From Gemmatimonadota bacterium (GTDB taxonomy: Bacteria; Gemmatimonadota; Gemmatimonadetes; Longimicrobiales; RSA9): a DNA stretch of 64,000 nucleotides. How positions within the stretch are numbered: the stretch's first letter is position 1; every line of letters begins with the position of its first letter. The notes beneath the pieces are model-generated. The model saw only the letters and a list, made by a program, of their open reading frames with translations, had not been told where the DNA came from and searched no databases. The stretch spans positions 4,422-68,421 of the forward strand of contig JARRJS010000003.1 of NCBI GenBank assembly GCA_037388885.1, in the 5' to 3' direction. Below, piece after piece: positions 1 to 64,000 of this stretch. Position numbers and translations under genes: made by a program.

Positions 1-201
1 AAGCTCTCCCATCCAATCGGGTCGGTCATACTGGAAGCTGGTGTCATCGCTGAACCACGGCGTGGTGTTCAGGATAGGCGTGCCCGGTTCGACGGGCGTG
101 GCCGGCTCCTCGTTCCGGACGGGGGCGAGTGGCTCGCGGTCACATCCCGTCAGCAGGACGGCCGCGGCGACGAGCGTTGCGAAGGATGATGCCCTGATCA
201 T
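1..201 (-). CDS. Lipoprotein, N-terminal fragment (gene continues beyond the left edge)
   Basis: It is absent from the ORF track because it has no stop in the window. Reverse-strand reading from ATG (201..199) gives MIRASSFATLVAAAVLLTGCDREPLAPV..., with a basic n-region, hydrophobic core and lipobox LTGC. GGGAGG (reverse complement of 208..213) lies 6 nt upstream of the ATG. Confidence 0.6.
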   Translation of the reverse strand, partial: MIRASSFATLVAAAVLLTGCDREPLAPVRNEEPATPVEPGTPILNTTPWFSDDTSFQYDRPDWMGEL

Positions 202-670
202 GGATGACCTCCCGGCGATGCTGCATGCGGCATTGAGGCCTTCAGCGGAATCTGAGGGTGCAGAGTGAGGTGAAGGTCAGCGGCGAATGTGGGCGAGCAG
301 GTGGAGGCGGACGGAGGGGCATCCTGCGAGGTTCGTGACCCGACGGGTCCTTCGAGGAACGCATCGACACCACGCCCTTCTCGACAGGAAGGAGATGGAA
401 ACCAGCCTCCCCCGGGTCTGGAACCGCCGTCGTTCGCGAAGTGGCTCGGTCATATCCACGTGACGGCGTCTCCGTAGGTGTCCTTTGCCAATGTACGGAC
501 CCTTCCGCTGTGCGAAAGGGTGCGTGAATCTATTGGGAGATGGCCGCTCGGACGGAATCGCGAACATGATGGCCGGGCGCTTGCGTGGCGTTGGGGGGGC
601 CGAATCGGTCACACTCTCGGGTCGGGGTCCGTCAACAGGATGACCTACCCGACCGAGTGAGGAGGTGTCT

Positions 671-1156
671 ATGAGCCCAAAGAAGGGCACGCAGAAGTCC
701 GCGAAACGCACTAACGCGAAAGGCAAGCCAACCGCGGGATTCACGGACGAGGAACGAGCCGCGATGAAGGAGCGTGCCCGGGAGCTGAAAGCAGCCTCGC
801 GCCGCGGACCCGGCGCGAAGAAGGCGGACGGGGAAAGCGACGTGCTCGCGAAGATCGCCGAGATGCCGGAACCGGATCGCGCCATGGCCGAGCGACTTCA
901 TGCTCTCATCAAGGCCAGCGCGCCGACCCTCTCGCCGAGAACGTGGTATGGGATGCCCGCGTACGCGAAGGACGGCAAAGTCGTCTGCTTCTTCCAGAGC
1001 GCGCAGAAGTTCAAGAGCAGGTACGCGACACTCGGGTTCAGCGACAAGGCAAATCTCGACGAAGGCGCAATATGGCCGACCGCCTTCGCGCTGAAGGCGC
1101 TGACCACCGCCGGAGAGAAGAGGATCGTGGAGCTCGTGAAGAAAGCGGTGAGCTGA
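671..1156 (+). CDS. DUF1801/YdhG-like domain protein
   Basis: This is ORF 665..1156. The ATG at 671 is preceded by GGAGG (661..665). The C-terminal half ([34 protein letters not shown]) resembles the DUF1801/YdhG family from memory. The N-terminus is Lys/Ala-rich. Confidence 0.55.
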
Positions 1157-1159
1157 GGA

Positions 1160-2044
1160 CTACTCCCCCGGCTTGCCGCGGAATTCCTCCAACGCCATCG
1201 ACGCGAGCGTGGCGCGATCGGCCACGGCATCGAGGCTGGTGATCCTTCCACCGCCGAAGGTGAGCCGGAGCACGAGCAGCATCCGCCCCTTGACCGGCAC
1301 CAGGATGCCGACCTCGTCGTCGATGAGGCCCGACAGCGCCGCATCCGCGCGTCCCTTGAAGAACTCCGCCACGGCGGTGGGGCCGTGAACCTCCGCCGGG
1401 CCGCCCATGCGGATCGCCTGGGCGTCGCAGCGGAAGACGACGTCGGGATCGAGCACCGCCACGAGCGCCTCGAAATCACCGGCCTTGGCGGCGGCGATGA
1501 ACGCCTCGACGACCTCCCGCTTGCGGCTGCGATCGACGTCGGACGTCGAGGCGCCCCGCACACGCCGCCGCGCCCGGCTGGCCAGCTGCCGCGTGGCCAC
1601 GGGCGTCCGTCCGACGATGGGCGCGATCTCGTCGAACGGAAGGTCGAACATGTCGTGGAGCACGAACGCTACGCGCTCCGCTGGCTTCAGCGTCTCCAAC
1701 ACGACCAGCAGGGCCAGCCCCACCGCCTCGGCAAGCTCGGCATCCTCTTCGGGGGTGCGCGGGTGGCGCCGCGCGGCACGCGGTTGCGGCTGGTGCACGC
1801 CCAGCGTCTCCTCCCGGCGTGCCTTGCGCGTGCGCAGCATGTCGAGACAGACCCGCCCCACGATCGTCGTCATCCAGCCGCCGAGATTGTCTACGCCGCC
1901 GGCACCCGCACGGCTCATGCGCAGCCATGCCTCCTGCACGGCGTCGTCCGCCTCCGCAGCCGAGCCCAACATGCGGTAGGCCACCCCGCGCAGGTGTTCG
2001 CGGTTCTTCTCGAATCGTCGGGCCAGGAGCTCGCGTTCATCCAT
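1160..2044 (-). CDS. ECF-type sigma-70 factor with C-terminal SnoaL-like extension (SigJ/ECF41-like)
   Basis: Region 2 (DAVQEAWLRM...WMTTIVGRVCLDMLR) and region 4 (PAERVAFVLHDMFDLPFDEIAPIVGRTPVATRQLASRARRRV) are recognisable. A roughly 110-aa C-terminal extension follows, as in SigJ-type sigma factors. Confidence 0.85.
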   Translation of the reverse strand: MDERELLARRFEKNREHLRGVAYRMLGSAAEADDAVQEAWLRMSRAGAGGVDNLGGWMTTIVGRVCLDMLRTRKARREETLGVHQPQPRAARRHPRTPEEDAELAEAVGLALLVVLETLKPAERVAFVLHDMFDLPFDEIAPIVGRTPVATRQLASRARRRVRGASTSDVDRSRKREVVEAFIAAAKAGDFEALVAVLDPDVVFRCDAQAIRMGGPAEVHGPTAVAEFFKGRADAALSGLIDDEVGILVPVKGRMLLVLRLTFGGGRITSLDAVADRATLASMALEEFRGKPGE

Positions 2045-2246
2045 CGGTCACACTCTCTCGTCGTGTCCCGTCATCCCATTGACGAAGGCACTTCGCCTGA
2101 TGTGACAACAAGGAGACGATGAGCAAGCTATGGCAAACCAATACGGAGGCCGAATCTCCGGTCGTGATGAAGCCGCGGCCTCGATTGTGCCGCCTGTGCC
2201 GGAACGGGAACAGAATGAACCGCACGATCCATAGGGGAGGAATAAG

Positions 2247-2579
2247 ATGAATCCTACGATTCACGCCCTGGTGGTCCCGGTGTCCGACCTGGACGCCGCC
2301 AAAGCAATCTATACCGCGCTGTTCGGCGAGCCGCACACCGACCAGCCCTACTACGTCGGCTACGACGCGGACGGCTTCGAGGTGAGCCTGGCTCCGAACG
2401 GTGACACCGACGCCGGGCCGGTTGCCTACGCCGATGTTGAGGATCTCGACGGCGTGCGTACGAAGCTGCTGGCCGCCGGTGCGACCGAGCGCAGCGCGCC
2501 CCGCGAGGTGGCGCCGGGAGTGCGAGTGTGCGTGCTGGAAGACGCGGACGGCAACCCGGTCGGCCTGAGGGGCAAGTAG
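2247..2579 (+). CDS. VOC/glyoxalase-like small protein
   Basis: The 110-aa protein has an N-terminus (ALVVPVSDLDAAKAIYTALFG) and C-terminus (VCVLEDADGNPVGL) typical of the glyoxalase/bleomycin-resistance fold. Confidence 0.6.
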   Translation: MNPTIHALVVPVSDLDAAKAIYTALFGEPHTDQPYYVGYDADGFEVSLAPNGDTDAGPVAYADVEDLDGVRTKLLAAGATERSAPREVAPGVRVCVLEDADGNPVGLRGK

Positions 2580-2780
2580 AGGTCCCTCGTGCCGGCTCGA
2601 CGCGAGGGAGGCGTCAACCGCACCACAGGGAGGGGCACTACTTTTTGTCGGTCGATTGAAACGGGGCCTCCGATGGTCGCGTAGAATAGGAGAGTACGAC
2701 GGGGCGATATGCGCTGTGGGGCTGGGCGTGCCGATCGCGCAACCTGAACAACGGTTTTCCGGACCAGCGAGGTTGAGACG

Positions 2781-4400
2781 TTGAGGAGTTGGTATCAGAG
2801 GGCTTCTGGGATCGGGGAGGGAAGCGCGACCTACGGGGCCGGGCCGCGTCCACCGTTCGCCGCGGCCGTCGTGCTGGTGCTGGCCGCGCTGACTTTCGGC
2901 CTGCACATGATCGTGCTGGCCGTGACGCCATACGGCATCCATCGCGATGCGTTCCTCTATTTCGCGATGGGCGACCATCTGCGCCTGTGGCACATGGATT
3001 TCCCGCCGCTCATCGCGATCATGGGGAACATCCAGACCGCGATCTTCGGGCACACGCTCGCGGCGGCGCGTGTCTTCCCGGCTTTGGAGGGGTGCGCCCT
3101 CCTCATCACGGCCGCCCTCATCGCTCGCGAGCTGGGCGGCGGCCGCTTCGCCCAAGGCCTCGCCGCGCTGCCCATGTTCACGGCCGGCATCTTCCTGCGG
3201 CCCGCCAACCTGTTCCAGCCCGTCGTGCTGGACCAACTCTGGTGGACGCTGGCGCTACTCTTCCTGGCCCGTGCGGCCCGGGCCGATGCCGACGGCGATC
3301 CCCGCGCGGGGCGCAATGCCTGGCTCGCGTTCGGCGTGGCCATGGGTCTCGGCTTGCTGACCAAGTTCAGCATCCTGTTCATCGGGTTGGCGATCCTGGG
3401 CGCGTTGCTGGTCACACGGCTGCGGCGCTCGCTCGCCACCCCCTGGCCCTGGGCCGCGGCCGTGATCGCGTTCGCGATCGGCAGTCCGAGCATCGTCGGG
3501 CAGATCAACCTCGGCTTCCCGGTCGTCGGCCAGATGCACTCCCTCAACGCTTCCCAGCTCGTCCACGTGTCGTACGCCTCGTTCGTGCTCGGGCAGCCAC
3601 TGATGACGGGGCCCATCGCCTGGCTGGTCTCCATCGCGGGCGCCGCCGCACTCCTCGCCTGGGGACCCCTGCGACCGTACCGCGTACTCGGGTTCGCCTG
3701 CATCTTCGCCTTCCTCCTGCTCATGGTGCTACACGGCAAGGCGTATTACGTCGGACCGATCTACCCCACCCTGTTCGCGGCGGGAGCGGTCTGGCTCGAC
3801 GGCGCGGCGCTCACCCGCGTACCGTCAGTGCCGCGGGTATTCCGCTGGGGCGTCGTCGCGGGGATGATCGCCATAGGCGCGCTCGGCCTGCCCATCACCC
3901 TGCCCATCCTCTCCCCGGAACACACGGCCGCCTACATCGTCCGACTGGGCGCCGAGGCGGTCAATGAAACCAACTGGGGCGGAACCGACCTGATCCCGCA
4001 GGACTTCGCCGACCAGCTCGGCTGGGAACGGCAGACGGAGACCGTCGCCCGCGTGTATGACTCGCTGTCGCCCGCCGATCAGAGGCAGACGGTGATCGGC
4101 GCGGACAACTACGGGGAGGCGGGAGCGCTGGAGTTCTTCGGGGCCCAGTACCACCTGCCACCGGTCGTCTGCGGTTGCGGCTCGTACTGGTACTTCGGCC
4201 CCGGTACGCGTCCGGGCAACGTGCTCATCGACGTGGGCAGCGATTCAGCCGAGATCGGGTCAATCTGGCGGGACGTCCGACTCGCCGCGCGCATCCGCAG
4301 CCCCTGGTCGGTGATGGAAGAGCGCGACGTGCCCGTCTGGATCGCGCGCGATCCGCGGATCACGCTGCAGCAGGCGTGGCCCACCATTCAGGGCAGGTGA
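2781..4400 (+). CDS. Polytopic membrane glycosyltransferase, GT39/GT83 (PMT/ArnT-like)
   Basis: There are more than 10 predicted TM segments. The N-terminal loop (RDAFLYFAMGDHLRLWHMDFPPLIAIMG) resembles ArnT/PMT-family enzymes, and a soluble C-terminal domain is present. The start is uncertain: TTG at 2781, and no in-frame ATG until about 2910. Confidence 0.65.
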   Translation: MRSWYQRASGIGEGSATYGAGPRPPFAAAVVLVLAALTFGLHMIVLAVTPYGIHRDAFLYFAMGDHLRLWHMDFPPLIAIMGNIQTAIFGHTLAAARVFPALEGCALLITAALIARELGGGRFAQGLAALPMFTAGIFLRPANLFQPVVLDQLWWTLALLFLARAARADADGDPRAGRNAWLAFGVAMGLGLLTKFSILFIGLAILGALLVTRLRRSLATPWPWAAAVIAFAIGSPSIVGQINLGFPVVGQMHSLNASQLVHVSYASFVLGQPLMTGPIAWLVSIAGAAALLAWGPLRPYRVLGFACIFAFLLLMVLHGKAYYVGPIYPTLFAAGAVWLDGAALTRVPSVPRVFRWGVVAGMIAIGALGLPITLPILSPEHTAAYIVRLGAEAVNETNWGGTDLIPQDFADQLGWERQTETVARVYDSLSPADQRQTVIGADNYGEAGALEFFGAQYHLPPVVCGCGSYWYFGPGTRPGNVLIDVGSDSAEIGSIWRDVRLAARIRSPWSVMEERDVPVWIARDPRITLQQAWPTIQGR

Positions 4401-4425
4401 TTCCCGGTGGCCGGTGAGCTCCTGG

Positions 4426-7068
4426 TCATGGACCGGTCCGACCGCTCTGGCTCCGAGGGCCGCCCCGCATCAGCTCCCGGAACAGGGGGTCCGAGCGGAT
4501 CCGGTCGAAGGCGGGGTCCACCCGTAGCCAGTCCCGCGTGATCGGCGAATAGCCTTCCAGCATGGGGCGGAGCTGGGTGGTGGCCCTTTCCGCGTCGCCG
4601 GCCATTCCGGCGAGCCGGGCGTAAGCGATGGCGTTAATGGCGCCGGGGTGAAAGTCCCAGTACGTGTTGCGGATGGCGATGCTCGAATCCGCCTGCGCCA
4701 GCGCGCCCTCTCGGTCGCCCAGCAGGAAATCCGCGTAGGCGAGGCGCATGCGCAACCGCTCAGCCTGCGGTTGGCCGTCGACGAGGGAACGCAACAGGGC
4801 ATGCGCCGAATCGGCCATGGCCATGGCGCGCGCAGAATCGCCCCGGCTCCATTCTTCGAGCGCGCATGCGACGAGCCGGTTCTGGGGCAGACGGGGGGAG
4901 TCGAGCCGGGGGAGTCCGGCCTCGGTCGCACCCGGATCACGGCAGATCCGAAGGGCCAGCGAATCGTCGATCAACCAACCCTGTAGGTCCCAGTCGAGGG
5001 CGAACCCGACGGTGGCGGAACGCAGGCGTGGCGACTCGATGTTCGATGTCAGCGCGCGCGCCGAATCCAGCGAACCCCGGGCTACCTGGATCATGGGGCC
5101 AACCATCATGGCCCACGCAACCCCCTGTTGAATCGCGAGGGGGCGGGCCTCCACGTCACGGCTCCACGCTTCGTCGAGTCGATGCTGCCAGAGAAGGATA
5201 TGGGACAGCCGGGACACGGCGGATGCGTTCAGCCGGTCCAGCGCGGTCCCCCGCCGTGCCTCGACGAGGGCGCTGTCGATTTGGCCAGCACTCCACAGAA
5301 CGGATGCAAGGAAATGCACGATGTCCGCGTCCCCCGGGGCCAACGCACGCGCACGATGGAAATAGATGAGGGCGGAATCCAGGTCGTGCGTCACGGAGCG
5401 GTGGAAGAGTCCCATCTCCATCTGGCTGCGCGCGTACCCGGGGGCATTACGGACTGCAGCCGTCGCCAGGCGGTACCCCTCCGCGCTGTCAGCTGCCGAC
5501 GCCCCCGACGCTGAGTAGCGGAGAATCGCGCCCTCCGCCAGCAGAGCGAGCGCCGGTGCAAAGGTCGAATCCAGCACGATGGCTTCTTGCAGTCGTGCCC
5601 TGCGTCGCTCCTCTCCTGGCTCCCGCAGGGCCCGCAGATAGGCCTCGTACGCCGCCGGATTGGCGCGCGGCGGCGTCAGGTGGGCCCTCGCCGCCTCTCC
5701 GATCGTGAGATCGAGTGCGTCGACGACGCGCCGTGCGATCGTACTCTCGACTCGTGCCAGGTTCGCGGCGCTGACGGCGATGGGGCCCCCATCCCAGAAC
5801 CGGATCTGTGTGCCGTTGGCGCCGAACAGCTCCGGCCGCACTTCGATCCGGTCTGCTGCCGTGTCGCGCTCCACGACCGCGCGAATGACATAGTCGGCGC
5901 CCAACCGTTCCGCGATCATCGGTGCAGGCGCGTTGCTGAGGCCTTTGGCGGCGCTGGTCACATCCCCTACGACGTCGATGCCATCGACGACGGCGAGGCG
6001 GTCACGGGTCGCGATCGTGATACCGGCCGCGATGGCGTCCACGTCGTCGCCGACCGGGCGGAACGGAAGAACCGCGATGGTGGCATGTGCCGAGGACGAT
6101 GGTCCCGGTCCGGGTCGCAGCCAGACAAGCGCGGTCAGTGCACCGGCGATGATGAGCGGCGCCGCGAGCCATCTCCATCGTCTCCTCGGTTCTTTCGTCG
6201 GGACGGCGGCCGCGACATGAGTCCCGGCACTGGCCGCATCGAGATCGGCGGCCATCTCTGCGGCCGTCCCGTATCGGTCTGCAGGAAGCTGGGCCAGGGC
6301 CCGGTCGAGCACCGGCTGCAGGGCCTCCGCGGCGGGCCGACCGACCGTGATGGAAGGAGGACCACCCGCCAGGGCCCGGGACACGATGGCCATGGCCGAC
6401 GGCCCGTCGTACGGCGGCCGGCCCGCGAGCATCTCGTAGAGGACGCAGCCGAGGGAATAGATATCGGTCCGGTGGTCGAGCGTGCTCTCTCCGGTGGCCT
6501 GCTCCGGGCTCATGTAGCGGGGCGTCCCGGTCGTCATGCCCGTCGCCGTAAGTCTCTGCCCGTCGCTGCCTTCTACCATCCGTGCGATGCCGAAATCCAC
6601 GACGAGGGCATGTCCCTCCTGGAGGAGAATGTTCTCAGGCTTGATGTCTCTGTGAACGATGCCCTGGCGGTGCGCGTAATCCAGCGCGTCCGCCACCTCC
6701 GCCGCGATTCCAATCGCGTCCGCCAGGGGAAGCTGTCCCTCGCGGTCGATCCGGGTCCGGACGGAGTCGCCTTCGATGAAGGGCATGGCGTACCATGGGC
6801 GGACCGGTGGGCCGACGATCTCACCGGAATCGATCACGGACAGGATGTGTGGATGAGTGAGGCGGGCCGCGAGCCGGATCTCCCGGTTGAACCGATCGTA
6901 GCCGACGGCGGCCGCGACCGCAGGGTCGAGCACCTTGATGGCTACGTTCCGACCATGCCTTGGGTCGGTTGCGAGGAACACGACCGCCATCCCGCCGCGT
7001 CCGATCTCGCGGAGGACCTCGTATCGGTCGGCCAATCCGGTCCGGATCTCTTCGAACAACGGGCTCAA
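4426..7068 (-). CDS. Ser/Thr protein kinase with TM segment, TolB-like periplasmic domain and TPR tail
   Basis: Hanks kinase motifs are present: GRGGMAVVF, AIKVL, HRDIKPENILL, DFGIA, GTPRYMSPEQ. These are followed by a TM segment (WLAAPLIIAGALTALVWL), an AVLPF-type domain and TPR-like repeats. The track ORF extends to 7371, but its first roughly 100 aa are Arg/Ser-rich and run into the divergent promoter. I place the start at TTG 7068, which has GGGAGA about 9 nt upstream. The start remains uncertain. Confidence 0.85.
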   Translation of the reverse strand: MSPLFEEIRTGLADRYEVLREIGRGGMAVVFLATDPRHGRNVAIKVLDPAVAAAVGYDRFNREIRLAARLTHPHILSVIDSGEIVGPPVRPWYAMPFIEGDSVRTRIDREGQLPLADAIGIAAEVADALDYAHRQGIVHRDIKPENILLQEGHALVVDFGIARMVEGSDGQRLTATGMTTGTPRYMSPEQATGESTLDHRTDIYSLGCVLYEMLAGRPPYDGPSAMAIVSRALAGGPPSITVGRPAAEALQPVLDRALAQLPADRYGTAAEMAADLDAASAGTHVAAAVPTKEPRRRWRWLAAPLIIAGALTALVWLRPGPGPSSSAHATIAVLPFRPVGDDVDAIAAGITIATRDRLAVVDGIDVVGDVTSAAKGLSNAPAPMIAERLGADYVIRAVVERDTAADRIEVRPELFGANGTQIRFWDGGPIAVSAANLARVESTIARRVVDALDLTIGEAARAHLTPPRANPAAYEAYLRALREPGEERRRARLQEAIVLDSTFAPALALLAEGAILRYSASGASAADSAEGYRLATAAVRNAPGYARSQMEMGLFHRSVTHDLDSALIYFHRARALAPGDADIVHFLASVLWSAGQIDSALVEARRGTALDRLNASAVSRLSHILLWQHRLDEAWSRDVEARPLAIQQGVAWAMMVGPMIQVARGSLDSARALTSNIESPRLRSATVGFALDWDLQGWLIDDSLALRICRDPGATEAGLPRLDSPRLPQNRLVACALEEWSRGDSARAMAMADSAHALLRSLVDGQPQAERLRMRLAYADFLLGDREGALAQADSSIAIRNTYWDFHPGAINAIAYARLAGMAGDAERATTQLRPMLEGYSPITRDWLRVDPAFDRIRSDPLFRELMRGGPRSQSGRTGP

Positions 7069-7208
7069 GGTGACCGTCTCCCGGAGGACGCTGGAAGATG
7101 CGCGGAAACGACGATGTATCCAGTATAGATCAAGATCCCCGAAGAAAATAGGAGATCGAAACGGGTCCGACGTTTCGAGTTCAGGGTGTAGGAGTAACCT
7201 CGCAGGGG

Positions 7209-8015
7209 ATGCGAATCGTGAGCAGACGAGTGCGGTCCATATTGAACGCCGCAGGGTCCTTCGCGCGCGAATTTCGGAGGCACCTGAAGTGGATCTGGAT
7301 GGAGCATGGAACGTGGGCGACCCTGTGGACGGCGTTCGGGTTCGGGGTCCTTGTTGCCTGGCCCCCCACATGGGTCACGGCGGCCACACTGGTGGGTCTG
7401 AGCGCCGTGGCGGCAGCGAAGGTCCTGGCCGTGCGGGTGCACAGGGGCCAGGTCAGCGGGTGGGTTCCCATGGGTTGCCTGCTCACAGCATGCGCCGCGC
7501 TTATTCCTCTACTGCGTTCGGCCCCGTATTTCGTCATTGCAGCGGGCGCGGCCGGGGCCTTGTTCCTCGCCGTGTATTTCCGGGCGTCACGGTCGCCACA
7601 GTGGACGCGCACCCTACCCGTAGAGCTCATGGGTGTGGTTCTCATGTCCGCCGCCGCAGGGCTTTCTGTTCTATCATCGCGACCGGACGCCACGCGCGAG
7701 GCGGCACTCGTGTGGGGCCTGTCGGCCGCGCTCTTCGTGCCCGGCGTGCCGAGGGCCAAGCTCCTGAAGGCACGAACAGCCGGTTTGCGGGTCTTGCTGC
7801 TGGGCGCGGCCCTGGTGGGCGTGGCTGCGTTCTTCCTGCTGGCACTCTGTGGCCTGGTTCCGTGGTGGGGTGCTCTCGCCGGACTCGTCTTCGTGGGCGA
7901 CACGCACGCTGCCATACGGTTGCCCCACGTCAAGACCAGGCGCTTGGGCATGGTCCTGATGCTGCGCAACGTGGCCGCTACGCTGCTGGCGGGGCTCGCC
8001 TGGCGGTCGTTCTGA
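7209..8015 (+). CDS. YwiC-like polytopic membrane protein
   Basis: The protein is hydrophobic with about 8 TM segments. The EHGTWATLW motif near the N-terminus resembles the YwiC-like family. The true start may be the internal ATG at about 7299. Confidence 0.55.
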   Translation: MRIVSRRVRSILNAAGSFAREFRRHLKWIWMEHGTWATLWTAFGFGVLVAWPPTWVTAATLVGLSAVAAAKVLAVRVHRGQVSGWVPMGCLLTACAALIPLLRSAPYFVIAAGAAGALFLAVYFRASRSPQWTRTLPVELMGVVLMSAAAGLSVLSSRPDATREAALVWGLSAALFVPGVPRAKLLKARTAGLRVLLLGAALVGVAAFFLLALCGLVPWWGALAGLVFVGDTHAAIRLPHVKTRRLGMVLMLRNVAATLLAGLAWRSF

Positions 8016-8026
8016 CCCGGAAAGCC

Positions 8027-9103
8027 TCAAGGCGACGTCTCGGAAGCCCGCACCACGCAGTTGAACCATTCGAGCGGTGCGTCGGGCTGGTCGTCCACGC
8101 AGACGACGGTGTACGGCGTGGCGGAAACGGCCACGATGCCGAAGACGCCCGTCGCGCCATCCAGGCCGGGGCCGGCGGCGGAGCGGACCACTTCGTCGCC
8201 GGCGAGGACGTCTTCGAGGTAGCGGTCGTAGTTGGCGTCGGCGGCCACCAGCAGCAACGAGATGGCGGCGGAGTCCCACAGCATCACGGGGAGAGGCTCG
8301 CACCGGATCTGGGTCACGTCCAGTTTCAGCGGGCCGTAGGTCGGCCCACGCGTCTCCGATCCGCGGGCACCCAGCGAGCAGTCCGTCGTCGTGTCCGCCG
8401 GGTAGCCGCGCTGGAGCGCGAAAACGCTGTCCACGCGCGCGAACGCCTGGACCCGGCGGGCGGTGGTGCCGGGTGCCAGCTCCATGTCGATGGTGAGAAT
8501 CGGGGCGGCGTACGGTGCCGGCGTGCCGCCGGCCGCCTCGGGCGCGGCGCGCCAGGCCACGGGGCCGTGGGCGCCCCGCTCCGGCGATGCCAGCCACGCG
8601 GGCTCCGGCGCCACGGCCTCGCCCGTGATGGTGTCGCCCGAGGGCAGCTCGATGTGCAGCCGATAATGGGCACCCGACCGCACCGGGGCCGGCAGCAAGC
8701 CGGTGTAGCAGCCAGCCATGGGCGCGGGCGTGTAGCTCGTGTCCGTCGACGGCACCCGGAAACAGTCGGGGAGGCCGTTGGTGGGGTGTTCCGGCAGCTC
8801 GGTGGAGCCTTCGTCGCTCTCCACCGCCACGCGGGCGCCCGAGACCGGCACCGGGGCCAAGCCGTGTTCGGGGATGCGGAGCAGCGAGACGGCGGCGGTG
8901 TCGGAGTCCACCCGCAGGATCGAGCTCACCATGATCGTCGCACCGCCGGGGGCCGTGGGCACGTCCAGTTCGACGCAGCCGGCGAGGGCCAAGGCGGCGA
9001 GAGCGGTGACAACGGTTGGGGCGGTGGTGGGCCTCGCGAAGCTCCGGAGACGCCGACCGACGGGGTCCGCAGGAATGGTCGTCGTCGCACTCAGAATGCC
9101 CAT
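8027..9103 (-). CDS. Lipoprotein encoded downstream of the TonB-dependent receptor (DUF4249-like context)
   Basis: ATG at 9103 gives MGILS...ALAALALAGCVELD, with lipobox LAGC. The gene overlaps the receptor stop codon (9091..9093) by 13 nt. The longer track ORF (to 10042) is an Arg/Pro-rich shadow of the receptor gene. Confidence 0.65.
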   Translation of the reverse strand: MGILSATTTIPADPVGRRLRSFARPTTAPTVVTALAALALAGCVELDVPTAPGGATIMVSSILRVDSDTAAVSLLRIPEHGLAPVPVSGARVAVESDEGSTELPEHPTNGLPDCFRVPSTDTSYTPAPMAGCYTGLLPAPVRSGAHYRLHIELPSGDTITGEAVAPEPAWLASPERGAHGPVAWRAAPEAAGGTPAPYAAPILTIDMELAPGTTARRVQAFARVDSVFALQRGYPADTTTDCSLGARGSETRGPTYGPLKLDVTQIRCEPLPVMLWDSAAISLLLVAADANYDRYLEDVLAGDEVVRSAAGPGLDGATGVFGIVAVSATPYTVVCVDDQPDAPLEWFNCVVRASETSP

Positions 9104-11412
9104 TCGAGCCCCACGGTGATGATGAGCGGGAGCTGGTGCGTCTCGGAAACGCGTGACCCGTCGGCGTACTGCTTGGCGGACGCGACGTTGCCGATGTCGG
9201 CGACGTTGATGAGCTGGACGTACGGCCACAGCTCGGTGCGCCGGCCGAAGATCTGGCGTTCGACGTGGGTGCGGCCGCCCAGATCCACGCGCAGGTAAGG
9301 CGGCAGGCGAGCGCTGTTCAGTGGCGCCAGCAGCGTTGTGGCGCTGGCCGGGGTGCTTGATATTCCGCCGATGCCCGGCACAAAGAGGAAGTCGTACATG
9401 ACGCCGTCTGCCGGCGTGTAGGGCTGGCCGGTGCCGAACGTTGCCCGCCCGCTGATGCGGATCTGCTCGGTGACGGGCACGACCGCCATGAGGTCCGCCA
9501 TGTGCCGGCGCTCGAAGCGCGGCGTGTAGCGTATGCCGTCCACCTCCCGGTACGTGTCCAGGAACGCGTACGACAGCCAAACGCCGCCACGGTCCCGCAC
9601 GTGCCGCACGCTCAGCTCGAGCCCCCGCGCGCGGCCGCTGGCCGGCAGGATCGAGTCGGTGATGAGCACGGCAGTGCCGTGGGGGTCGGCGGGCAGCGGC
9701 GCCACCGAGAGGCGGTCCATGCGCTTCGTGTAGGCGTCCACGCGCACCGACGTCCGCCCGCCCTGCCAGCTCAGGCTGGCGACGGCGTCCTCCGCCTCCG
9801 CCACGCCCACCGCCACCGGCGCCGGGCGCAGCAGGTCGTAGGCCATGTAATTGGTGGCCACGGCCTCCTCGTTCCGGATGCTGTGCAGCGCCTGGCCATA
9901 GCGGCCGCCGCCGGCGGACAGCTCGAAGCCGGCGGGGAGCCGGACGCGGGCGGCGACGCGGGGGCCGACGACGCGGCCGACGCGGCCGGCATCCAGGACC
10001 CGGACACCGGCCCGGAGCGCCAGCCCGGCCACGGGTTCCCACTCGTCCTCGATCCAGGCGGCCGTCGTGGAAGGGCTCTCGTGCACCACCAGCCGCGGCA
10101 GGTACTCCTCGTACAACCCCTCCGGCGGATCGTCGACGCGGTCCGAGTCGTAGTCCATGCGGTAGGCGTCACGCTGCGCGCCCGCGTGGACGAGGTGCCG
10201 GCGGGCATGAAGCGTCAGCTCGAGGGAGGCGAACGCGTCGCCCATGTCGCCGTCCGCGCGGCTGGTCTGCACCAGGTTGGATGCGGTCGCGTCGCGCCAG
10301 CGCGTGGACAGGCCGGAGACGAAGCCCGTGTAGCCGACGCGCGTCTCGGCCACCACGGCGGCGCCGATGGGCTGCCGCCATGTCAGTGCCGCCACGCGCG
10401 AGCCCCAGCCCCAACGGTAGCGGATGTGGCGCGAGAAGGTGCGTCCGATGGACAGCCAGTCGTGGTCGGCGAACACGAGGAGGTCGACGCCGCCGTAGCG
10501 GCCAAGGTCGTGTGTCGCCGTGAGCAGGAAGTCCCGGAACTCGGGCGTGATCGACTGCGGCAGCATGCCGCCCTGCCCGCCTGCTGCCGTAAAGCCGCCG
10601 CCCGTAAAGCCCACGTATGTCTGTCGCGCGGAGACCAAGAAGCTGCCATTGCCGCCCGGGAGCGGGCCGTCCACCTCGGCATGCGACGACATGAGCCCGA
10701 ATGCGCCCCGACCGTGATAACCGCCTCGACCACCCTTGCGCGTGCGCATGTTCACGACGCTCGAAAGCCGGTCCCCGACCCGCGCCGGCATGGCGCCGGG
10801 CAGCACGTCCACGGACTCGATGGCGTCGCCCGCGAACGCGCCGAACAGGCCGCCGATGTGGTACGGGTTGAAGACCGGCACACCGTCCAGCGTGACCAGC
10901 GTCTGGTCCGGGGCACCGCCGCGGACATAGAGAGCGCTCGAGTAGTCGGACACGGGCGTCACGGACGGGGTGATCTGGGCCGCCCGCAACGCGTCCACCT
11001 CCACCAGGGCCGGCACCAGGCGGAGCGTCTCGCCCGCCAGGCGCACCGAGCCGGGGGCGGCGATGGCGTCGGTGCGGGGTGCCGCACGCACGTACAGGGC
11101 GCCGAGGCCCACCGGCTCGGGGTGAAGGGAGAAGTCGATCTGCGCGGCGTCCCCGTCGCCCAGGTCCACGTCCTGCTGGGTAGCGGCGTAGCCCAGGGCG
11201 CTGGCACGGATCCGCCACCGCCCGGCCGGTAGCCCGGCCAGAATGTAGTAGCCGCCCGCGTCGGCCGATACGCGCCAGTCGGTGCCCACCACCTCCACCG
11301 TTGCATACGCGATAGGGTCGCCGGTGGAATCGGCACGAACGGCGCCGCGCACGAGGGCCGCGTCGGCGGGTGGCGAGGCCAGGACGAAGAGGAGGAGGAT
11401 TCCGTGCAGCAC
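9091..11412 (-). CDS. TonB-dependent outer-membrane receptor with N-terminal CarboxypepD_reg domain
   Basis: The GTG start has GGAGG 8 nt upstream. A signal peptide is followed by VRGAVRADSTGDPIAYATVEVVG...GYYILAGLPAGRWRIRASALGY (carboxypeptidase regulatory-like fold), then a plug region and a long beta-barrel ending in an aromatic residue (...GLEWAF). Confidence 0.9.
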   Translation of the reverse strand: MLHGILLLFVLASPPADAALVRGAVRADSTGDPIAYATVEVVGTDWRVSADAGGYYILAGLPAGRWRIRASALGYAATQQDVDLGDGDAAQIDFSLHPEPVGLGALYVRAAPRTDAIAAPGSVRLAGETLRLVPALVEVDALRAAQITPSVTPVSDYSSALYVRGGAPDQTLVTLDGVPVFNPYHIGGLFGAFAGDAIESVDVLPGAMPARVGDRLSSVVNMRTRKGGRGGYHGRGAFGLMSSHAEVDGPLPGGNGSFLVSARQTYVGFTGGGFTAAGGQGGMLPQSITPEFRDFLLTATHDLGRYGGVDLLVFADHDWLSIGRTFSRHIRYRWGWGSRVAALTWRQPIGAAVVAETRVGYTGFVSGLSTRWRDATASNLVQTSRADGDMGDAFASLELTLHARRHLVHAGAQRDAYRMDYDSDRVDDPPEGLYEEYLPRLVVHESPSTTAAWIEDEWEPVAGLALRAGVRVLDAGRVGRVVGPRVAARVRLPAGFELSAGGGRYGQALHSIRNEEAVATNYMAYDLLRPAPVAVGVAEAEDAVASLSWQGGRTSVRVDAYTKRMDRLSVAPLPADPHGTAVLITDSILPASGRARGLELSVRHVRDRGGVWLSYAFLDTYREVDGIRYTPRFERRHMADLMAVVPVTEQIRISGRATFGTGQPYTPADGVMYDFLFVPGIGGISSTPASATTLLAPLNSARLPPYLRVDLGGRTHVERQIFGRRTELWPYVQLINVADIGNVASAKQYADGSRVSETHQLPLIITVGLEWAF

Positions 11413-11630
11413 GGCGCGACCTCCGGTTGCGGTCCTCCCCGGGCGGTCGCCGGGAGGGTAGAGAGATCAACGGTACATCGACCCCGGGCAGGCCCGCAAG
11501 CTTCACCGTCTGACGGGCTGGCAGCGCTCCGGTACGGGAGTTCCGCGTCTGCGTGCCGTCGACTCTCGCTTGCGCCTACGGATCGCCCGGGTCGGGAAGG
11601 CCCGGGGCTCCGTTGGCCGCCGGCGGCCGA

Positions 11631-12104
11631 TCATGCCGAAGGCGCGTACTCGATCGGCAGGCTCATCGTAATCGCCTGGAGCTTCCGCATCGTCTCGATG
11701 TAGCGGCCGAAGTAGATGGCGGAAAGCCGCGTCTGGAGTGCGTAGCCCATCCGTACGTCCCGGTCCATCAGGTCCTTCAGGGCGGCGCTCTCGATCCTGA
11801 GAAGCTCGGAGTCCTTGGCACACTGCGCCGTCAGCGTGTACGCGTCTCGTTGAAAGCACGCGCAGGAGCCGAACATATCCCCCGGTCCCAGCTGATCGAT
11901 CAGGACGGTGAAGCCACCTGTGCCGGGCAGATGGAGCGTCACCTCGCCGTCGAGCACGGTGTAAAGATGATTGGCCTTCGCGCCCCGCTGGTACACCATC
12001 GCGCCGGCAGGGAACCGCACCCGCTCGGCTCGCTCGCTGATGGCGTGGACCTGCTCCGGGCGCAGGAAACTGAACACGTCGTGGGCAACGAGTCGTTCCG
12101 ACAT
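11631..12104 (-). CDS. Stand-alone cyclic-nucleotide-binding-domain protein
   Basis: The protein is 157 aa. The pattern F.FL.PEQV..I...AERVRFPAGAMVYQRGAKANHLYTVLDGEVTL...GPGDMFG is typical of cNMP-binding/Crp N-terminal domains. No HTH is present. The canonical R-[ST]-A phosphate-binding motif is not obvious. Confidence 0.7.
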   Translation of the reverse strand: MSERLVAHDVFSFLRPEQVHAISERAERVRFPAGAMVYQRGAKANHLYTVLDGEVTLHLPGTGGFTVLIDQLGPGDMFGSCACFQRDAYTLTAQCAKDSELLRIESAALKDLMDRDVRMGYALQTRLSAIYFGRYIETMRKLQAITMSLPIEYAPSA

Positions 12105-12390
12105 GGTCGTCCTCCTTGGGTGGCGTCACTGCACAGGACGGCATCGGATTCCGGGGCCGAGACCGGGCGTTGCACCGGATCCGTGGATGCGGTCGCCTGC
12201 AACACGCTTCCATCGAACCGCACCGCGATCTGGGGATCGCCCTCGACCATGAGGTGGGAGTCTCGCCCCAATACATCATACGCGAGTGGTCAGACTGGAG
12301 GAAGAGGGGGCGGAGCGGGCCCCCGGTCCTTCGTTCAGAAAGAGCGCCCTGGGCGGGGCCGCCCCCGCGTTGTTTGAAGCCTGGAAACGT

Positions 12391-13515
12391 TCAGACCGAT
12401 ATGCGCTCGTGGCGCACGGTGAGGTCATCCAGCCGGTCCAGGTCAACGTCCACACCGAGTCCCGCGCGGTCCAGCGGCACCTCCATGGTGCCGTCGCCGG
12501 TCATCGTCCACTCGGGCGTTACGATGTCGCGATCCCAGTACCGGGCGCTCGGCGAAAGATCGCCCGGAAGCTGGAAGTTGGGGAGGGAGGCCAACGCCAC
12601 GTTGTACGCGCGGCCGATGCCGCTTTCCAGCATGCCGCCGCACCAGACCGGCAGACCCGCCCGTTCGCAGATGTCATGGATCTCGTTGGACGCGCTGAAG
12701 CCGCCCACGCGACCCGGCTTGATGTTGATGATCCGTCCGCTACCCAGGGTGATCATGTCTTCCGCGTGCCTCGGGGAGTCGATGGACTCGTCCAGGCAGA
12801 GCGGCGTGCGCAGACGCTTCTGGAGCGCCGCGTGGCGGACCAGGTCAGAACGGTCGAGCGGCTGCTCGATCATCATCAGCTCCAGCTCGTCCAGCCGCGC
12901 CAGCACGTCCGCACGGTCCAGGGCATACGCCGAGTTGGCATCCACCATGAGCGGCGCGTCCGGACCCAGCGCCTCCCGCACCGCCGCCGCGGTCTCGTAG
13001 TCGGCGCCCGGCTTGATCTTCATCTTGACCTTGCGGTAGCCCTGCGCCAACGCCTCGCGGGCACGCTCCACCAGCGCGGCCGGACTGGCCTGGATACCCA
13101 AAGAGATACCCACGGGCACGCGCGTGCGCGTGCCGCCCAGCAGGCGCGCCAGGGGCAGCTCGCGCAGCGTCGCCGCCAGCGCCCAAAGGCCCATCTCGAC
13201 GGCCGCCTTCGCCATCTGGTGACCCCGGAAATCCTGCTCCAACACCGCCCGTACATCGCCCGGCTCCTCGAAGGTGCGACGCAACACCCGCGGCGCTACC
13301 CACGACTTGATGGCCAGCCATGCGGTGTCGATTGTCTCCGGGCTGTAATTCGGCGCCTCGCCCGCCACGCACTCCGACCAGCACGACACACCGTCAGGGT
13401 GCACCAGCTCCAGGATCAGGATCCGACGATCTTTCACCATCCCCGACGAAATCTCAAACCGTTCCTTCAACGGCAGCGCAATCTCCCTCAGGATCAACTC
13501 GTCGACCCTCAACAT
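12391..13515 (-). CDS. Enolase-superfamily MLE-subgroup enzyme: N-acyl(succinyl)amino-acid racemase / o-succinylbenzoate synthase family
   Basis: The full catalytic set is visible: KxK (YRKVKMKIKPG), metal ligands (MVDANSAY, MMIEQPL, LCLDESI) and the second Lys (INIKPGRVGG). There is no signal peptide, and no other men genes are in the window. Confidence 0.85.
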   Translation of the reverse strand: MLRVDELILREIALPLKERFEISSGMVKDRRILILELVHPDGVSCWSECVAGEAPNYSPETIDTAWLAIKSWVAPRVLRRTFEEPGDVRAVLEQDFRGHQMAKAAVEMGLWALAATLRELPLARLLGGTRTRVPVGISLGIQASPAALVERAREALAQGYRKVKMKIKPGADYETAAAVREALGPDAPLMVDANSAYALDRADVLARLDELELMMIEQPLDRSDLVRHAALQKRLRTPLCLDESIDSPRHAEDMITLGSGRIINIKPGRVGGFSASNEIHDICERAGLPVWCGGMLESGIGRAYNVALASLPNFQLPGDLSPSARYWDRDIVTPEWTMTGDGTMEVPLDRAGLGVDVDLDRLDDLTVRHERISV

Positions 13516-13646
13516 CCGTCCGCCTCCAGTCCAACTGTGTCAGTACGATGCGCGACCTCGTCGCCAGCCGCCGCCCTCCGGGCGGAACGGAGGCGCCTGT
13601 CGCGGGAATCCTTGCACGAATGAGCGGCACTCATTAATGTAGCCCT

Positions 13647-13658
13647 AAGTGTATACAA
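13647..13658. promoter_or_regulatory. Candidate operator AAGTGTATACAA (palindromic core TGTATACA) in the divergent racemase/susC promoter region
   Basis: The exact reverse complement recurs at 28652..28663, upstream of the GNAT gene and next to the GntR gene. Both copies sit in locally AT-rich intergenic DNA. Confidence 0.45.
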
Positions 13659-13800
13659 AACTCCATGCAGCATGGTGTGCGATGCACGCCGCAATCATAC
13701 ATGGCACGTGCCGCGGGGATCAAGTATCTGGATGTCCGCGACCAGGTCCGACGTCGGTTTCTGTGTGGTTCGAGGTCGTAACAGCTGATGGAGGGATGCT

Positions 13801-16800
13801 ATGCGGCAGGAAGCCCTAGCCAGCTTCAAGCGACGGGGGATGGTGTGTCGTTCCCGAGGAGTTGCGCTGGCTCTGACCATTGGTTTGCTGGTAGTGAGTG
13901 TCGTCCCCGTGCAGGCACAGACCGGGGCGATCGGCGGGACTGTCGTAGCGGGGAAGACGTTACGTCCTCTGGCCGGGGCCCAGGTGGTACTGATGGGCAC
14001 CAAGAGGGGGACTCTAACGGACTCGAATGGTCGGTTTCTGATTCCGGGTGTGGCCGGGACCACGGCAAGGCTGCAGGTGGTCATGATCGGTTACAAGACG
14101 GAAACACTGACGGTGCCGGTGGGAAAGCTGGACATCGAGGTCAGCATGCAGGTGGCGGCGGTTGCGTTGAATCGGATCGTGGTCACAGGGCAACCGGGTG
14201 GAGCGCGCGCTAAGTCCATCGGAAACTCGGTGGACGTCGTCGATGCTGCAACGGTGGCTTCGACGCAGCCGGTGAACAATGTGCAGGACATGCTGGATGC
14301 ACGGGCACCGGCGGTTTCAATCATGCGCGGCACCGGCATGGTCGGGGCGGGCTCCCGTATCAGGATCCGCGGGATCACGAGTTTCTCGCTGTCGGGCAAT
14401 CCACTCATCTACGTGGACGGCATCCGTGTGGACAACGAGTCGAACAGCGGGATTTCCATCCAGGCATTCGGCTCGGCGGTTGTCTCACGACTGAATGACT
14501 TCGACCCGGCCCAGATCGAGAGCATCCAGGTCTTGAAAGGGGCGGCGGCGACAACGTTGTTCGGAACCGAGGCGGCGCGTGGTGTGATCAACATCATCAC
14601 GAAGAAGGGCGCCCCCGGGGCGACGACGTACAACTTCACGATCAAACAGGGGGCCAACTGGTTCTCTAATCCAGAAGGTCGGATGCCGACAAACTACTGG
14701 CGGGATCCGTCGGGCAACATGGTCGCGCTGTCGTTCGCCGATCTTCAGAAGCTCTACGGCCGGAACATCTTCCGTACGGGGGGGCTCCAAACGTATGACG
14801 CGAATGTGAGCGGCGGTTCCGAGGTCCTGCGTTATTTCGTCGCAGGCGACCTCACTCAGAACCAGGGCGCCGAGCCGAACAATTTCAAGAATCAGTTCAG
14901 TGGCCGGGTGAATCTCGACATCCAGCCGTCGTCCAAGATCCACATTACGACGAGCGCGGGCTATGTGAACAGCCGAACGGAGTTGAGCTGTGAGGCGGGT
15001 TGCGGCGGCGCCATGTGGGACGCGACCTACTCGACACCGGCGCACTTGCCGCAATACGAGTGTGCGGCCACGGGCAACGCCTACGGCTGTGGCTTCCAGC
15101 TTGGATTCCGCAGCTGGACGCCGGAAGCAGAGCGGGCGATGCTGGACTACCAGATGGTGCACCGCTTCACCGGCAGCGTGAACCTGGAGTGGAAGCCGTT
15201 CAAGTGGATGACGCACCGATTGGTGGTGGGAACCGACTTAACGGAGGAGAAGAACCCGGAGCACCTGCCGTATCTGACGAACGATACGCTCATCTACTTC
15301 TGGGGGCCATACTACAGCAAGGGCTACACGTGGGAAAACCTGACCACGCACGTGTATCGCACGTTCGATTACGCAGGCACGGTGGATTTCGATGTCAACC
15401 CGCACGTGAACTCCTCCACATCCTTCGGTCTGCAGTACTACACGAAGCACATGGAATTCCTGCAGGCGGAGGGCGACCAGTTCTCGGCGCCGGGCCTGTC
15501 GACGATCAACGCGACAGCGACACAGGTGGGCGTGCACGGCGACTACGAGGACAATTTCACGCTGGGGATGTACGGCCAGGAACAGGTGGCGTTGAACGAC
15601 CGGCTGTTCCTGACGGCCGCCGTTCGCGTGGACAACAACTCTGCATTCGGCTCGGACTTCCAATGGGTCGTCTACCCCAAAGCAAGCCTGTCCTGGGTAC
15701 TGAATGAAGAGCCTGCAGTACGGAGGCGCATGCCGGATTGGATCGACGCATTCAAACTGCGGATGGCGTACGGAGAGTCCGGCCAGCAGCCACAGGCTTT
15801 CTCGGCCCTGCGGACGTACGAGCCCGTCACCGGGAGCCAGGATCGGCCAGCGATCACGCCCCAGGCCGTCGGCAATCCGAATCTGGGTCCGGAGCGCGTG
15901 AAGGAGATCGAAGCGGGCTTTGATGCGGGTCTGTTCAACGACCGGGTCGGCGCCGAGTTCACGTACTTCCACAACCGCACCGTGGACGGGATCCTTCTCC
16001 GTCCCGTACCCCCTTCCAGCGGGTTCCCCGGTTCGCAGTATGTGAACGCGGGTGAAATCACCGGCCATGGCATCGAAGTGACGGTGCACGGCTCAGTGCT
16101 GAACCTCAAGAACTTCGGCTGGGACCTGGCCTTCAACGTGTCGACCAACCACACGAAGGTGACGAAGCTGTATGGCAACGACACGACCATCGTGACGGGC
16201 AGCACACAGTACAAGCTGGGCTACCCGGCCAACGCATGGTTCCGGGAACGCGCCGTGAGCGCGACGTACGACCCGACGACGGGCCGCGCAACCAACATCA
16301 TGTGTGATGACGGCAACGGCGGGACGACCCCGTGTTACGGTCCGAATGGGGAGGTGCTCGCGCCGCGCGTGTACATGGGCAACACCCAGCCGACGACCAC
16401 CGGTGGAATCACGTCGACGTTCATGATCTTTTCCAGGCTACAGCTGAACACGGTGGTCGATTTCAGCCTGGGCAACAGGAAGTGGGACAACAACCTGCGG
16501 GTGCGTTGCCAGATCTTCCTGACCTGCCTCGAAAACATGAACCCGGAACAATATGATCCTGCCCTGATCGCGGGGATTCAGAGCAACGACATCCTGAACC
16601 AGTGGATCATCAACGACGCGAGCTTTGCCAAGCTCCGGGAAGTGTCCCTGCGGTATACGATGCCGGCTTCCTTCGCGCAAAAGATCGGTGCCAAACGGGC
16701 GTCCATCACCATCGCCGGCCGCAACCTGCATACGTGGTCGAAATGGACGGGGCTGGATCCGGAAAACATGTTCCTGGGCGGGCCTACGTTCCTGGAACAG

Positions 16801-16854
16801 GACAATCTTCCGCAGCTTATGCAGTTCGTGACCACCATCAATGTCAGCTTTTAG
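13801..16854 (+). CDS. SusC/RagA-family TonB-linked outer-membrane transporter
   Basis: GGAGG lies upstream of the ATG. A signal peptide is followed by a CarboxypepD_reg domain (GAIGGTVVAGKTLRPLAGAQVVLMGTKRGTLTDSNGRFLIPGV). The plug carries the GVINIITKKG signature. The barrel is about 1000 aa and ends ...TINVSF. A SusD-like gene follows immediately. Confidence 0.92.
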   Translation: MRQEALASFKRRGMVCRSRGVALALTIGLLVVSVVPVQAQTGAIGGTVVAGKTLRPLAGAQVVLMGTKRGTLTDSNGRFLIPGVAGTTARLQVVMIGYKTETLTVPVGKLDIEVSMQVAAVALNRIVVTGQPGGARAKSIGNSVDVVDAATVASTQPVNNVQDMLDARAPAVSIMRGTGMVGAGSRIRIRGITSFSLSGNPLIYVDGIRVDNESNSGISIQAFGSAVVSRLNDFDPAQIESIQVLKGAAATTLFGTEAARGVINIITKKGAPGATTYNFTIKQGANWFSNPEGRMPTNYWRDPSGNMVALSFADLQKLYGRNIFRTGGLQTYDANVSGGSEVLRYFVAGDLTQNQGAEPNNFKNQFSGRVNLDIQPSSKIHITTSAGYVNSRTELSCEAGCGGAMWDATYSTPAHLPQYECAATGNAYGCGFQLGFRSWTPEAERAMLDYQMVHRFTGSVNLEWKPFKWMTHRLVVGTDLTEEKNPEHLPYLTNDTLIYFWGPYYSKGYTWENLTTHVYRTFDYAGTVDFDVNPHVNSSTSFGLQYYTKHMEFLQAEGDQFSAPGLSTINATATQVGVHGDYEDNFTLGMYGQEQVALNDRLFLTAAVRVDNNSAFGSDFQWVVYPKASLSWVLNEEPAVRRRMPDWIDAFKLRMAYGESGQQPQAFSALRTYEPVTGSQDRPAITPQAVGNPNLGPERVKEIEAGFDAGLFNDRVGAEFTYFHNRTVDGILLRPVPPSSGFPGSQYVNAGEITGHGIEVTVHGSVLNLKNFGWDLAFNVSTNHTKVTKLYGNDTTIVTGSTQYKLGYPANAWFRERAVSATYDPTTGRATNIMCDDGNGGTTPCYGPNGEVLAPRVYMGNTQPTTTGGITSTFMIFSRLQLNTVVDFSLGNRKWDNNLRVRCQIFLTCLENMNPEQYDPALIAGIQSNDILNQWIINDASFAKLREVSLRYTMPASFAQKIGAKRASITIAGRNLHTWSKWTGLDPENMFLGGPTFLEQDNLPQLMQFVTTINVSF

Positions 16855-16869
16855 ACCGGGAGCGCCAAC

Positions 16870-18156
16870 ATGATTACGAGGATGAAGAAGTGCGGCGCAT
16901 TCGGCAAAGCCGGCCGGGACCTTGCGATCCTGTTCCTGAGCATGTCGGTGTTGGCGGCTTGCGACACGAGTCGCTTCCTGAATGTCACCGCGCCGAGCCG
17001 GCTGCCGGCGGCCGATTTGGAATCGCCTTCGAACGCACCGCTTCTGGTCGACGGCGCCGTGGAGGACTTTGGCTGCGCGTTCGCATCCGTGGTGCTCGTG
17101 GAGGCGATCGTGAGTGATGAGTTCTCCGACGCGCAGCTGGGCGCGGCGGCCTGGCCGTACGACCGCCGGGATGCGAATACGCAACCGAGCGGCATCTACG
17201 GCACCAGCGGCTGCGACAGCAACCAGAATCCGGGCGTGTACCGGCCCCTGTCCACGGCACGTTTCTCAGCCGACAACGCCCTGAAGCTGCTACAGGGCTG
17301 GACCGACGCGGAGGTGCCGAAGCGGGACTCGCTGATAGCCGTGGCGGCCCTGTATTCAGCGTACAGCTACACATGGCTCGGCATGACCATGTGCAACGCG
17401 GCTATTGACGAGGGTCCGGAGATCGGCCAGCAGGATTTGTTCGCCCTGGCGGAGGACAAGTTCAACCTGGCGATCCAGGAAGGAGGGACGGCCGGGCTCA
17501 CCGACCTTGTCAACGCGGCCTACGTCGGCCGGGCCCGGGTCCGTTTGTTCCAGGGCGACATGAGCGGGGCGATCAGCGACGCCCAGCAGGTGCCTGCCGG
17601 CTTCGTCTACAATGCCGATTACTCGAGCGCCAACAACCGTCGCTACAACCGGGTCTTTGCATCCAACGTGCAGTACCGGATGTACTCCGTGGAGGACCAG
17701 GACCGCGCCTTGATGACGGCAGGCGTCGTGGACCCGCGGACGGTAGCGCAGGATTCGCACCAGGCGGGTGCCGACGGCAGCGACGTCTGGGTTCAGACGA
17801 AGTATACCAGCTTCTCGAGCCCGATTCCCATTGCCAAATACGAAGAGGCACAGCTCATCCTGGCAGAGGCCGAAGGCGGCCAGGCGGCGGTGGCCATCAT
17901 CAACGGGCTGCGTGACGAAGTCGGTCTGCCGCATTTCCAGAGCACGGATCCTCAGGCGATCATGAACCAGGTGATCGATGAGCGTCGCAAGGTCTTGTTC
18001 GTGGAAGGGCAGCGCCAGTACGACATCGAGCGATTCAATCTGCCACAGGTCCCCGCGCCGGGTACGGCGTACCCGGTCAAGGGTGGCACGTATGGCAACA
18101 CGACGTGCTTCCCGCTTCCCAATGTGGAGCGCTTCAACAATCCGAACATTCCTTGA
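16870..18156 (+). CDS. SusD/RagB-family nutrient-binding outer-membrane lipoprotein
   Basis: The gene starts 15 nt after susC. It has lipobox LAAC and an alpha-helical TPR-like composition. The C-terminal region (EEAQLILAEAEGG...ERRKVLFVEGQRQYDIERF) is typical of SusD-like proteins. Confidence 0.88.
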   Translation: MITRMKKCGAFGKAGRDLAILFLSMSVLAACDTSRFLNVTAPSRLPAADLESPSNAPLLVDGAVEDFGCAFASVVLVEAIVSDEFSDAQLGAAAWPYDRRDANTQPSGIYGTSGCDSNQNPGVYRPLSTARFSADNALKLLQGWTDAEVPKRDSLIAVAALYSAYSYTWLGMTMCNAAIDEGPEIGQQDLFALAEDKFNLAIQEGGTAGLTDLVNAAYVGRARVRLFQGDMSGAISDAQQVPAGFVYNADYSSANNRRYNRVFASNVQYRMYSVEDQDRALMTAGVVDPRTVAQDSHQAGADGSDVWVQTKYTSFSSPIPIAKYEEAQLILAEAEGGQAAVAIINGLRDEVGLPHFQSTDPQAIMNQVIDERRKVLFVEGQRQYDIERFNLPQVPAPGTAYPVKGGTYGNTTCFPLPNVERFNNPNIP

Positions 18157-18164
18157 CTTGTGAC

Positions 18165-18195
18165 CAGCCCCGGAGCCGAATCGGCTCCGGGGCTG
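18165..18195 (+). terminator. Strong GC-rich hairpin after susD (candidate intrinsic terminator/attenuator)
   Basis: CAGCCCCGGAGCC-gaatc-GGCTCCGGGGCTG forms a 13-14 bp perfect stem followed by TTGTGTATCTC. It lies 9 nt after the susD stop and 40 nt before the next start. Confidence 0.65.
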
Positions 18196-18235
18196 TTGTG
18201 TATCTCGGTCACAGGTGCATCCGGGCGCCACCAAA

Positions 18236-19801
18236 ATGAACGCAATCGAGGGAAGGACCCGTCGCGGGCGCTCACGCTTCGTCGCGTTGGCCCTGCTGCT
18301 GCTTTTTGTGCTGCCACAGGGGTGGCTCGCCGGTCAGGAGCCGCCGCTCACCGGGCTGGACGGCTACATCCGGAACGCGATGCAGCAATGGGGCATTGCC
18401 GGCCTGGCCATCGCCGTGGTCCACGACGACTCGGTGGTCTTCGCACAAGGCTACGGCGTGCGTCAAGTGGGGAAGCCCGACCCGGTGGATACACACACGC
18501 TCTTCGCCATCGGCTCGAACACCAAGTTCTTCACTGCCGTTGCACTGGGCACGCTGGTCGATCAGGGCAAGATGGACTGGGATGCTCCGGTCACGACGTA
18601 CCTGCCCTGGTTCCAGCTATACGACCCATACGTGACTCGCGAGTTCACCGTGGGTGACGCGTTGTCCCACGACAGCGGGCTGGGCCGGCGTGGTGATCTG
18701 CTCTGGTACGGCTCGACGTACAGCCGGGACGAGGTGTTGCACCGCATCCGCTATCTGAAGCCTATCTCCAGCTTCCGTGCGAAGTTCGGCTACCAGAACA
18801 TCATGGTCATGGCGGCCGGCCAGGCCGGTGGGGCGGCCGCCGGCGAGAGTTGGGACTCCCTGGTGACCGGCCGGATTCTGCGGCCCTTGGGCATGGCCCA
18901 GACCAACACCAGCGTGCGCGACCTCGCAGGGCTGCCCGATGTCGCGCAGCCGCACGTCTGGCATGAAGGCAAGCCCACGCCCGTGCCGTGGCGAAACATC
19001 GACAACATCGGGCCTGCCGGCTCGATCAACTCCAACGTGATGGACATGTCGCATTGGCTGCGCATGCTGCTCGATGACGGCCGCTTCGGTGGAGAGCAGA
19101 TCATCAAGCCGGCTACGCTACAGCGGATCGAAGCGCCGCATACGGTCATGCCGTTCTCGCAGGACAGTCTGTTTCCTTCAATACACTTCGTGTTCTACGG
19201 CTACGGCATCGGCATGGACGATTACCACGGCGTGAAGGTGCTACAGCACACCGGCGGCATCGATGGCATGCTGTCGCAGGTGGCACTGATCCCCGAGAGG
19301 CATCTGGGCCTCGTCGTGTTGACGAACACCGAAGGCCACAACGCGCTGTTTACGGCCCTCATGTGGCGCGTGTTCGATGCCTACCTGGGCGCGTCGCCGC
19401 GGGACTGGAGCACGATCCTGCTGGAGCGGACGAAGAAACAGGAAGCGGCCGCGGCCGCCCGTTGGAAGAAGCGGCAGGAGGAGCGAAAGACGGGCACGCA
19501 TCCGTCGCTGTCGTTGTCCGCATATGCGGGTACGTACCGGAACGAGATGTACGGGGACCTGGACGTCCAATATGACGGGAAGAAGCTGGTCGTGCATTTC
19601 GGCCCGTCGTTCACCGGGGACCTCACGCACTGGCACTACGACACCTTCCTTGCCAACTGGCGCAGCATCCGTGAAGGCCGCGCGTTCATGAACTTCCATC
19701 TCGGGATAGACGGCAAGGTCGACTCCGTCGAGGTGCAGGGCATCGCGTCGTTTGCGCGAGTCGTAGAGCAGGCAGAGCAGAAGGACACGGGCGGGCGCTG
19801 A
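18236..19801 (+). CDS. Exported serine hydrolase, beta-lactamase/R61 DD-peptidase fold (S12-like) with C-terminal extra domain
   Basis: A signal peptide (RFVALALLLLFVLPQGWLAGQ) is present. The three motifs are SxxK (GSNTK), YxN (GYQN) and HxG (QHTGG), as in Streptomyces R61 DD-peptidase / D-aminopeptidase-type enzymes. The C-terminal roughly 120 aa are DUF3471-like. Confidence 0.85.
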   Translation: MNAIEGRTRRGRSRFVALALLLLFVLPQGWLAGQEPPLTGLDGYIRNAMQQWGIAGLAIAVVHDDSVVFAQGYGVRQVGKPDPVDTHTLFAIGSNTKFFTAVALGTLVDQGKMDWDAPVTTYLPWFQLYDPYVTREFTVGDALSHDSGLGRRGDLLWYGSTYSRDEVLHRIRYLKPISSFRAKFGYQNIMVMAAGQAGGAAAGESWDSLVTGRILRPLGMAQTNTSVRDLAGLPDVAQPHVWHEGKPTPVPWRNIDNIGPAGSINSNVMDMSHWLRMLLDDGRFGGEQIIKPATLQRIEAPHTVMPFSQDSLFPSIHFVFYGYGIGMDDYHGVKVLQHTGGIDGMLSQVALIPERHLGLVVLTNTEGHNALFTALMWRVFDAYLGASPRDWSTILLERTKKQEAAAAARWKKRQEERKTGTHPSLSLSAYAGTYRNEMYGDLDVQYDGKKLVVHFGPSFTGDLTHWHYDTFLANWRSIREGRAFMNFHLGIDGKVDSVEVQGIASFARVVEQAEQKDTGGR

Positions 19802-19842
19802 GGCCGCGCAGGCTTTTCCACTTCAACGCGAAGGAACGTCGC

Positions 19843-21525
19843 ATGAACATCGCTGGTCGTTTCCGGCCACCTGCCGTCGCGCTACTGTCTCTGGGCGTCG
19901 CCCTCGGTTGCGCTGCACGGTCTTCGCGTCCGGTTGCGGTCCGACCGCAGGAGTCGGCTCCGTACGACGTGGTGATTCGCGGCGGCCGGGTGCTCGATGG
20001 CGCCGGCAACCCGTGGATCGCCGCGGATGTGGCCATCAAGGACGGACGGTTCGCGAAGATCGGGCGCGTGGAGGGGCGGGGCAGGGTGGAGATCGATGCG
20101 TCGGGCGACTACGTGTCTCCCGGCTGGATCGACATGATGGATCAATCAGGCAGGGCCCTGTTGAAGAGCGGTCTGGCCGTGAACAAGCTGCGCGAGGGCG
20201 TTACCACGGCGATCGCCGGCGAAGGAGGTCCGCCGGTGCCGGCTGACTCCATGCGCGCGTACTTCGACACGCTGGAACGCCAGGGCATCAGTCTCAACTT
20301 CGGCATCTACTACAACGAGACGCAGGCGCGCGTCGCAGTCATGGGGCAGGTCGCGCGGGATCCGACGCCCGCGGAGCTGACGCGCATGAAGGCGATCATG
20401 GACACGGCCATGGTCCAGGGCGCGCAGGGCATGACCACGGCGTTGATCTACCCGCCGGCGAGTTATTCGAAGACGCCGGAGCTGATCGCGGTGGCGCGTG
20501 AAGCTGCCCGGTACGGCGGGATCTACGCCAGCCATGTGCGAGGCGAAGGCAAGGAGGTGCTGGACGCCATCGGGGAAGCCATCCGCATCGGCGAGCAGGC
20601 GGGACTGCCGGTGGAGATCTTCCATCTGAAAGTGGCGTACAAGCCCGCCTGGGGCGTGCTCATGCCGCAGGTAGGCCGGCTCATCGATGCTGCGCGCGCC
20701 CGGGGCGATGAGGTGTCTGCGGACATGTACGTGTACACCGCGGGCGGAACGGGTCTGGAGGCGACGATCCCGTCCTGGGCCCATGAGGGAGGGGTGGACT
20801 CGCTCAAGGCGCGCCTGGCGCGGCCCGCCGTGCGGGCCCGGCTGAAGCGCGAGGTCCAGCAGGGCTCGCCCGGCTGGTGGAACATCGTCGAGGCGTCCGG
20901 GGGCTGGGACGGCATCATCCTGGCCAACGCGCGCAACCCTGCGAACGCACATTTCGAGGGTGAGTCCATCGCTCAGATCGCGGACGAGGAGCACAAGGAC
21001 CCCGCGGACGCGGCCTGGGACCTGGTGGTGCAGGGTGATGGGCGGGTCACGGCGATCTATTTCATGATGAGCGAGAAGGACATCGAGACGGCGCTCAGGT
21101 TCCCGTGGCTCAGCATCGGCAGCGATGCCGGGGCGTCGGTGGGGGGGAAGGGCGACGAGCTCGGGCTGCCGCATCCGCGGGCGTACGGCAATTTCCCCCG
21201 CGTCATCGCGCGCTACGTGCGGGATGAGCACGTGCTGACCCTGCCGGAGGCGATCCGTAAGATGACATCCTGGCCTGCCACGCGGATGCGCCTCCAGGAC
21301 CGCGGCGTGATCCGCGCGGGCGACTGGGCGGACGTGACGATCTTCAACTACGACGAAATCCAGGATGAGGCCACGTATGACCATCCCAGGCGCTATGCGA
21401 AAGGCGTGGACTATGTGCTTGTCAACGGCAAAGTGGTCGTGGACCACGGACGCCACACCGGCGCGAAGCCGGGCATGGTCCTCTACGGCCCGGGCTACGT
21501 TCCGGCCCCGTCCGCGGGGCACTGA
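19843..21525 (+). CDS. D-aminoacylase (N-acyl-D-amino-acid deacylase) family amidohydrolase, lipoprotein
   Basis: The protein has lipobox LGC and the N-terminus YDVVIRGGRVLDGAGNPWIAADVAIKDGRFAKIG. Family motifs YASHVRGEG, EIFHLK and IGSDAG are present. The expected HxH after PGWID is replaced by MMD (see findings). Confidence 0.8.
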   Translation: MNIAGRFRPPAVALLSLGVALGCAARSSRPVAVRPQESAPYDVVIRGGRVLDGAGNPWIAADVAIKDGRFAKIGRVEGRGRVEIDASGDYVSPGWIDMMDQSGRALLKSGLAVNKLREGVTTAIAGEGGPPVPADSMRAYFDTLERQGISLNFGIYYNETQARVAVMGQVARDPTPAELTRMKAIMDTAMVQGAQGMTTALIYPPASYSKTPELIAVAREAARYGGIYASHVRGEGKEVLDAIGEAIRIGEQAGLPVEIFHLKVAYKPAWGVLMPQVGRLIDAARARGDEVSADMYVYTAGGTGLEATIPSWAHEGGVDSLKARLARPAVRARLKREVQQGSPGWWNIVEASGGWDGIILANARNPANAHFEGESIAQIADEEHKDPADAAWDLVVQGDGRVTAIYFMMSEKDIETALRFPWLSIGSDAGASVGGKGDELGLPHPRAYGNFPRVIARYVRDEHVLTLPEAIRKMTSWPATRMRLQDRGVIRAGDWADVTIFNYDEIQDEATYDHPRRYAKGVDYVLVNGKVVVDHGRHTGAKPGMVLYGPGYVPAPSAGH

Positions 21526-21526
21526 C

Positions 21527-23395
21527 ATGCGGCGCGCCGCCGTCTCCGCCGTGCTGACGCTCGCGCTGCTGCCGGCGTTCGGGTCGGCGCAGCAGGGCGG
21601 GGACGTATCCGCGCGCTACGTCCGCCGGGAGGTCATGATCCCCATGCGTGACGGCGTGCGCCTGCATACGATCATCTACTCACCGCCGTCGCCGGGACCG
21701 CACCCGTTCATCCTCGAGCGCACGCCGTACGGCATCGCCCGTTCGGCACGCGCGCTGGACAATTCGCTACGGCCCATGGCCGAGGACAGCGGCGGCTACA
21801 TCTTCGTGTTCCAGGACATCCGCGGCCGCTACGGTTCCGAAGGCCGGTTTGTGATGCAGCGTCCGCCACGCGATCCGGCGGACAGCACGGCGATCGACGA
21901 AGGCACCGATACCTACGACACCATCGACTGGCTGCTGGAGAACGTGCCACACAACAACGGCAAGGTGGGCATGCTGGGCGTGTCGTACCCCGGCTGGCTG
22001 ACGGTCATGGCCATGCTGGACCCGCACCCGGCGCTCAAGGCGGTGTCACCCCAGGCCTCGCCCGCCGACATGTTCATCGGCGATGACTTCCACCACAACG
22101 GCGCCTTCCGCCTCAGCTACGGTTTTGAGTACGCCGCCATGATGGAGACCTCCAAGGTCAACGCCAACTTCTCCTTCGACCGCTACGACACCTACCAGTG
22201 GTACCTGGCGCTGGGCCCGCTGTCGAACGTGAACGCCCGCTACCTGCACGGGAAGATCCCGACCTGGAACGACTACGTGGCACACCCGAACTACGACGCG
22301 TTCTGGCAGCGGCGCGCAGTGACACCATACCTGACGCGCGTCACGGTGCCCACGTTGAACGTGGCCGGCTGGTGGGACCAGGAGGACTTCTACGGACCGA
22401 TCACCATCTACCGCGAGCTGGAGAAGCACGACTCGCAGAACCGCAACTTCCTGGTCGTAGGCCCGTGGAACCACGGCGGCTGGAGCCGCGGCCCGGGCCG
22501 GCGCCTGGGGCGCATCGACTTCGGAAGCGCCACGGGTCAGTACTTCCGGACGCGCATCGAGGCGCCGTTCTTCGCGCATTACCTGAAGGGCCGGGACCTG
22601 CCGCGGGAGCCGGAGGCGGTGACGTTCGAGGCAGGTGACAATCAATGGCACACGTGGTCGGCGTGGCCGCCGAAGACGGACGTGCGGGACGCGGACCTCT
22701 ACCTGCACGGTGATGGCAACCTCAGCTTCGACGCCCCGAGCGACGCGGGCGTCGTGAGCTACCTCTCCGACCCGGCACACCCGGTGCCGTACCGCCACCG
22801 GCCCATCGAGCCGACGTACTTCCCGGGCGGTTCGGGCTGGTACACCTGGCTGCTTGAGGACCAACGGTTCGTGGACAACCGCCCGGACGTGGCCACGTGG
22901 GTGTCGGCCCCACTCGACCACGATGTCACCATCACGGGCGACATCACGGCGCGTCTCTTCGCTGCCACCACGGGGAGCGCGGCCGACTGGGTCGTCAAGC
23001 TCATCGACGTCTACCCGGAGAAGTACGAGCCGAACCCGAAGCTGGGCGGGTGGGAGCTGATGGTGGCGAACGACGTCTTCCGCGGCCGCTTCCGGAACGG
23101 TTACACCCACCCCGAGCCCATCACGCCCGGCAAGGTGACGGCCTACACCATCGACCTGCACACCCAGGACTACCGGTTTCTGAAGGGGCACCGGATCATG
23201 GTCCAGGTGCAGAGCACGTGGTTTCCCATCATTGACCGGAACCCGCAGACGTACGTGCCGAACATCTTCAAGGCCCGCGCAAGCGATTACCGCAAGGCCA
23301 CGCAGAGCATCTACGCATCGCCACGTTACCCTTCTCGCATCAGCGTGCACGTCGTGACCGATGCGCAGGGGGCATCGGGATCGCGCAGTCATTGA
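21527..23395 (+). CDS. CocE/NonD-family (S15, Xaa-Pro dipeptidyl-peptidase / alpha-amino-acid ester hydrolase-like) serine hydrolase, exported
   Basis: The ATG at 21527 lies 1 nt after the upstream stop. A signal peptide (AVLTLALLPAFGSAQQ) and the nucleophile elbow GVSYPGW are present. A C-terminal jelly-roll-type domain (MVQVQSTWFP) is also recognisable. Confidence 0.85.
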   Translation: MRRAAVSAVLTLALLPAFGSAQQGGDVSARYVRREVMIPMRDGVRLHTIIYSPPSPGPHPFILERTPYGIARSARALDNSLRPMAEDSGGYIFVFQDIRGRYGSEGRFVMQRPPRDPADSTAIDEGTDTYDTIDWLLENVPHNNGKVGMLGVSYPGWLTVMAMLDPHPALKAVSPQASPADMFIGDDFHHNGAFRLSYGFEYAAMMETSKVNANFSFDRYDTYQWYLALGPLSNVNARYLHGKIPTWNDYVAHPNYDAFWQRRAVTPYLTRVTVPTLNVAGWWDQEDFYGPITIYRELEKHDSQNRNFLVVGPWNHGGWSRGPGRRLGRIDFGSATGQYFRTRIEAPFFAHYLKGRDLPREPEAVTFEAGDNQWHTWSAWPPKTDVRDADLYLHGDGNLSFDAPSDAGVVSYLSDPAHPVPYRHRPIEPTYFPGGSGWYTWLLEDQRFVDNRPDVATWVSAPLDHDVTITGDITARLFAATTGSAADWVVKLIDVYPEKYEPNPKLGGWELMVANDVFRGRFRNGYTHPEPITPGKVTAYTIDLHTQDYRFLKGHRIMVQVQSTWFPIIDRNPQTYVPNIFKARASDYRKATQSIYASPRYPSRISVHVVTDAQGASGSRSH

Positions 23396-23432
23396 AAGAC
23401 GTGCAACGGAGCTCGACCGGGGGACAGAGATC

Positions 23433-25865
23433 ATGCAGCGATACGGAAGCCGGATGAACCGGCGCATTGTTCCGATCATGTTGGCTGCCGTGGCGCTTTC
23501 CGGCTGCGGCAGGCGCGGCGGCGACACGGGCCGAGCACAGGGCTACGACGACGTCGTCCATGCGCTTCAGTCGTTCGTTCGCCATGAGCGCGCGGAAAAG
23601 GGCATTCCGGGCCTTTCTCTGGCGCTGGTGGACAGTCAGAGGGTCGTGTGGGCGGCCGGCTTCGGCTGGGCGGATTCCACGGCCGGCGTGCGCGCCACGC
23701 CCGAGACCGTGTACCGCGTGGGCTCCGTGTCCAAGCTGTTCACCGACATCGCGATCATGCGGCTGGTCGAGCGCGGCGAGCTGGACCTGGACGCGCCCAT
23801 CCAGAAATACCTGCCGTCGTTCGAGCCACGGAATCCGTTCGGCGGCACGATCACAATCCGGGAGCTGAGCGCGCACCGCGCGGGGCTCACGCGGGAGCCG
23901 CCGGTGGGCAGCTACTTCGATGACAGCAGTCCCACGCTTGCGCAGACGGTCGCATCGCTGAACCAGACCACGCTGCTGTATGCGCCGGGCAGCCACACGA
24001 AGTATTCCAACGCGGGCATCGCCGTGCTCGGTTACGTGCTCCAGAAGACGCAGGGCGCGTCCTTCTACCCGTATCTGAAGAGCACGCTGCTCGACTCCAT
24101 GGGATTGCACGACAGCGCCTTCCAACCGCTGCCTGCGCTCGAGCAGCGGCTGGCCAAAGGCTACATGTGGAGCTACGACGGGAAATTCTTCGATGCGCCC
24201 ACCTTCCAGCTGGGCATGGGGCCGTGCGGCAGCATGTACAGCACCGTGCTCGACCTGGCGCGCTTCGAGCGCATCCTGTTCGCGGGCGGCGTGGCGCCGG
24301 ACGGCCCGCGGATCCTGCAGCGTAAGACGCTGGATGAGATGTGGACGCCGCAGTTCGCGCCGAAGGATGCGAGGACAGGTTACGGCATCGGGTTCCACAT
24401 CGGGCAACTCGCCGGGCACCGGGTCGTGGGGCACGACGGCGCCATCTACGGTTTCGCGACAACGCTGACCGCGCTGCCCGACGACGGGCTCGGCGTCGTC
24501 GTCATCGCTTCGTTGGACGGCGTGAACGCCACCACCGACCGGATCGCAAACGCCGCATTGCGCCTGATGCTGGCCCGGCGCGAGCACCGGCCGCTGCCGG
24601 CGCTGGACACGACCACGGCGCTCGGCGCCGCGGACGCGCTCCGCCTCCAGGGTCGCTATCTGAAGGATGGCCGCGGCGTCGACCTCAAGGAATATGAAGG
24701 ACACCTGTATATGATGCCGACGGCCGGCGGGTTGCGCAGCGAAGTGCGACGACTCCCGGACGACAGCCTCGTGGTGGATGGGCGATTGGCGTACGGCCCG
24801 CGCATCACGCCCCTGGACGACGGGCGGCTGGTGCTCGGTGTCGACACGCTGTCGCGGGTGCCGACGGAGCATCCGGCAGCGCTGGTGACCCGGCCGAAAC
24901 CGAAGGCCGACATTTCCCCGGCGTTCCACGGACTGATAGGCGAGTACGGCTGGCCGTATGAGACGCTCTACATCTTCGAGAAGGACGGCCGGCTCCATGC
25001 GCTCATCGAATGGTTCTTCGAATATCCGCTGAAACGGGTGTCCCGGGACGTCTACGCCTTCCCCGATTGGGGGCTTTACGACGGCCAGAAGATCGTATTC
25101 GAACGCGACGCGGACGGGCAGGCACAGGCTGCCATCGCCGCCAATGTCACGTTCAAACGTATCCCGCTTCCGGGTGACGAGAACGGAGTTTCGTTCCGTA
25201 TCACGCCGGTGAAGCCGGTGTCGGAGTTGCGTACGGAGGCGTTGAAGGCTTCACCGCCCGCCGAGAAAGGTGATTTCAGAAAGCCCGACCTGGTGGAGCT
25301 GCGCAGTCTCGACCCGACCATCAAGTACGACATCCGCTACGCGACGACGAACAACTTCATGGGACACCCGTTCTACACCTCCGCCCACGCCTTCATGCAG
25401 CGTCCGGCGGCCGAAGCGGTGGCACGCGTCTCCCGGCTGCTGCGCCCGCTGGGCTATGGACTCTTGATCCACGACGCGTACCGGCCGTGGTACGTGACCA
25501 AGATGTTCTGGGACGGGACACCCGTGGACAAACACCAGTTCGTCGCAGACCCGAGCGAGGGTTCCCACCACAACCGCGGCTGCGCGGTCGATCTCACGCT
25601 CTACGACCTGAAGACAGGCCGGTCCGTGCGGACCACCGGCGGTTACGACGAGATGTCCGAGCGGTCCTACCCGCTATATCCTGGTGGCACCAATCATCAG
25701 CGCTGGCTGCGCGACTTGCTACGACACGCCATGGAGTCCCAGGGCTTCACCGTATACGAGTTCGAGTGGTGGCACTTCGATTACAAGGACTGGCAGCGTT
25801 ACCCGATCCTGAACATCACGTTCGAGCAGCTCGCCAGTCAGCACAGCGCCGAGGGTAGTCGTTGA
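23433..25865 (+). CDS. Fusion lipoprotein: R61/class-C-type serine hydrolase + linker domain + VanX/DdpX-type zinc D-Ala-D-Ala dipeptidase
   Basis: Lipobox LSGC is present. The N-terminal domain has SxxK (GSVSK), YxN (KYSN) and HxG (GHDG). The C-terminal domain (about 25281..25862) has SHHNRGCAVD (His..Asp zinc ligands, 25563..25592) and EFEWWHFDY (Glu/His), matching the VanX motifs. Confidence 0.85.
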   Translation: MQRYGSRMNRRIVPIMLAAVALSGCGRRGGDTGRAQGYDDVVHALQSFVRHERAEKGIPGLSLALVDSQRVVWAAGFGWADSTAGVRATPETVYRVGSVSKLFTDIAIMRLVERGELDLDAPIQKYLPSFEPRNPFGGTITIRELSAHRAGLTREPPVGSYFDDSSPTLAQTVASLNQTTLLYAPGSHTKYSNAGIAVLGYVLQKTQGASFYPYLKSTLLDSMGLHDSAFQPLPALEQRLAKGYMWSYDGKFFDAPTFQLGMGPCGSMYSTVLDLARFERILFAGGVAPDGPRILQRKTLDEMWTPQFAPKDARTGYGIGFHIGQLAGHRVVGHDGAIYGFATTLTALPDDGLGVVVIASLDGVNATTDRIANAALRLMLARREHRPLPALDTTTALGAADALRLQGRYLKDGRGVDLKEYEGHLYMMPTAGGLRSEVRRLPDDSLVVDGRLAYGPRITPLDDGRLVLGVDTLSRVPTEHPAALVTRPKPKADISPAFHGLIGEYGWPYETLYIFEKDGRLHALIEWFFEYPLKRVSRDVYAFPDWGLYDGQKIVFERDADGQAQAAIAANVTFKRIPLPGDENGVSFRITPVKPVSELRTEALKASPPAEKGDFRKPDLVELRSLDPTIKYDIRYATTNNFMGHPFYTSAHAFMQRPAAEAVARVSRLLRPLGYGLLIHDAYRPWYVTKMFWDGTPVDKHQFVADPSEGSHHNRGCAVDLTLYDLKTGRSVRTTGGYDEMSERSYPLYPGGTNHQRWLRDLLRHAMESQGFTVYEFEWWHFDYKDWQRYPILNITFEQLASQHSAEGSR

Positions 25866-26039
25866 GCTGGCGCACCGCGAGAAGGCACGGCGGGGATGCC
25901 TACGAAGTCGAAAATACGGAGGGAGGTTCGCCGGGGAGACCATGAACGCGTGCCGATCATGCAATCCGGCGCCGACACACGACGCGCGCGTGCCGACGCC
26001 GGGGCGCCGTGCCGTCCACGAAAGGGGGCGTACGCGGGT

Positions 26040-27686
26040 TCAGTGCCCGGTCGTGGCTGTGTCCGACGGCGCGATGGGGTACGCGTATGCCGCGGCGGCG
26101 ATCTCCCCCAGCGTCTGGCCAGCGATCTTCGTCACACCGTCCTCCAGGTCGGACGGGATTGGCACGCGGTTCAAGTAGAACGCGAACGCGAGATGCCGGC
26201 CGTTCACCGTCGTGATGTAGCCCGCGAGTCCCTTGGCCGTAAGGATGAGATGCTGGTTCAGCTTGTCGTACGCGCCGAACGTCCCCGTCTTCGCATGTAC
26301 GTGGCCGACGGCCGGGGAATGCGTCTGGATATTCCAGAGTGTGCCGTCCACGCCCAGGACGGGCAGCGCATTGTACAGATCGTTGAAATCATCACGCTCC
26401 CGCATGGCTGCCAGATAGCGAACCATGAAGTCGGGCGCGAAGAATGCGGACTGTGCGCCGCCCGCACCGTCCCCTTGCGACGCGCCGCTCAGGTCTAGCC
26501 CCAACTTGCCGAGGAAATCACGTTCGAGCTCGAAGCCTTTCTTCTCCGCATTCTGGTTCTCACCGCCCAGCACAGAGCCCAGGATGTAGGGCGTCATGCT
26601 GGCGTGCAGGTTCTGACTCACCTTCAGCGTGACCTTCAGTTCCTGCGAGAACGGCGGCGACGTATGCTCGGCAACGACATGGTCCGGTGTGTAAGAAGAC
26701 GAAAGTGCCTGGAAATCCACGACCTCGTTATACGGCGGCGGCTCTGCGCTCACACCGTCTTCAGCCAGCGCTTCGGAAAGCACCACTTCCGCGAAACGGC
26801 TCGGCTGCGGCACCGCGTACGAGAACAACCACGGCTGCGAGCCCGTCGGCATGCTGCCCGTGACCGTGACCATGTGGCTGCCATCCACCATGGTGCTGTC
26901 ATGCGCCCAATGGATCTCCACTTTGGTGGAATCCGCCGGGCCTGTCTCCGTCTTGTTCACGAACTGGACGTAGCTGGTCTGGGGCGAAGGCTGGATCGTC
27001 AGGGGCGCACTCAGCGAATCACCCGGCCCGATCGTCACGTCCACCAGGTTGTCGTTCACCGCAACCGGCGAGATCACCACGCCGCTGCCGAGCTCCCGAC
27101 TGCCCTCCGGGAACAACGACACGTCGACCAGCACGTGCCCCGTCACCCGCTTGATCCCGTGCTTCGCGATCTGGTCCGCCAACTGACGGATCACCTGCAA
27201 CGGATCACCCGGAACGGCTTTTGTATACTTGCTTCCATCGTACGCGTGATCCTCGTTCTCGAACGCCAGCGTTCCGTCCGGTTGAATCCGGTTCGACAAG
27301 TCCGGATCACCGCTCGCTACCAGCACGATATCGCCGTCCAACGTACCGTCCGCCGCGATGGGGCCGGTGCGGTACACCCGCGTCTTGAACCGGTGGTCCG
27401 CACCCAGCAATGCCAACGCCGTACCCTCCGTCACCAACTTGGTCGTCGACGCCGGGGTGAACAGCTTGTCCCCGTTGTGCACATAGAGCGGCTGGTGGTC
27501 GTCCAGCGAGTACACCTCCAGACCCCAGATCGAGTGCTCAAAGGCCGGACGCGCCATGATGGCCTTCACCACGTCCTGGAAGGTCGTGTCCTGTTGCGCT
27601 CGCACGCCCGCAGGAACAAGAACGCAGAACGCGAGGATCGCCGGTGCGACGCTGCGGTAGCCCAACCCTCGTCGGAAAGTTGTCAT
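26040..27686 (-). CDS. dacB: PBP4-type D-alanyl-D-alanine carboxypeptidase/endopeptidase (peptidase S13)
   Basis: ATG at 27686 is followed by a signal peptide (AILAFCVLVPAGVRAQQ). The SxxK (ASTTK), SxN-like (VSQNLHA) and KTG (HAKTGTF) motifs are present, with the inserted domains typical of PBP4. Confidence 0.85.
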   Translation of the reverse strand: MTTFRRGLGYRSVAPAILAFCVLVPAGVRAQQDTTFQDVVKAIMARPAFEHSIWGLEVYSLDDHQPLYVHNGDKLFTPASTTKLVTEGTALALLGADHRFKTRVYRTGPIAADGTLDGDIVLVASGDPDLSNRIQPDGTLAFENEDHAYDGSKYTKAVPGDPLQVIRQLADQIAKHGIKRVTGHVLVDVSLFPEGSRELGSGVVISPVAVNDNLVDVTIGPGDSLSAPLTIQPSPQTSYVQFVNKTETGPADSTKVEIHWAHDSTMVDGSHMVTVTGSMPTGSQPWLFSYAVPQPSRFAEVVLSEALAEDGVSAEPPPYNEVVDFQALSSSYTPDHVVAEHTSPPFSQELKVTLKVSQNLHASMTPYILGSVLGGENQNAEKKGFELERDFLGKLGLDLSGASQGDGAGGAQSAFFAPDFMVRYLAAMRERDDFNDLYNALPVLGVDGTLWNIQTHSPAVGHVHAKTGTFGAYDKLNQHLILTAKGLAGYITTVNGRHLAFAFYLNRVPIPSDLEDGVTKIAGQTLGEIAAAAYAYPIAPSDTATTGH

Positions 27687-27778
27687 TTGCCCGTCCCTTC
27701 GTGCGTCTGCAACATGGTTGCCGATCGGTCCATCCGTCCCTCTTGCTGTGACGCCTGAACGTCGGTTAAATTTATGGT

Positions 27779-27801
27779 ATCCAATATGTGATCCAATATT
27801 G
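27779..27801. promoter_or_regulatory. AT-rich repeat ATCCAATAT-gtg-ATCCAATAT (includes palindrome CAATATTG) in the divergent dacB/GntR intergenic region
   Basis: This is an exact 9-nt direct repeat with 12-nt period (27779..27787 and 27791..27799). It lies about 65 nt upstream of the GntR start, in the most AT-rich patch of the intergenic region. Confidence 0.35.
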
Positions 27802-27866
27802 CGTTCACGCAAGCGACGGGGAGGCCGGAAGGGCGGTAGGCGCAGAAACAACCCGTGAGGTGAGGG

Positions 27867-28577
27867 ATGTCACACAGCCAGCGCCAGAAGCGACACACGG
27901 ATCGAGGTACTCGTGCCTATGAACGCCTTCGCCAGTTGATCGTGCATGGTCAACTGGCTCCAGGCGCTTGGATTATCGAGAGTGACGTGGCCGACCGCCT
28001 GGGACTGAGCCGTACGCCTGTACGGGCAGCGCTGCAGCGATTGCATCAAGAGGGTTACGTGACCATCACGCGCCGCGGGCGGCAGGCGCGGGCTGCGGTG
28101 GCGCCCCTGACCCGGGAGGACGCGCGCGAATTGTTCGGGATGGTGGGCGCGATCGAGGCCTTCACGGCAGCGCGCACCGCGGAATTGCCGGACGGTCCCC
28201 GTGCCGCCGCCGCCGAGACCCTGGCCGCGCTGAACGGAGCGCTCGCGGAAGCCGCGGCCGCCAGCCGGCCCGAGCCCGCGCGCATCTTCGACCTGGATAT
28301 GACCTTTCACCGGCATTACGTAGAGGTCGGCGGAGGGCCCCGAACCATCGCGCTCCATGACGCCATCAAACCGCAATCTGAACGCTACATCCGCCTCTAT
28401 ACCAGCGCCCTGATCGACGAGATCGGGACTTCCGTGAAGGAGCATGAAGCCATTGTGGACGCCGTTCGCCGTGGTGATGTCGATGCGGCACGGGACGGAG
28501 TTCGAATCAACTGGGCCAACGCGAGCGGCCGGCTGAGCGGCGTCATCGACACGCACGGCGAAAAGGGCAGCTGGTAG
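27867..28577 (+). CDS. GntR-family transcriptional regulator (FadR-like, FCD C-terminal domain)
   Basis: A winged HTH (AYERLRQLIVHGQLAPGAWIIESDVADRLGLSRTPVRAALQRLHQEGYV) is followed by a helical effector domain of about 150 aa. Confidence 0.88.
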   Translation: MSHSQRQKRHTDRGTRAYERLRQLIVHGQLAPGAWIIESDVADRLGLSRTPVRAALQRLHQEGYVTITRRGRQARAAVAPLTREDARELFGMVGAIEAFTAARTAELPDGPRAAAAETLAALNGALAEAAAASRPEPARIFDLDMTFHRHYVEVGGGPRTIALHDAIKPQSERYIRLYTSALIDEIGTSVKEHEAIVDAVRRGDVDAARDGVRINWANASGRLSGVIDTHGEKGSW

Positions 28578-28651
28578 GGTTGTCCTCTCTTATTTGCGGT
28601 CCTTTGGACCAGTCGGTTCCTCATGCTTGTGGGCGCTGATCGCGTTCGGTA

Positions 28652-28663
28652 TTGTATACACTT
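28652..28663. promoter_or_regulatory. Candidate operator TTGTATACACTT (reverse complement of 13647..13658) upstream of the GNAT-permease-hydrolase operon
   Basis: It lies 57 nt upstream of the GNAT ATG. It overlaps a TTGACG -35-like hexamer (28663..28668). A degenerate direct copy GTACAC follows at 28668..28673. Confidence 0.45.
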
Positions 28664-28720
28664 TGACGTACACCGCGGGACGCAACTTGTCGATGGATCG
28701 TTGGGCCCAGGAGACAGCTG

Positions 28721-29587
28721 ATGAACGGAGGGGCAGCAGCGAGGGAAGGACTGTTGGAGCGCAGGGTGGAAATTCGTGCGTTGAAGACGCAGGAAGAGTT
28801 GAAGGCATGCGTGGCCTTGCAACGGGAGACGTGGGGCGACGACTATCACGACGTCGTGCCGGCGAGCATTCTACAGATCGCCCAGAAGGTGGGTGGTGTC
28901 GTGGCAGGTGCGTTCAACGAAAACGAGTTGGTCGGCTTCGTTTTCGGGCTGACGGGCACACGGCGAGGGCGCCTGGTGCATTGGTCGCACATGCTGGCGG
29001 TGAAGGACCGACTCCGGGACCAGGGCATCGGGCGGTATTTGAAGGAGTTCCAGCGTGACCGCTTGCGGGAGCAAGGCGTGGGCGTCATGCACTGGACGTT
29101 CGACCCGCTGGTGGCACGGAATGCTTACCTGAACTTGAAGCGGTTGGGCGTGGAGGTGGAGGAGTACGTGTGTGAAATGTACGGGGATACGGGCAGCGCC
29201 CTCCACCGTTTCGGCACGGATCGCTTCGTGGTGGGTTGGGAAACGTCCCGGAGGCCGGGGGGGCGCCTTGCAGAGGAGCAGAAGTGGCAGGATGCGCCTG
29301 TGCTGAACGGGCTGAAGGATGGAAGACGGGTCCCGGACGGCGGGCCCGTGCGGATCCAGATACCGTCGGATATCGAAGCCGTTTACGCGGATTCCCCGGC
29401 GGAGGCTATGCGTTGGCGGCGGACGACGCGGGATGCGTTCGAACAGTGTTTCGAGCAGGCTTACGGCGTCGCCGGCTTTCAACGGGAGAAGGTGAGCGGT
29501 CGTTGCTTTTATCTGCTTGAGCGGGGCGTGGATGGCGCGGGCAAGGTAGTGCAGTACGTGAGTCGCGGTTCGGGTGGCAAAGCGTGA
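28721..29587 (+). CDS. Large GNAT-superfamily acyltransferase (COG3375-like), cytoplasmic
   Basis: AGGAG lies 8 nt upstream. The 288-aa protein has a GNAT core (HMLAVKDRLRDQGIGRYLKEFQRDRLREQG) and no signal peptide. Confidence 0.65.
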   Translation: MNGGAAAREGLLERRVEIRALKTQEELKACVALQRETWGDDYHDVVPASILQIAQKVGGVVAGAFNENELVGFVFGLTGTRRGRLVHWSHMLAVKDRLRDQGIGRYLKEFQRDRLREQGVGVMHWTFDPLVARNAYLNLKRLGVEVEEYVCEMYGDTGSALHRFGTDRFVVGWETSRRPGGRLAEEQKWQDAPVLNGLKDGRRVPDGGPVRIQIPSDIEAVYADSPAEAMRWRRTTRDAFEQCFEQAYGVAGFQREKVSGRCFYLLERGVDGAGKVVQYVSRGSGGKA

Positions 29588-29630
29588 TCCGGACGCTGCA
29601 GGCCGACCGGGGAACGGAGTGCGGCCGGCC

Positions 29631-30977
29631 ATGACATCGACTGACAAGGGATTGACCCGAATCCTGGGATTCCACGATCTCCTGTTGATCGTCATGGGGA
29701 CGGTGATCGGATCCGGGATCTTCCTGGTGCCGGGTGCCGTGCTGCGCCAGACCGGCGGGCGTGTGGGGACGGCGTTGCTGGTGTGGCTGTTGGCGGGCGT
29801 GCTTTCGCTGCTCGGGGCGCTGACGTATGGCGAGCTGGGTGCGATGCAACCGGAGGTTGGCGGCCTCTACGTCTACATCCGGGACACGTTCGGTCCGCTG
29901 CCGGCGTTCCTATACGGCTGGACGCTGTTCTTTGTCATCAGCAGTGGGTCGGTGGCCACACTGGCCGTAGCGTTTGCTGCGTACCTGCAGCCATTCGTGG
30001 CCCTCGGTCCGGGTGCGCGGAAGCTGGTCGCCATCGCAATGGTCGCTGTGGTGGCGGCTGTGAACGTCAGGGGGACCGGGCAAAGTGCGCGAGTCCAGGG
30101 CTGGTCGACCGGCATCAAGGTGATCGCCCTGCTTGTCATGAGCGCCTTGCTGCTGGCCGTGGGCCGTGGGTTTGGTGGAGGTGTGCCGCTGTGGCCGACA
30201 CACGTCACAAGTTCGGTGCTGGCCGGTTTAGGGCCGGCGATGGTGGCGACGTTGTGGGCGTATGAGGGCTGGCAGTACGTCACGTTCTCCGCAGGCGAGA
30301 CGCGGGATCCGCAGCGTGTGTTCCCACGCGGGATCATCGCGGGTACGGCCGGGTTGATCGTCGTCTATCTGCTGGCCAACCTGGGCTATGTGGCGGCCCT
30401 GGGATCGCGGGGTGTCGCGGCGTCCGACAGCGTCGCCGCTGCAGCCGTGCAGGCGTTGTTCGGGTCGCGCGCCGCTCAGGTGGTCGCGCTAATCATCCTG
30501 ATCGCCATGTTCAGCGCGGCAAACGGTTTGACGCTGACGGCAACGCGTGTCTACTACGCCATGGCCCGTGATCGGCTCTTCTTTCGCCGGTTGGCGGAAG
30601 TGCATCCCCGTTTCGGCACGCCTGCTTTCGCCATTCTGCTCAGCTCTGCCTGGGCGATGCTGCTGGCATTGACCGGCACGTTCGATGAGTTGTTGACCTA
30701 CGTGGTCTTCACCGGTTGGATATTTTACGCGCTCGCTGCCTTGAGCATCTTCGGCTATCGACGCTCGAAGCCCGATGCGCCTCGGCCCTTCCGCGTACCC
30801 GGGTATCCGTGGACCCCGATACTCTTCGTGCTCTCCGCCCTGGGAATCGTCCTGAACACACTGTTCGTTCAGCCAAAACAGGCGCTCGCCGGCATCGCCG
30901 TGGTGCTGGTGGGTGTGCCTGCGTTCCTGATGTGGCGCCGCCGCGGCATGTCTTCCCGCCCAGCGGCCGATGGCTGA
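29631..30977 (+). CDS. APC-superfamily amino-acid permease
   Basis: About 12 TM segments are predicted. The N-terminal signature is LLIVMGTVIGSGIFLVPGAVL. The stop overlaps the next start (TGATG). Confidence 0.88.
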   Translation: MTSTDKGLTRILGFHDLLLIVMGTVIGSGIFLVPGAVLRQTGGRVGTALLVWLLAGVLSLLGALTYGELGAMQPEVGGLYVYIRDTFGPLPAFLYGWTLFFVISSGSVATLAVAFAAYLQPFVALGPGARKLVAIAMVAVVAAVNVRGTGQSARVQGWSTGIKVIALLVMSALLLAVGRGFGGGVPLWPTHVTSSVLAGLGPAMVATLWAYEGWQYVTFSAGETRDPQRVFPRGIIAGTAGLIVVYLLANLGYVAALGSRGVAASDSVAAAAVQALFGSRAAQVVALIILIAMFSAANGLTLTATRVYYAMARDRLFFRRLAEVHPRFGTPAFAILLSSAWAMLLALTGTFDELLTYVVFTGWIFYALAALSIFGYRRSKPDAPRPFRVPGYPWTPILFVLSALGIVLNTLFVQPKQALAGIAVVLVGVPAFLMWRRRGMSSRPAADG

Positions 30978-32359
30978 TGCGGCCCCGATCTGAGGGGTCG
31001 AAACGATCCCGCCCGCGCGCCGGCGTGACACGTGCGGGTGGGACCCTGCCCGTCTGGATCTGCGGTGTGGCTGCGGTCTCCGTATCGCTGGTCTTCGGTT
31101 GTTCGTCGAAGGACGTGTCAACCCTGGTGACCCCGCCGGACACGACAACGGTCGCTCCGATCGTCGTCACGGGCGTGGCGGAACCGGGCATGGCCAGCTA
31201 CGACACCGTGATCAGCTCTTTGATGCGTGAATACAACATCCCGGGCGGAGCGGTGGGGGTGGTGAAGGACGGGAAGTTGGTGTTCGCCCATGGGTACGGG
31301 TACGCGGACGTGGCGAACCAGGTCTCGGTGAAGCCGGATGCACTCTTTCGGCTGGCGAGCCTGTCGAAAGCAATCACGGCGGCGACGATCCTGCACCTCG
31401 TGGAGGAGGGGGTGTTGGGGTTGGACGACCCAGCATTCTCTTACCTCTCGGATCTGAGCCCACCGACAGGGAAGACGGAGGATGCCCGGCTGTCGCGCAT
31501 CACGATCCGGCAATTGTTGCAGCACTCGGGTGGTTGGGACCGCGATGCGACGTTCGACCCCATGTTCGAGTCGACGATGATCGCCGACTCGTTGGGCGTG
31601 GCGGCGCCGGCGTCGGCGGATGACGTGATCCGGTACATGACGGGTCGACCGCTGGATTTCGACCCGGGGGTGAGGTACGCGTATTCGAATTTCGGCTACG
31701 TGGTGCTGGGGGCGATTATCCAGCGGCTGACGGGAGAGCCGTACGTCGACTACGTAAAAGCGCAGGTCTTGCAGAACATGGGTATTCAGCGCATGGCGCA
31801 GGGCCACACCCTGCTGAAGGATTCCGTGCCAGGTGAGGTGCGCTATTACGCGGTGGGCGGGCAGGGTCTGGACTATCCGCTGGTCCAGTCGGTCTTCCCG
31901 GGGCAGGGGCTCGTGCCGCAAGCGTATGGCGGTTTCTACATGGAAGCCATGGCCGCGAATGGTGGTTGGGTGTCGAACACCATGGATCTGCTGCGCTTCA
32001 TCACGTCGGTGGACGGATTGCACAACCGGCCGCAGTTCCTGGCGGATTCGACGATTCGGCAGATGATCGCTCAGCCCACCGCTAACAACACCTGGCCGCC
32101 GGGCTCGGCTTACTGGTATGCCATGGGTTGGTTGGTGCGGCCGTCCAACGGGGATGCCAACTGGTGGCACACTGGGGGCTTGCCCGGGACGACGACGGAG
32201 ATGGTGCGTGCCTATAATGGAGTGGAGTGGGTGGCCCTCTTCAACGCCCGGGCGGTGAACGACGCCGGCTTCACGGCGGCCCTGGACAACAGTCTGTGGA
32301 CGGCACTGCAGGGTGTTACTTCATGGCCCACCACGGACCTCTTCCCGCAATATCCCTGA
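30977..32359 (+). CDS. Exported lipoprotein serine hydrolase, beta-lactamase/R61 DD-peptidase fold
   Basis: The ATG overlaps the permease stop codon. Lipobox LVFGC is present, with SxxK (ASLSK), YxN (AYSN) and HxG (WHTGG). Confidence 0.85.
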   Translation: MRPRSEGSKRSRPRAGVTRAGGTLPVWICGVAAVSVSLVFGCSSKDVSTLVTPPDTTTVAPIVVTGVAEPGMASYDTVISSLMREYNIPGGAVGVVKDGKLVFAHGYGYADVANQVSVKPDALFRLASLSKAITAATILHLVEEGVLGLDDPAFSYLSDLSPPTGKTEDARLSRITIRQLLQHSGGWDRDATFDPMFESTMIADSLGVAAPASADDVIRYMTGRPLDFDPGVRYAYSNFGYVVLGAIIQRLTGEPYVDYVKAQVLQNMGIQRMAQGHTLLKDSVPGEVRYYAVGGQGLDYPLVQSVFPGQGLVPQAYGGFYMEAMAANGGWVSNTMDLLRFITSVDGLHNRPQFLADSTIRQMIAQPTANNTWPPGSAYWYAMGWLVRPSNGDANWWHTGGLPGTTTEMVRAYNGVEWVALFNARAVNDAGFTAALDNSLWTALQGVTSWPTTDLFPQYP

Positions 32360-32449
32360 CAAGCAGGGTTCGACTAACGGCGCTGGCGTCAGCTTCCTGT
32401 TCTTTCGGACTGAACGACGGCACAGGTGTGTCCAAGCGCCCCCTGGACG

Positions 32450-34867
32450 CTACGCTGTCCCGCTCCGACTTTGCGCGTCCAGGACCTCCCGCACCGCTCT
32501 GAGCAGGTCTTCGATATCCCACGGCTTCGCAATGAACGGTGCTGCCACGCGGGCAAGGGGACCCACTGACACGTCCTGCGAGTAGCCACTCGAGATCAAG
32601 AAGCTCGGTGCGTTCGGACTTTCCTGGATCGCTGCGTGCAACTCGGCGCCGCTCATCCGAGGCATGATGGCATCCGAGATGACGAGGTCCACATCGGAGG
32701 CGTTGGCTCTGTACAGGTCGAGTCCTTCACGGCCGTTTCTTGCCAACAAGACGGTGTATCCGTGTCTCTCCAACACGCGCCGTGCGATATCTGCCACGGC
32801 GTCGTCGTCCTCCACGAGCAGGATGGTTTCGGTCCCTTCCGTGACGGTGTCTCTTTGCCGGACATTCGTCAGCACAGTCATCGCAGCATCCGCGGAAGGG
32901 AAGTACAGGCAAATCTCCGTGCCGTGGCCGGGAGTGCTTGTCAGCTTCACCATTCCGCCATGCTGTCTCAGGAGCGATTGGACCATCGCCATGCCCAGGC
33001 CGGTGCCCCGCTCAGCAGACTTTGTGGTGAAGAACGGCTCGAAGACTCTCCCCTGTGTTTCATCGTCCATGCCCACGCCCGTATCGGCCACGGTCACCAG
33101 CACGTAATCACCCGGCGTAACCCAGGGCGACGCCCTGCAATCGCGTTCCGAGAGACGTGCCTTTTCCACGCCGATGCTCAGCACTCCGCCCTCCGGCATG
33201 GCGTCGCGAGCATTGGCGGCCAGATTGAGGAGCACCTGATGCACCGAGGCGTCATCAACCAGAGCGACCTTGGGCGGGTTGTCAATCGCCAGTTGCACCT
33301 CGATGTCTTCGGGGATCAACCTTCGCAGCATCTCCGCGGCATTCCGAACGGACTCGTTGAGGTCCGTGGGCGCGAACTTGAAATCGGCACGTCGGCTCAG
33401 ACTCAGGAGCTGCTGGACGATTGCAGCACCGCGGTGGGCGGCCGAGGTGATCTCATCGAACGTTTTCCGAAGCGGCTCCTGTTCTGACGCGTCCGTCTTG
33501 CCCAGCTGCGCATTGGCGAGGATCACGGACAGCACGTTTCTGAAATCGTGCGCGATCCCGGTGGTAAGCTGGCCCACGGTCTCCATCTTCTGTGACTGGC
33601 GCAACTGGTCTTCGAGCTTCTTGTGCCCGGTGAGATCCTGAAATGCCGTGATGACCTGTTCTTCGCCCTCGAACCGGATCACGTTGGCAGACAACAGGCC
33701 GTGATGCTCGGTCCCATCACGGGAGTGGAGCGTTGTCTCGCGAGCAATGACCGATCCCTGACCCAGTTCTTCCACGACAGCCGTTCGGTTCGCACCCTTG
33801 GGCCACAAGCCGAATCCTCCAACCTTCTTGCCGAGCACCTCGTCTTTCTTCCAGCCGAACGTCCTCTTCCAGGCGTCATTGATGTCCAGGAGCACCGCGG
33901 AGACGCGATTGTAGATCATCTTGGGCAACGGGCTCGCCTGGAATACGAGCCGGAATCGTGCTTCGCTCGACCGAAGCGCTTCGACGATGCGTCGCTGCTC
34001 ATCGAACAGCGTCGCCAGCAGGAGATTGACGGACCCGAGGACGAGAATGAGGCGGTAAAGCTGTAGCAGCGACTCGTGTTGACTGGACGCGATGAACTGA
34101 GACTGGCCGTGCGCCGTTTGCCAGATGGCCACGAAGCTCACCATGGCAACGGCCACGGCGGTCATGCGCAGATCGAAACGCACCGCCACGAGGAAAAGCA
34201 CAGCGAAGGGAAGAAACGGGTATCCGTTCCGGGGGTTGAAGGCGATCCGCGCGACCACGACGGTCGCCACCAGCATCACGACACCTTCCACCAGACGCCA
34301 AGTGCTCGGACGCCGCCAAGGCCGGGCGAGGAAGGTGAGAAGCAACGGAGTGACCAGGACAATTCCCGCTGCATCTCCCAGGTACCAGGTGCTCCACGAC
34401 CAGGCTGCTTGGCCTTTGGGAATCAACCGCGCCGCCGTCAGGGCCGGCACACCGATGCTCGGGCTAATCGCCGCGGCGGCGACTCCGGCCACGAGCCACA
34501 GCTTGAGCAGGTCGGCTACCGAATCGACGCTCGTCCTGAATCCGACAGCCCGTAATGCAACAGCCCCCGCCACGGCCTGGAGCATGACGCCCACCCCCGC
34601 GGCCGTGGCAGCCCACCACGGTGCGCCGGTCCAAAGACTGACCACCGTGCCGGCAACAAGGAATACGACCCAGTATGACGTGCCGAAGACCAGCAAACCG
34701 GCGAGAGCCACCGCGCTGGCCGGCCAGACGGGCGACACGTTCCCGTGAATGGCGGCAAAATGCAAACCACAGACAGCGACAGCACAGTATGCCAGAAACA
34801 AGACCACGGCGATGAAACCACGACGTCGCCAAGACCCGGCGACGGACCATTTTTCGATAGCGCCCAT
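32450..34867 (-). CDS. Hybrid sensor histidine kinase (MASE1-like membrane domain, PAS, HisKA, HATPase, receiver)
   Basis: The start is ATG 34867. A polytopic N-terminus is followed by a PAS region, the H-box GIAHDFRNVL and the G-box GTGLGMAMV. The C-terminal receiver contains LLVEDDD...VISDAIMP. Confidence 0.88.
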   Translation of the reverse strand: MGAIEKWSVAGSWRRRGFIAVVLFLAYCAVAVCGLHFAAIHGNVSPVWPASAVALAGLLVFGTSYWVVFLVAGTVVSLWTGAPWWAATAAGVGVMLQAVAGAVALRAVGFRTSVDSVADLLKLWLVAGVAAAAISPSIGVPALTAARLIPKGQAAWSWSTWYLGDAAGIVLVTPLLLTFLARPWRRPSTWRLVEGVVMLVATVVVARIAFNPRNGYPFLPFAVLFLVAVRFDLRMTAVAVAMVSFVAIWQTAHGQSQFIASSQHESLLQLYRLILVLGSVNLLLATLFDEQRRIVEALRSSEARFRLVFQASPLPKMIYNRVSAVLLDINDAWKRTFGWKKDEVLGKKVGGFGLWPKGANRTAVVEELGQGSVIARETTLHSRDGTEHHGLLSANVIRFEGEEQVITAFQDLTGHKKLEDQLRQSQKMETVGQLTTGIAHDFRNVLSVILANAQLGKTDASEQEPLRKTFDEITSAAHRGAAIVQQLLSLSRRADFKFAPTDLNESVRNAAEMLRRLIPEDIEVQLAIDNPPKVALVDDASVHQVLLNLAANARDAMPEGGVLSIGVEKARLSERDCRASPWVTPGDYVLVTVADTGVGMDDETQGRVFEPFFTTKSAERGTGLGMAMVQSLLRQHGGMVKLTSTPGHGTEICLYFPSADAAMTVLTNVRQRDTVTEGTETILLVEDDDAVADIARRVLERHGYTVLLARNGREGLDLYRANASDVDLVISDAIMPRMSGAELHAAIQESPNAPSFLISSGYSQDVSVGPLARVAAPFIAKPWDIEDLLRAVREVLDAQSRSGTA

Positions 34868-35115
34868 GGAGATTTCGTGGTTGGGTCGGATGGAACCGTG
34901 TACAGGGGCGGCCCCGCGTCCCGCATTGGCAAAACAACAGTAAAGACTGAAGGCCGTACCGCGCAATCAATTTCAACAATGGTTGGCAACAATGCCGTAT
35001 CGACGGCCGCCCGTTCCTTGTTCCGGTCGGGCCTGCGGCACATCGTACGGAACGTCGCATGCGTGGCTGCACCCGTCGACACGGCTGCGCATGATACCTC
35101 TGCGGGAGGCACACT

Positions 35116-35586
35116 ATGGATGATCCATTGCGCCAGTTCCTGGCAAACACGCTCGACTGGCAACAAGCGCACGCGCGCTTCGACTCGGCGATTGCCGACC
35201 TGCCGCCCGGGCTGCGTGGCGAGCGGCCTGAAGGCTCGCCGCACTCGGTCTGGGAGCTGGTGGAGCACATCCGGCTGACACAACGCGATATCCTGGACTT
35301 CTGCCGCGACGAGCACTACCAGGAGCGGAGCTGGCCGGACGATTACTGGCCGTCGTCCCCGGCGCCGTCGTCGTCCTCCGCTTGGGATGACAGCGTGGCG
35401 GCGTACCACGAGGACATCGATGCGTTCAAGGCCCTGGTGCTGGACGTCGACTTCGACCTGTTCGCGACGGTGCCATGGGGCTCGGGCCAGACGAACATCC
35501 GCGAGGTCGTGCTGGTGGTGGACCACACGGCCTACCACGTGGGCCAGATCGTGCTGGTGCGGCGGCTGCTCGGGGCGTGGGGCTGA
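35116..35586 (+). CDS. DinB-superfamily protein
   Basis: The 156-aa protein is a four-helix-bundle type, with HSVWELVEHIRLTQRDIL and DHTAYHVGQIVLVRR motifs. Confidence 0.6.
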   Translation: MDDPLRQFLANTLDWQQAHARFDSAIADLPPGLRGERPEGSPHSVWELVEHIRLTQRDILDFCRDEHYQERSWPDDYWPSSPAPSSSSAWDDSVAAYHEDIDAFKALVLDVDFDLFATVPWGSGQTNIREVVLVVDHTAYHVGQIVLVRRLLGAWG

Positions 35587-35878
35587 CGGCAACTCCGGCG
35601 GGCACTTGTCGGGAGGGCGGTGAGGCGGCTGCTCGAGTCGGGCCCGGGAACACGCTTCTCTCGGTTTCCGCTCGCTCCATCCCCTGGAGCGGGCCCGACC
35701 CGACGCTTCACGCTGGCCGAGCCCTGAATCCGCGGCCGGCCAGCGGCCGCCGGGGACAGGATAGGAAGATCCCGCCGGGAACCGATTATTGCATCGTCCG
35801 CGCTCGAATGGTCTGGTGGATTCACGGTGACGGCGCATGCGCCGTTGCTCATGCGGGGGAAACTCGAAAGGGAACGGC

Positions 35879-36694
35879 ATGCCGAACGGCTTCTGGCTGG
35901 GTCCGCTGCACATCCGTTTCTACAGCCTTCTGATCCTGACCGGCGCGTTGCTAGGTGGGTGGGTGGCGAGTCGCGAAGCGGCGCGGCGTGGCCACGATCC
36001 GGAAATTCTGTGGGATCTGCTCCTGTGGCTCATGGTGGGCGGGGTAGTGGGGGCCCGGCTCTGGCACATCTTCTCGCCGATGCCCTCCTCGGTGGCGGGT
36101 GGCATCACGACGATGTACTACCTGACGCACCCGCTGGAGGCGATCGCCATCTGGCATGGCGGGTTGGGAATTCCCGGGGGCGTGATCGGAGGGCTGGTCG
36201 CCCTGTATCTCTACGTGCACCGCAAGAAGTTGAAATTCGCCGAATGGGCCGATATCTGCGCGCCGGGCCTGGCGCTCGGCCAGGCCATCGGGCGCTGGGG
36301 CAATTTCTTCAACCAGGAGCTGTACGGGCCGCCCACCAACCTGCCGTGGAAAATCTACATCGATCCCCGCCATCGCCTGCCCATGTTCGCAAACGACGCG
36401 TACTACCAACCGCTCTTTCTCTATGAGTCGATCTGGGACCTCGCCAACATGGCGTTTCTGCTGTGGCTGGTCCGGCGGCACGGGGAAGGGCTGCGGACGG
36501 GTGACGTGTTCCTGGTCTACATGATGGTGTACGGCGTTGGTCGGTTCCTGCTCGAGTTCATCCGTGTGGACGCATCGCGCGTCGCGGGCATCAATTTCAA
36601 CCAGACGGTGATGGCCGTGGTGGTGGCGGGCGCGACGATCGCGCTGGCCTGGCGCCGCCGCAGACGAGACTCCGGGGCACCGTCACGAGGTTGA
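35879..36694 (+). CDS. lgt: Prolipoprotein diacylglyceryl transferase
   Basis: The Lgt signature is recognisable: GLGIPGGVIGG and GQAIGRWGNFFNQELYGPPTNLPW. The protein is a multi-TM membrane protein. Confidence 0.92.
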   Translation: MPNGFWLGPLHIRFYSLLILTGALLGGWVASREAARRGHDPEILWDLLLWLMVGGVVGARLWHIFSPMPSSVAGGITTMYYLTHPLEAIAIWHGGLGIPGGVIGGLVALYLYVHRKKLKFAEWADICAPGLALGQAIGRWGNFFNQELYGPPTNLPWKIYIDPRHRLPMFANDAYYQPLFLYESIWDLANMAFLLWLVRRHGEGLRTGDVFLVYMMVYGVGRFLLEFIRVDASRVAGINFNQTVMAVVVAGATIALAWRRRRRDSGAPSRG

Positions 36695-36781
36695 CGGCCG
36701 ACAACGCTGCGGTCCCGTCGCCGTCATTGCGTGAAGGACGCTTCATGTGCGTTTCACCACAATCTCATGCAAAGCATGGAA

Positions 36782-36815
36782 AAGCGCCCGGGTCTCGAAA
36801 GAGAACCGGGCGCTT
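36782..36815. terminator. Bidirectional terminator-type hairpin between convergent lgt and bactofilin genes
   Basis: AAGCGCCCGGGTCTC-gaaa-GAGAACCGGGCGCTT forms a 15-position stem with one mismatch and a GAAA loop. Confidence 0.55.
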
Positions 36816-36848
36816 CCGCGTTGACGGCGCTGGCGTGGTTCCAGGCGC

Positions 36849-37271
36849 TCAGACTTTTCCGGACGAGGGAAGGGCAATGCCGAGCCGGCCGTGGAGCGCC
36901 GCGCCCTCAGCGACCGCCATTCGCGGCGAGACGATGTCCCCGTCGACCGATCCCGTCTCGCCGACCTCTACGATCCGTTCTGCGGTTATCGTGCCCAGCA
37001 CCGCGCCGTGAACCGCCACCGACCGGGCGACGATGTTGCCCCGTATGCGGGCACGGGGCGCAACGACGACCATGTGCTCCTTCGCAATGACATCACCCTC
37101 GATCTGGCCTGCGATGGTCATGTCCTCGAGGCTGGTCAGATTGCCCTTGATGACGATGGACGCGCCAATCCACGCCGCGACGCGTCGCTCCTCCTGCCCA
37201 TGACCTCTGACCATCTGTCCTCGACGCGGCTGTTTGCTATCGTCCGAGTCGCGTGCGTTCTTGGCGAACAT
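36849..37271 (-). CDS. Bactofilin (polymer-forming cytoskeletal protein)
   Basis: The beta-helix repeat pattern is IKGNLTSLEDMTIAGQIEGDVIAKEHMVVVAPRARIRGNIVARSVAVHGAVLGTITA...VDGDIVSPRMAVAEGAALHGRL. Confidence 0.85.
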   Translation of the reverse strand: MFAKNARDSDDSKQPRRGQMVRGHGQEERRVAAWIGASIVIKGNLTSLEDMTIAGQIEGDVIAKEHMVVVAPRARIRGNIVARSVAVHGAVLGTITAERIVEVGETGSVDGDIVSPRMAVAEGAALHGRLGIALPSSGKV

Positions 37272-37566
37272 GTACGGCTCCGAACTCGTTCAGGCGAAGG
37301 CCAGGGACCTCGTCGGCGAGATCCCGTTGGATCCGATAACATGCCCTACCCGAGCGGGTATGTCGAGAGAGCCGCGCTCCGGTCCCGTCATCAGCGAGTT
37401 GGTGCGGGCGGCTCCAGGATTTGTTCTTGGGGTCCTTCGTGGGATCTGTTCCGTGAGATGAGTGGGGAATCCCGATAGATGCACGGGACGACAATCACAA
37501 CCGGCAGGCGCGGGCCGCCGCAGACTTCGTCCGGGGACGTTCGGCGCCGGATCTGCCGGCCGTGTT

Positions 37567-38064
37567 TCAGGCGGCTTCCGGGTGTGGAAACGTGCGAATG
37601 AAGACGTAGCCGACGTCGAGCTCCGGCACGAAGCTGAGAACGACGTGCACGTGCCGCACGTCGCCGGCGATGCGGACATCGATCGTCTCGGCGAACCGGG
37701 TCTCGTATGCACCCTGCGCGATCGTGCGGTAGCGTTTGCCGAGGCAATGGGCCTCGAACGCGGGCGCCACCTCCCGGAACAGGTCGTGGCCTTCCACGGC
37801 GTCCTTCAGGCCCTGGGAGCCGTGATCGTGGCCGTAGAACCGAAGCACCCGTCCTTCGCGGTCCAACTCGGCGAAACCGGACAGCGCCCACTTCATGTCG
37901 GACGACGCGACCCCGAACCCATCCAACTCTGCTTCACAAGGTTCGGCCATGATGCCAGCCTCCTTTGCGCGCTGGTGATGCCTGCGCAAGCCGTTTACGA
38001 GCGTCTGTATTGACTGAACCATTTCCACATCCCAGGTTTCCCTTAGCCCCATGTAAGAATCCAC
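37567..38064 (-). CDS. Small stand-alone PAS-domain protein resembling photoactive yellow protein
   Basis: The segment LDREGRVLRFYGHDHGSQGL...LFREVAPAFEAHCLGKRYR aligns by eye with PYP [20 protein letters not shown]...FFKDVAPCTDSPEFYGKFK. The chromophore Cys position is Ala here. Confidence 0.55.
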   Translation of the reverse strand: MDSYMGLRETWDVEMVQSIQTLVNGLRRHHQRAKEAGIMAEPCEAELDGFGVASSDMKWALSGFAELDREGRVLRFYGHDHGSQGLKDAVEGHDLFREVAPAFEAHCLGKRYRTIAQGAYETRFAETIDVRIAGDVRHVHVVLSFVPELDVGYVFIRTFPHPEAA

Positions 38065-38088
38065 GGCGGCGACAGAGGCGCAGACGTC

Positions 38089-38526
38089 TCACGCGACACT
38101 CCGTTGCGCGTATCGACGTGCAGGGGCGTAGTCGGAATCCGTGAGCGCAGCCCGGACGTCGTTCCGCGAGTGGATCTCGAGCTTGGAGAGCACGCGCTCG
38201 CTATGGCGGCGGACCGTATGTACGCTGATCCCGAGGCGCCGTGCGATCTCGAAGTTGGAGAGCCGGTCGGCCATGAGCCGTGCGACATCGCTTTCGCGCG
38301 GGGTGAGTTCGAAACGATGTCGCAGGTCGTGGTTATCCGGCAGTGCCCGTCGCTCGACGACGACGACCATGATGGGATCGCGCCGGTCCGGGCCGTGAAG
38401 CATGAGCGCGCCGGTGTAGCGAGCCGAGCCTCCGATCGCGGCGTCGATGCGCGCCCAGAGATCGTCATCGATCTGGCGGGCAGAGCTCGGCTCGGCCGCA
38501 GAAGCATTGACGGAGTGCAAGTACAT
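38089..38526 (-). CDS. LuxR/GerE-family HTH transcriptional regulator
   Basis: The C-terminal HTH is LTPRESDVARLMADRLSNFEIARRLGISVHTVRRHSERVLSKL. Confidence 0.85.
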   Translation of the reverse strand: MYLHSVNASAAEPSSARQIDDDLWARIDAAIGGSARYTGALMLHGPDRRDPIMVVVVERRALPDNHDLRHRFELTPRESDVARLMADRLSNFEIARRLGISVHTVRRHSERVLSKLEIHSRNDVRAALTDSDYAPARRYAQRSVA

Positions 38527-38626
38527 GATGGTGTCGGGTCGTTATAGGCGTCCGTTGTAGCCGCCTTGCGCGGACACTATCGCGATCCTGCGGTGACGGG
38601 TCAGTCACTTACAGATAACGGGCGTC

Positions 38627-41005
38627 ATGGCTAGCAGAATCAGCGTTCTCGGCACGTCGGACCTCCGCCGTGAAGACGGCACGCAGGTCCAATCGGTGCT
38701 CCACCAGCCTCGGAGATTCGCCCTCCTCGTCTACCTCGCGCTCGCCTCCCGTCAGGGCCCGGTGCGGCGGGACACGGTCATGGGCGTGTTCTGGGCGGAC
38801 AAGCCGCAGGACAAAGCGCGAGGCGCCCTCAACCAGGCCGTGCACTATGTCCGCCGGTCCCTGGGACAGGACGCCATCGTGACGACCGGCGACACGATCG
38901 AGCTGGACCGCACGCTGGTGAGCTGTGACGCGGCCGAATTCCTGGATGCCGTCGACGGCGAACGCTGGAGGATTGCGGCCGATCTCTACGCCGGCGACCT
39001 CATGCCCGGCTTCTTCGATAGCGCGGACGCGGTCGACTTCGAGCACTGGCTGGACGCGGAGCGCCGTCGGCTGGAGCGCGCGGCGAGTGAGGCGGCGTGG
39101 CGCCTTGCGAAGGAAGCGGAGGCGGCCGGCGAGACGGCCGATGCCGTGGTCTGGGCCCGCCGCGTATGCGAATGGTCGACCAACGACGAGGCGGAAGTTC
39201 GCCGGGTCATGGTGTTCATGGCCGAGCTGGGTGACCGGACGGGCGTCGTGGATGCCTACGAGAGCCTCAAGGCGGCGCTGCATCCGCTGGCGGTCGAGCC
39301 TGCGCCGGAGACCACGGACCTGGTGCGATCGCTGCGGAAGAAGTGGGAGGAAGAGGACACGGCTGTGGCGACCGATCAGCCGGCGGCCCCCACACAGCCG
39401 CAGCCAATGCCGAAAGCGCGAGGCAATACACGTCGCTGGCCGGTCCCCGTGGCCGGTGCCTGGAGGCAACTCCAGCGCCTGCGGTCCGGCGCCGTGACGC
39501 TCGTGCTGACCCTGGCGCTGATCTCGCTCTGGGGGCTCCGGCGCGACGCTCGTACGGCGGGGGACCCGGCGCCCGACAACCCGCATCCGACCGTCCTGGT
39601 GGAATCGTTGCAGGCGGAAGCCAACGGACCGGTCGCGGCGGGCGCCCTTGGCGACCAGATCGTCACGCAGCTGCAGTCGATGACGGGCTTCAACGTCGTG
39701 GATGGCACCAACGGGAAACCGTCTCGTGCGCCGTCCGCGAATTTTGTGCTCCGGGGCGGCCTGATCCGGACGGGAGACCACCTCCAGGCGAACGTCCACC
39801 TGATCGACGGGACGAACGGCAGCACCGTCGCCAGCGAGCAATTCGATCGCACGCAGCCGGACTCCCTGGCCACGCTGGACGAGCTGAGCGCCGCCATCGC
39901 CAGCTTCACCCGGCGTTCCATCGGCACCATCGAGGAAGAACGCCGCATCGCCAACGCCGATGCGCCGCCCGCGGCGATTACGCTGGTGCAGCTCGGGCGC
40001 GGAGACCTGAGGCTCGCCGACTCACTCCGTGACACCGACGTCTACACAGCGGCCGCCGCCAGCTACGAGAAGGCCGACTCCACGTTCGTGGAAGCCGCAG
40101 CGCAGGCCAAGAACTGGTCGCAACCGTGGATCGAACGAGCACGCGCGGCACAGGGGCAGATGTGGCTTCGTCTCCTGGACCCCTCCGCCTCGGCGCGTGA
40201 GAGCGCGCTGGATATGGCGTTGCAGGGCGCGAATTACGCATCCAAGGCCGTCGAAAAATCCAAGGATTCGGCTGAAGCGCTGGAAATACGCGCCAGGCTG
40301 GAGCACTGGGCCTGGCAGCTCTCGGACGGGATGACCAGCGCACAGAGGACAGCGCTCCTCGACCGAGCGGAGAACGATGCACGGAAGGTCACCGCGCTGG
40401 CCCCGCGCCGCGCTACTGCATGGAATCTGCTGGGAGGCATCGCCATCCAGCGCGGAGAATGGGGAGACGCCTACTGGGCGTTGACACGAGCGATCGGCGC
40501 GGATGCCTACCTGAAGAGCAACGCGGAGATCACGTTGAGACTCTTCACCGCCGCGTGGGAGACGAACAACATCGATGCGGCCCGGTCATGGTGCGACCTG
40601 ATCGAGCAACAGATGGGCCGGACCTGGCCGACCGCCTATTGCCGACTGCACCTGGATGCCGTACAGAGCAGGCCGGACACGAACCAGGTCGACAGCTTGC
40701 GTATGGATCTCAAGACAGCTGCCGATTGGACCAGAATCCGACCCTCCTTCGATGCACTGGCCGCGGTGATATTTGCGCGGAACGGCGACAGAAGCCGCGC
40801 AGAAGCCCTGTTGAAGGGGATTCCGAGCTCGACCCCCCTCGCCGACGATGCCACGAAGTTCGAAGCCTGGGCTTGGCTCGAGCTTCGAGATGACGAGACA
40901 GCGCGAGCGTTACTCGGGCGCTATGTGGAAGCATCGCCTTCGGCCCGAAGCGGCATCCTCCGGAGTCGCCGTTTCTCGACGCTGGCCATGTCGACCCCGA
41001 ATTGA
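38627..41005 (+). CDS. BTAD/SARP-like transcriptional regulator fused to a TM segment, TolB-like domain and TPR tail
   Basis: An N-terminal winged-helix plus BTAD region (PRRFALLVYLAL...AEFLDAV...ADLYAGDLMPGF...HWLDAERRRL) is followed by a TM segment (VTLVLTLALISLW), a periplasmic domain and TPR-like repeats. Confidence 0.8.
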   Translation: MASRISVLGTSDLRREDGTQVQSVLHQPRRFALLVYLALASRQGPVRRDTVMGVFWADKPQDKARGALNQAVHYVRRSLGQDAIVTTGDTIELDRTLVSCDAAEFLDAVDGERWRIAADLYAGDLMPGFFDSADAVDFEHWLDAERRRLERAASEAAWRLAKEAEAAGETADAVVWARRVCEWSTNDEAEVRRVMVFMAELGDRTGVVDAYESLKAALHPLAVEPAPETTDLVRSLRKKWEEEDTAVATDQPAAPTQPQPMPKARGNTRRWPVPVAGAWRQLQRLRSGAVTLVLTLALISLWGLRRDARTAGDPAPDNPHPTVLVESLQAEANGPVAAGALGDQIVTQLQSMTGFNVVDGTNGKPSRAPSANFVLRGGLIRTGDHLQANVHLIDGTNGSTVASEQFDRTQPDSLATLDELSAAIASFTRRSIGTIEEERRIANADAPPAAITLVQLGRGDLRLADSLRDTDVYTAAAASYEKADSTFVEAAAQAKNWSQPWIERARAAQGQMWLRLLDPSASARESALDMALQGANYASKAVEKSKDSAEALEIRARLEHWAWQLSDGMTSAQRTALLDRAENDARKVTALAPRRATAWNLLGGIAIQRGEWGDAYWALTRAIGADAYLKSNAEITLRLFTAAWETNNIDAARSWCDLIEQQMGRTWPTAYCRLHLDAVQSRPDTNQVDSLRMDLKTAADWTRIRPSFDALAAVIFARNGDRSRAEALLKGIPSSTPLADDATKFEAWAWLELRDDETARALLGRYVEASPSARSGILRSRRFSTLAMSTPN

Positions 41006-41052
41006 CGTGTTGCGGCCAGGCCGAGGCGAACGATCAACGTCCGTGCCTAGTT

Positions 41053-41313
41053 CTAATCGGTGCAGTACCACAGGCCGTTGATTTGTATGCACTTGGGCTT
41101 GGTCATGATCGTCGCTGATTCTGTCGTACACACCGTCGAGCCGTCGATCGTCTGACACGAATCGGTCGTCTTGCTGGCGAGGGTCTGCGTCGGTGCTGTC
41201 ATCGCTTCGGTGCTGGGCGCGGTCGGGTCGGTGGAGCATGCGCCGAAGGAGCCGACCACGATGAAGACCAGGGCGCCCAGGAGCGCGTGGCGGATGTTGT
41301 GAGCCTGGATCAT
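41053..41313 (-). CDS. Small Thr/Ser-rich lipoprotein with two C-x8-C motifs
   Basis: The ATG at 41313 has GGGGAG about 9 nt upstream. The protein begins MIQAHNIRHALLGALVFIVVGSFGAC (lipobox). The mature part is about 61 aa and contains CQTIDGSTVC and CIQINGLWYC. Confidence 0.55.
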   Translation of the reverse strand: MIQAHNIRHALLGALVFIVVGSFGACSTDPTAPSTEAMTAPTQTLASKTTDSCQTIDGSTVCTTESATIMTKPKCIQINGLWYCTD

Positions 41314-41506
41314 GATGCTTCTCCCCTGTGAGTTGGAGTTTTGCCCGCTTCCCAGCATAGGCACGGAGGGGCGGGGCCGCATGGGGCACGACGCCCTATA
41401 TGCAGCCGGGGTGGTCCGGGACTGCGGGAATCGTCCGGGAAGCTAGTTGGTTCATCGCGGACGGTGCACCAGTCGCCAGTTTCGTCTCGTTCTGCAATCG
41501 TCGTGA

Positions 41507-44851
<3,345 letters not shown>

Positions 44852-44964
44852 GGAACACGAAAGCGCACGACAACGGCAGGGAAGCGGACAATTGGTCAGA
44901 TGCGCCCACTCTGCCGCTTGATGCCGCATCCGACCGACGGGCTCGTGTCTCGTCGGCTCCGTTC

Positions 44965-44994
44965 CACCGCCCGGGCTTCGAGGTCCGGGCGGTG
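44965..44994 (+). terminator. Candidate terminator hairpin downstream of the GH2 gene
   Basis: CACCGCCCGG-(10 nt)-CCGGGCGGTG forms a perfect 10-bp stem followed by TTGCTGTG. Confidence 0.45.
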
Positions 44995-45071
44995 TTGCTG
45001 TGAGCCGTGGGTGCGGATTACAGTACGATCATGCCGAACGCTGGACACAGACAATCCGCGGAGAATCGACC

Positions 45072-46448
45072 ATGAGACGTTCATTGCGCATGCTGCTGCT
45101 GGGCCTGGTGGTGGGAGTGGCGAGTTTTGCGTGCATGAAGCCGGCGGGCGATGCCGCGGCCGCAGGGCGGGTGCCCGTGCCGGGCACGCACGCCTTCACG
45201 GCGCAGACGGCGCTATACGAGGTGTTCGTCCGGGACTTCTCGCCGGAGGGCACGCTGCAAGGCGTGATCCGGGGGTTGGATCGGATCCAGGCGACGGGCG
45301 CAGAGGTCGTGTGGCTGATGCCGATCTACCCGGTGGGCGTCAAGAACCACAAGGGGAAGCTGGGGTCGCCGTATGCGGTGAAGGACTATCATGCCATCAA
45401 CCCGGCCTTCGGCACCGCGGCGGACCTCCATGAGCTGGTGGACTCGGTCCACGCCCGGGGCATGAAGATCATCCTGGGCTGGGTGCCCAATCACACGGCC
45501 TGGGACAACGTGTGGGTGACCGAGCACCCGGACTACTATGCCCACACCGCGGACGGCAAGATGACGGTGCCGCGCGACCTGAGCGGCCACCTCACGGACT
45601 GGACGGACGTGGCCGAGCTGGACTACGACAACCCCGCGCTGCGCCGTGCCATGATCGACGCCATGAAGTACTGGCTCACCACGTTCGACGTGGACGGTTT
45701 CCGCATGGACGTGGCGGGCTTTATCCCCGACAGCTTCTGGAAGGAAGCGATCCCGCAGCTGCGTGCGGTGAGGCCCATCCTGCTGCTGGCGGAGTGGGAC
45801 GACCCCAAGATGCAGGCGGACGGGTTCGACCTGACGTATCCGTGGTCGTCGTACAGTCGGTTGAAGGCAGTCTGGAAAGGCGGACCCGCGGCGGATTTCG
45901 TGGAGAAAGAGTTGCAGGACCTGGCGCAGTACCCGGACAGCGGCGGCATGCGCATGCGCATGACGACGAATCACGACGAGACGGCGTGGGACGCGCCGCC
46001 GGTCACCCTCTTCGGCGGCCCCGCCGGGGCGCGGGCCGCGTACGTCGCCATGGCGCTACTGCCCGGCCCACCGCTGCTCTACAACGGCCAGGCGGTGGAG
46101 AGCCCGCAGAAGCTCGGCCTGTTCGACAAGGAGCCGGTGGACTGGAACCAGCCCGACGCAGACGAGGCACGGGCGTTCTACCGGAAGGTGATCGGGCTGT
46201 CCCGCACGAACCCGTCCCTGGTGAACGGCGGGCTCGCGGTGGTGGCCACCGACGCGGAGCAGGACGTGATCGCGTACCGGCGCGGCGATGTCGTCGTCCT
46301 GGTCAACGCGCGCTCGAAGCGTGTGAACGCAACGGTGACGGCCCCCGACCTGAACGGCGCTCGAAACCTGCTCGGCGGCGGCGTGCAACATGGCCAGACG
46401 GTGGCGCTGCCGGCGTACGGGGCAGTGGTCCTGGCGCTGGCCGGCTGA
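45072..46448 (+). CDS. GH13 alpha-amylase-family glycosidase, exported
   Basis: A signal/lipobox-like N-terminus (LLLGLVVGVASFAC) is present. The conserved GH13 regions are WVPNH, GFRMDVAGF, LLAEWD and TTNHDE. Confidence 0.88.
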   Translation: MRRSLRMLLLGLVVGVASFACMKPAGDAAAAGRVPVPGTHAFTAQTALYEVFVRDFSPEGTLQGVIRGLDRIQATGAEVVWLMPIYPVGVKNHKGKLGSPYAVKDYHAINPAFGTAADLHELVDSVHARGMKIILGWVPNHTAWDNVWVTEHPDYYAHTADGKMTVPRDLSGHLTDWTDVAELDYDNPALRRAMIDAMKYWLTTFDVDGFRMDVAGFIPDSFWKEAIPQLRAVRPILLLAEWDDPKMQADGFDLTYPWSSYSRLKAVWKGGPAADFVEKELQDLAQYPDSGGMRMRMTTNHDETAWDAPPVTLFGGPAGARAAYVAMALLPGPPLLYNGQAVESPQKLGLFDKEPVDWNQPDADEARAFYRKVIGLSRTNPSLVNGGLAVVATDAEQDVIAYRRGDVVVLVNARSKRVNATVTAPDLNGARNLLGGGVQHGQTVALPAYGAVVLALAG

Positions 46449-46578
46449 CCCCGACGCGGTAGCCACCACCTTTCGAGTGCGGGCAACGGTCGCCCGAGAT
46501 TGGCGCGTTTTGCCAGAAGAACGGCACGTTCTGCCTGCACAGGCGGTTCCAGGTCCGTGGGCGGGGACGTGGGCTGTG

Positions 46579-47322
46579 TCAGAGCCGGTTCAACAGGAAG
46601 TCGGGCGTGAACCGGACCAAGTATCCCGCCAGCAGGGTGAACGACCCCGTGAGCAGCAGCACGCCCACGAGGACGAGCATGGCGCCGCTGATGCGGTTGA
46701 CCAGTGGCAACCAGCGACGAATGCGCCTGGACCCGTCCAGGAACCGGCCCAACAGCAGGGATGTCGCCAGGAACGGAATGGCGAGGCCGACAGAATAGAC
46801 GGCGAGCAGTTGCACGCCGGCGGTCATGCCTCCGCCAGCAGCTGCCAGCGTCAGAATGCCGCCCAGAACGGGGCCGATGCAGGGCGTCCAGCCGGCGGCG
46901 AACACGACGCCGGCCAGCACGCTGCCGGCGTAGCCCGCCGGCTTGCGGGCGAGCTGGAACCGACGTTCGCGCTCGAGACCGGGTACCGGCAGCACACCCA
47001 TGACGTGGAGGCCGAACAGGACGATCAGAATCCCGCCCACGCGCTGAAGCCAGACGCCGTGTGTCCGAAGCAGGGCGCCCAAGTAGCTGGCGGAAGCGCC
47101 CAGCGCGATGAACACCAGGCTGAACCCCACGACGAAGAAGAGGCCGTGGACGAGCACTGCCCGGCGGATGCGCGCGGCCTGTGCGCCCTCCGAGGTCAGC
47201 TCGTCGTAGGTCATCCCCGTCAGGAACGAGGCGTAGCTCGGGACGAGCGGCAACACGCACGGAGACAGGAAGCTGAGAATCCCCGCCAGGAACGCCACCG
47301 TTATGCCGATATGGGCCGTCAT
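46579..47322 (-). CDS. ccdA: Cytochrome c biogenesis / thiol-disulfide transporter CcdA (DsbD family)
   Basis: The motifs LSFLSPCVLPLVPSY and AAGWTPCIGPVLG are present, with about 6 TM segments. Confidence 0.88.
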   Translation of the reverse strand: MTAHIGITVAFLAGILSFLSPCVLPLVPSYASFLTGMTYDELTSEGAQAARIRRAVLVHGLFFVVGFSLVFIALGASASYLGALLRTHGVWLQRVGGILIVLFGLHVMGVLPVPGLERERRFQLARKPAGYAGSVLAGVVFAAGWTPCIGPVLGGILTLAAAGGGMTAGVQLLAVYSVGLAIPFLATSLLLGRFLDGSRRIRRWLPLVNRISGAMLVLVGVLLLTGSFTLLAGYLVRFTPDFLLNRL

Positions 47323-47466
47323 GCGATACGTGTTCGGGCATTCGCGATGCCAACGCCGGCATGTCGCTGTGAACCTCGCGGTGCACCGGTGAACGGGGCA
47401 TGAGAATGCCGTGAAGGACGCTTCATGCTTGGCGTCTGAGCGGCCCTTTCACGCCGACGCGCAGCC

Positions 47467-48339
47467 TCAGAAGCTCCAGCTCAAGCGCAGCGCGCCCCCG
47501 CCGCTCGCCATGTGGAACCGGTTGCCGTCCTCGTGGCTCTGCTCGTTCTGTGTGAAGCTCGTGTAGTGCAGGACGACGCCGGCGCTCCAGCGCGCTGCGA
47601 GCAGGACGTGGAGGCCCGCGTCGGCATCCCACCGTTGCTGGCCCAGTCGCACGAGCCCGCCCTCGTGGCGCAGCGAGGACACCCACGGCAACGCGCCTGC
47701 ATCGGCGGCGAGGCGCAGGCCCAAACCGCCTCCCAGCGGCAGGCGCAGGCCGACCCCGAGGAAGGGCGCGGGCAGCTCCTGCGTGACGAAGTCCTCCCTG
47801 GTCTCGTGGCCGACAGTCGTCGGCGACAGCGTGCCCAGCAGCCGGAACTCGAGAAGCGTCGCGTCCAGGCCGGCGCGGCCCCAGAGGGCGCCGCCTGCAC
47901 CCACTCGTGCAAGGGGCCGGGCATACGCCACGACGACGCGGAGGAAATCCGTCGCGTTCGTGCGCGTCCGGACGACGGTTCCGCCCTGGAGCGTCGAGCC
48001 GTTGAAGTCGACATCATGAGCCAGACGCGCGCTGCCGCGCAGGGTCGTCGCGTCGATGCGCACGCCGACCACACCGGCGCCGGCGCGCAGATGCAGCCGC
48101 AGCGCCAGCGTGGAGGCCAGGTGTACGCCCAGGTCTCGTCCCAGGGACAGCCGGGTTCCCGCAATGGTGTTTTCCCGCACCTGCACCCAACCCGTGGGCT
48201 GCGCCAGCTCGTAGGCGATGCTCAACGTCCCCGGCCGCTGGCCTGCCACGGGCGTCGCGGCAGCCCACGTGAAGAACGCGAAGAGGGCCGGAACGCCGAG
48301 CGTGCAGCGTCCCGCGCAGCGGCGTGCGGTTCGCCGCAC
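47467..48339 (-). CDS. Putative outer-membrane beta-barrel protein
   Basis: Alternating beta-strand-like composition ends in ...LRLSWSF. I chose the GTG at 48339, which gives a signal-like N-terminus (RRTARRCAGRCTLGVPALFAFFTWAAATPVAGQ). The track ORF extends to 48555, and the start is uncertain. Confidence 0.5.
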   Translation of the reverse strand: MRRTARRCAGRCTLGVPALFAFFTWAAATPVAGQRPGTLSIAYELAQPTGWVQVRENTIAGTRLSLGRDLGVHLASTLALRLHLRAGAGVVGVRIDATTLRGSARLAHDVDFNGSTLQGGTVVRTRTNATDFLRVVVAYARPLARVGAGGALWGRAGLDATLLEFRLLGTLSPTTVGHETREDFVTQELPAPFLGVGLRLPLGGGLGLRLAADAGALPWVSSLRHEGGLVRLGQQRWDADAGLHVLLAARWSAGVVLHYTSFTQNEQSHEDGNRFHMASGGGALRLSWSF

Positions 48340-48554
48340 GGCGCCGATGCCGTCGTTCCGAGGTCGATTCGTGTTGGCCACGAACGGCAGGGCGGGCAAG
48401 AAAAAGGCCGGACCGGTACGGTGGCTCTCGACGGCCGCAAGGGAGTCACCGGGTCCACCGTCGGTTAAACGATCCGCGTCCCCGGGTTGTAGGGGCGGGT
48501 GAGGGCCGGGACAAGCCGGCCGGGGATTAGCCCCGAAAACTCGAGGAGAGAGCA

Positions 48555-49184
48555 ATGACGAAGGCGAGGACGATCACAGCGGCGGTCGCAGGCGCGGGCC
48601 TGGTCCTTCTGGTGGGGATCGCGGCGGCGCCGCAGCAGGCGCCCCCCCAGCTGAAGGTGGACGAGCTGGCGAGCCAGCTGGGTCTCACGCCGCAGGCGCA
48701 GAAGCAGATCGCGCCGCGTGTGGATGAGCTCAACGGGCTGCTGGTGCGGGCGGACAAGGCGCGGCAGGAGCACCAGCAGTTGTGGACGCAGCTGCAGGAT
48801 GTCGAGGGGAAGATCCTGGAGAGCCTGACGCCGACGCAGCGGCAGCAGTTTGCGGTCGCACTGGGGCAGGCGTGGGGGTATGGAGCGGCCGGCCAACGCG
48901 GCGGCTACATGGGCGGCTATATGGGATCCGGCCGCATGGGGTACGGCCCCGGCTCCATGATGGGCCCTGGCCGCATGGGGTACGGTCCTGGTCACATGGT
49001 GGGTCCGGGCGGCATGGGGTATGGCCCCATGGGGTACGGCCCCATGGGCTACGGACACATGGGATATGGCGGCATGGGTCGTGGTGGCATGCGGGGTGGC
49101 CACTGGGGTGGCATGCACGGCATGTGGGGCTGGCGCAGCGCGCCGCAGGACTCCAGTAATTCCAACCAGGGCGGCCCTCGGTGA
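48555..49184 (+). CDS. Periplasmic LTXXQ (Spy/CpxP/ZraP-like) protein with Met/Gly/Tyr-rich repeat tail
   Basis: GAGGAG lies upstream of the start. A signal/TM segment and helical region carry LTPTQRQQF (LTXXQ). The tail reads GGYMGGYMGSGRMGYGPGSMMGPGRMGYGPGHMVGPGGMGYGPMGYGPMGYGHMGYGGMGRGGMRGGHWGGMHGMWGW. Confidence 0.65.
   Translation: MTKARTITAAVAGAGLVLLVGIAAAPQQAPPQLKVDELASQLGLTPQAQKQIAPRVDELNGLLVRADKARQEHQQLWTQLQDVEGKILESLTPTQRQQFAVALGQAWGYGAAGQRGGYMGGYMGSGRMGYGPGSMMGPGRMGYGPGHMVGPGGMGYGPMGYGPMGYGHMGYGGMGRGGMRGGHWGGMHGMWGWRSAPQDSSNSNQGGPR
48873..49133 (+). repeat. In-frame low-complexity tandem repeat encoding (G)PG-x-MGYGP units
   Basis: Repeated catggggtacggcccc-type units are visible at nucleotide level across 48930..49070. 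The repeat lies inside the CDS 48555..49184. Confidence 0.7.
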
Positions 49185-49278
49185 GCCGTTCCAGGCGATG
49201 ACGCGTGGCGCCGGCCGCGGGGCAGCTGCCTCGGGGCCGGCGTGACGCCGCGATACGACGGAAACGCCCGGGGAGGCG

Positions 49279-49872
49279 ATGGCATCGGAGGCGAGCCATG
49301 GGAACGAAGGCCGGAACGGTCCGGCGGACGGCGTGCTGGCGCGCAGGGTCCAGCAGGGCGACCGGGCGGCGTTCGAGGTTCTCGCCCGGCGGTATCTGCG
49401 GCCGGTCCATGCGGTGGCGGCGTCGTATCTGCTGGAGCGGGCGGACGTGGAGGATGCAGCCCAGGACACGTTCCTGCGGGCGCTGGAGTCGATCGGCCGC
49501 TTCGACGCTGCGCGCCCGTTCGCGCCGTGGCTGTACCAGATCGCGCGCAACGTGGCGCGCAACCATCTCAAGTGGCGGCGCCGCCACCCGGCGGAGCCCG
49601 TGGACGCCGCCGTGCTGGCCGATGAGCGGCCATCGCCGGTGGCGGGGGCGGAACGTTCCGAGATGCAGGCCGTCGTGGAGGCCGCCATCGAGACGCTGCC
49701 GGAACAGCGGCGCACGGCGTTCCGGCTCGCGGACGTGGAGGGATATCCGGCAACGGAAGTCGCTCGCATCATGGGGCTCAGCTCCGGTGCGGTGCGAGCC
49801 CACATACACCATGCCCGGCGCGACCTGCGGGCGCGACTGGCCACGGTGTTGAAGGACGGAAACGAGATATGA
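49279..49872 (+). CDS. ECF sigma-70 factor
   Basis: Region 2 (AAQDTFLRALESIGRFDAARPFAPWLYQIARNVARN) and region 4 (RTAFRLADVEGYPATEVARIMGLSSGAVRAHIHHARRDLR) are recognisable. The start may instead be the downstream in-frame GTG (VLARRVQQGD). Confidence 0.88.
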   Translation: MASEASHGNEGRNGPADGVLARRVQQGDRAAFEVLARRYLRPVHAVAASYLLERADVEDAAQDTFLRALESIGRFDAARPFAPWLYQIARNVARNHLKWRRRHPAEPVDAAVLADERPSPVAGAERSEMQAVVEAAIETLPEQRRTAFRLADVEGYPATEVARIMGLSSGAVRAHIHHARRDLRARLATVLKDGNEI

Positions 49873-50309
49873 AGAAGAACGACCACGTGCCTGATCCGAT
49901 TCCGCGGGAGTGGCTGCCGGCGTCGCCGGTGGCGCCCGAAGAGGACGAGACCTACTGGAATGCGCGGCTGCGGTCCCTCATGGGAGAAGCGGAACCGGTG
50001 CTGGCGGAGTATCGCAGTCCGCGTCGGCGGGTTTCCTGGCTGGATGCCCTGGCCGCGCGCTGGCGGCCCGCGGTGGGCGGGGCGTTCGCCTTCGCGGCGT
50101 CGCTCGTGCTGGCCCTGGTTCTGGGCGCGGGTCGCGGAGGGAGCCAGGCACAGGGAACCCGGCCGCAACCGCGGGCCGTGGTGCTGGCGACCGTCGTGAG
50201 CGGCGGGGAGCCGGCCGCGCTGTGGCGGAGCACGGGCGTGCCCGCGGACCCGACGCTGGCCCTCATGGCCCTGGAGACCGGTACCGGGTCGGAAGGGGGG
50301 AGGCAATGA
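49869..50309 (+). CDS. Putative anti-sigma factor (single TM)
   Basis: The gene overlaps the sigma stop (ATGA) and the next start (ATGA). It has one TM segment (VGGAFAFAASLVLALVLGA). There is no recognisable zinc motif, so the call rests mainly on position. Confidence 0.5.
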   Translation: MKKNDHVPDPIPREWLPASPVAPEEDETYWNARLRSLMGEAEPVLAEYRSPRRRVSWLDALAARWRPAVGGAFAFAASLVLALVLGAGRGGSQAQGTRPQPRAVVLATVVSGGEPAALWRSTGVPADPTLALMALETGTGSEGGRQ

Positions 50310-50803
50310 GGCGCATGATAAGCCCCAAGTGGCAGGCCCTGCTGGCTACGGCCACCATCTTCTTCCTGGGCGCAGTGGCGGGGATCGCCGCAGACCGCGT
50401 GTGGCTGGGCCGCTCGCCCGCGGTGGCGGAAGCGGCGACGCTGACGCCGGAGGGCATGGACGCGGCGCTGGATCTGGACGCCGCCCAGGCTGCGCGAGTG
50501 CGCGCCGTGCTGGACAGTCTGCGGACGGAGGTGGCGCAGGCTGCGCAGGCAGGCCCGGACTCCCTGCGGGACGTCGCGCGTCGGGGGCGCCAGCGCCTGC
50601 AAGACGCCTTGCCCGCGGACCGGCGGGCCTCGTTCCAGCAATGGATGCAACAGCACCACGCCCGGATGATGCAGGAGATGGGCGGCGGGATGATGCAGGG
50701 TCCCGGCATGGGTCCCGGCATGATGGGCCGGCCGGGTGGCGCCGGGCGCATGATGGGGCCCGGGCGTGCCCGCCGCGACACCGGCGGCGGGATGCGCCAC
50801 TGA
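50306..50803 (+). CDS. Periplasmic Spy/CpxP-like protein with Met/Gly-rich tail
   Basis: The protein has an N-terminal TM/signal segment (ALLATATIFFLGAVAGIAA) and a helical region. The tail reads QQWMQQHHARMMQEMGGGMMQGPGMGPGMMGRPGGAGRMMGPG. Confidence 0.6.
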   Translation: MRRMISPKWQALLATATIFFLGAVAGIAADRVWLGRSPAVAEAATLTPEGMDAALDLDAAQAARVRAVLDSLRTEVAQAAQAGPDSLRDVARRGRQRLQDALPADRRASFQQWMQQHHARMMQEMGGGMMQGPGMGPGMMGRPGGAGRMMGPGRARRDTGGGMRH

Positions 50804-50852
50804 GCCCGGCGGGACTCCCGGGCTCGGAGGAGCGCCGCCGTTTGCCGACCGG

Positions 50853-53252
50853 CTACGCCGCGTCGTTCAGCTGGAAGTCGACGCGGGTGCCGGGCGAGAT
50901 CGTACGTCGCTGGCCTTCCACGTCCACGTCGATGGGCGAAGCGGAGCCCGGTTGAGCGTGGACACTGACCTTTTCGGGCGTCACATCGACCTCCAGCCAG
51001 TTGCTGCGGTACTGGAGGTTGAAATGCAGCTTCTGAACGTCGGAGGGCAGGCACGGCTCCAAGCGTAGCACCGAACCGCGGGCCTCGAGCCCGCTGTAGC
51101 AGCGCTGGAGAAGGTCGACGGTACCCGCCATGGCGCCCAGGTGGATGCCTTCCGGCGTCGTGCCGCCCTGGATGTCCGAGATGTCGCTTTCGAGGGACCG
51201 CTTGAAGAAGCGCCAGGACCGCTCCCGGTTGGCACGGGCGAGGACCCAGGCGTGCACGACGCCGCTGAGGGTCGAGCCGTGCGAGGTGCGCTTGAGGTAG
51301 TAGTCGATGTTGCGCGGTATGGTGTCCCTGTCGAAGGGGTAGCGCAGGCGGTGCAGGATGTCGCCGATCTGCTCGGCGGACAACAGGTAGAACAGCATGA
51401 GGACATCGGCCTGCTTGGACGCCTTGTAGCGGTTGATGTCGTCGTCCTCGGCCTCGAGGATGCGGTCCAGGCGCTGGATGTTGCCGTATTTCTCCCGGTA
51501 GGCGTCCCAGTCGAGCTCCTCCAGCTTCTCGTATCCCTCGAACTGGCTGATGATGCCGTCGCCGTGGAGGGGCACGAACATCTTGCGGCTGATGTCCTCC
51601 CAGTGCTCCAGCTCGAGGCGCCGGATCTCCAGCTTTTCCCAGAGCAGCTCCCGCCTGCGCCCGGGCAGCAGGTCGGTGAGCTCCAGGGCCCGCATCAGCG
51701 TCCAGACCGCCATGATGTTCGTGTAGGCGTTGTTGTTCAGCCCGGGCTCGTCGGCGTCCGGGTAGCGCGTGTGGAACTCGTCGGGCCCGATGATGCGCCG
51801 GATCTGGTAGCGGTCGAGCGCCCGGTCGTACTCGGCTTTGCTGGCCCAGAAGCGGGCGATCTCGAGGATCATCTCGGCGCCGTAGAAAGCCATGAACTCG
51901 AGGTCGTTGGTCACCTGGTAGTGTTTCCAGATGCTGTACGGGATGGCGACGTTGATATGGCGCTGGAGCTGCGTTTCGTCGCGCACCCAGCGTCCGGAGC
52001 GCGGGTTCAGGTGCCAGGTCTGGCTTTCCTCCTGTCCGTTGCTGCCGCTCTGCCACGGGTACATGGCGCCCTGGTAGCCGGCTTCGCGCGCGGCGCGCCG
52101 GGCGGCCCCGAGCCTGCGGTATCTGTACTTGAGCAGGGAACGGGTGAGCTCCGGGAAGTGGTAGTCGAGCACCGGGAACACGAACAGCTCGTCCCAGAAG
52201 ACGTGGCCGCGGTATGCTTCACCGTGTATGCCCCGCGCGGGAATGCCGACGTCGTGGTCCGCCGTGTTTTCAGACACTGTCTGCAACGTGTGGCACAGGT
52301 AGAGATTGACAGCAAGGTCGGTGTTCTCCTGCTCTCCGACCCGGATCTCCGCATGCCGCCAGTTCTGGCTCCACGCCAGCACGTGGCGGCGCAGCAGGTC
52401 GCTGAACCGGGGCGACTCCTGCAAGTGCTCCCTGGCCGCGCGGCTGCACTCGGAGATGGCACGGTCCATGGACGTGAACAGCGTGACGACCTTCTCGACG
52501 GTCAGCTCTTCGCCTTCATCGAGGGCGACCGTGAAGCGGTGGGCCACGTAGTCGGCCTCTTGCACCAGCTCGCGGTCCACCTCGACGGCCTCGCCGCCGC
52601 GATAGACCCGGTTGCGCGCGGCCTCCGCTATACGAACGTGGGACTGCAGGGTGCGAACGAGCAGGAAGACGGAGTTGTCGTCGACCGTTCCGGTCTCCAG
52701 GCAGTCGAGGTGGCGGGTCTCGAGCTGGCGATAGCGCTCTACGCCTTCGTTCCTGACGCCGCCGTCCAGACCCGACCGGACTTCCAGCGTTCCCGACCAG
52801 TCCTCGGCCTTGAACGTGGTCTCGAGAGCCGCGACGTGGGAATCGGCCATGCTGACGAACCGTCGCTGCGTGACGGAGGTGGTGCGGTCCCCTGCCCGGA
52901 AACGGATGTGTCGCGAAAGGATGCCCTCCCGGATGTCGAACCGCTGCTCGTACTCCAGCAGGTCGGCATCATCGACGCTGAACCAGTCACCATCCTCGAC
53001 CCGGAACGCGAAATCGAGCCAGTTGGGCAGGTTGACAAGGCTTTCGTTGGCCACCGTCTTGTCCTCGATAGTGGTCTCTTGTCGATCGTACAGCCCGATC
53101 CGGTAGGTGCCGGGGTAGTGCGTGTCGCCAGCCCGGGCTTCGGGCGCGGCACCGCGGGTGGCGAAGACGCCGTTGCCCACCGTGCACAGCGCTTCGCGCA
53201 GGCTCTCTTCTTCGGGGTCGTACCCTTTGTATACCAGCAACCATTCGGTCAT
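50853..53252 (-). CDS. GH65 glycoside phosphorylase-family enzyme (trehalose/maltose/kojibiose phosphorylase type)
   Basis: The N-terminus is LREALCTVGNGVFATRGA. The catalytic-acid region is GIHGEAYRGHVFWDELF. The KQADVLMLFYLL motif is present. The ATG overlaps the upstream stop (ATGA). Confidence 0.88.
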   Translation of the reverse strand: MTEWLLVYKGYDPEEESLREALCTVGNGVFATRGAAPEARAGDTHYPGTYRIGLYDRQETTIEDKTVANESLVNLPNWLDFAFRVEDGDWFSVDDADLLEYEQRFDIREGILSRHIRFRAGDRTTSVTQRRFVSMADSHVAALETTFKAEDWSGTLEVRSGLDGGVRNEGVERYRQLETRHLDCLETGTVDDNSVFLLVRTLQSHVRIAEAARNRVYRGGEAVEVDRELVQEADYVAHRFTVALDEGEELTVEKVVTLFTSMDRAISECSRAAREHLQESPRFSDLLRRHVLAWSQNWRHAEIRVGEQENTDLAVNLYLCHTLQTVSENTADHDVGIPARGIHGEAYRGHVFWDELFVFPVLDYHFPELTRSLLKYRYRRLGAARRAAREAGYQGAMYPWQSGSNGQEESQTWHLNPRSGRWVRDETQLQRHINVAIPYSIWKHYQVTNDLEFMAFYGAEMILEIARFWASKAEYDRALDRYQIRRIIGPDEFHTRYPDADEPGLNNNAYTNIMAVWTLMRALELTDLLPGRRRELLWEKLEIRRLELEHWEDISRKMFVPLHGDGIISQFEGYEKLEELDWDAYREKYGNIQRLDRILEAEDDDINRYKASKQADVLMLFYLLSAEQIGDILHRLRYPFDRDTIPRNIDYYLKRTSHGSTLSGVVHAWVLARANRERSWRFFKRSLESDISDIQGGTTPEGIHLGAMAGTVDLLQRCYSGLEARGSVLRLEPCLPSDVQKLHFNLQYRSNWLEVDVTPEKVSVHAQPGSASPIDVDVEGQRRTISPGTRVDFQLNDAA

Positions 53253-54847
53253 GGTGTTCCCTTCCTGTCGGCGAGATCCGCGAGGCGTTCGATGACCCGG
53301 CGGACCTGTTCGGGATCGGTGAGGGCGTAACGTGCCGCGGTGCGCCGGTCATCGTCCTCGCCCCGCACGACGACCGGCAGGCCGGATGGGGGGAGCGCCC
53401 GGAACGCGTCCTCGTCTGTCACGTCGTCACCGATGTAGATGGCGCGCACAGGCCCACCGTCCGCGATGAGGTCCAGGATCCATCGGAGCGCGGACCCCTT
53501 GTCCCAGTCCAGGTCCGGCCGCAGCTCGACGATCTTCTTGCCGCCCGAACGGCGCAGCCGGTCCTCGCCGTCCGCCACCTCGATTGCGATGTTCTGGATC
53601 CGCTCCACCTGGTCATCGGGCGCGTTGCGGTAGTGGACGGCGATGGCGAACCGCTTTCGCTCGATGGCGGCGCCTTCCACGTCCTGGAGGCGGCTGCGCA
53701 GCTGCTGCTCGGCGCGGTCCAGGGCCGGCAACCAGTCGACGGCGCGCTCGTGGTCGGTGCCGTCCGGCTGCCGGATGTGGAGGCCGTGGCTACCTGCGTA
53801 GTAGATGCCGTCCACGCGCACGAACTCGCGCAACGCATCGAGGTCGCGGCCGCTGATGATGGAGACGGGAAACAGGTCGCGGGCCCGTTCCAGGGCATGG
53901 CGCGTGGCTTCGGGAAGCCGTGCCGCATCGGGGTCCGACACGATAGGCGTGAGCGTGCCGTCGTAATCCAGGAAGAGGGCCGGTCGGCCCGCGGCCACCA
54001 GGTCCTGCAGGACATCCTCATGGTCGAGCAGGAACGGGACGTCGCCGATGCGCCGCCATGATTCGTCATCGCCCGGCAGGGGCAGCTCGGACAGGTCCTT
54101 CACGACGACGTCGGCGCCTGCCTGCCGCAGACGGTCCGCACCCTCGTCGGCGATGCCGATCACGAGGCCGAATCCGCCGCGACGGCCGGCTTCCACGCCG
54201 GCCTCCGCGTCCTCCACGATGGCGGCGGATCCTGGATCCACGTCCAGACGACGGGCGGCTTCCAGGAAGTACGCCGGGTCCGGCTTGCCGGGCAGATCCA
54301 GCTCCTGGCCGTCCATGCCGTCGACCCGAGCCTGGAACAGGTCCTGGATGCCCGCGGCGTCGAGCACGCGACGTCCGTTTCGGCTGGAGGTCACCACGGC
54401 CAGGGCCAGACCGCGACGCTTCGCCGCTCGGACCCAGGCGATGGAAGGCTCGATGCGGTCGACGCCCTCCTTTTCCAGAAGCTCGTGGAAGTAGCGGTTC
54501 TTCCGGTTGCCCAGCCCGCAAACAGTGTCGCGGTCTGGTGGGTCGTCCGGATCGCCGTGTGGCAGCTCGATGTCCCGCGATTCGAGGAAGCTCTGTGCGC
54601 CGTCGTAGCGCGGCTTGCCGTCGACGTACTGCCGATAGTCGTCCTTTGTGAACGGCTGGAACTCATCGCCGAGACGATCGCGCAGGAACGCGTCGAACAT
54701 GTGCTTCCAGGCACGAAGATGTGTGGCAGCCGTGTCGGTGAGGACGCCGTCGAGGTCGCAGATGCATGCCTGGATCCGGGAGAGATCGACCGTAGTGGAC
54801 CGAGCGGTCGCGATCGGGTCAGGGGCTGCGTCGGCGTCCTCGTTCAT
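53249..54847 (-). CDS. Two-domain HAD protein: beta-phosphoglucomutase-like + trehalose-phosphate phosphatase-like
   Basis: ATG at 54847 has GGAGACGGAG upstream. Domain 1 carries CDLDGVLTDT...VVTSS...EDAEAGVEAG. Domain 2 carries FLDYDGTLTP...GDDVTDEDAF (OtsB-type motifs). Confidence 0.85.
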   Translation of the reverse strand: MNEDADAAPDPIATARSTTVDLSRIQACICDLDGVLTDTAATHLRAWKHMFDAFLRDRLGDEFQPFTKDDYRQYVDGKPRYDGAQSFLESRDIELPHGDPDDPPDRDTVCGLGNRKNRYFHELLEKEGVDRIEPSIAWVRAAKRRGLALAVVTSSRNGRRVLDAAGIQDLFQARVDGMDGQELDLPGKPDPAYFLEAARRLDVDPGSAAIVEDAEAGVEAGRRGGFGLVIGIADEGADRLRQAGADVVVKDLSELPLPGDDESWRRIGDVPFLLDHEDVLQDLVAAGRPALFLDYDGTLTPIVSDPDAARLPEATRHALERARDLFPVSIISGRDLDALREFVRVDGIYYAGSHGLHIRQPDGTDHERAVDWLPALDRAEQQLRSRLQDVEGAAIERKRFAIAVHYRNAPDDQVERIQNIAIEVADGEDRLRRSGGKKIVELRPDLDWDKGSALRWILDLIADGGPVRAIYIGDDVTDEDAFRALPPSGLPVVVRGEDDDRRTAARYALTDPEQVRRVIERLADLADRKGTP

Positions 54848-55203
54848 GGCTCCGTCTCCATTGGCTTTGTCGGGCAATCGGATGGCCGATCGCCGTGCTG
54901 TATGTCGCAGCAAGGTTCGGTCCGGCGGGACGCCGGGCGTGTCCTGCAAACGTTTACGAACGGTGGCTGCACGCGGCGAGGTCGATGCCGGCATGGGCGC
55001 GAGGCGTCGGCCGACACTGTCGGAGAAATGCGGATCGACGTATGTTGTTTGCAGCACTTATCAACGCGATCCGGATGGCGCCGACGCCCGGTTCGTCTCT
55101 CCACAAGACTTCCCACAGACCCAAGTCAAGTAGTGAACGCAGGCACGGAGCGCGCGCGTCAAGCGCGCGGCGGGGTTGACCACCGTGTGAACGAGGCAGG
55201 ACG

Positions 55204-57267
55204 ATGCCCGACTCGAACGTGCTACCCAAGGGGCAGGTACCGGATGGTGCTCTGGGCGCGATTCTGGAGAGCATCACCGATGGCCTGATCGTGGTGGACC
55301 GGTCGTGGCGTTACCGGTATATCAACCGGTCGGCGGAGCGTCTACTCGCCAGGAACCGCGACGAGCTGCTGGGCCGCACCATCTGGGAAGCCTTTCCTCC
55401 TCTGTCAAACAGCGATGTCGAGCGGGAGTACCGGCGCGCGCTGAAGGAAGGCGTCAGCGTGCACTTCGAGTACTACTATGATCCGCTGGAGTCGTGGTTC
55501 GACATCCGCGCCTATCCCTCCGCGCAAGGCCTGACCATCTATCTTCAAGTCATCAATGAGCGCAAGGCGGCGGTGCAGACACTACAGACGCGGGCCCGGC
55601 AGCAGGCCGCAGTTGCGAGAATGGGCCTGGAGGTTCTGGGCAGTGGCCACGTCGACCGCCTGCTGGACGATGTGGTGCGCGTCGTGGCGGAGACGCTGGA
55701 CGTGGAGTATGCCAAGGTGTTGAAGCTGCTTCCTGATCGGAACGAGCTGCTGTTGCAGGCGGGTGTGGGGTGGAAGCCCGGCAGCGTGGGCAGAGTGGTG
55801 ATCCCGGGCGGCGAGAACTCCCAGGCCGGCTTCACCCTCCGGCAGCGGGAGCCGGTGGTGGTGTCCGACCTGCAAGCGGAGACGCGATTTCGTGGACCGG
55901 CGTTGCTCCTGGACCACGGTGTGGTGTCGGGGATGAGCGTCGTCATCGAGGGGCGGGACCGACCGTTCGGCATTCTGGCCGCACATACGAGGCAGCGGCG
56001 CACGTTCAGCGACGACGACGCCAATTTCCTGCAGGCGATGGCCAATCTGCTGGCCGAGGTGGTGGAGCGGCAGGCAATGGAGGCGGCCCTCCGGTCGAGC
56101 GAAGAGCAGTTCCGCGAGCTGGCCGAGAACATCCGGGAAGTGCTCTGGATGATGACTCCCGGGGGTGAGCTGCAGTACGTGAACCCGGCATATGAAACCG
56201 TGTGGGGGCGCCCCGTAGAGGGCCTGTATGAGGATGCCATAAGCTGGCAAACGGCGGTCCATCCGGACGATCGTGCACGGGTGGAGGCGGCGTACCCGGG
56301 TCTCTCGCGCGGCGACTTCGACGTGGAGTTCCGGATCGTGCGGCCGGACGGGAGCGAACGGTGGATTCACGACCGTGCGTTCCCGGTCCGGGATGGGAAT
56401 GGACGGATCGTTCGGGTGGTGGGCATCGCGGAAGACATCACCGAGCGACGGCTGGCGACGGAGAACGCTCTGCGCCTGGCGGAGGAGCGGACGGCCCTTG
56501 CTGCGGCACAGGCGGCCGTGCGCGCCCGTGACGAGACCTTGGCGGTGGTGTCCCATGATCTGCGGGCGCCGCTGCAGGCGATTCTGGGTGCCGTTGCGGT
56601 CCTGCAGGAAAAGGAGCTGTCGCCGGCCAGTCGAGACCATCACCTGAGCGTCATCGAGCGGGCGGTGGAGGGCGCCCGACGCCTGTTGGGAGACCTGCTG
56701 CAGGTGTCGAGCATCGAAGCGGGGCACGTCAAGTTGGAGCGTAACCACGTGGACGTGAATCGCATCCTGCAGGACGTGCACGAGATGTTCCTCGATGTGG
56801 CCCGGCAGCGCGAGGTCCGCTTGAGATACGAACGCTGCCGCGGCGTCACGGCGTTCGCCGACGAGCGCCGCCTGTCCCAGGTGCTGACCAACCTGGTCGA
56901 CAACGCGCTGAAGCACACGCCTGCCCGCGGGTCCGTGGCCCTGAAATGCACCGTTCGGGGCGACATGGTGGAGGTTTCGGTCACAGACTCGGGGCCGGGA
57001 ATCCCCGCGGACGTACTGCCGCACGTGTTTGAGTGGTACTGGCGGGCGTCTCACGAGCAGGCTGCGGGCGCGGGCATCGGATTGGCGGTGTCGAGGGGCA
57101 TTGTGGAGGCCCACGGCGGACGGATCTGGGCCGAAACCGAGCCGGGGGCCGGGACGACGATTCGATTGACCCTTCCCATCGTTGCCGAAGGCACCCGGCA
57201 TGCAGATCTGGACGCGCCGCTGCCCAGGCAGGTCGCCGGCAACGTGGTCGAAGGCTCGCCCCCCTGA
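55204..57267 (+). CDS. Cytoplasmic sensor histidine kinase (PAS-GAF-PAS-HisKA-HATPase)
   Basis: The PAS region reads ITDGLIVVDRSWRYRYIN. A GAF region and a second PAS are followed by the H-box VVSHDLRAPLQAI and the G-boxes DSGPGIP and GIGLAVSRGIVEAHGGRIW. Confidence 0.88.
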   Translation: MPDSNVLPKGQVPDGALGAILESITDGLIVVDRSWRYRYINRSAERLLARNRDELLGRTIWEAFPPLSNSDVEREYRRALKEGVSVHFEYYYDPLESWFDIRAYPSAQGLTIYLQVINERKAAVQTLQTRARQQAAVARMGLEVLGSGHVDRLLDDVVRVVAETLDVEYAKVLKLLPDRNELLLQAGVGWKPGSVGRVVIPGGENSQAGFTLRQREPVVVSDLQAETRFRGPALLLDHGVVSGMSVVIEGRDRPFGILAAHTRQRRTFSDDDANFLQAMANLLAEVVERQAMEAALRSSEEQFRELAENIREVLWMMTPGGELQYVNPAYETVWGRPVEGLYEDAISWQTAVHPDDRARVEAAYPGLSRGDFDVEFRIVRPDGSERWIHDRAFPVRDGNGRIVRVVGIAEDITERRLATENALRLAEERTALAAAQAAVRARDETLAVVSHDLRAPLQAILGAVAVLQEKELSPASRDHHLSVIERAVEGARRLLGDLLQVSSIEAGHVKLERNHVDVNRILQDVHEMFLDVARQREVRLRYERCRGVTAFADERRLSQVLTNLVDNALKHTPARGSVALKCTVRGDMVEVSVTDSGPGIPADVLPHVFEWYWRASHEQAAGAGIGLAVSRGIVEAHGGRIWAETEPGAGTTIRLTLPIVAEGTRHADLDAPLPRQVAGNVVEGSPP

Positions 57268-57287
57268 GCGCAGCTTGCTGCGGTCGT

Positions 57288-57833
57288 TCAGTCCTTCGCG
57301 GCGTCGAGCCGGCACCCCCCGGGTGTGTCCTCACCCGGCGCGTGGCCCAGCAACTGTTTGAGGGCTGCGCACGCCCGGTCCCGGTCGATGGAGAGCCATA
57401 CGACGCGGGGGCCGACGACGTAGAGGAAGTGAAGCTGGCCTTGACCGCTTAGCATGCCTACGTCGCGACCGGCGACGGTGATCCTGTGCAGATCCTGGAA
57501 GGGTGTCGGCTGGCTTGCGACCCGCCGCTCCATGTCCTGGAGCAGCTGCTGCGCACCGGCATGGTTCGAAGCGATGCCCACATAGAGCATGCCGGACGCG
57601 TGCTCGTCCCCGTAGCCCGCAACCCAGGCACCCACGATCTCGACGTGGCCGGCGCCGTGCAATTGGCGGATGGCGGCGAGTGCGCGGGGGCCCGTGAACT
57701 CGTGGTGGAGGGGCAGTCCGCCGAGGGCGGCGGGCGCCGATCGCATGGAGCGGGCGCCGGAACACGCAGTGAAGCCCGCGACGACCAGGATCGTCAGCGC
57801 ACGTGCGGTCGGGGTACGAGACGCGCTGAGCAT
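57288..57833 (-). CDS. Hypothetical lipoprotein
   Basis: A signal peptide with lipobox (LTILVVAGFTAC) is present. I recognised no domain. Confidence 0.5.
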   Translation of the reverse strand: MLSASRTPTARALTILVVAGFTACSGARSMRSAPAALGGLPLHHEFTGPRALAAIRQLHGAGHVEIVGAWVAGYGDEHASGMLYVGIASNHAGAQQLLQDMERRVASQPTPFQDLHRITVAGRDVGMLSGQGQLHFLYVVGPRVVWLSIDRDRACAALKQLLGHAPGEDTPGGCRLDAAKD

Positions 57834-57848
57834 GGGCGTGTATGACGA

Positions 57849-59144
57849 TCAGACGTGGCTGGCGACGTGCCTCTCCATGGCCTCGTCGATCTCGGCCTGG
57901 TGACGCTCGAAGTCGGCGTTGGCCAGCAGGCTGTAGTGAGTGTCGAGGGGTACATGCTTCACCAGCTCGCCATCCAGCTCCGGCAGCTTGCCCCGGTCCA
58001 TCTCGCGGCGCTCGGCGTCGTCGGGGTCATGGAACAGGTCGCCGAAGCCGGCTCGGTCGAAGCGCCGGAACAGGCCGTCGCCGTCAGCGCCATCCAGGAA
58101 TGCGTTGTCCTGGCGCAGTTCGCGCAGGAACTCGACGAGCTCGGGCTCCACGCGCCACAGTCGGGCGATGCGCTCATCGCCCAGCCTCTTCGCCGCATCG
58201 GCATCGATGCCCAGCCGGTCCGCGTAGGACGTCTCCAACTGGCTCGTGATCTGATCGGGCGAGACCTCGTCCTGGTCCAGGAAGCCCGACAGCACGTTGC
58301 ACGGCGCGGTGAAGACATCGCAGCCCGCGACGCGCACGAGCGTCCGCCAGTCGTGCACGCTTGCGACGATGAGCTGGGTCTTCACCCCGTCGTCGCGACG
58401 CAGCTCCGTCAGGGCGCGCTGGGCCTCCAGGTCTACGTGTTCGCCCAGGAGATCCGCGCCAAGCCCCTGGTTCAGGCGGCCCATGAAGATGTTGGTGCGG
58501 GTGACGTCGGAGACGAGGGCCGCGGCCACCGCCTGGCGCGCGGAGAAGGTGGAGGTGAAGTTGACCGGGATGCCCTCTCGCTCCAGATCGCGCGCAACCA
58601 GGAAGGCGTCGGGCGCGTCGGGCCGGAACGGCACCTTGACGAAGGCCTGCGGCACCATGCGGCGCATGGCGCGCCCCACGTCACGGGCCGTGTCCGGTTG
58701 GTGGCCCAGGGCCATGTGGAGCTGGAGGCTCACCTCCCAGGCGCGACCGGCGGCGAAGGCCGACACGATCTGGCCGCCCACGTGGCCGCAGACCACGGCG
58801 TACAGCCATGGCGCAAGCTCTTCGAAGGACCGGTCGCCGCCGGCCTCGTGCAGCGCGTCCAGCCACTGCTGGGGCTCGCTCTGTTCCAGGACACGATCCA
58901 CCACCTTGTGGACCAGCGGCTGGTTCGCCGTGTTGCCGTCCACTTCGGCCCGGATGGAGTCGTCGTCAGTGCCGATGGTCCGGCTGAGCTCCTGGACGTC
59001 CGCGGTGTCCGCGTAGATGTGACGAGTGCCGGCGCGGACCAGGGCCTGGAAGAGCGGCGTCTCCGCCCGCGCAGGCTGGGCGGGCTCGACCGCGATGCGA
59101 CCCCAGCGCGTGGCGGCCTCCATGAGATCGCGTTGCTGGGTCAT
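57849..59144 (-). CDS. Transaldolase-family protein with long C-terminal extension
   Basis: ATG at 59144 has AAAGGA upstream. The motifs are YADTADVQEL, FVKVPF (Schiff-base Lys position), GIPVNFTSTFSARQA and TNIFMGRL. The C-terminal roughly 170 aa are acidic and I do not recognise them. Confidence 0.65.
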   Translation of the reverse strand: MTQQRDLMEAATRWGRIAVEPAQPARAETPLFQALVRAGTRHIYADTADVQELSRTIGTDDDSIRAEVDGNTANQPLVHKVVDRVLEQSEPQQWLDALHEAGGDRSFEELAPWLYAVVCGHVGGQIVSAFAAGRAWEVSLQLHMALGHQPDTARDVGRAMRRMVPQAFVKVPFRPDAPDAFLVARDLEREGIPVNFTSTFSARQAVAAALVSDVTRTNIFMGRLNQGLGADLLGEHVDLEAQRALTELRRDDGVKTQLIVASVHDWRTLVRVAGCDVFTAPCNVLSGFLDQDEVSPDQITSQLETSYADRLGIDADAAKRLGDERIARLWRVEPELVEFLRELRQDNAFLDGADGDGLFRRFDRAGFGDLFHDPDDAERREMDRGKLPELDGELVKHVPLDTHYSLLANADFERHQAEIDEAMERHVASHV

Positions 59145-59191
59145 GTTGTGATCCTTTCTTCTGAATGCGGGGGTACAAAAGGGCAAGAGCC

Positions 59192-60361
59192 ATGCCCGGG
59201 GGCGCACCTTTGATCGTCGACCTTCATACGCACTACCCGATCCACCTGCTCGCGGCGGAGCCGCTGCCCGCGCGCCGGATTCCTCTTCGGGAGAAGCCGT
59301 TGCGGGACTTCGTCCGGGGTCCGGTGCTGCGCATCGCGAACCGCCTGGGCAACTACCCGGGCCGGGGGACGGATCCCGCCGTCACCATCGAGGGCCTCGC
59401 CCGCAGTCAGGTGCGCATCGCACTTTCGGTCCTGTATGCGCCGTTCGACGAGATGGACCTGGGCGTGCCGTACGGGTCGCCGCCGGCGTCGTGGTACATG
59501 GACGACCTGCTGCGGCAGATCGACCTGGTAGAGGCGAGCGTAGCGGGCCGGGGCGATGCCGTGGTGGCGCGCAGTGGCAGCGAGCTGGACCGCGCTCTGG
59601 CGGCGGATCGCGTGGCGCTGGTCCACGCCGTGGAGGGCGGCTTCCATCTGGGTGCATCGACGGACGAGGTGGAAGCGAACGTGGCAACATTAGCGCGACG
59701 CGGCGTGGCGTACATCACGCTGGCCCATCTTTTCTGGCGGCGGATCGCCACCAACACCCCGGCACTGCCGTTTCTCCCCGACTGGCTCTACTCGGTGATC
59801 TTTCCGCAACCGCCCGTCGGGCTGACCGATCTCGGCCGAGCCGCCCTGGGCGCGATGGTGCAGAATCGCGTGCTGGTGGACGTGACGCACATGAGCCGAC
59901 AGGCGTTCAGGGAGACCATGGACATGCTGGACGTCCTGGATCCGCAGGCACGCGTTCCGGTGCTGGCGTCCCACAGTGCGTGCGACTTCGGCGGGCTCAA
60001 GTACAACCTGTCGGACGAGCAGATCGACGCCATCGCGCGACGCGGCGGCGTGGTTGGCCTCATCGCCTGCGACCATTACATGGCCCGGGGCCTGGCGAAG
60101 CCCCGGACCTTCGCCGACTCGTTGGACGTCCTGTGCCGCCACATCGACCGCGTGCGCGACGTGACCGGCGGCCACGACGCCACGGCGATCGGCTCCGACC
60201 AGGACGGGTTCATCAAGCCGACGCTGCCCGGCCTGGAGACGCCCGAGGGGTACGACGCCCTGGCGGGCGCCCTCGCCGAGCGTTACGGGCCGGATGTCGC
60301 AGACCGGATCTGCAGGGAGAATGCCCACCGCGTGCTGGCGTATTGGCACGGCAACGGCTGA
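59192..60361 (+). CDS. Peptidase M19 (renal/membrane dipeptidase) family protein, cytoplasmic
   Basis: The motifs are IVDLHTHYP, ITLAHLFWRRIATNTP, VDVTHMSRQAF, ASHSACDF and AIGSDQDGF. These parallel DGHNDLP, TLTHSCNTPW, DLSHVS, FSHSS and GGDFDG of DPEP1-type enzymes (from memory). Confidence 0.75.
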   Translation: MPGGAPLIVDLHTHYPIHLLAAEPLPARRIPLREKPLRDFVRGPVLRIANRLGNYPGRGTDPAVTIEGLARSQVRIALSVLYAPFDEMDLGVPYGSPPASWYMDDLLRQIDLVEASVAGRGDAVVARSGSELDRALAADRVALVHAVEGGFHLGASTDEVEANVATLARRGVAYITLAHLFWRRIATNTPALPFLPDWLYSVIFPQPPVGLTDLGRAALGAMVQNRVLVDVTHMSRQAFRETMDMLDVLDPQARVPVLASHSACDFGGLKYNLSDEQIDAIARRGGVVGLIACDHYMARGLAKPRTFADSLDVLCRHIDRVRDVTGGHDATAIGSDQDGFIKPTLPGLETPEGYDALAGALAERYGPDVADRICRENAHRVLAYWHGNG

Positions 60362-60563
60362 TCGGTGCCGGACCCCGGGACTGGCGCCGGCACCTTGACG
60401 AAAACCCGGTCCGATGTCACGCTTCCCGAGCGACGCGTGGCACGTATGTCATTGCCGGTCACCCTGTTGACGGAGACAGCCGTATTCCTGCGAAGACCTC
60501 CACCGGCATTCCCGGCCTGGACCGGGGAAAGGCGCTGGTCGGGCTGTCCCTGCGTGCCACTCC

Positions 60564-62819
60564 ATGACCGGACCCACCCGGCGAGGCGCCGACCTTTCCG
60601 CCTTCGCGGAAGCCATCCTCAACGCCACAGCCGACGGCATCGTCGTGATCGACGCGGACGGGGTCGTGTTGGCCTGCAATCCCGCGGCGGAGCAGCTGCT
60701 GGGTCGCCCGGCCGGCGAGCTGGTGGGCGCACAGTTCTGGGGCCCCATCACGGGCGGGGCGGCGGTCCGAAGCTCCGAGATCCAGGTGCTGCGCCCGGGC
60801 GGAGAGGCGCGGACGGTGGAGTTGCGCTCGGCGGAGACCACATGGGCCGGACGGGCCGTGTCCATCATCGCGATGCGCGACAGCACCCGTCGCCGGGAGG
60901 CGGAAGAGCAGCGGCAGCGGCTTCTCTCCATCATCGAAGCGACACCGGAGCTGGTGAGCCTGGCGGAGGCCGATGGTAGGCTCCTCTACCTGAACCAGGC
61001 CGGGCGCGAGATGCTCGGGCTCGCGCCGGACGACGACCTGGCGAAACACAATGTCCGGGATTTCACGCCGTTGTGGGCGGCGCAGCAAATGGAAAAGGAA
61101 GCGATACCGAAAGCGACGGAGGAAGGGAGCTGGAGCGGGGAAGGTGCGATCCTGGACGCGGACGGCCGGCAGATCCCGATCTGGCAGGTGATTCTCGGGC
61201 ACCGCTCGGCCGATGGCGCAGTCCGTTACATGTCCACCATGGCCCGCGACCTGACGGAGCAGAAAGCCGCTGCTGCGGCCCTGCGGAAGCGGGTGAAGGA
61301 GATCCGGACGCTGTACGGTGTCCAGCGGGAGCTGGCGCGCAGCGAGGAGCCGCTCGAACGACGCGTGCGAGCCCTGGTAGGGTTGTTGCCTGGCGGTTGG
61401 CTTCACCCCGACGTCACCGAGGTGCGCATTGTCTACCAGGGTGAATCGTTCGCGACGCCGGAGTTCCGAGAGACGCCCTGGATGTTGAGCGCCGAGCTCC
61501 GCCTGGATGACGACGTGGTAGGCCGGTTGGATGTCGCGCTGCTGGAACAGCGGCCGGACCAGGAGGAGGGCGAGGGTCCGTTTCTGAAGGAGGAGCGCGA
61601 GCTGTTGGACTCGGTAGCCACGGCGGTGAACGAGGCGCTGGAGCACGAGCGGCTGCAGAAGGAGTTGGTGCAGGCCCAGAAGATCGAGACCATCGGGCGT
61701 CTCGCGGGCGGCGTGGCCCACGACTTCAACAACCTGCTCACGGTGATCCGTGGCACCGCGCAGATGGTGATAGAGGATCTGCCGGAAGGTGGCTCGATCC
61801 GCGGGGACGTGGAGCAGATCCTGGCGGCGAGCGCGCGTGGGGCGACGTTGACGCGGCAGCTCCTGGCCTTCAGCCGGAAGGAGATCCTGAAGGAGGAGCT
61901 GTTCTACGTGCGAGACGCCGTGGACGAGCTTGAACCGTTGCTCCGACGATTGATTCCGGAGCGCATCGAGCTGCACTTCGAGGCCGGCAGCGAGCGGGGC
62001 CCGGTAAAGGCGGACCGCGGCAAGCTGATGCAGGCCATCATGAACCTGGCGGTAAACGCCCGAGATGCCGTTGAGGGGGACGGCCGGATCAGCTTCGGCG
62101 TGGACACGTACGAGATCGCGCAGCGGGAAGCGGCAGAGGAGATCCCGTGGCTGGTCGCGCCCGGCTGTTATGTGCGCGTCTCGGTCAAGGATACGGGCAC
62201 CGGCATGTCGGACGAGGTGTTGAGCCGCATCTTCGAGCCGTTCTTCACGACGAAGTCCGAAGGCAAGGGCACCGGCCTGGGCCTTTCGGTGGTGTACGGC
62301 TTCGTGAAGCAGAGCGGTGGTCACATCTTCGTGGACACGGAACCGGGGCGCGGAACCGTGTTCCACCTGCTGCTGCCCGTGGCGGAGGCGGGTGCGGTAC
62401 CCGGGGAGCACGGGCCCGGCCGGCAGGCGGGCATGGCGGGCCAAGCCGGCGCGACAGTCCTGCTGGTGGAGGACAACCCATCGGTGCGCGGCGTGACCGT
62501 GCGCATGCTGGAGCGGGAAGGCTGCGCAGTCATCGAGGCCAGCTCGGGCCGGGAGGCCCTGGACCTGGCCCGGGAGAACGGGGATCGGATCGACATCGCC
62601 ATCAGCGACATGGTGATGCCCGAGATGGGTGGGGCGGAGCTGGCCGAACGGCTGCGCGAGCTGCTGCCGGACCTGAAGATCGTGCTGATGTCCGGGTACT
62701 CGGCGGACGAGCTCGGCGCCCGGACCCTGGATCCCGACATGTCCTTCCTGGAAAAGCCGTTCGATCGCGAAGACCTCGCCCGCGTGCTGGCCGAGAACCT
62801 GCCGCCACGCCCCCGATAG
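60564..62819 (+). CDS. Hybrid sensor histidine kinase (2x PAS, GAF-like, HisKA, HATPase, receiver)
   Basis: The PAS region reads ILNATADGIVVIDADGVVLACN. The H-box is GGVAHDFNNLLTVI and the G-box is GTGLGLSVVYGFVKQSGG. The receiver contains VLLVEDNPSVRG...ISDMVMPEMGG. Confidence 0.88.
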   Translation: MTGPTRRGADLSAFAEAILNATADGIVVIDADGVVLACNPAAEQLLGRPAGELVGAQFWGPITGGAAVRSSEIQVLRPGGEARTVELRSAETTWAGRAVSIIAMRDSTRRREAEEQRQRLLSIIEATPELVSLAEADGRLLYLNQAGREMLGLAPDDDLAKHNVRDFTPLWAAQQMEKEAIPKATEEGSWSGEGAILDADGRQIPIWQVILGHRSADGAVRYMSTMARDLTEQKAAAAALRKRVKEIRTLYGVQRELARSEEPLERRVRALVGLLPGGWLHPDVTEVRIVYQGESFATPEFRETPWMLSAELRLDDDVVGRLDVALLEQRPDQEEGEGPFLKEERELLDSVATAVNEALEHERLQKELVQAQKIETIGRLAGGVAHDFNNLLTVIRGTAQMVIEDLPEGGSIRGDVEQILAASARGATLTRQLLAFSRKEILKEELFYVRDAVDELEPLLRRLIPERIELHFEAGSERGPVKADRGKLMQAIMNLAVNARDAVEGDGRISFGVDTYEIAQREAAEEIPWLVAPGCYVRVSVKDTGTGMSDEVLSRIFEPFFTTKSEGKGTGLGLSVVYGFVKQSGGHIFVDTEPGRGTVFHLLLPVAEAGAVPGEHGPGRQAGMAGQAGATVLLVEDNPSVRGVTVRMLEREGCAVIEASSGREALDLARENGDRIDIAISDMVMPEMGGAELAERLRELLPDLKIVLMSGYSADELGARTLDPDMSFLEKPFDREDLARVLAENLPPRPR

Positions 62820-62836
62820 TTCCTTCCCGCGCCCCC

Positions 62837-63895
62837 TCAGTTCCGGCGATAGTGGTCGAAGACGTCCATGACGGGGCGGGCGTTGCAGTCCTTGTCGAAG
62901 AAGTCGCTGCCACAGCCGGTGGCGGGTTCCCACCAGAAGATGCCCTTGATCCTGCGGTCCGAGATGGAGAGCAGGGTCCGCGTAACCGATTCCAGGAACA
63001 TCTTTCGGGGTCCGCCCGGTGCGTCTTCGGGATACGGCGCCAGGCTGTCCGGGTGTTCGTAGACCCGTGGTCGGTACCCCACCTCCGCGAGGATCACATC
63101 CTTGTCCGGGAAGTGTTGGAGGATGGACAGCAGGTTCTCCCGCAGCTGCAGCAGGTTGCCGTGCCACCAGGGGTAGTACGAAAAGCCGATGACGTCGTAA
63201 GGCAGGTGGTAGCTGCTGAAGCGCTGGAAGAAGCGGAGCGCCGCCGGCGCGTTGGCGCCGTTGTCGTAGTGGACCATGAGGAGCGGGCGGGGGTGGGTCC
63301 CACGCGCGGCGTCGATCCCCTCCAGGGCGGCCTTGTAGAGCGCCATGAAGTTGTCCCAGTGGTCCGGCAGCTTGCCCAGCGGCCACATCATGCCGTTCCG
63401 CACCTCGTTGCCGATCTGCACCATGTCGGGCGTGACGCCCGAGTCCTGGAAGGCCTTGAACGTGTCCCGGGTGTAATTGCGCACCGAGTCGATGAGTACC
63501 TGGAGGTCCGTGGTGTCCCACGCGGTCGGCGTGATCTGGTGCTGCGGATCCGCCCAGGTGTCGGAGTAATGGTAGTCCAGCAGGAACCGGTAGCCGCGCG
63601 CCTTCGCTTCCTTGGCGAGGGCGATGGTGTACTGGAGGTCGTTGGGCAGGCGCGTGGGCGCATGGAATACACGCAGCCGGATCCAGTCGTAGCCGTGGTC
63701 CTTGAAGATGTCCAGCGCCGGCCGCACCACGCCGTCGTCCTTGAACTGCACGCCCCGGTCCTCGGCGGCCTTGAGGAACGACAGGTCGGCGCCCACGGCG
63801 AAGGTGAACGGCTGACCGCCGATGGAGTCGACGGCCTGAGCGCGGAGTGCGGTGGACGGCAGCAGCAGAAGGCAGAAAGCCAGGGCGAGCATCAT
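62837..63895 (-). CDS. GH53 arabinogalactan endo-beta-1,4-galactanase, exported
   Basis: ATG at 63895 is followed by a signal peptide (MMLALAFCLLLLPSTALRAQA). The motifs are GADLSFLKAAEDRGVQFKD, DWIRLRVF and VQIGNEVRNGMMWP (acid/base Glu region). Confidence 0.8.
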   Translation of the reverse strand: MMLALAFCLLLLPSTALRAQAVDSIGGQPFTFAVGADLSFLKAAEDRGVQFKDDGVVRPALDIFKDHGYDWIRLRVFHAPTRLPNDLQYTIALAKEAKARGYRFLLDYHYSDTWADPQHQITPTAWDTTDLQVLIDSVRNYTRDTFKAFQDSGVTPDMVQIGNEVRNGMMWPLGKLPDHWDNFMALYKAALEGIDAARGTHPRPLLMVHYDNGANAPAALRFFQRFSSYHLPYDVIGFSYYPWWHGNLLQLRENLLSILQHFPDKDVILAEVGYRPRVYEHPDSLAPYPEDAPGGPRKMFLESVTRTLLSISDRRIKGIFWWEPATGCGSDFFDKDCNARPVMDVFDHYRRN

Positions 63896-64000
63896 TCCGC
63901 ATCGCGGATCGCGGATCACGGGCTTGTATTGGATGTGGCCACCCACGTTCTAAACCTCCGGAAGAGTCATGGAAGGATGCGTTCCGGCCGGGGCGTCCGC

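Follow-up and report, generated by a model that had tools for sequence, protein, structure and literature searches.

SusCD systems that import peptides have a precedent in RagAB. Among serine hydrolases, Pab87 is a D-stereospecific aminopeptidase and DD-carboxypeptidase active on muropeptides, and its gene adjoins genes for a D-aminoacylase and a peptide transporter (PMC2651629). In this paper we describe a locus from a soil-type Gemmatimonadota genome in which a SusCD pair is found together with exported hydrolases, including S12 enzymes that have Pab87 as their closest structure. The locus covers 12.4-32.4 kb of the window, by which we mean the whole analysed stretch of 64,000 nucleotides, and is probably a SusCD-centred regulon under GntR/FCD control. 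With moderate confidence, we favour a role in the uptake and breakdown of D-amino-acid-containing peptides, coupled to D-to-L salvage.

Gene content of the locus

All 12 open reading frames were found where a sequence-only reading of the same DNA had placed them, with families assigned by Pfam and NCBIfam (Table 1). The intergenic gaps of 41, 1 and 37 nt in the hydrolase operon agree on re-measurement, as does the TGATG overlap of the permease stop with the following S12 start, which indicates translational coupling. The susC/susD pair was likewise recognised correctly. In SusC, a signal peptide and a CarboxypepD_reg N-domain accompany the plug and the barrel (Pfam CarbopepD_reg_2, Plug and TonB_dep_Rec_b-barrel). 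SusD matches PF07980 weakly and at its C-terminus only (29 bits, cut-off 23), and the best 50 PDB fold matches of its AF2 model (pTM 0.83) are all SusD/RagB-family proteins, with TM scores of 0.39-0.62. Its Cys31 is kept without exception in 28 homologues. As to the type of cargo, the SusD fold is uninformative.

Table 1. Features of the locus, in window coordinates
Feature	Position	Strand	Evidence or context
NSAR/OSBS-subfamily enolase (MR_MLE; N-succinylamino acid racemase / o-succinylbenzoate synthase), cytoplasmic	12391..13515	-	TIGR01928 314 bits, cut-off 200
Operator-like palindrome GTGTATACAA (core TGTATACA)	13649..13658	.	151 nt 5' of susC ATG, divergent NSAR/susC intergenic region
SusC/RagA-type TonB-dependent outer-membrane transporter	13801..16854	+	TIGR04056 478 bits, cut-off 368
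SusD/RagB-family lipoprotein, small, 428 aa	16870..18156	+	PF07980, fold; lipobox LAAC (Cys31)
GC-rich hairpin, 14-bp stem, about -32 kcal/mol	18165..18195	+	terminator-like scan
S12 serine hydrolase (Beta-lactamase fold) with C-terminal DUF3471 lipocalin-like domain	18215..19801	+	PF00144 191 bits, PF11954 82 bits
Lipoprotein amidohydrolase, D-aminoacylase family (Amidohydro_3)	19843..21525	+	PF07969; lipobox ALGC
Exported S15 hydrolase (CocE/NonD), alpha-amino acid ester hydrolase (AEH) type	21527..23395	+	TIGR00976 285 bits
Lipoprotein S12::M15 fusion (VanX/DdpX-type D-Ala-D-Ala dipeptidase domain)	23433..25865	+	PF00144 231 bits, PF01427 115 bits
Exported PBP4-type (S13) DD-carboxypeptidase/endopeptidase	26040..27686	-	PF02113 225 bits; TIGR00666 172, cut-off 108
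Variant operator-like site TGGTATCCAA	27775..27784	.	PBP4/gntR divergent intergenic region; 1 mismatch to relatives' TTGTATCCAA
GntR-family regulator with FCD effector domain	27867..28577	+	PF00392, PF07729
Second exact copy of operator-like palindrome TTGTATACAC	28652..28661	.	69 nt 5' of GNAT ATG
GNAT acyltransferase, 288 aa, cytoplasmic	28721..29587	+	PF00583 weak match
APC-superfamily amino-acid permease	29574..30977 (probable start ATG 29631)	+	PF13520 186 bits
Lipoprotein S12 serine hydrolase, 3' end of second operon	30977..32359	+	PF00144 205 bits

Directly 3' of the susD stop codon, ahead of the first hydrolase gene, lies a strong hairpin. Such hairpins are found at the equivalent place in most orthologous and paralogous loci, and their sequence is not conserved. 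Placed between susCD and the hydrolase genes, the hairpin may act as a partial terminator or may stabilise the transcript. Neither it nor the ligand loss in the amidohydrolase described below was part of the sequence-only reading.

By manual inspection, all hydrolases as well as SusC and SusD carry N-terminal signal-like regions, and lipobox-like cysteines are seen in SusD (LAAC), the amidohydrolase (ALGC), the S12::M15 fusion (LSGC) and the last S12 enzyme (VFGC). The same inspection found no signal-like N-terminus in NSAR, GNAT or GntR, so that the earlier assignment of export signals to every hydrolase, and of none to the enolase and GNAT, holds. This predicted topology fits a D-peptide scheme. 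Family searches also bore out the lack of glycoside hydrolases, none being found across the roughly 20 kb of the locus; GH2, GH13 and GH65 genes are present only past 41.5 kb in the window. No further PF00144, S13, M15 or Amidohydro_3 genes were found among the other scanned genes of the window. Since the set is moreover co-conserved around orthologous SusCD pairs, its clustering is greater than chance.

Conservation in related loci

A neighbourhood comparison had been proposed as a check in the sequence-only reading. We compared 24 close loci from Gemmatimonadota, with a SusD at least 55% identical, to 35 distant loci of the same phylum, which contain SusD paralogues and have flanks of similar length. 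The set was defined as S12, VanX/DdpX-type M15, D-aminoacylase-like amidohydrolase, PBP4, GntR/FCD, GNAT with NSAR (and M20 in seven loci) and the APC permease. At least one set family is found in 23 of the close loci and at least three in 17, whereas 30 of the distant loci have none. The contrast holds for S12 (16/24 close versus 4/35 distant), Amidohydro_3 (13/24 versus 1/35), PBP4 adjoining the orthologous SusC (13/24 versus 2/35), GntR adjacent to the orthologous SusCD (14/24 versus 0/35), GNAT (13/24 versus 0/35), NSAR (8/24 versus 0/35), M20 (7/24 versus 0/35) and M15 (8/24 versus 1/35); the compared loci are related MAGs, and Fisher p-values are nominal. The outcome agrees with what the sequence-only reading expected: no glycoside hydrolases are found beside the orthologous SusCD pairs examined, and the hydrolases, regulator and salvage genes are conserved together.

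Among the close loci the gene order is shuffled from genome to genome. One locus (L001), with a SusD 66% identical, contains all set families except S15 in a different order. Domains of the set are also fused: the S12::M15 fusion is widespread, with more than 3500 homologues, Amidohydro_3::S12::M15 triple fusions exist (P0281, P0292, P0333 and P0358), and S12::M15 proteins of about 1300 aa containing DUF3471 also occur.

Enzymes and their likely substrates

The SxxK, YxN and HxG motifs are found in all three S12 enzymes. The first, starting at GTG 18215 or ATG 18236, has SNTK, YQN and HTG together with a signal peptide, and its closest structure is Pab87 (2qmi). The fusion has SVSK, YSN and HDG, and the last enzyme SLSK, YSN and HTG, with Pab87, LACTB and alkaline D-peptidase among its closest structures. 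The R61/class-C label given to these enzymes earlier is therefore not retained, as structure matches place them nearest to the Pab87/CubicO type. For the fusion, previously described as R61-type and VanX-type, the second half of the description stands. Its M15 domain scores 143 bits against the DdpX model NF007557, under the cut-off of 176, and retains intact VanX-type motifs (SxHxxGxAxD as SHHNRGCAVD, and ExxH as EWWH). The S12 enzymes might instead be esterases or beta-lactamases. The PF00144 family also takes in both, and the esterase IS11 is the second-best structural relative; the closest one, Pab87, is itself D-stereospecific.

The PBP4 protein, with STTK, SQN and KTG motifs, exceeds the equivalog cut-off. 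Its gene runs convergently to the hydrolase genes, as previously reported, and is transcribed away from gntR. The amidohydrolase belongs to the D-aminoacylase family, as had been proposed, and matches the Alcaligenes faecalis enzyme (1m7j/1rjp) at E 2e-66. The canonical ligands implied by that name are missing, for GEG replaces NCG, HxH is lost and Cys96 of the model D-aminoacylase is absent. These substitutions are common to the window protein and all 13 compared homologues. Without Cys96 and HxH its substrate is uncertain. The S15 enzyme is of the CocE/NonD family, as first read, and of AEH type: it matches PDB 4pf1, 1mpx and 2b4k at E 1e-163 to 1e-150, with the Ser (GVSYPG), GDD, WDQED and GPWNH positions aligned. 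It is found near orthologous SusCD in 3 of 24 loci and is thus weakly co-conserved, and we regard it as a predicted accessory member rather than a core one.

On the cytoplasmic side, the sequence case for an NSAR-type identity of the enolase is strong. It matches the N-acylamino acid racemases 1r0m, 2zc8 and 1sja at E 1e-92 to 1e-87, has the KxK, D192, E217, D242 and K266..R269 motifs, and is transcribed divergently from susC. The protein could instead serve menaquinone synthesis, as it passes the o-succinylbenzoate synthase model too; in relatives' loci, GNAT and NSAR form a conserved pair. In the GNAT model (AF2, pLDDT 88), the N-terminal 175 aa most resemble PA4866, YncA, ArsN and PAT, all amino-acid N-acetyltransferases, and the protein is a candidate amino-acid N-acyl (succinyl) transferase. 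An M20 N-acyl-L-amino-acid amidohydrolase (subfamily TIGR01891) accompanies the pair in 6-7 orthologous loci, and the published D-to-L conversion pathway has this same architecture. There is no M20 gene within the window. The earlier idea of salvage by N-acylation and racemisation is strengthened by the NSAR-type enolase and by these relatives. The permease resembles a generic L-type amino-acid transporter; comparison with the CycA model (just 52 bits) gave no D-amino-acid signature.

A shared operator-like palindrome

The GntR/FCD protein is presumed to be the repressor of the regulon. Here a TTGTATACAA palindrome precedes both susC and the GNAT operon, and in relatives it precedes set genes. 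In the window the 10-mer TTGTATACAC has two exact copies, at these two places, against an expectation of about 0.5 matches even with one mismatch allowed. The TGTATACA core is found 5' of SusC in many orthologous loci, and TTGTATCCAA is found in L001 between the PBP4 and GntR genes and in six others (L008, L025, L026, L029, L031 and L033) 5' of SusC. Related loci totalling 1.18 Mb contain 21 TGTATACA or TTGTATCCAA sites, and each of these lies under 500 nt ahead of the 5' end of a set gene (SusC, the PBP4/GntR pair, Amidohydro_3, S12 or S12::M15). Some clades further removed also have the motif 5' of SusC, with no adjacent GntR detected there.

Proposed pathway and its meaning

Our reading of the locus as a D-peptide regulon is based on co-conservation with shuffled order, the fusions, the common cis element, the enzyme identities, the topology, the lack of glycoside hydrolases and the RagAB precedent. 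The M15 motifs, the PBP4 equivalog score, the similarity to Pab87, NSAR, the relatives' M20 and the GNAT folds point to D-residues, and from them we infer D-peptides as the substrate. The D-peptide interpretation of the sequence-only reading thereby gains the co-conserved set, the fusions, the palindrome and the salvage genes, and gives up the R61/class-C label and a canonical D-aminoacylase.

In the proposed mechanism, the SusD-like lipoprotein would bind the peptide and the SusC-like TonB-dependent barrel would carry it across the outer membrane, and exported or lipid-anchored hydrolases would cut it. PBP4 would provide the DD-endo/carboxypeptidase step, the three Pab87-like S12 hydrolases would act as D-stereospecific amino- or carboxypeptidases, and the M15 domain would cleave D-Ala-D-Ala. 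The amidohydrolase may cleave N-acyl-D-Xaa or L-Xaa-D-Xaa, and the AEH-type S15 enzyme may take off N-terminal residues with a free alpha-amino group. Free amino acids would be moved to the cytoplasm by the APC permease. There GNAT would N-acylate the D-amino acids, NSAR would racemise the product, and an M20 amidohydrolase, encoded beside NSAR in relatives and absent from the window, would free the L-amino acid. GntR/FCD would bind palindromes of the TTGTATACAA type in the promoters of susC, gntR/PBP4 and the GNAT operon, and let go of them in response to a pathway metabolite.

The set falls short of what full stem-peptide catabolism needs: neither a MurNAc-L-Ala amidase nor an LD-carboxypeptidase nor a gamma-D-Glu-DAP peptidase was seen. 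The substrates could come from dead cells, as peptidoglycan-derived peptides and D-Ala-D-Ala; D-containing non-ribosomal peptides are a further possible source. If this reading is true, the locus would be a nutrient locus for cell-wall-type D-peptides and not for sugars.

Gene content of the locus

Open reading frames of the window (G+C about 66%) were listed, translated and filtered by codon-position GC, and families were assigned with Pfam and NCBIfam. This recovered the twelve genes of the locus at the coordinates and with the families that the sequence-only reading had given them, together with its gaps of 41, 1 and 37 nt between the four hydrolase genes and the TGATG overlap of the permease stop with the start of the third S12 gene. 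Manual inspection found signal-peptide-like N-termini on all hydrolases, SusC and SusD, lipobox-like cysteines in four of the exported proteins and no export signals on NSAR, GNAT and GntR, which agrees with the earlier assignment of a signal peptide or lipobox to every hydrolase and of none to the enolase or the GNAT. The Pfam and NCBIfam scans likewise bear out that no glycoside hydrolase lies inside these roughly 20 kb.

Features of the SusCD locus and its upstream flank, in window coordinates
Feature	Coordinates	Strand	Evidence or remark
Second TonB-dependent receptor, CarboxypepD_reg N-domain, no SusD partner	9091-11412	-	upstream of NSAR gene
Small cNMP-binding protein	11631-12125	-	upstream of NSAR gene
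MR_MLE enolase (NSAR)	12391-13515	-	Pfam/NCBIfam
Operator-like site	13649-13658
SusC/RagA	13801-16854	+	TIGR04056 478 bits, cut-off 368
SusD_RagB	16870-18156	+	weak match, C-terminus only (PF07980 29 bits)
GC-rich hairpin, 14-bp stem	18165-18195	+	directly after susD
Beta-lactamase (S12) + DUF3471	18215-19801	+	PF00144 191 bits
Amidohydro_3	19843-21525	+	Pfam/NCBIfam
CocE/NonD S15	21527-23395	+	Pfam/NCBIfam
S12 fused to Peptidase_M15	23433-25865	+	PF00144 231 bits; PF01427 115 bits, cut-off 27
PBP4 (S13)	26040-27686	-	TIGR00666 172 bits, cut-off 108
Operator-like site	27775-27784
GntR/FCD regulator	27867-28577	+	Pfam/NCBIfam
Operator-like site	28652-28661
GNAT	28721-29587	+	Pfam/NCBIfam
APC permease	29574-30977	+	Pfam/NCBIfam
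Third S12 enzyme	30977-32359	+	PF00144 205 bits

Among the other window genes scanned there are no further PF00144, S13, M15 or Amidohydro_3 genes. The TonB-dependent receptor and the cNMP-binding protein upstream of the enolase were not seen to be conserved beside orthologous loci. Genes of the GH2, GH13 and GH65 families start at 41.5 kb, past a histidine kinase, lgt, a bactofilin and regulators. They belong to a carbohydrate/trehalose cluster at 41507-57267, which contains a GH2 beta-galactosidase, a GH13 enzyme, a GH65 phosphorylase/hydrolase and a trehalose-phosphatase/HAD fusion, as well as ECF sigma and PAS-GAF histidine kinase genes, and which is unrelated to the SusCD pair. A 200-residue reading frame at 25896-26498 on the plus strand overlaps the 3' end of the PBP4 gene and was passed over by the composition-based gene call, and we regard it as spurious. 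We also set aside a sigma-70 promoter scan of the window, as its count was no higher than in shuffled sequence.

Conservation of the neighbourhood

One genome per species was scanned for loci around SusD homologues, which gave 75 loci, all from Gemmatimonadota MAGs, and these were searched by tblastn with the window proteins and a few extra families. We compared 24 close loci (SusD at least 55% identical, at least 4 kb of flank) with 35 distant loci, which surround more distant SusD paralogues of the same phylum and have a similar flank length. The gene set in question consists of S12, M15, Amidohydro_3, PBP4, GntR/FCD, GNAT, NSAR, M20 and APC genes, with S15 as an accessory.

Occurrence of the gene families beside close and distant SusCD pairs
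Family	Close loci	Distant loci
S12	16/24	4/35
GntR	14/24	0/35
Amidohydro_3	13/24	1/35
PBP4	13/24	2/35
GNAT	13/24	0/35
NSAR	8/24	0/35
M15	8/24	1/35
M20	7/24	0/35
APC	6/24	1/35
S15 (least conserved of the set)	3/24	0/35

At least one family of the set is present in 23 of the 24 close loci and at least three are present in 17, while 30 of the 35 distant loci have none. Fisher p-values for the best families range from 1e-5 to 1e-7, and they are nominal because the loci are related by descent and thus phylogenetically dependent. Based on these neighbourhoods, we consider a genuine linkage of the set to SusCD highly probable. The hydrolase set is co-conserved with orthologous SusCD pairs, and no glycoside hydrolase lies beside the orthologues examined; the sequence-only reading had named the opposite outcome as its refutation.

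The order of the genes varies between loci, which argues for selection on their linkage rather than mere synteny. In L001, a relative's locus with a SusD 66% identical to that of the window, the order is PBP4, GntR, SusC, SusD, S12 with DUF3471, Amidohydro_3, a second S12 with DUF3471, the S12::M15 fusion, a GNAT-like gene, NSAR and the permease. In a second relative (L003) the SusCD genes are surrounded by S12 genes, two Amidohydro_3 genes and S12::M15, and in a third (L005) Amidohydro_3 and PBP4 lie next to SusC. Two loci with the orthologous SusCD pair, L025 and L028, are from Gemmatimonas aurantiaca MAGs; L025 has GntR, GNAT and S12 genes as well, and on the short contig of L028 SusCD alone is present.

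Homologues of the S12::M15 fusion number more than 3500, and the top matches include proteins of about 1320-1380 residues that combine Amidohydro_3, S12 and M15 (P0281, P0292, P0333 and P0358), and there are proteins of about 1300-1380 residues in which a DUF3471-bearing S12 domain is joined to S12::M15 (P0343, P0353, P0355, P0356 and P0360). The fusions of Amidohydro_3, S12 and M15 are Rosetta-stone evidence that the three activities work jointly, and we regard these proteins as putative multi-domain D-peptidases.

A distant sister clade (L052-L079, SusD 46-50% identical, Gemmatimonadota/Longimicrobiales) has a conserved neighbourhood of its own, which encodes a TRAP transporter of the DctP/DctM type, a CoA-transferase of family III, an S15 peptidase, an FAD-linked oxidase that carries an Fe-S domain and an Amidohydro_1 protein. 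No glycoside hydrolases lie beside these SusCD pairs either, and the clade is probably another type of non-glycan SusCD locus.

Several genes near the orthologous SusCD pairs have no counterpart in the set. A protein of about 800 residues with DUF5916 and a weak CBM9-like domain is encoded directly downstream of SusD on the opposite strand in five orthologous loci, among them L005 (8417-10801), L012, L033 and L051 (8987-11407), and is absent from the window. In L001, the closest long relative, a gene of the penicillin-amidase family (Ntn acylase, 1962-4124) and a MacB/FtsX-type exporter (1-1811) lie directly upstream of the PBP4-GntR-SusCD block; the penicillin amidase was found in this one of the 24 close loci. 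L003 has at 11389-17224 a proline-racemase-family gene, a fold-type IV aminotransferase, an SDR, a 376-residue protein of unknown function and a tricorn-type protease, a gene set that suggests lineage-specific downstream routes. We considered the aminotransferase as a D-amino-acid transaminase, but NCBIfam places it nearer to branched-chain aminotransferases (218 vs 88 bits) and it was therefore dropped as evidence for D-specificity.

SusC, SusD and the hairpin after susD

The SusC protein belongs to its family by a TIGR04056 match spanning residues 46-1017 and by the Pfam domains Plug, TonB_dep_Rec_b-barrel and CarbopepD_reg_2. The SusC/RagA signature motif TIGR04057 is recognisable but below threshold (39.5 bits, cut-off 46.2), and no STN signalling domain was detected on SusC with Pfam.

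The susD gene starts 15 nt past the susC stop. Its product has the lipobox LAAC, with Cys31, the predicted lipidation site, invariant in 28 homologues. An AlphaFold (AF2) model built from these 28 homologues has a pTM of 0.83, and all 50 PDB matches listed for it belong to the SusD/RagB family (E up to 7e-4, TMq 0.39-0.62), so that the SusD fold is confirmed at the level of the predicted structure. More than 1800 SusD homologues exist, and all named ones are from Gemmatimonadota. We also asked whether this SusD is RagB-like or of the glycan type. A profile search of PDB sequences and the fold search returned generic SusD-family matches only. The RagB structures 6sli and 5cx8 are among the fold matches, but the window SusD is smaller (428 residues) and is no nearer to RagB than to glycan-binding SusDs, and its fold is therefore silent on the cargo.

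The hairpin after susD has a predicted stability of about -32 kcal/mol and lies within about 50 nt of the susD stop. A hairpin of -25 to -43 kcal/mol occupies this position in most of the related and paralogous loci (L001, L003, L005, L009, L010, L016, L021, L025, L033, L065 and many others), although the sequences are unrelated between loci and a U-tract is usually absent. The element may stabilise or attenuate the transcript and in this way determine how strongly the downstream genes are expressed relative to susCD, and the hydrolase operon probably relies on read-through or processing of the susCD transcript. The hydrolase genes had been described as a tight operon; their spacing supports this description, but a strong hairpin separates susD from the first of them.

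The exported hydrolases

All three S12 enzymes have the catalytic motifs of the MEROPS family (SNTK/YQN/HTG, SVSK/YSN/HDG and SLSK/YSN/HTG). In the PDB comparison their nearest structure is Pab87 of Pyrococcus abyssi and the next nearest is the esterase IS11, and their PDB relatives include LACTB as well as esterases. Class C beta-lactamase models score about 80 bits against a cut-off of 415, and AmpH-model scores are 66-94 bits, also below cut-off. The description of these enzymes as of the R61 or class C type was therefore not upheld, since they are nearer to Pab87.

The M15 domain of the fusion protein has the VanX/DdpX motifs (SHHNRGCAVD at residue 711 and EWWH at residue 778). Its best NCBIfam model is DdpX (NF007557, 143 bits), below the equivalog cut-off of 176, and the VanX model NF033115 scores 92 bits against 320. 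What had been called an R61-type::VanX-type fusion is thus a fusion of S12 to an M15 domain with VanX/DdpX motifs, but its S12 half is nearer to Pab87 than to R61 and its M15 half scores below the VanX and DdpX equivalogs. The identity of the convergent PBP4 gene held up well, as the protein has the motifs STTK, SQN and KTG and exceeds the TIGR00666 cut-off.

The amidohydrolase is homologous to the D-aminoacylase of Alcaligenes faecalis (1m7j/1rjp, E 2e-66). For the DA1-type enzyme we take the metal ligands to be Cys96, His220, His250 and the HxH pair His67/His69, and the catalytic residue to be Asp366. In the window protein HxH is replaced by MxQ (QxQ or MxH in a second subtype) and Cys96 by Gly, with a conserved Glu before it (GEG), whereas His is retained at the position of His220 and at one position of SHHK, and so is the Asp of GSD. 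The same pattern is present in 13 of 13 homologues compared (from L001, L003, L013, L017-L021, L032, L043, L045, L051 and L075), including the second subtype, which is about 40% identical. This constancy indicates a conserved and, judging by the sequences, probably active subgroup, and suggests a mononuclear Glu/His/His site of uncharacterised specificity. Hence the label D-aminoacylase is right for the family by homology but not for the metal site, which lacks the canonical Cys96 and HxH ligands, and with an altered site the substrate is unreadable from the family name.

The S15 protein is of the alpha-amino acid ester hydrolase (AEH) type, with 1mpx and 2b4k at E about 1e-150. Its GVSYPG, GDD, WDQED and GPWNH segments align with both structures, and the Ser-Asp-His triad is kept together with the acidic cluster, which in enzymes of this type binds the alpha-amino group of the substrate. 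The assignment to the CocE/NonD family was correct, but the low frequency of S15 near close SusCD pairs does not support its membership of the core set.

The proposed D-to-L salvage branch and the permease

The enolase belongs to the NSAR/OSBS subfamily (TIGR01928 314 bits, cut-off 200) and matches the N-acylamino acid racemases of Deinococcus, Thermus and Amycolatopsis in the PDB at E 1e-92 to 1e-87. Its motifs are KVK162-164, D192, E217, D242 and K266-PG-R269; they comprise the pair of catalytic lysines, the Asp/Glu/Asp metal ligands and, after the second Lys, the second-shell Arg. By NCBI's model the protein could also be named o-succinylbenzoate synthase. No men genes lie close to it, and in relatives it is found paired with GNAT and M20; this context favours a racemase over an OSBS function.

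The model of the GNAT protein has a pLDDT of 88. Its N-terminal 175 residues resemble the amino-acid N-acetyltransferases PA4866, YncA, ArsN and PAT and also N-terminal acetyltransferases in the fold search, which returned only such generic matches; the C-terminal 110 residues have no fold match, and the protein has no sequence match in the PDB. Several homologues of this 288-residue protein (P0126, P0134, P0170, P0172 and others) are labelled "chorismate synthase" in JGI annotations, which is probably a propagated misannotation.

In six relatives' loci (L018, L019, L020, L022, L024 and L075) GNAT and NSAR are contiguous with an M20 gene, and the M20 proteins of relatives score above the cut-off for TIGR01891, the N-acyl-L-amino-acid amidohydrolase subfamily. 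In the window GNAT and NSAR lie at opposite ends of the locus and tblastn found no M20 gene in the 64 kb, which leaves the triad and the salvage pathway incomplete there. The salvage of D-amino acids by N-acylation and racemisation that the sequence-only reading proposed has its GNAT and an NSAR-type enolase in the window. We also considered the APC permease as a CycA-like transporter of D-Ser, D-Ala and Gly; the score is only 52 bits and the permease is therefore generic.

A candidate operator

The window has exactly two copies of the 10-mer TTGTATACAC, whose palindromic core is TGTATACA. One lies 151 nt upstream of susC and the other precedes the GNAT operon by 69 nt; only about 0.5 matches would be expected in the 64 kb even if one mismatch were tolerated. 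The intergenic region between PBP4 and gntR carries TGGTATCCAA. The related loci and the window, 1.25 Mb in all, contain 15 perfect core matches, and 11 of these fall no more than 450 nt upstream of SusC. Counting the variant TTGTATCCAA as well as the core, there are 21 sites in related loci, and every one is less than 500 nt upstream of the 5' end of a set gene, namely SusC, PBP4/GntR, Amidohydro_3, S12 or S12::M15. GntR operators are expected to be GT-N-AC palindromes. From a palindrome of this form beside a conserved GntR/FCD gene we infer a candidate GntR operator and its binding by the regulator. The palindrome is also found upstream of SusC in some distant clades, in which no adjacent GntR gene was detected.

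Discussion

We read the genes linked to this SusCD clade as sharing a D-peptide theme, which is moderately supported and which we consider rather more probable than its competitors together. SusCD would import peptides containing D-amino acids, with the regulon under GntR control. Exported DD-, D- and dipeptide-specific hydrolases would dismantle these peptides, the permease would bring in the freed amino acids, and N-acylation and racemisation would turn D- into L-amino acids. For the substrate, PBP4 and the VanX-type domain point to wall peptides ending in D-Ala-D-Ala. This assignment is weakened by the set itself, which contains no MurNAc-L-Ala amidase, LD-carboxypeptidase or gamma-D-Glu-DAP peptidase, and D-containing non-ribosomal peptides are a reasonable alternative substrate. 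The fullest version of the proposal is that this widespread Gemmatimonadota clade is a dedicated outer-membrane importer of peptidoglycan-derived D-peptides, with a GntR/FCD repressor acting via TTGTATACAA, periplasmic Amidohydro_3::S12::M15 D-peptidases and a D-to-L route by N-succinylation and racemisation; we put it forward tentatively and with somewhat less than even confidence. The earlier reading of the locus as one for D-peptide utilisation thus gains from the comparative tests but loses several of its enzyme labels.

Four other explanations were weighed, and M15, PBP4 and GNAT-NSAR-M20, which are among the best-conserved members, are less consistent with them. The locus might serve general scavenging of oligopeptides and amino acids by RagAB-like import of L-peptides. 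The S12, S15 and amidohydrolase proteins would then be peptidases or esterases of a general kind, with D-labels that are owed to family names. RagAB is a precedent for L-oligopeptide import by SusCD, the S12 family includes members that are not D-specific, such as the LACTB and esterase relatives, the permease may be seen as a generic L-type transporter, and the L003 variant has a tricorn protease and a BCAT-like aminotransferase. Yet M15 VanX/DdpX, PBP4 and GNAT-NSAR-M20 would have no obvious role in the uptake of L-peptides, and the M15 domain is physically fused to both the S12 enzyme and the amidohydrolase. We regard this explanation as unlikely.

It is also rather unlikely that the locus serves defence against, or consumption of, D-containing non-ribosomal peptide antibiotics or lipopeptides, with the S12 enzymes as resistance peptidases and SusCD importing the fragments. 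D-stereospecific S12-type peptidases that cleave gramicidin and lipopeptides have been reported (for example PMC9541196, PMC12903863), and the penicillin-amidase-family gene and MacB-type exporter of L001 would suit such a role. However, the acylase is confined to that single close locus, PBP4 and the D-Ala-D-Ala dipeptidase indicate chemistry of the cell-wall type instead, and the permease and the D-to-L salvage indicate nutrition rather than resistance.

PBP4 and AmpH-like S12 enzymes are classical wall-remodelling enzymes, and together with M15 they could remodel or recycle the cell's own peptidoglycan, SusCD then being an unrelated neighbour or serving some other import. The association with SusCD is a property of this particular SusD clade and survives rearrangements, and the operator-like palindrome is common to the susC and enzyme promoters, which makes such housekeeping quite improbable. 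In addition, turnover products of the own wall would already be periplasmic and an outer-membrane importer would therefore be unnecessary. Scavenging or detoxification of beta-lactams or D-Ala-D-Ala mimics, with class-C-like S12 enzymes, PBP4 as a decoy and the AEH-type S15 as a beta-lactam acylase, is very improbable: alpha-amino acid ester hydrolases do act on alpha-amino beta-lactams and the S15 protein is close to them, but the class C matches of the S12 proteins are weak, S15 is the rarest gene of the set, beta-lactam catabolism offers no role for NSAR, GNAT, M20, M15 or the amino-acid permease, and we saw no downstream pathway such as one for phenylacetate.

Glycan import is the textbook role of SusCD systems in Bacteroidota, and the non-glycan cargoes that we know of are few: peptides (RagAB), vitamin B12 and a ubiquitin-like toxin. 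Like a Bacteroidota PUL, the window locus combines a susC-susD tandem with hydrolases that are exported or lipoproteins, an inner-membrane transporter and a regulator encoded nearby. It differs in having hydrolases of peptidase and amidase types and a GntR/FCD regulator with a candidate palindromic operator instead of SusR, a hybrid two-component system or an ECF sigma/anti-sigma pair. No GH, PL or CE family is found at 12.4-32.4 kb or beside the L001, L003 and L005 orthologues, and without CAZymes the locus is not a PUL in the strict sense. The likeness to RagAB of Porphyromonas gingivalis lies in the SusC-like 22-strand TonB-dependent barrel, the SusD-like lipoprotein lid and the peptide cargo that we propose. 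RagAB, in contrast, belongs to Bacteroidota, takes up L-oligopeptides made by gingipains and lacks both a GntR/FCD regulator and neighbouring genes for a D-peptidase, VanX, PBP4 or NSAR.

For the enzymes the closest parallels are found elsewhere. Pab87, the nearest solved relative of the window S12 enzymes, has an S12 domain and a lipocalin-type C-domain, is a D-stereospecific aminopeptidase and DD-carboxypeptidase that takes terminal D-Ala off muropeptides, and its gene adjoins those of a D-aminoacylase, an aminotransferase and a Dpp transporter, for which scavenging of D-containing cell debris was proposed (PMC2651629). Unlike the window locus, this cluster is archaeal and cytoplasmic, relies on the Dpp ABC transporter for uptake and lacks an importer in the outer membrane, an M15 fusion, PBP4 and the NSAR route. 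In the ddpXABCDF operon of E. coli and in the periplasmic PcgL of Salmonella, a D-Ala-D-Ala dipeptidase of the VanX family (M15) is coupled to nutritional uptake. DdpX gives the best model for the window M15 domain, although below its cut-off, and the window dipeptidase differs in being fused, as one domain of an exported lipoprotein, to an S12 hydrolase, and in being linked to an outer-membrane SusCD and not to an ABC transporter. The conversion of D- to L-amino acids through NSAR has been described (bioRxiv 10.1101/2022.03.03.481873). The window shares GNAT and an NSAR/OSBS-subfamily enolase with that GNAT/NSAR/M20 pathway and differs in the missing M20 and in embedding the route in an uptake and hydrolysis locus.

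The presence of SusCD tandems in Gemmatimonadetes was already noted by PULDB (PMC5753385), and SusCD peptide import, the archaeal S12/D-aminoacylase scavenging proposal and NSAR salvage are also already known. What appears to be new is a nutrient-utilisation architecture with a new predicted cargo class, regulator type and phylum. We found no SusCD locus tied to this enzyme set, to a GntR operator or to the triple fusions in the literature, in which subscription journals were thinly covered and absence is no proof.

The conserved link between SusCD and D-peptide enzymes would bring a further class of cargo, and a little-studied phylum that is abundant in soil, into the SusCD paradigm. It also offers candidate physiological roles for orphan families, namely the Pab87-like S12 enzymes, the AEH-type S15 enzymes, the Glu-for-Cys D-aminoacylase subgroup and NSAR, as well as a candidate operator-regulator pair and multi-domain putative D-peptidases that might be of interest for biocatalysis. 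In soils and sediments, peptidoglycan peptides and D-amino acids form a large and slowly turned-over pool of nitrogen and carbon, and a defined uptake and catabolic locus would make the consumption of D-peptides in soil directly testable. If the proposed function is true, this would be the first SusCD system assigned a D-peptide cargo and would give a molecular handle on the recycling of bacterial necromass nitrogen by an abundant soil phylum.

Follow-up and report, generated by a model that had tools for sequence, protein, structure and literature searches.

To our knowledge, almost no regulation has been characterised in the soil phylum Gemmatimonadota. One member of this phylum, an uncultured bacterium, has a draft genome of 4.74 Mb, in which a 64 kb stretch of DNA (the whole of which is referred to here as the window; window and draft genome are both 68% GC) carries the same 12-mer in two intergenic regions, as AAGTGTATACAA at 13647-13658 (+) between divergent racemase and susC genes, and as its reverse complement at 28652-28663 (-; + strand letters TTGTATACACTT) between a GntR regulator gene and a GNAT gene. 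This raises the question of whether the word marks the operators of a single regulator and, if so, which genes that regulator would control. The original prediction, made from the sequence of the window, placed the racemase and the GNAT, and possibly also the susCD pair, under a single regulator, probably the adjacent GntR. Based on the analysis below, we consider it likely that the 12-mers are the cores of putative operators of this FadR-subfamily GntR/FCD regulator, which would repress the units of the locus.

The repeated word and its chance level

The 12-mer, its reverse-complement copy, a palindromic core and an extended match between the copies had all been described, and all were re-found in the sequence. 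The core is the perfect palindrome TGTATACA (13650-13657 in the first copy; full box B below) and the match can be extended to AAGTGTATACAAnAC. The predicted distances were likewise correct: the racemase ATG (13515) lies 132 nt and the susC ATG (13801) 143 nt from the first copy, and the second copy sits 75 nt past the GntR stop (28577) and 57 nt ahead of the GNAT ATG (28721). The expectation that a chance duplicate of this specific word is unlikely stood, as three instances with at most one mismatch were seen in the window against 0.01 expected from window shuffles. However, 12-nt inverted repeats as such are common in the window, where 464 inverted pairs share an exact seed of 12 nt, almost all of them in GC-rich coding sequence. 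A scan of the draft genome, which had been proposed as a check, revealed that the 12-mer is not frequent genome-wide, with only two exact copies, both at this locus. The 8-mer TGTATACA occurs 12 times genome-wide compared to approximately nine occurrences expected from base composition (our arithmetic), and at least eight of these fall in frames with high third-position GC, i.e., in coding sequence. Due to the number of inverted pairs and a core frequency near expectation, the bare 12-nt repeat is weak evidence on its own, and the case must therefore rest on context and conservation; specifically, the word is AT-rich, palindromic and intergenic, an independent profile recovers it and relatives conserve it. 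A one-mismatch copy at 41083-41094 was rejected as a site and judged to be chance because it is coding, has no half box and is one of about 1.4 such copies expected per genome (our arithmetic); it was also missed by the independent profile.

Gene content of the locus

A gene map was built from Pfam, NCBIfam and PDB matches and a third-position-GC gene call (Table 1), and these gene-level domain searches confirmed the racemase, susC, GntR and GNAT identities on which the original prediction depended. The best PDB matches of the racemase are the N-acylamino acid racemases 2ggg/1r0m (E ~1e-92), and it scores 314 bits against TIGR01928 (cutoff, 200). The regulator has an unnamed GntR as its best PDB match (E 7e-14) and low protein similarity to DgoR, and the NanR subfamily model is among its best NCBIfam matches, yet below cutoff. 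The susC-susD-hydrolase string spans 13801-25865 (+), in an order that is shared after the box in two relatives (G036 and G017). Two + strand open reading frames proposed earlier, at 25896 and 26604, proved not to be genes, and this interval is instead occupied by the PBP4/S13 DD-peptidase on the opposite strand. No characterised relative of the GNAT was recognisable and no M20 gene was present among the scanned genes of the locus. Beyond the genes named above, the gene that directly follows the racemase on its strand (11631-12104) encodes a 157-aa protein with only a cyclic-nucleotide-binding domain, and a hybrid kinase is encoded at 32450-34966. A reading of the repeats as CRP/FNR or response-regulator sites was rejected, as the box is a FadR-type palindrome and the cyclic-nucleotide-binding protein is without a helix-turn-helix.

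Table 1. Genes, predicted operator sites and other elements of the locus (positions in the window)
Feature	Position	Strand	Evidence or context
N-acyl/N-succinylamino-acid racemase, OSBS/NSAR subfamily, enolase superfamily	12391-13515	-	PDB and TIGR01928
Site 1 (predicted operator)	13634-13681	+	divergent racemase/susC intergenic region, conserved footprint
SusC-like TonB receptor	13801-16854	+	Pfam Plug, TonB_dep_Rec, CarboxypepD_reg
SusD-like	16870-18156	+	Pfam SusD_RagB
Serine beta-lactamase-fold peptidase with DUF3471	18215-19801	+	domain search
Amidohydro_3	19843-21525	+	domain search
S15/CocE-NonD hydrolase	21365-23395	+	domain search
Beta-lactamase-fold::VanX fusion	23361-25865	+	domain search
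PBP4/S13-type DD-carboxypeptidase/endopeptidase	26040-27686	-	divergent from GntR
Site 3 (candidate, weaker)	27776-27795	+	GGTATCCA-ATATGTGA-TCCA, 12-nt period
GntR regulator, FadR subfamily, wHTH and FCD, 236 aa	27867-28577	+	Pfam GntR and FCD
Terminator-like hairpin	28564-28586	+	overlaps GntR stop codon; consensus scan only
Site 2 (predicted operator)	28653-28672	+	between GntR and GNAT; box B TGTATACA, 8-nt spacer CTTTGACG, half box TACA
GNAT acyltransferase	28721-29587	+	domain search
APC amino-acid permease	29574-30977	+	domain search
Third beta-lactamase-fold hydrolase	ORF 30716-32359	+	domain search
One-mismatch copy AAGTGCATACAA (rejected)	41083-41094	-	inside ORF 41053-41382 (-), without half box

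Architecture of the predicted operators

Sites 1-3 are all intergenic and upstream of putative target genes, and relatives have conserved sites at the orthologous positions. The box has the form T(T/G)GTATACA(A/C), with half-sites TKGT and ACMA, and occurs in the variants TGTATACA, GGTATACA, TGTATCCA and TGTATGCA. At sites 1 and 2 it is an A/T-rich palindrome, TTGT-AT-ACA(A/C), that conforms to the FadR-subfamily operator consensus TKGT-N2-3-ACMA (PMC4494728; PMC7641319), in agreement with the GntR-family operator shape that had been suggested for the repeat. A second box or half box (TRCA/TGTA) lies at an offset of exactly 12 bp from the full box, and the predicted operator is larger than the 12 nt of the repeat, with a full box and half boxes 12 bp away.

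Site 1 has the layout TGTA(13638-13641)-N8-TGTATACA-N8-TGCA(13666-13669)-N5-GTGTGCG(13675-13681) and, as the TGTA provides a half box 12 bp away on the other side too, the composite pattern described below matches both of its strands. The GTGTGCG block lies exactly 5 nt past the TGCA half box and is kept in the window and in four loci of relatives (L081, L003, L004 and L101); it could be a transcription start region or the site of a second factor. Site 1 has a short, perfect inverted repeat on either side, AATGAG-CGGCA-CTCATT toward the racemase (13620-13636) and CCATGC-A-GCATGG toward susC (13663-13675); the latter overlaps the TGCA half box, is flagged on the - strand by a terminator scan and is not conserved in relatives. 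At site 2 the half box is read toward the GNAT gene, and the spacer CTTTGACG contains TTGACG, a 5/6 match to the sigma-70 -35 hexamer. Relatives have GCAAG/CTTGC as the spacer, where site 2 has CTTTG with the TTGACG, and these non-palindromic conserved elements (the GCAAG/CTTGC spacer and the downstream GTGTGCG) are unexplained by a symmetric dimer. It is a speculation that a TTG promoter element is sandwiched between the boxes.

Site 3 lies in the 180-nt divergent intergenic region between the PBP4-like and GntR genes, 84 nt upstream of the GntR ATG. Approximately 45 nt around it are conserved with the GntR-upstream region of the closest relative (G036), whose version of the box is TGTATCCA-N8-TGCA. 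Site 3 matches the composite pattern, yet falls below the threshold of profile R1 (see below), and as a result of the latter it is assigned with lower confidence than sites 1 and 2; on balance we favor a degenerate double box of the same family that probably has a role in autoregulation. Control of the PBP4-like gene from this site is a further possibility.

The terminator-like hairpin that overlaps the GntR stop codon would make the GNAT gene a separate transcription unit in need of its own promoter and operator. A scan with the sigma-70 consensus, which may not be that of the host phylum, returned TTGATC-18-TATGAT at 13723-13694 (-) as the sole match near site 1 and no match near sites 2 and 3; a start at this element would place site 1 about 20-50 nt downstream of it. 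An Rfam search of the intergenic regions returned no RNA family and a known leader or riboswitch therefore has no support as a reading of these regions.

Conservation of the sites in related genomes

Orthologs of the GntR (50-71% identity) are present in 33 of 61 related genomes, and linkage to racemase, GNAT, susC and peptidase orthologs recurs across many genomes of the Gemmatimonadota. In the closest relative, the GntR gene and a TGTATACA box are followed by a co-directional string, susC-...-amidohydrolase-...-VanX fusion-GNAT-racemase-permease, and in the window this string is broken into pieces with one box kept per piece. The GNAT and racemase genes are neighbours in five relatives (G036, G032, G009, G010 and G026). 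Boxes lie ahead of susC, of a second peptidase block and of GNAT-racemase in G032, and in the divergent GNAT-racemase/susC region in G009. A genome of the same genus as the window (G001) is without a close ortholog of either the GntR (best, 42% identity) or the racemase (best, 54% identity), which suggests that the locus as a whole is an accessory gene set with a patchy distribution. The 54% racemase of G001 resembles a second copy in the window genome, on contig C62.

The conservation asked about by the original prediction, in the form of phylogenetic footprinting, is seen at orthologous positions for both copies of the 12-mer, in five relatives for site 1 and in four genera for site 2. Read toward susC, site 1 aligns in register over ~50 nt with sites in G036, G032, G017, G003 and L101, all of which sit just downstream of the GntR gene and three of which (G036, G032 and G017) have the box between GntR and a confirmed susC as the next gene. 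The shared pattern is TGTATACA-N8-TGCA-N5-GTGTGCG, while the flanks diverge. Site 2 aligns with the GNAT-proximal double boxes TTGTATACCTTGCTGTATACC of G032, G009, G010 and G021, which lie upstream of GNAT-racemase and have the same polarity toward GNAT. The site alignments have the consensus nGTATACnGCAAGGTATACAA, consisting of two GTATAC boxes with starts 12 bp apart, of which the second is reduced to TGCA in the nearest relatives, and double boxes of the type GTATAC-N6-GTATAC occur upstream of many orthologous GntR genes. One ortholog with double boxes (L154) comes from a MAG labelled Gemmatimonas aurantiaca. An origin of the repeat as a mobile element or REP-like sequence was rejected, as similarity stops within ~30 nt and the sites are orthologous across genera.

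One or more boxes with no more than one mismatch were present near GntR (up to 400 nt upstream or up to 250 nt downstream) in 34 of 80 oriented loci from public genomes. By hand count over these loci, there were 47 hits in the ~50 kb beside GntR and 19 in the remaining ~420 kb, a density approximately 20 times higher, though the contrast is partly compositional. About half of the orthologous GntR loci are without a box at one mismatch or fewer, and a profile search (R1, below) found sites in three of 17 GntR loci that had no near-exact box. No site was found by the profile in eight racemase loci from genomes without a GntR ortholog.

Independent pattern searches

Profile R1 is a sequence-only profile of 28 nt, built from 27 sites beside orthologous GntR genes in other Gemmatimonadota and excluding the window. 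Applied to the 64 kb window, R1 ranked site 1 first (E 0.07) and site 2 second (E 0.08). In a scan of the whole genome R1 returned nothing at E <= 10, a 28-nt profile being too weak for 9.5 Mb. An R1 match at 53225-53237 (GGTATACAAAG) was rejected, as it falls within the first part of a GH65 gene that directly follows a trehalose-phosphatase gene.

A composite pattern, KGTATMCA-N8-TNCA, was written after the sites (including site 3) had been seen, with degeneracies taken from the relatives. There were four matches to this pattern in the window and none in 100 shuffles. Genome-wide there were five matches, four of them in this locus and one in coding sequence on contig C289, and none for a reversed control. 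Both of the genome-wide matches in G036 flank the orthologous GntR, and the TGTATACA-type matches in G032, G010 and G017 fall in the orthologous loci. In G033, in which the racemase is present and the GntR ortholog is absent, the pattern has no match genome-wide. Elsewhere in the window genome, a perfect 12-nt palindrome, CATGTATACATG, is located near the 5' end of a small - strand open reading frame (C45:6755-6772; L162) and could be the operator of another regulator.

Alternative explanations for the shared boxes

The sites themselves are present, specific to the locus, conserved at orthologous positions and co-occurring with the regulator gene, and the rival explanations concern what they are and which protein binds them. 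Chance recurrence of a functionless AT-rich 12-mer in two AT-rich intergenic regions would be compatible with the 464 exact 12-nt inverted pairs in the window and with a core that is not over-represented genome-wide, but not with the independent ranking by R1, which puts both sites on top, the in-register conservation in other genera, the locus-specific matches to the composite pattern or the half boxes that the sites have in common at an identical 12-bp offset; on the comparative data this explanation appears already contradicted, and we regard it as very improbable. There is somewhat more to be said for the shared word being mainly a promoter element of a Gemmatimonadota type, or a composite of promoter and operator, in which the (C)TTG(C) and GTGTGCG/TAnCTTG-like blocks are polymerase contacts. 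Non-palindromic parts of the sites are conserved, the spacer of site 2 places five of the six bases of a -35 hexamer between box B and the half box, and AusR operators that overlap a -7 box have been documented (PMC7641319). Nevertheless, with 12 core 8-mers per genome, at least eight of them coding, the box is much too rare for a general promoter element, and it is a perfect FadR-type palindrome that tracks one regulator gene through rearrangements. A promoter element in place of an operator is accordingly improbable, and this reading complements an operator of the adjacent GntR more than it replaces it.

A third possibility is that the boxes are real operators bound by a different regulator, namely a GntR/FCD paralog in the window genome (on contig C73; 32% identical to the GntR of the locus), or by both proteins with cross-talk. 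The paralog shares the recognition-helix motif SRTPVR with the GntR of the locus, is preceded, at 60-90 nt from its own start, by perfect TTGTATACAA and CGTATACAAT boxes and is linked to a D-aminoacylase-family gene too. However, the boxes on C73 are spaced by 19 bp rather than the 12 bp seen here and C73 has no match to the composite pattern, while in the relatives the boxes track the ortholog of the locus-adjacent GntR and are absent where that ortholog is absent. Binding by the paralog is thus unlikely, if less so than a bare promoter element, and C73 probably carries an autoregulated operon of its own, built on the same half-sites at a 19-bp box spacing. This contig region (G000 C73:1-1810; L161) encodes the GntR/FCD protein at 1006-1716 (-), followed by an Amidohydro_3 gene, and the upstream region carries TTGTATACAAATTTCGTATTCGTATACAATTT.

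Proposed regulon and mechanism

Co-control of the racemase and the GNAT by one regulator, the adjacent GntR, is supported by the genomic linkage, the occurrence of the same box in relatives and its absence where the GntR is missing. The role of susCD, previously put forward as a possibility, is strengthened, as site 1 is the predicted ortholog of the susC operators of the relatives and control of susCD is, on this comparison, more than merely possible. We infer that the GntR product is the binder and that it acts in repression rather than activation; by analogy to DgoR, AusR and most FadR-type regulators, it is most likely a repressor.

In the FadR-type family, one dimer binds each palindrome and paired operators lead to cooperative repression. 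At this locus one dimer of the regulator would bind the full palindromic box, and the box or half box at the 12-bp offset could hold a second dimer or stabilise the first. Site 1 would control two divergent units, the racemase gene and the susCD-D-peptidase operon, site 2 would serve the GNAT-permease-hydrolase operon, and the degenerate site 3, between the regulator gene and the divergent PBP4-like gene, would lie upstream of both. Four or five units would thereby be repressed: the racemase, susCD-peptidase, GNAT-permease, gntR itself and perhaps the PBP4-like gene. The regulator would leave the DNA once its FCD domain is occupied by a carboxylate that arises as a pathway intermediate. The identity of the effector and the placement of the promoters are likewise inferred. 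Candidate effectors are suggested by the enzyme set, in which a SusCD importer and a permease are combined with hydrolases of the DD-peptidase-fold and VanX types and with the GNAT and NSAR-type racemase; they are D-amino acids, N-acyl/N-succinyl-D-amino acids and di- or oligopeptides that contain D-Ala. A tentative extension is that the regulator senses D-amino-acid-derived metabolites (N-succinyl/N-acyl-D-amino acids or D-Ala-D-Ala) and switches on both SusCD-based scavenging of peptidoglycan-type D-peptides and an NSAR/GNAT branch for D-to-L conversion.

If correct, this would be the first defined transcriptional circuit for the use of D-peptides via a SusCD importer and among the first regulons described in the Gemmatimonadota, and the operator design may set a promoter TTG element between two boxes. 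A loose cluster of SusCD, DD-peptidase-fold, VanX, racemase, GNAT and permease genes becomes one testable regulon, with a DNA target of ~30 bp and a candidate sensor protein now defined, which offers a route to the substrate and inducer of a probable scavenging system for D-amino-acid peptides (cell-wall debris). The operator type itself is well known and the value lies in functional annotation, not in a new mechanism.

Comparison with characterised systems

The result is a prediction, at the level of comparative genomics, of a familiar type of operator and regulon with AusR and DgoR as the closest analogues. DgoR, the FadR-subfamily GntR repressor of the E. coli dgo operon, has the operator repeat IR1 = TTGTAGTACAA and is induced by a carboxylate substrate of its pathway (PMC11705089). 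The half-sites TTGTA/TACAA are identical to those of the box in the window, and both systems have two closely spaced repeats at a regulated promoter and a regulator encoded in the locus. The palindrome in the window is even-centred (TTGTATACAA, GT-N2-AC), whereas that of DgoR has a central base, and here the second box is in many cases reduced to a half site 12 bp away and the predicted regulon extends over three intergenic regions with enzymes for D-amino acids and peptides. A literature search for TTGTATACAA returned only Gateway att sites.

AusR of Zobellia galactanivorans is a GntR/FadR repressor of an alginate utilisation system with TonB receptor/SusD genes, has single, double and triple TKGT-N2-3-ACMA operators at several promoters with a weaker site before its own gene, and responds to degradation intermediates (PMC7641319). 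The shared trait is a FadR-type GntR encoded inside a SusC/SusD uptake locus, and here the SusC-like and SusD-like genes are placed under the predicted operator at site 1. The locus differs in its phylum (Gemmatimonadota), in a predicted substrate of D-amino-acid peptides as opposed to the polysaccharide of AusR, and in operator spacing, with AusR operator pairs 3 bases apart and box centres in the window 12 bp apart. Instead of glycan-degrading enzymes, it encodes serine DD-peptidase-fold, VanX, S15, Amidohydro_3 and PBP4-like proteins, and is PUL-like in its working, yet not a PUL in the strict sense.

NanR of E. coli binds a (GGTATA)3 repeat operator (PMC8012715), and its sites are direct repeats without the FadR palindrome (PMC4494728). 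The GGTATA/GTATAC-like hexamers at short, fixed spacing are reminiscent of the sites described here, and by this analogy several dimers would probably bind cooperatively, as with NanR. The main box here is a perfect palindrome with a period of 12 bp and there are two boxes at most, and these differences ruled out a direct-repeat operator of the NanR type.

For the enzymes, the closest precedent is an operon for the conversion of D- to L-amino acids in Geobacillus kaustophilus, which encodes a GNAT succinyltransferase, an NSAR/OSBS and an M20 desuccinylase (bioRxiv 10.1101/2022.03.03.481873). A literature search found no regulator for the Geobacillus pathway and no paper linking NSAR and GntR. 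As in Geobacillus, the locus combines an NSAR/OSBS-subfamily racemase with a GNAT, whose genes are neighbours in relatives and are tied together in the window by the shared predicted operator. It differs in having no M20 L-desuccinylase gene among those scanned. In several relatives (L069, from genome G038, at 11729-14070, L068, L064 and L079), a gene of the class-A-like Beta-lactamase2 family is found after the racemase. In G038, an M20 peptidase gene also follows the racemase cluster, and could be the missing desuccinylase of the D-to-L pathway.

Follow-up and report, generated by a model that had tools for sequence, protein, structure and literature searches.

A predicted exported fusion of an S12-type serine peptidase and a VanX/DdpX-type zinc dipeptidase in a putative D-peptide uptake operon of a Gemmatimonadota bacterium

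The window analysed here, a stretch of 64,000 nucleotides from a Gemmatimonadota bacterium, contains a gene that encodes an S12-type serine peptidase domain and an M15-type zinc dipeptidase domain in one polypeptide (hereafter the fusion gene and fusion protein). It lies among the following genes:

12391..13515, minus strand: enolase-superfamily (MR_MLE) gene of OSBS / N-succinylamino-acid-racemase type (TIGR01928)
13801-16854, plus strand: TonB-dependent receptor, at the head of the gene row (Pfam)
16870-18156, plus strand: SusD-like lipoprotein, lipobox LAAC (Pfam)
18215-19801, plus strand: S12+DUF3471 peptidase, predicted to be exported (Pfam, NCBIfam, signal peptide)
19843-21525, plus strand: D-aminoacylase-like Amidohydro_3 protein, predicted to be exported (Pfam, NCBIfam, signal peptide)
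21527-23395, plus strand: S15 CocE/NonD peptidase, predicted to be exported (Pfam, NCBIfam, signal peptide)
23454..25865, plus strand: fusion gene, 803 aa plus stop (database protein P0001)
26040..27686, minus strand, convergent: PBP4-type (S13) D-Ala-D-Ala carboxypeptidase/endopeptidase (PF02113, E 2e-66)
27867-28577, plus strand: GntR/FCD regulator (Pfam, NCBIfam)
28721-29587, plus strand: GNAT protein (Pfam, NCBIfam)
29574-30977, plus strand: APC amino-acid permease (Pfam, NCBIfam)
30977-32359, plus strand: further S12 lipoprotein (Pfam, NCBIfam)

Six co-directional genes form a row that ends with the fusion gene, in the order TonB-dependent receptor, SusD-like, S12+DUF3471, D-aminoacylase-like, S15 peptidase and fusion gene. 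A strong hairpin (18165-18195) directly follows the SusD-like gene on its 3′ side; the intergenic gaps of the three hydrolase genes upstream of the fusion gene are at most 60 nt, and every hydrolase of the cluster carries a signal peptide. The flanking S13 and MR_MLE genes both exceed the cut-offs of their NCBIfam models (172 bits against 108 for TIGR00666, and 314 bits against 200 for TIGR01928, respectively).

Within the fusion gene we recognise five features, all on the plus strand, with residues numbered from the start at 23454:

23454..23507, plus strand: signal peptide MNRRIVPIMLAAVALSG, then lipobox Cys18 (LSGC, aa 15-18, 23496-23507; direct sequence reading)
23568..24542, plus strand: S12 / beta-lactamase-fold serine peptidase domain, aa 39-363 (Pfam PF00144)
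24615..24857, plus strand: first predicted beta-barrel accessory domain, aa 388-468 (AlphaFold models, Foldseek)
24918..25163, plus strand: second predicted beta-barrel accessory domain, aa 489-570 (AlphaFold models, Foldseek)
25287..25796, plus strand: M15 VanX/DdpX-type zinc D,D-dipeptidase domain, aa 612-781 (Pfam PF01427)

The whole gene is held in one open frame (23361..25865, plus strand) with in-frame ATGs at 23433, the start taken in an earlier note on this sequence, and at 23454, giving 810 and 803 aa respectively. Database protein P0001, which is identical to the query over its 803 aa, agrees with the start at 23454, and the Pfam domain coordinates come from a scan repeated with that start; the signal peptide is the same from either. 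The N-terminus, MNRRIVPIMLAAVA-LSGC, follows the lipoprotein pattern [LVI][ASTVI][GAS]C, and the lipobox that the earlier note had read there is indeed present. A hydrophobic, signal-peptide-like N-terminus is found in 114 of 120 homologues and a convincing lipobox in only four of them, the window protein included. The earlier note had also set the likely export of this protein against the usual cytoplasmic location of VanX and DdpX: its signal peptide and lipobox bear this out, but an exported enzyme of this kind has a precedent in PcgL (PMC3760250).

Could the fusion be an assembly error or a frameshift that has joined two genes? The earlier note asked for the continuity of the frame to be checked, and it is continuous. 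The two-domain architecture is kept at full length in more than 120 protein clusters at 60-70% identity from independent metagenomes, and among the matches listed about 65 independent assemblies, which are named for at least six phyla and include complete chromosomes, give a single-frame, single tblastn HSP over approximately aa 30-793. The genome scan returned at least 600 matches, M15 proteins without an S12 part among them, and the carriers among the matches listed have genome names that include Gemmatimonadota, Acidobacteriota, Planctomycetota, Verrucomicrobiota, Bacteroidota and others; Singulisphaera sp. Ch08 (L022) and Tautonia sp. JC769 (L047) are cultured carriers. Both domain junctions are collinear in 25 aligned homologues. 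We found nothing that speaks for an artefact, which is hardly conceivable given the continuous frame, the independent metagenomes and the complete chromosomes, and we reject it. At the level of sequence we take it as confirmed that this is a real, single protein, predicted to be exported, which joins an S12-type serine peptidase to a putative zinc D-Ala-D-Ala dipeptidase.

The N-terminal domain matches PF00144 (Beta-lactamase) over aa 39-363 with E 3.5e-68 and 230.7 bits, against a cut-off of 27. The three motifs that the earlier note had picked out are all there: SVSK at aa 91-94 (23724-23735), YSN at aa 184-186 (24003-24011) and HDG at aa 327-329 (24432-24440), corresponding to the Ser-x-x-Lys, Tyr-x-Asn and His/Lys-x-Gly elements of S12 enzymes. 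The best solved relative of the domain is Pab87 (2qmi; E 2e-43), and Foldseek also matches S12 enzymes to the full AlphaFold model. Acyl-enzyme catalysis on D-configured substrates would be expected of such a domain.

The C-terminal domain matches PF01427 (Peptidase_M15) over aa 612-781 (E 5.4e-33; 114.9 bits against a cut-off of 27) and aligns with VanX (1r44) in HMMER over 163 residues with E 5e-22. It carries AYRP at aa 675-678 (25476-25487), SHHNRGCAVD at aa 704-713 (25563-25592; His706-x6-Asp713) and EFEWWH at aa 769-774 (25758-25775; Glu771-x2-His774); the VanX-type His-x6-Asp and Glu-x2-His motifs named in the earlier note fall on the matching VanX residues. In that alignment VanX Tyr21, Arg71, Ser114, His116, Asp123, Glu181 and His184 are all matched; Arg677, His706, Asp713, Glu771 and His774 correspond to VanX Arg71, His116, Asp123, Glu181 and His184, and the zinc ligands (His/Asp/His), catalytic Glu and transition-state Arg are all present. 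The AlphaFold model is weak at the loops of the zinc site, where pLDDT falls under 50 (aa 686-706 and 768-771). The best NCBIfam match of the domain is DdpX (E 7e-42), at 143.1 bits below the cut-off of 176 for the DdpX equivalog NF007557.

The family names Beta-lactamase (PF00144) and VanX-type M15 could, together, suggest an antibiotic-resistance determinant in which a class C-like beta-lactamase is joined to a glycopeptide-resistance enzyme. We consider this highly improbable. The protein falls far short of the curated cut-offs (83 bits against 415 for the class C beta-lactamase equivalog NF033085; 92.4 bits against 320 for the VanX equivalog NF033115), its third motif reads HDG and not the KTG of class C enzymes, and no vanH, vanA, vanR or vanS-type family was found in the 15 neighbouring proteins scanned (10169-35913). 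The resistance that VanX gives depends on its breakdown of D-Ala-D-Ala in the cytoplasm, a pool out of reach for an exported enzyme. On the score cut-offs and the lack of van-type neighbours among those scanned, the resistance reading is rejected.

Between the two catalytic domains the earlier note had left some 230 aa unassigned; AlphaFold and Foldseek now identify this region as a pair of beta-barrel accessory domains. Two beta-rich domains appear in both AlphaFold models, and a conserved GEYGW...IEWFFEYPL motif lies in the second. When the middle region was searched in isolation, the top Foldseek match was D-aminopeptidase 1ei5 (E 2.2e-6 over 223 columns), with further matches to IS11, Lip3, Ulm16 and SurE; the low TM-score against 1ei5 arises from a different orientation of the two barrels relative to each other. 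The region was identified by fold comparison only and not by sequence profile: a profile search of PDB sequences with it gave no meaningful match, and Pfam scans of the isolated region, run on the window protein and on eight homologues, yielded nothing beyond two sub-threshold matches, to DUF3471 in the first barrel of one homologue (E 0.004) and to DUF7586 in the second barrel of one homologue (E 3e-4). Judged by the models, the barrels are of the kind found after the S12 catalytic domains of DAP, Pab87, IS11, SurE and Lip3, and by fold they resemble domains B and C of the Ochrobactrum D-aminopeptidase.

In the 25 aligned sequences (the window protein and 24 close homologues), no catalytic residue of either the S12 or the M15 site varies. 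Further afield, of 75 divergent clusters at 50% identity, 47 have both sites intact, as do about 60 genome loci across phyla among the matches listed. However, in 19 of the 75 clusters the zinc site stays while the serine nucleophile, the lysine or the tyrosine of the S12 motifs is gone, as it is at genome loci L048, L073, L077 and L078; the opposite loss, of the zinc site with the serine kept, has about one genuine case among the 75. Members of the fusion family thus need not retain serine catalysis. Versions with the barrels and M15 alone also exist (P0255, P0220), as do stand-alone M15 homologues, 62-69% identical to the M15 domain, with a hydrophobic, signal-peptide-like N-terminus, and in relatives P0041, P0052, P0093 and P0118 a D-aminoacylase-like domain is added to the same polypeptide.

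This one-sided decay would fit a protein in which the zinc dipeptidase is the sole working catalyst and the S12-barrel unit, even with intact motifs, is mainly a module for binding, scaffolding or oligomerisation, for example to capture D-Ala-D-Ala-ended ligands or to form a cage like that of Pab87, whose octamer assembly is driven by its barrel domain (PMC2651629). We think that quite unlikely for the window protein: the invariance of the S12 residues in all 24 close homologues argues for selection on serine catalysis in its clade, and the loci across phyla that retain these residues also speak against it.

The fusion has been noticed by machines: the automatic JGI name for the family is ‘CubicO group peptidase/D-alanyl-D-alanine dipeptidase’. 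The earlier note knew of no characterisation of the architecture, and this holds for the open-access literature, in which we found no paper characterising an S12 + M15 fusion; nor is it among the architectures in a 2008 survey of S12 proteins. Any suggestion of rarity does not hold, as the sequences show a design that is widespread among soil and water bacteria of many phyla.

To place the gene neighbourhood in context, 82 related loci among the matches listed were compared, with up to 10 kb of flank each. Within 10 kb of the fusion gene a D-aminoacylase gene occurs at 14 of them, MR_MLE at 11, GNAT at nine, the permease at eight and S15 at seven, and the upstream hydrolase gene set also flanks homologues at L001, L003, L006 and others. 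The loci that share these neighbours bear Gemmatimonadota or Acidobacteriota names, with one from Eisenbacteria; outside these names the D-peptide neighbourhood was not conserved among the 82 loci, and we do not apply the operon argument to the family at large.

We consider it fairly probable that the fusion protein is an exported two-site hydrolase within a TonB-dependent uptake operon for D-amino-acid peptides. In the window organism it is probably lipid-anchored and periplasmic. Its substrates would most plausibly be peptidoglycan stem peptides and fragments from dead cells. The S12 and two-barrel unit would trim D-residues from imported peptides; the VanX/DdpX-type zinc domain would split D-Ala-D-Ala, or related D,D-dipeptides, to free D-amino acids; and these would then be taken up by the neighbouring amino-acid permease. 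Support comes from the activities of Pab87, the fold of the middle region, the export signals, the row of neighbouring genes with its partial recurrence elsewhere, the relatives that carry a D-aminoacylase-like domain in the same polypeptide, and PcgL as an exported M15 enzyme of nutritional role. The decay of the serine site in part of the family, the lack of a conserved D-peptide neighbourhood outside the three named groups, the DdpX and VanX scores under the cut-offs and the weak model of the zinc-site loops weigh against it. The architecture, the intact residues of both catalytic sites, the signal peptide, the conserved fusion and the gene neighbourhood are read from sequence; that the protein binds zinc, acts on these substrates in the periplasm, serves nutrition and hands products from the serine to the zinc site is what we infer. 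Sequential action of the two sites, also suggested in the earlier note, is plausible and agrees with the conservation of the fusion and with its operon setting. The S12 activities documented for Pab87 free single D-residues, not D-Ala-D-Ala, so that a strict order in which a dipeptide is released and then split has no demonstrated first step.

Alternatively, the protein might serve housekeeping, in the remodelling or recycling of the cell's own wall and not the uptake of outside peptides, with the S12 unit acting as an AmpH- or PBP4B-like DD-carboxypeptidase/endopeptidase and the M15 domain clearing periplasmic D-Ala-D-Ala. The protein does have a sub-threshold similarity to AmpH (E 9e-27; NCBIfam), the PBP4-type gene adjoins the fusion gene, and most loci with Planctomycetota or Bacteroidota names are without D-peptide catabolic neighbours. 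A TonB/SusD-headed row with D-aminoacylase-like, S15, permease and GntR-type regulator genes has, however, the layout of a catabolic uptake system; moreover, free D-Ala-D-Ala is not known to arise from periplasmic wall turnover. We hold the housekeeping role to be unlikely.

A more elaborate form of the uptake reading, of which we are doubtful, is a tethered two-step periplasmic D-peptide machine. Peptides that end in, or are built of, D-residues would be captured and the D,D-dipeptides passed directly to the attached zinc dipeptidase; the S12-barrel unit might form a Pab87-like cage, and in the serine-decayed lineages the penicillin-binding-protein fold could act as a non-catalytic receptor for D-Ala-D-Ala. 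If this were true, such a machine and the TonB/SusD-like genes would together make up a ‘D-peptide utilisation locus’, with which abundant phyla of the soil would recycle cell-wall necromass.

Soil and water contain a large stock of carbon and nitrogen in the form of peptidoglycan peptides and other D-amino-acid peptides, which is broken down slowly; to our knowledge, the consumers of these peptides and the enzymes that they use are poorly known. With an uptake operon that consists almost wholly of putative exported D-peptide hydrolases, the window offers a concrete candidate pathway. It also suggests that VanX-type genes in environmental metagenomes need not imply glycopeptide resistance, and the repeated loss of the serine site with the zinc site kept provides a natural experiment in the passage of a penicillin-binding fold to a pseudo-enzyme.

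Considering known systems, the M15 domain is like VanX of Enterococcus faecium (1R44) and DdpX of E. coli, and shares an identical EWWH with VanX. In contrast to these free cytoplasmic proteins of approximately 200 aa, the domain is tethered behind a serine peptidase of approximately 570 aa in a protein predicted to be exported; it lies under both equivalog cut-offs, and has neither a van operon nor a ddp dipeptide ABC transporter near its gene. PcgL, a single-domain, PhoP-controlled protein, comes closest in function as a precedent for a zinc domain at work outside the cytoplasm, likened here by description and not by sequence. In Salmonella enterica it is a periplasmic D-Ala-D-Ala dipeptidase that enables growth on D-Ala-D-Ala (PMC3760250).

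For the serine part, DAP of Ochrobactrum anthropi (1EI5) has the same three-part layout of an S12 domain followed by two beta-barrels, and was a top Foldseek match to the full model and the best one to the isolated middle region; judged by the models, the fusion protein has the three-domain DAP-type fold. Its barrels are, however, without similarity to those of DAP at the sequence level (Pfam and PDB profile searches), the D-aminopeptidase equivalog NF009622 is not reached (68.5 bits against a cut-off of 443), and DAP has no M15 domain.

In VanXYC and VanXYG, D,D-dipeptidase and D,D-carboxypeptidase activities are again found in one polypeptide, but there a single M15 zinc site does both jobs, whereas the fusion protein pairs a serine with a zinc catalytic domain, neither related to the other. 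By sequence, the solved protein nearest to its S12 domain, the Pab87 / CubicO peptidase of Pyrococcus abyssi (2QMI), is an archaeal octamer without a zinc domain, in which the S12 domain is followed by one lipocalin-type barrel; the fusion protein has two barrels and was modelled as a monomer only. D-aminopeptidase activity was shown for Pab87, which also acts on muropeptides as a DD-carboxypeptidase, and D-peptides from the environment are what its authors suggested it processes (PMC2651629).

The fusion gene occupies a single open frame on the + strand of the window (23361-25865) with two in-frame ATGs, at 23433 (the start taken in the earlier note) and 23454. The database entry for the window protein itself (P0001), 803 aa long, matches the query at 100% identity and agrees with a start at 23454, the ATG from which residues are numbered here. 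Both starts share the N-terminus MNRRIVPIMLAAVALSGC, with its short basic segment, hydrophobic core and lipobox. The domain identities, lipobox and motifs proposed earlier were all recovered in the window protein:

N-terminus, + strand: lipobox LSGC, Cys18 (sequence)
aa 39-363, + strand: S12/Beta-lactamase domain, PF00144 (Pfam E 3.5e-68)
aa 612-781, + strand: Peptidase_M15, D-Ala-D-Ala dipeptidase, PF01427 (Pfam E 5.4e-33)
23724-23735, + strand: SVSK (motif search, as for the four below)
24003-24011, + strand: YSN
24432-24440, + strand: HDG
25563-25592, + strand: SHHNRGCAVD
25758-25775, + strand: EFEWWH

The S12-M15 fusion is real and not an assembly artefact. The best 120 matches in a search of 5.8 billion proteins come from JGI, ENA, NCBI and Logan assemblies; every one has both Pfam domains and a query coverage above 90%, at 60-70% identity (the window's own protein excepted). 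Both domain junctions are collinear across a 25-sequence alignment, whose members differ in length only at a single loop of the first barrel. The continuity of the frame, for which the earlier note had asked a check, holds in the window and in at least about 65 independent assemblies, complete chromosomes included, each with one single-frame HSP over about aa 30-793 (tblastn, GTDB species genomes). By record name, carriers among the matches listed include Gemmatimonadota, Acidobacteriota (Bryobacteraceae, Pyrinomonadaceae, Terriglobia and others), Planctomycetota (with the cultured Singulisphaera sp. Ch08 and Tautonia sp. JC769), Verrucomicrobiota, Bacteroidota (Flavobacteriaceae, Saprospiraceae and others), Ignavibacteriales, Rhodothermaceae, and Haliea and Alcaligenaceae MAGs. 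An exhaustive search of 50%-identity representatives added dozens of full-length relatives at 33-54% identity; together with the best 120 matches and the 65 or so assemblies, these make the architecture a common one. The earlier statement that no characterisation was known agrees with our search of open-access papers, which found none of an S12-M15 fusion; but the fusion is widespread and already auto-labelled by JGI (‘CubicO group peptidase (beta-lactamase class C family)/D-alanyl-D-alanine dipeptidase’), yet uncharacterised in the searchable literature.

The roughly 230 aa between the catalytic domains, formerly unassigned, are invisible to sequence profiles: Pfam gave only sub-threshold DUF3471 and DUF7586, in two homologues, and a PDB profile search with this region gave no meaningful match. 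By fold they are two beta-barrel domains. AlphaFold predictions for the full-length protein (pLDDT 78, pTM 0.78) and for aa 378-603 alone (pLDDT 79) agree on two beta-rich domains (aa 388-468, aa 489-570), with a helix after the second connecting to the M15 domain. The top Foldseek match of the isolated region is the Ochrobactrum anthropi D-aminopeptidase DAP (1ei5, E 2.2e-6, 223 aligned columns), followed by IS11, Lip3, Ulm16 and SurE, all of which we take to be S12-fold enzymes with C-terminal barrel domains. The full model best matches IS11, Pab87, Lip3 and DAP over 525-613 columns, extending well beyond the catalytic domain. Thus, as modelled, the first ~570 residues form an entire unit of the DAP type, S12 followed by two barrels, to which M15 is appended.

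The M15 domain aligns with VanX (PDB 1r44, E 5e-22) in a residue-by-residue HMMER alignment, in which EWWH is identical in the two proteins and the following residues correspond:

Tyr629: VanX Tyr21
Arg677: VanX Arg71
Ser704: VanX Ser114
His706: VanX His116
Asp713: VanX Asp123
Glu771: VanX Glu181
His774: VanX His184

The earlier remark on the usual cytoplasmic location of VanX and DdpX needs qualifying, for Salmonella PcgL is described as a D-Ala-D-Ala dipeptidase of the periplasm that permits growth on D-Ala-D-Ala (PMC3760250). A hydrophobic N-terminal segment is present in 114 of 120 homologues, whereas a loose lipobox pattern occurs in eight and is convincing in only four (P0001, P0003, P0004 and P0012); most of the 25 aligned homologues have instead an ...AQD-type region, read as a putative signal-peptidase-I site. 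Predicted export is therefore a family trait, with predicted lipid anchoring peculiar to a few sequences.

The fusion gene is the sixth and final gene of a co-directional row with intergenic gaps of at most 60 nt, and every hydrolase of the cluster has a signal peptide. The row, from the TonB-dependent receptor to the fusion gene, is listed here with the genes on either side of it:

12391-13515, - strand: enolase-superfamily (MR_MLE), OSBS/N-succinylamino-acid-racemase type (NCBIfam TIGR01928, 314 bits, cut-off 200)
13801-16854, + strand: SusC-like TonB-dependent receptor with CarboxypepD_reg domain
16870-18156, + strand: SusD-like lipoprotein
18165-18195: strong 14-bp hairpin (12 G-C pairs) directly 3' of the SusD-like gene
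18215-19801, + strand: S12+DUF3471 peptidase
19843-21525, + strand: D-aminoacylase-like amidohydrolase
21527-23395, + strand: S15 CocE/NonD peptidase
23454-25865, + strand: S12-M15 fusion gene
26040-27686, - strand: PBP4-type S13 DD-carboxypeptidase/endopeptidase
27867-28577, + strand: GntR/FCD regulator
28721-29587, + strand: GNAT
29574-30977, + strand: APC amino-acid permease
30977-32359, + strand: another S12 lipoprotein
32450-34966, - strand: hybrid sensor kinase (MASE1, PAS, HisKA, HATPase, receiver), directly downstream of the cluster

In this Gemmatimonadota window the SusC-like and SusD-like genes lead a peptidase operon; between these two and the enzyme genes stands the hairpin, which could be a terminator or attenuator. 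Within 14 kb the window has three S12-fold genes and one S13 gene, an unusual local density of penicillin-binding-fold hydrolases. The MR_MLE and GNAT genes, which bracket the hydrolases here and are adjacent in a related locus (L001, 14364-16357), resemble the racemase-plus-acyltransferase route from D- to L-amino acids.

On a 5.4-Mb contig, a homologue of the fusion has a comparable set of neighbours: M19 dipeptidase, S12+DUF3471, Amidohydro_3, S15 and S12+DUF3471 on one side, and CN-hydrolase, two further beta-lactamase-fold proteins, GNAT and MR_MLE (the latter two outermost) on the other. Neighbours at distances up to 10 kb from the fusion gene, counted over 82 related loci, were D-aminoacylase at 14, MR_MLE at 11, GNAT at nine, permease at eight and S15 at seven, all in loci named Gemmatimonadota, Acidobacteriota or (once) Eisenbacteria; Planctomycetota- and Bacteroidota-named loci among the 82 lack all five, bar one weak MR_MLE match.

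The modules also occur apart, with signal-peptide-like N-termini: S12 plus barrels (~560-590 aa; P0192, P0196, P0203, P0228, P0232), barrels plus M15 (P0220, and P0255 with a lipobox), and M15 alone (~250 aa, 62-69% identical to the window domain; P0239, P0241, P0267). Given the latter two forms, exported VanX/DdpX-like dipeptidases appear frequent in environmental metagenomes. In some Gemmatimonadaceae a D-aminoacylase-like Amidohydro_3 domain is added to S12-M15, giving triple fusions of 1320-1380 aa (P0041, P0052, P0118 and P0093, the last at L002 8001-11972 and L004); in the window its counterpart is encoded on its own, two genes upstream (19843-21525). Others (P0103, P0113, P0115, P0116, P0120) carry an additional DUF3471-containing segment and are about twice the length. 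Fusion and fission of this sort are ‘Rosetta-stone’ evidence for these activities belonging together.

Of 78 representatives of at least 690 aa, 75 could be scored at both active sites. Both are intact in 47 clusters and lost in three; in about a quarter (19/75) the S12 site has lost its Ser, Lys or Tyr and the zinc site is intact (including P0137, P0152, P0157, P0177, P0189, P0194, P0201 and P0204). Four genome loci (L048, L073, L077 and L078) have this pattern as well. The reverse was scored in six clusters, of which about one is genuine, one being C-terminally truncated and four being longer proteins matched on the S12 side only. The zinc dipeptidase therefore seems to be the constant element, the serine fold having repeatedly turned pseudo-enzyme; this suggests that the serine fold additionally serves binding or scaffolding. 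No serine-site residue varies among the window protein and its 24 close relatives, so we expect both sites to be active in the window protein.

The nearest solved relative of the S12 domain is Pab87 (E 2e-43), which prefers D-Ala-pNA over L-Ala-pNA, takes terminal D-Ala off muropeptide pentapeptides, and was proposed by its authors to process environmental D-peptides (PMC2651629). The best reading of the observed architecture and gene context is that the window protein works within a periplasmic scavenging pathway for D-amino-acid peptides, because Pab87 activities, intact motifs, an export signal and an uptake-operon setting coincide. Such peptides would enter via the TonB-dependent receptor and be trimmed by an array of exported D-peptidases, among them the S12 half of the fusion; cleavage of D,D-dipeptides (D-Ala-D-Ala, for instance) would fall to the zinc half, and the permease would take up the freed amino acids. 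Zinc binding, the substrates and the periplasmic location are inferred here, as is any direct transfer between the two sites. The strict order suggested earlier, D-Ala-D-Ala release followed by dipeptide cleavage, has no documented release step among the reported Pab87 S12 activities, which yield single residues. A sequential scheme from S12 product to zinc site is still plausible, since D-stereospecific S12 endopeptidases, such as Bacillus cereus alkaline D-peptidase, yield D,D-dipeptides from oligo-D-peptides.

By score and catalytic residues the window protein is a member of PF00144 and PF01427, and falls below the NCBIfam cut-offs for equivalog status in each of five families:

DdpX: 143 bits, cut-off 176
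VanX: 92 bits, cut-off 320
Class C beta-lactamase: 83 bits, cut-off 415
AmpH: 94 bits, cut-off 266
DAP D-aminopeptidase: 68 bits, cut-off 443

What goes beyond the earlier note is the putative D-peptide uptake operon, the modular fusion and fission (D-aminoacylase included) and the one-sided decay that affects the serine site. Functionally, the S12-M15 fusion would most resemble a D-peptidase of the DAP/Pab87 type linked to an exported dipeptidase like PcgL; it differs from the VanXY enzymes, which combine dipeptidase and carboxypeptidase within a single zinc site.
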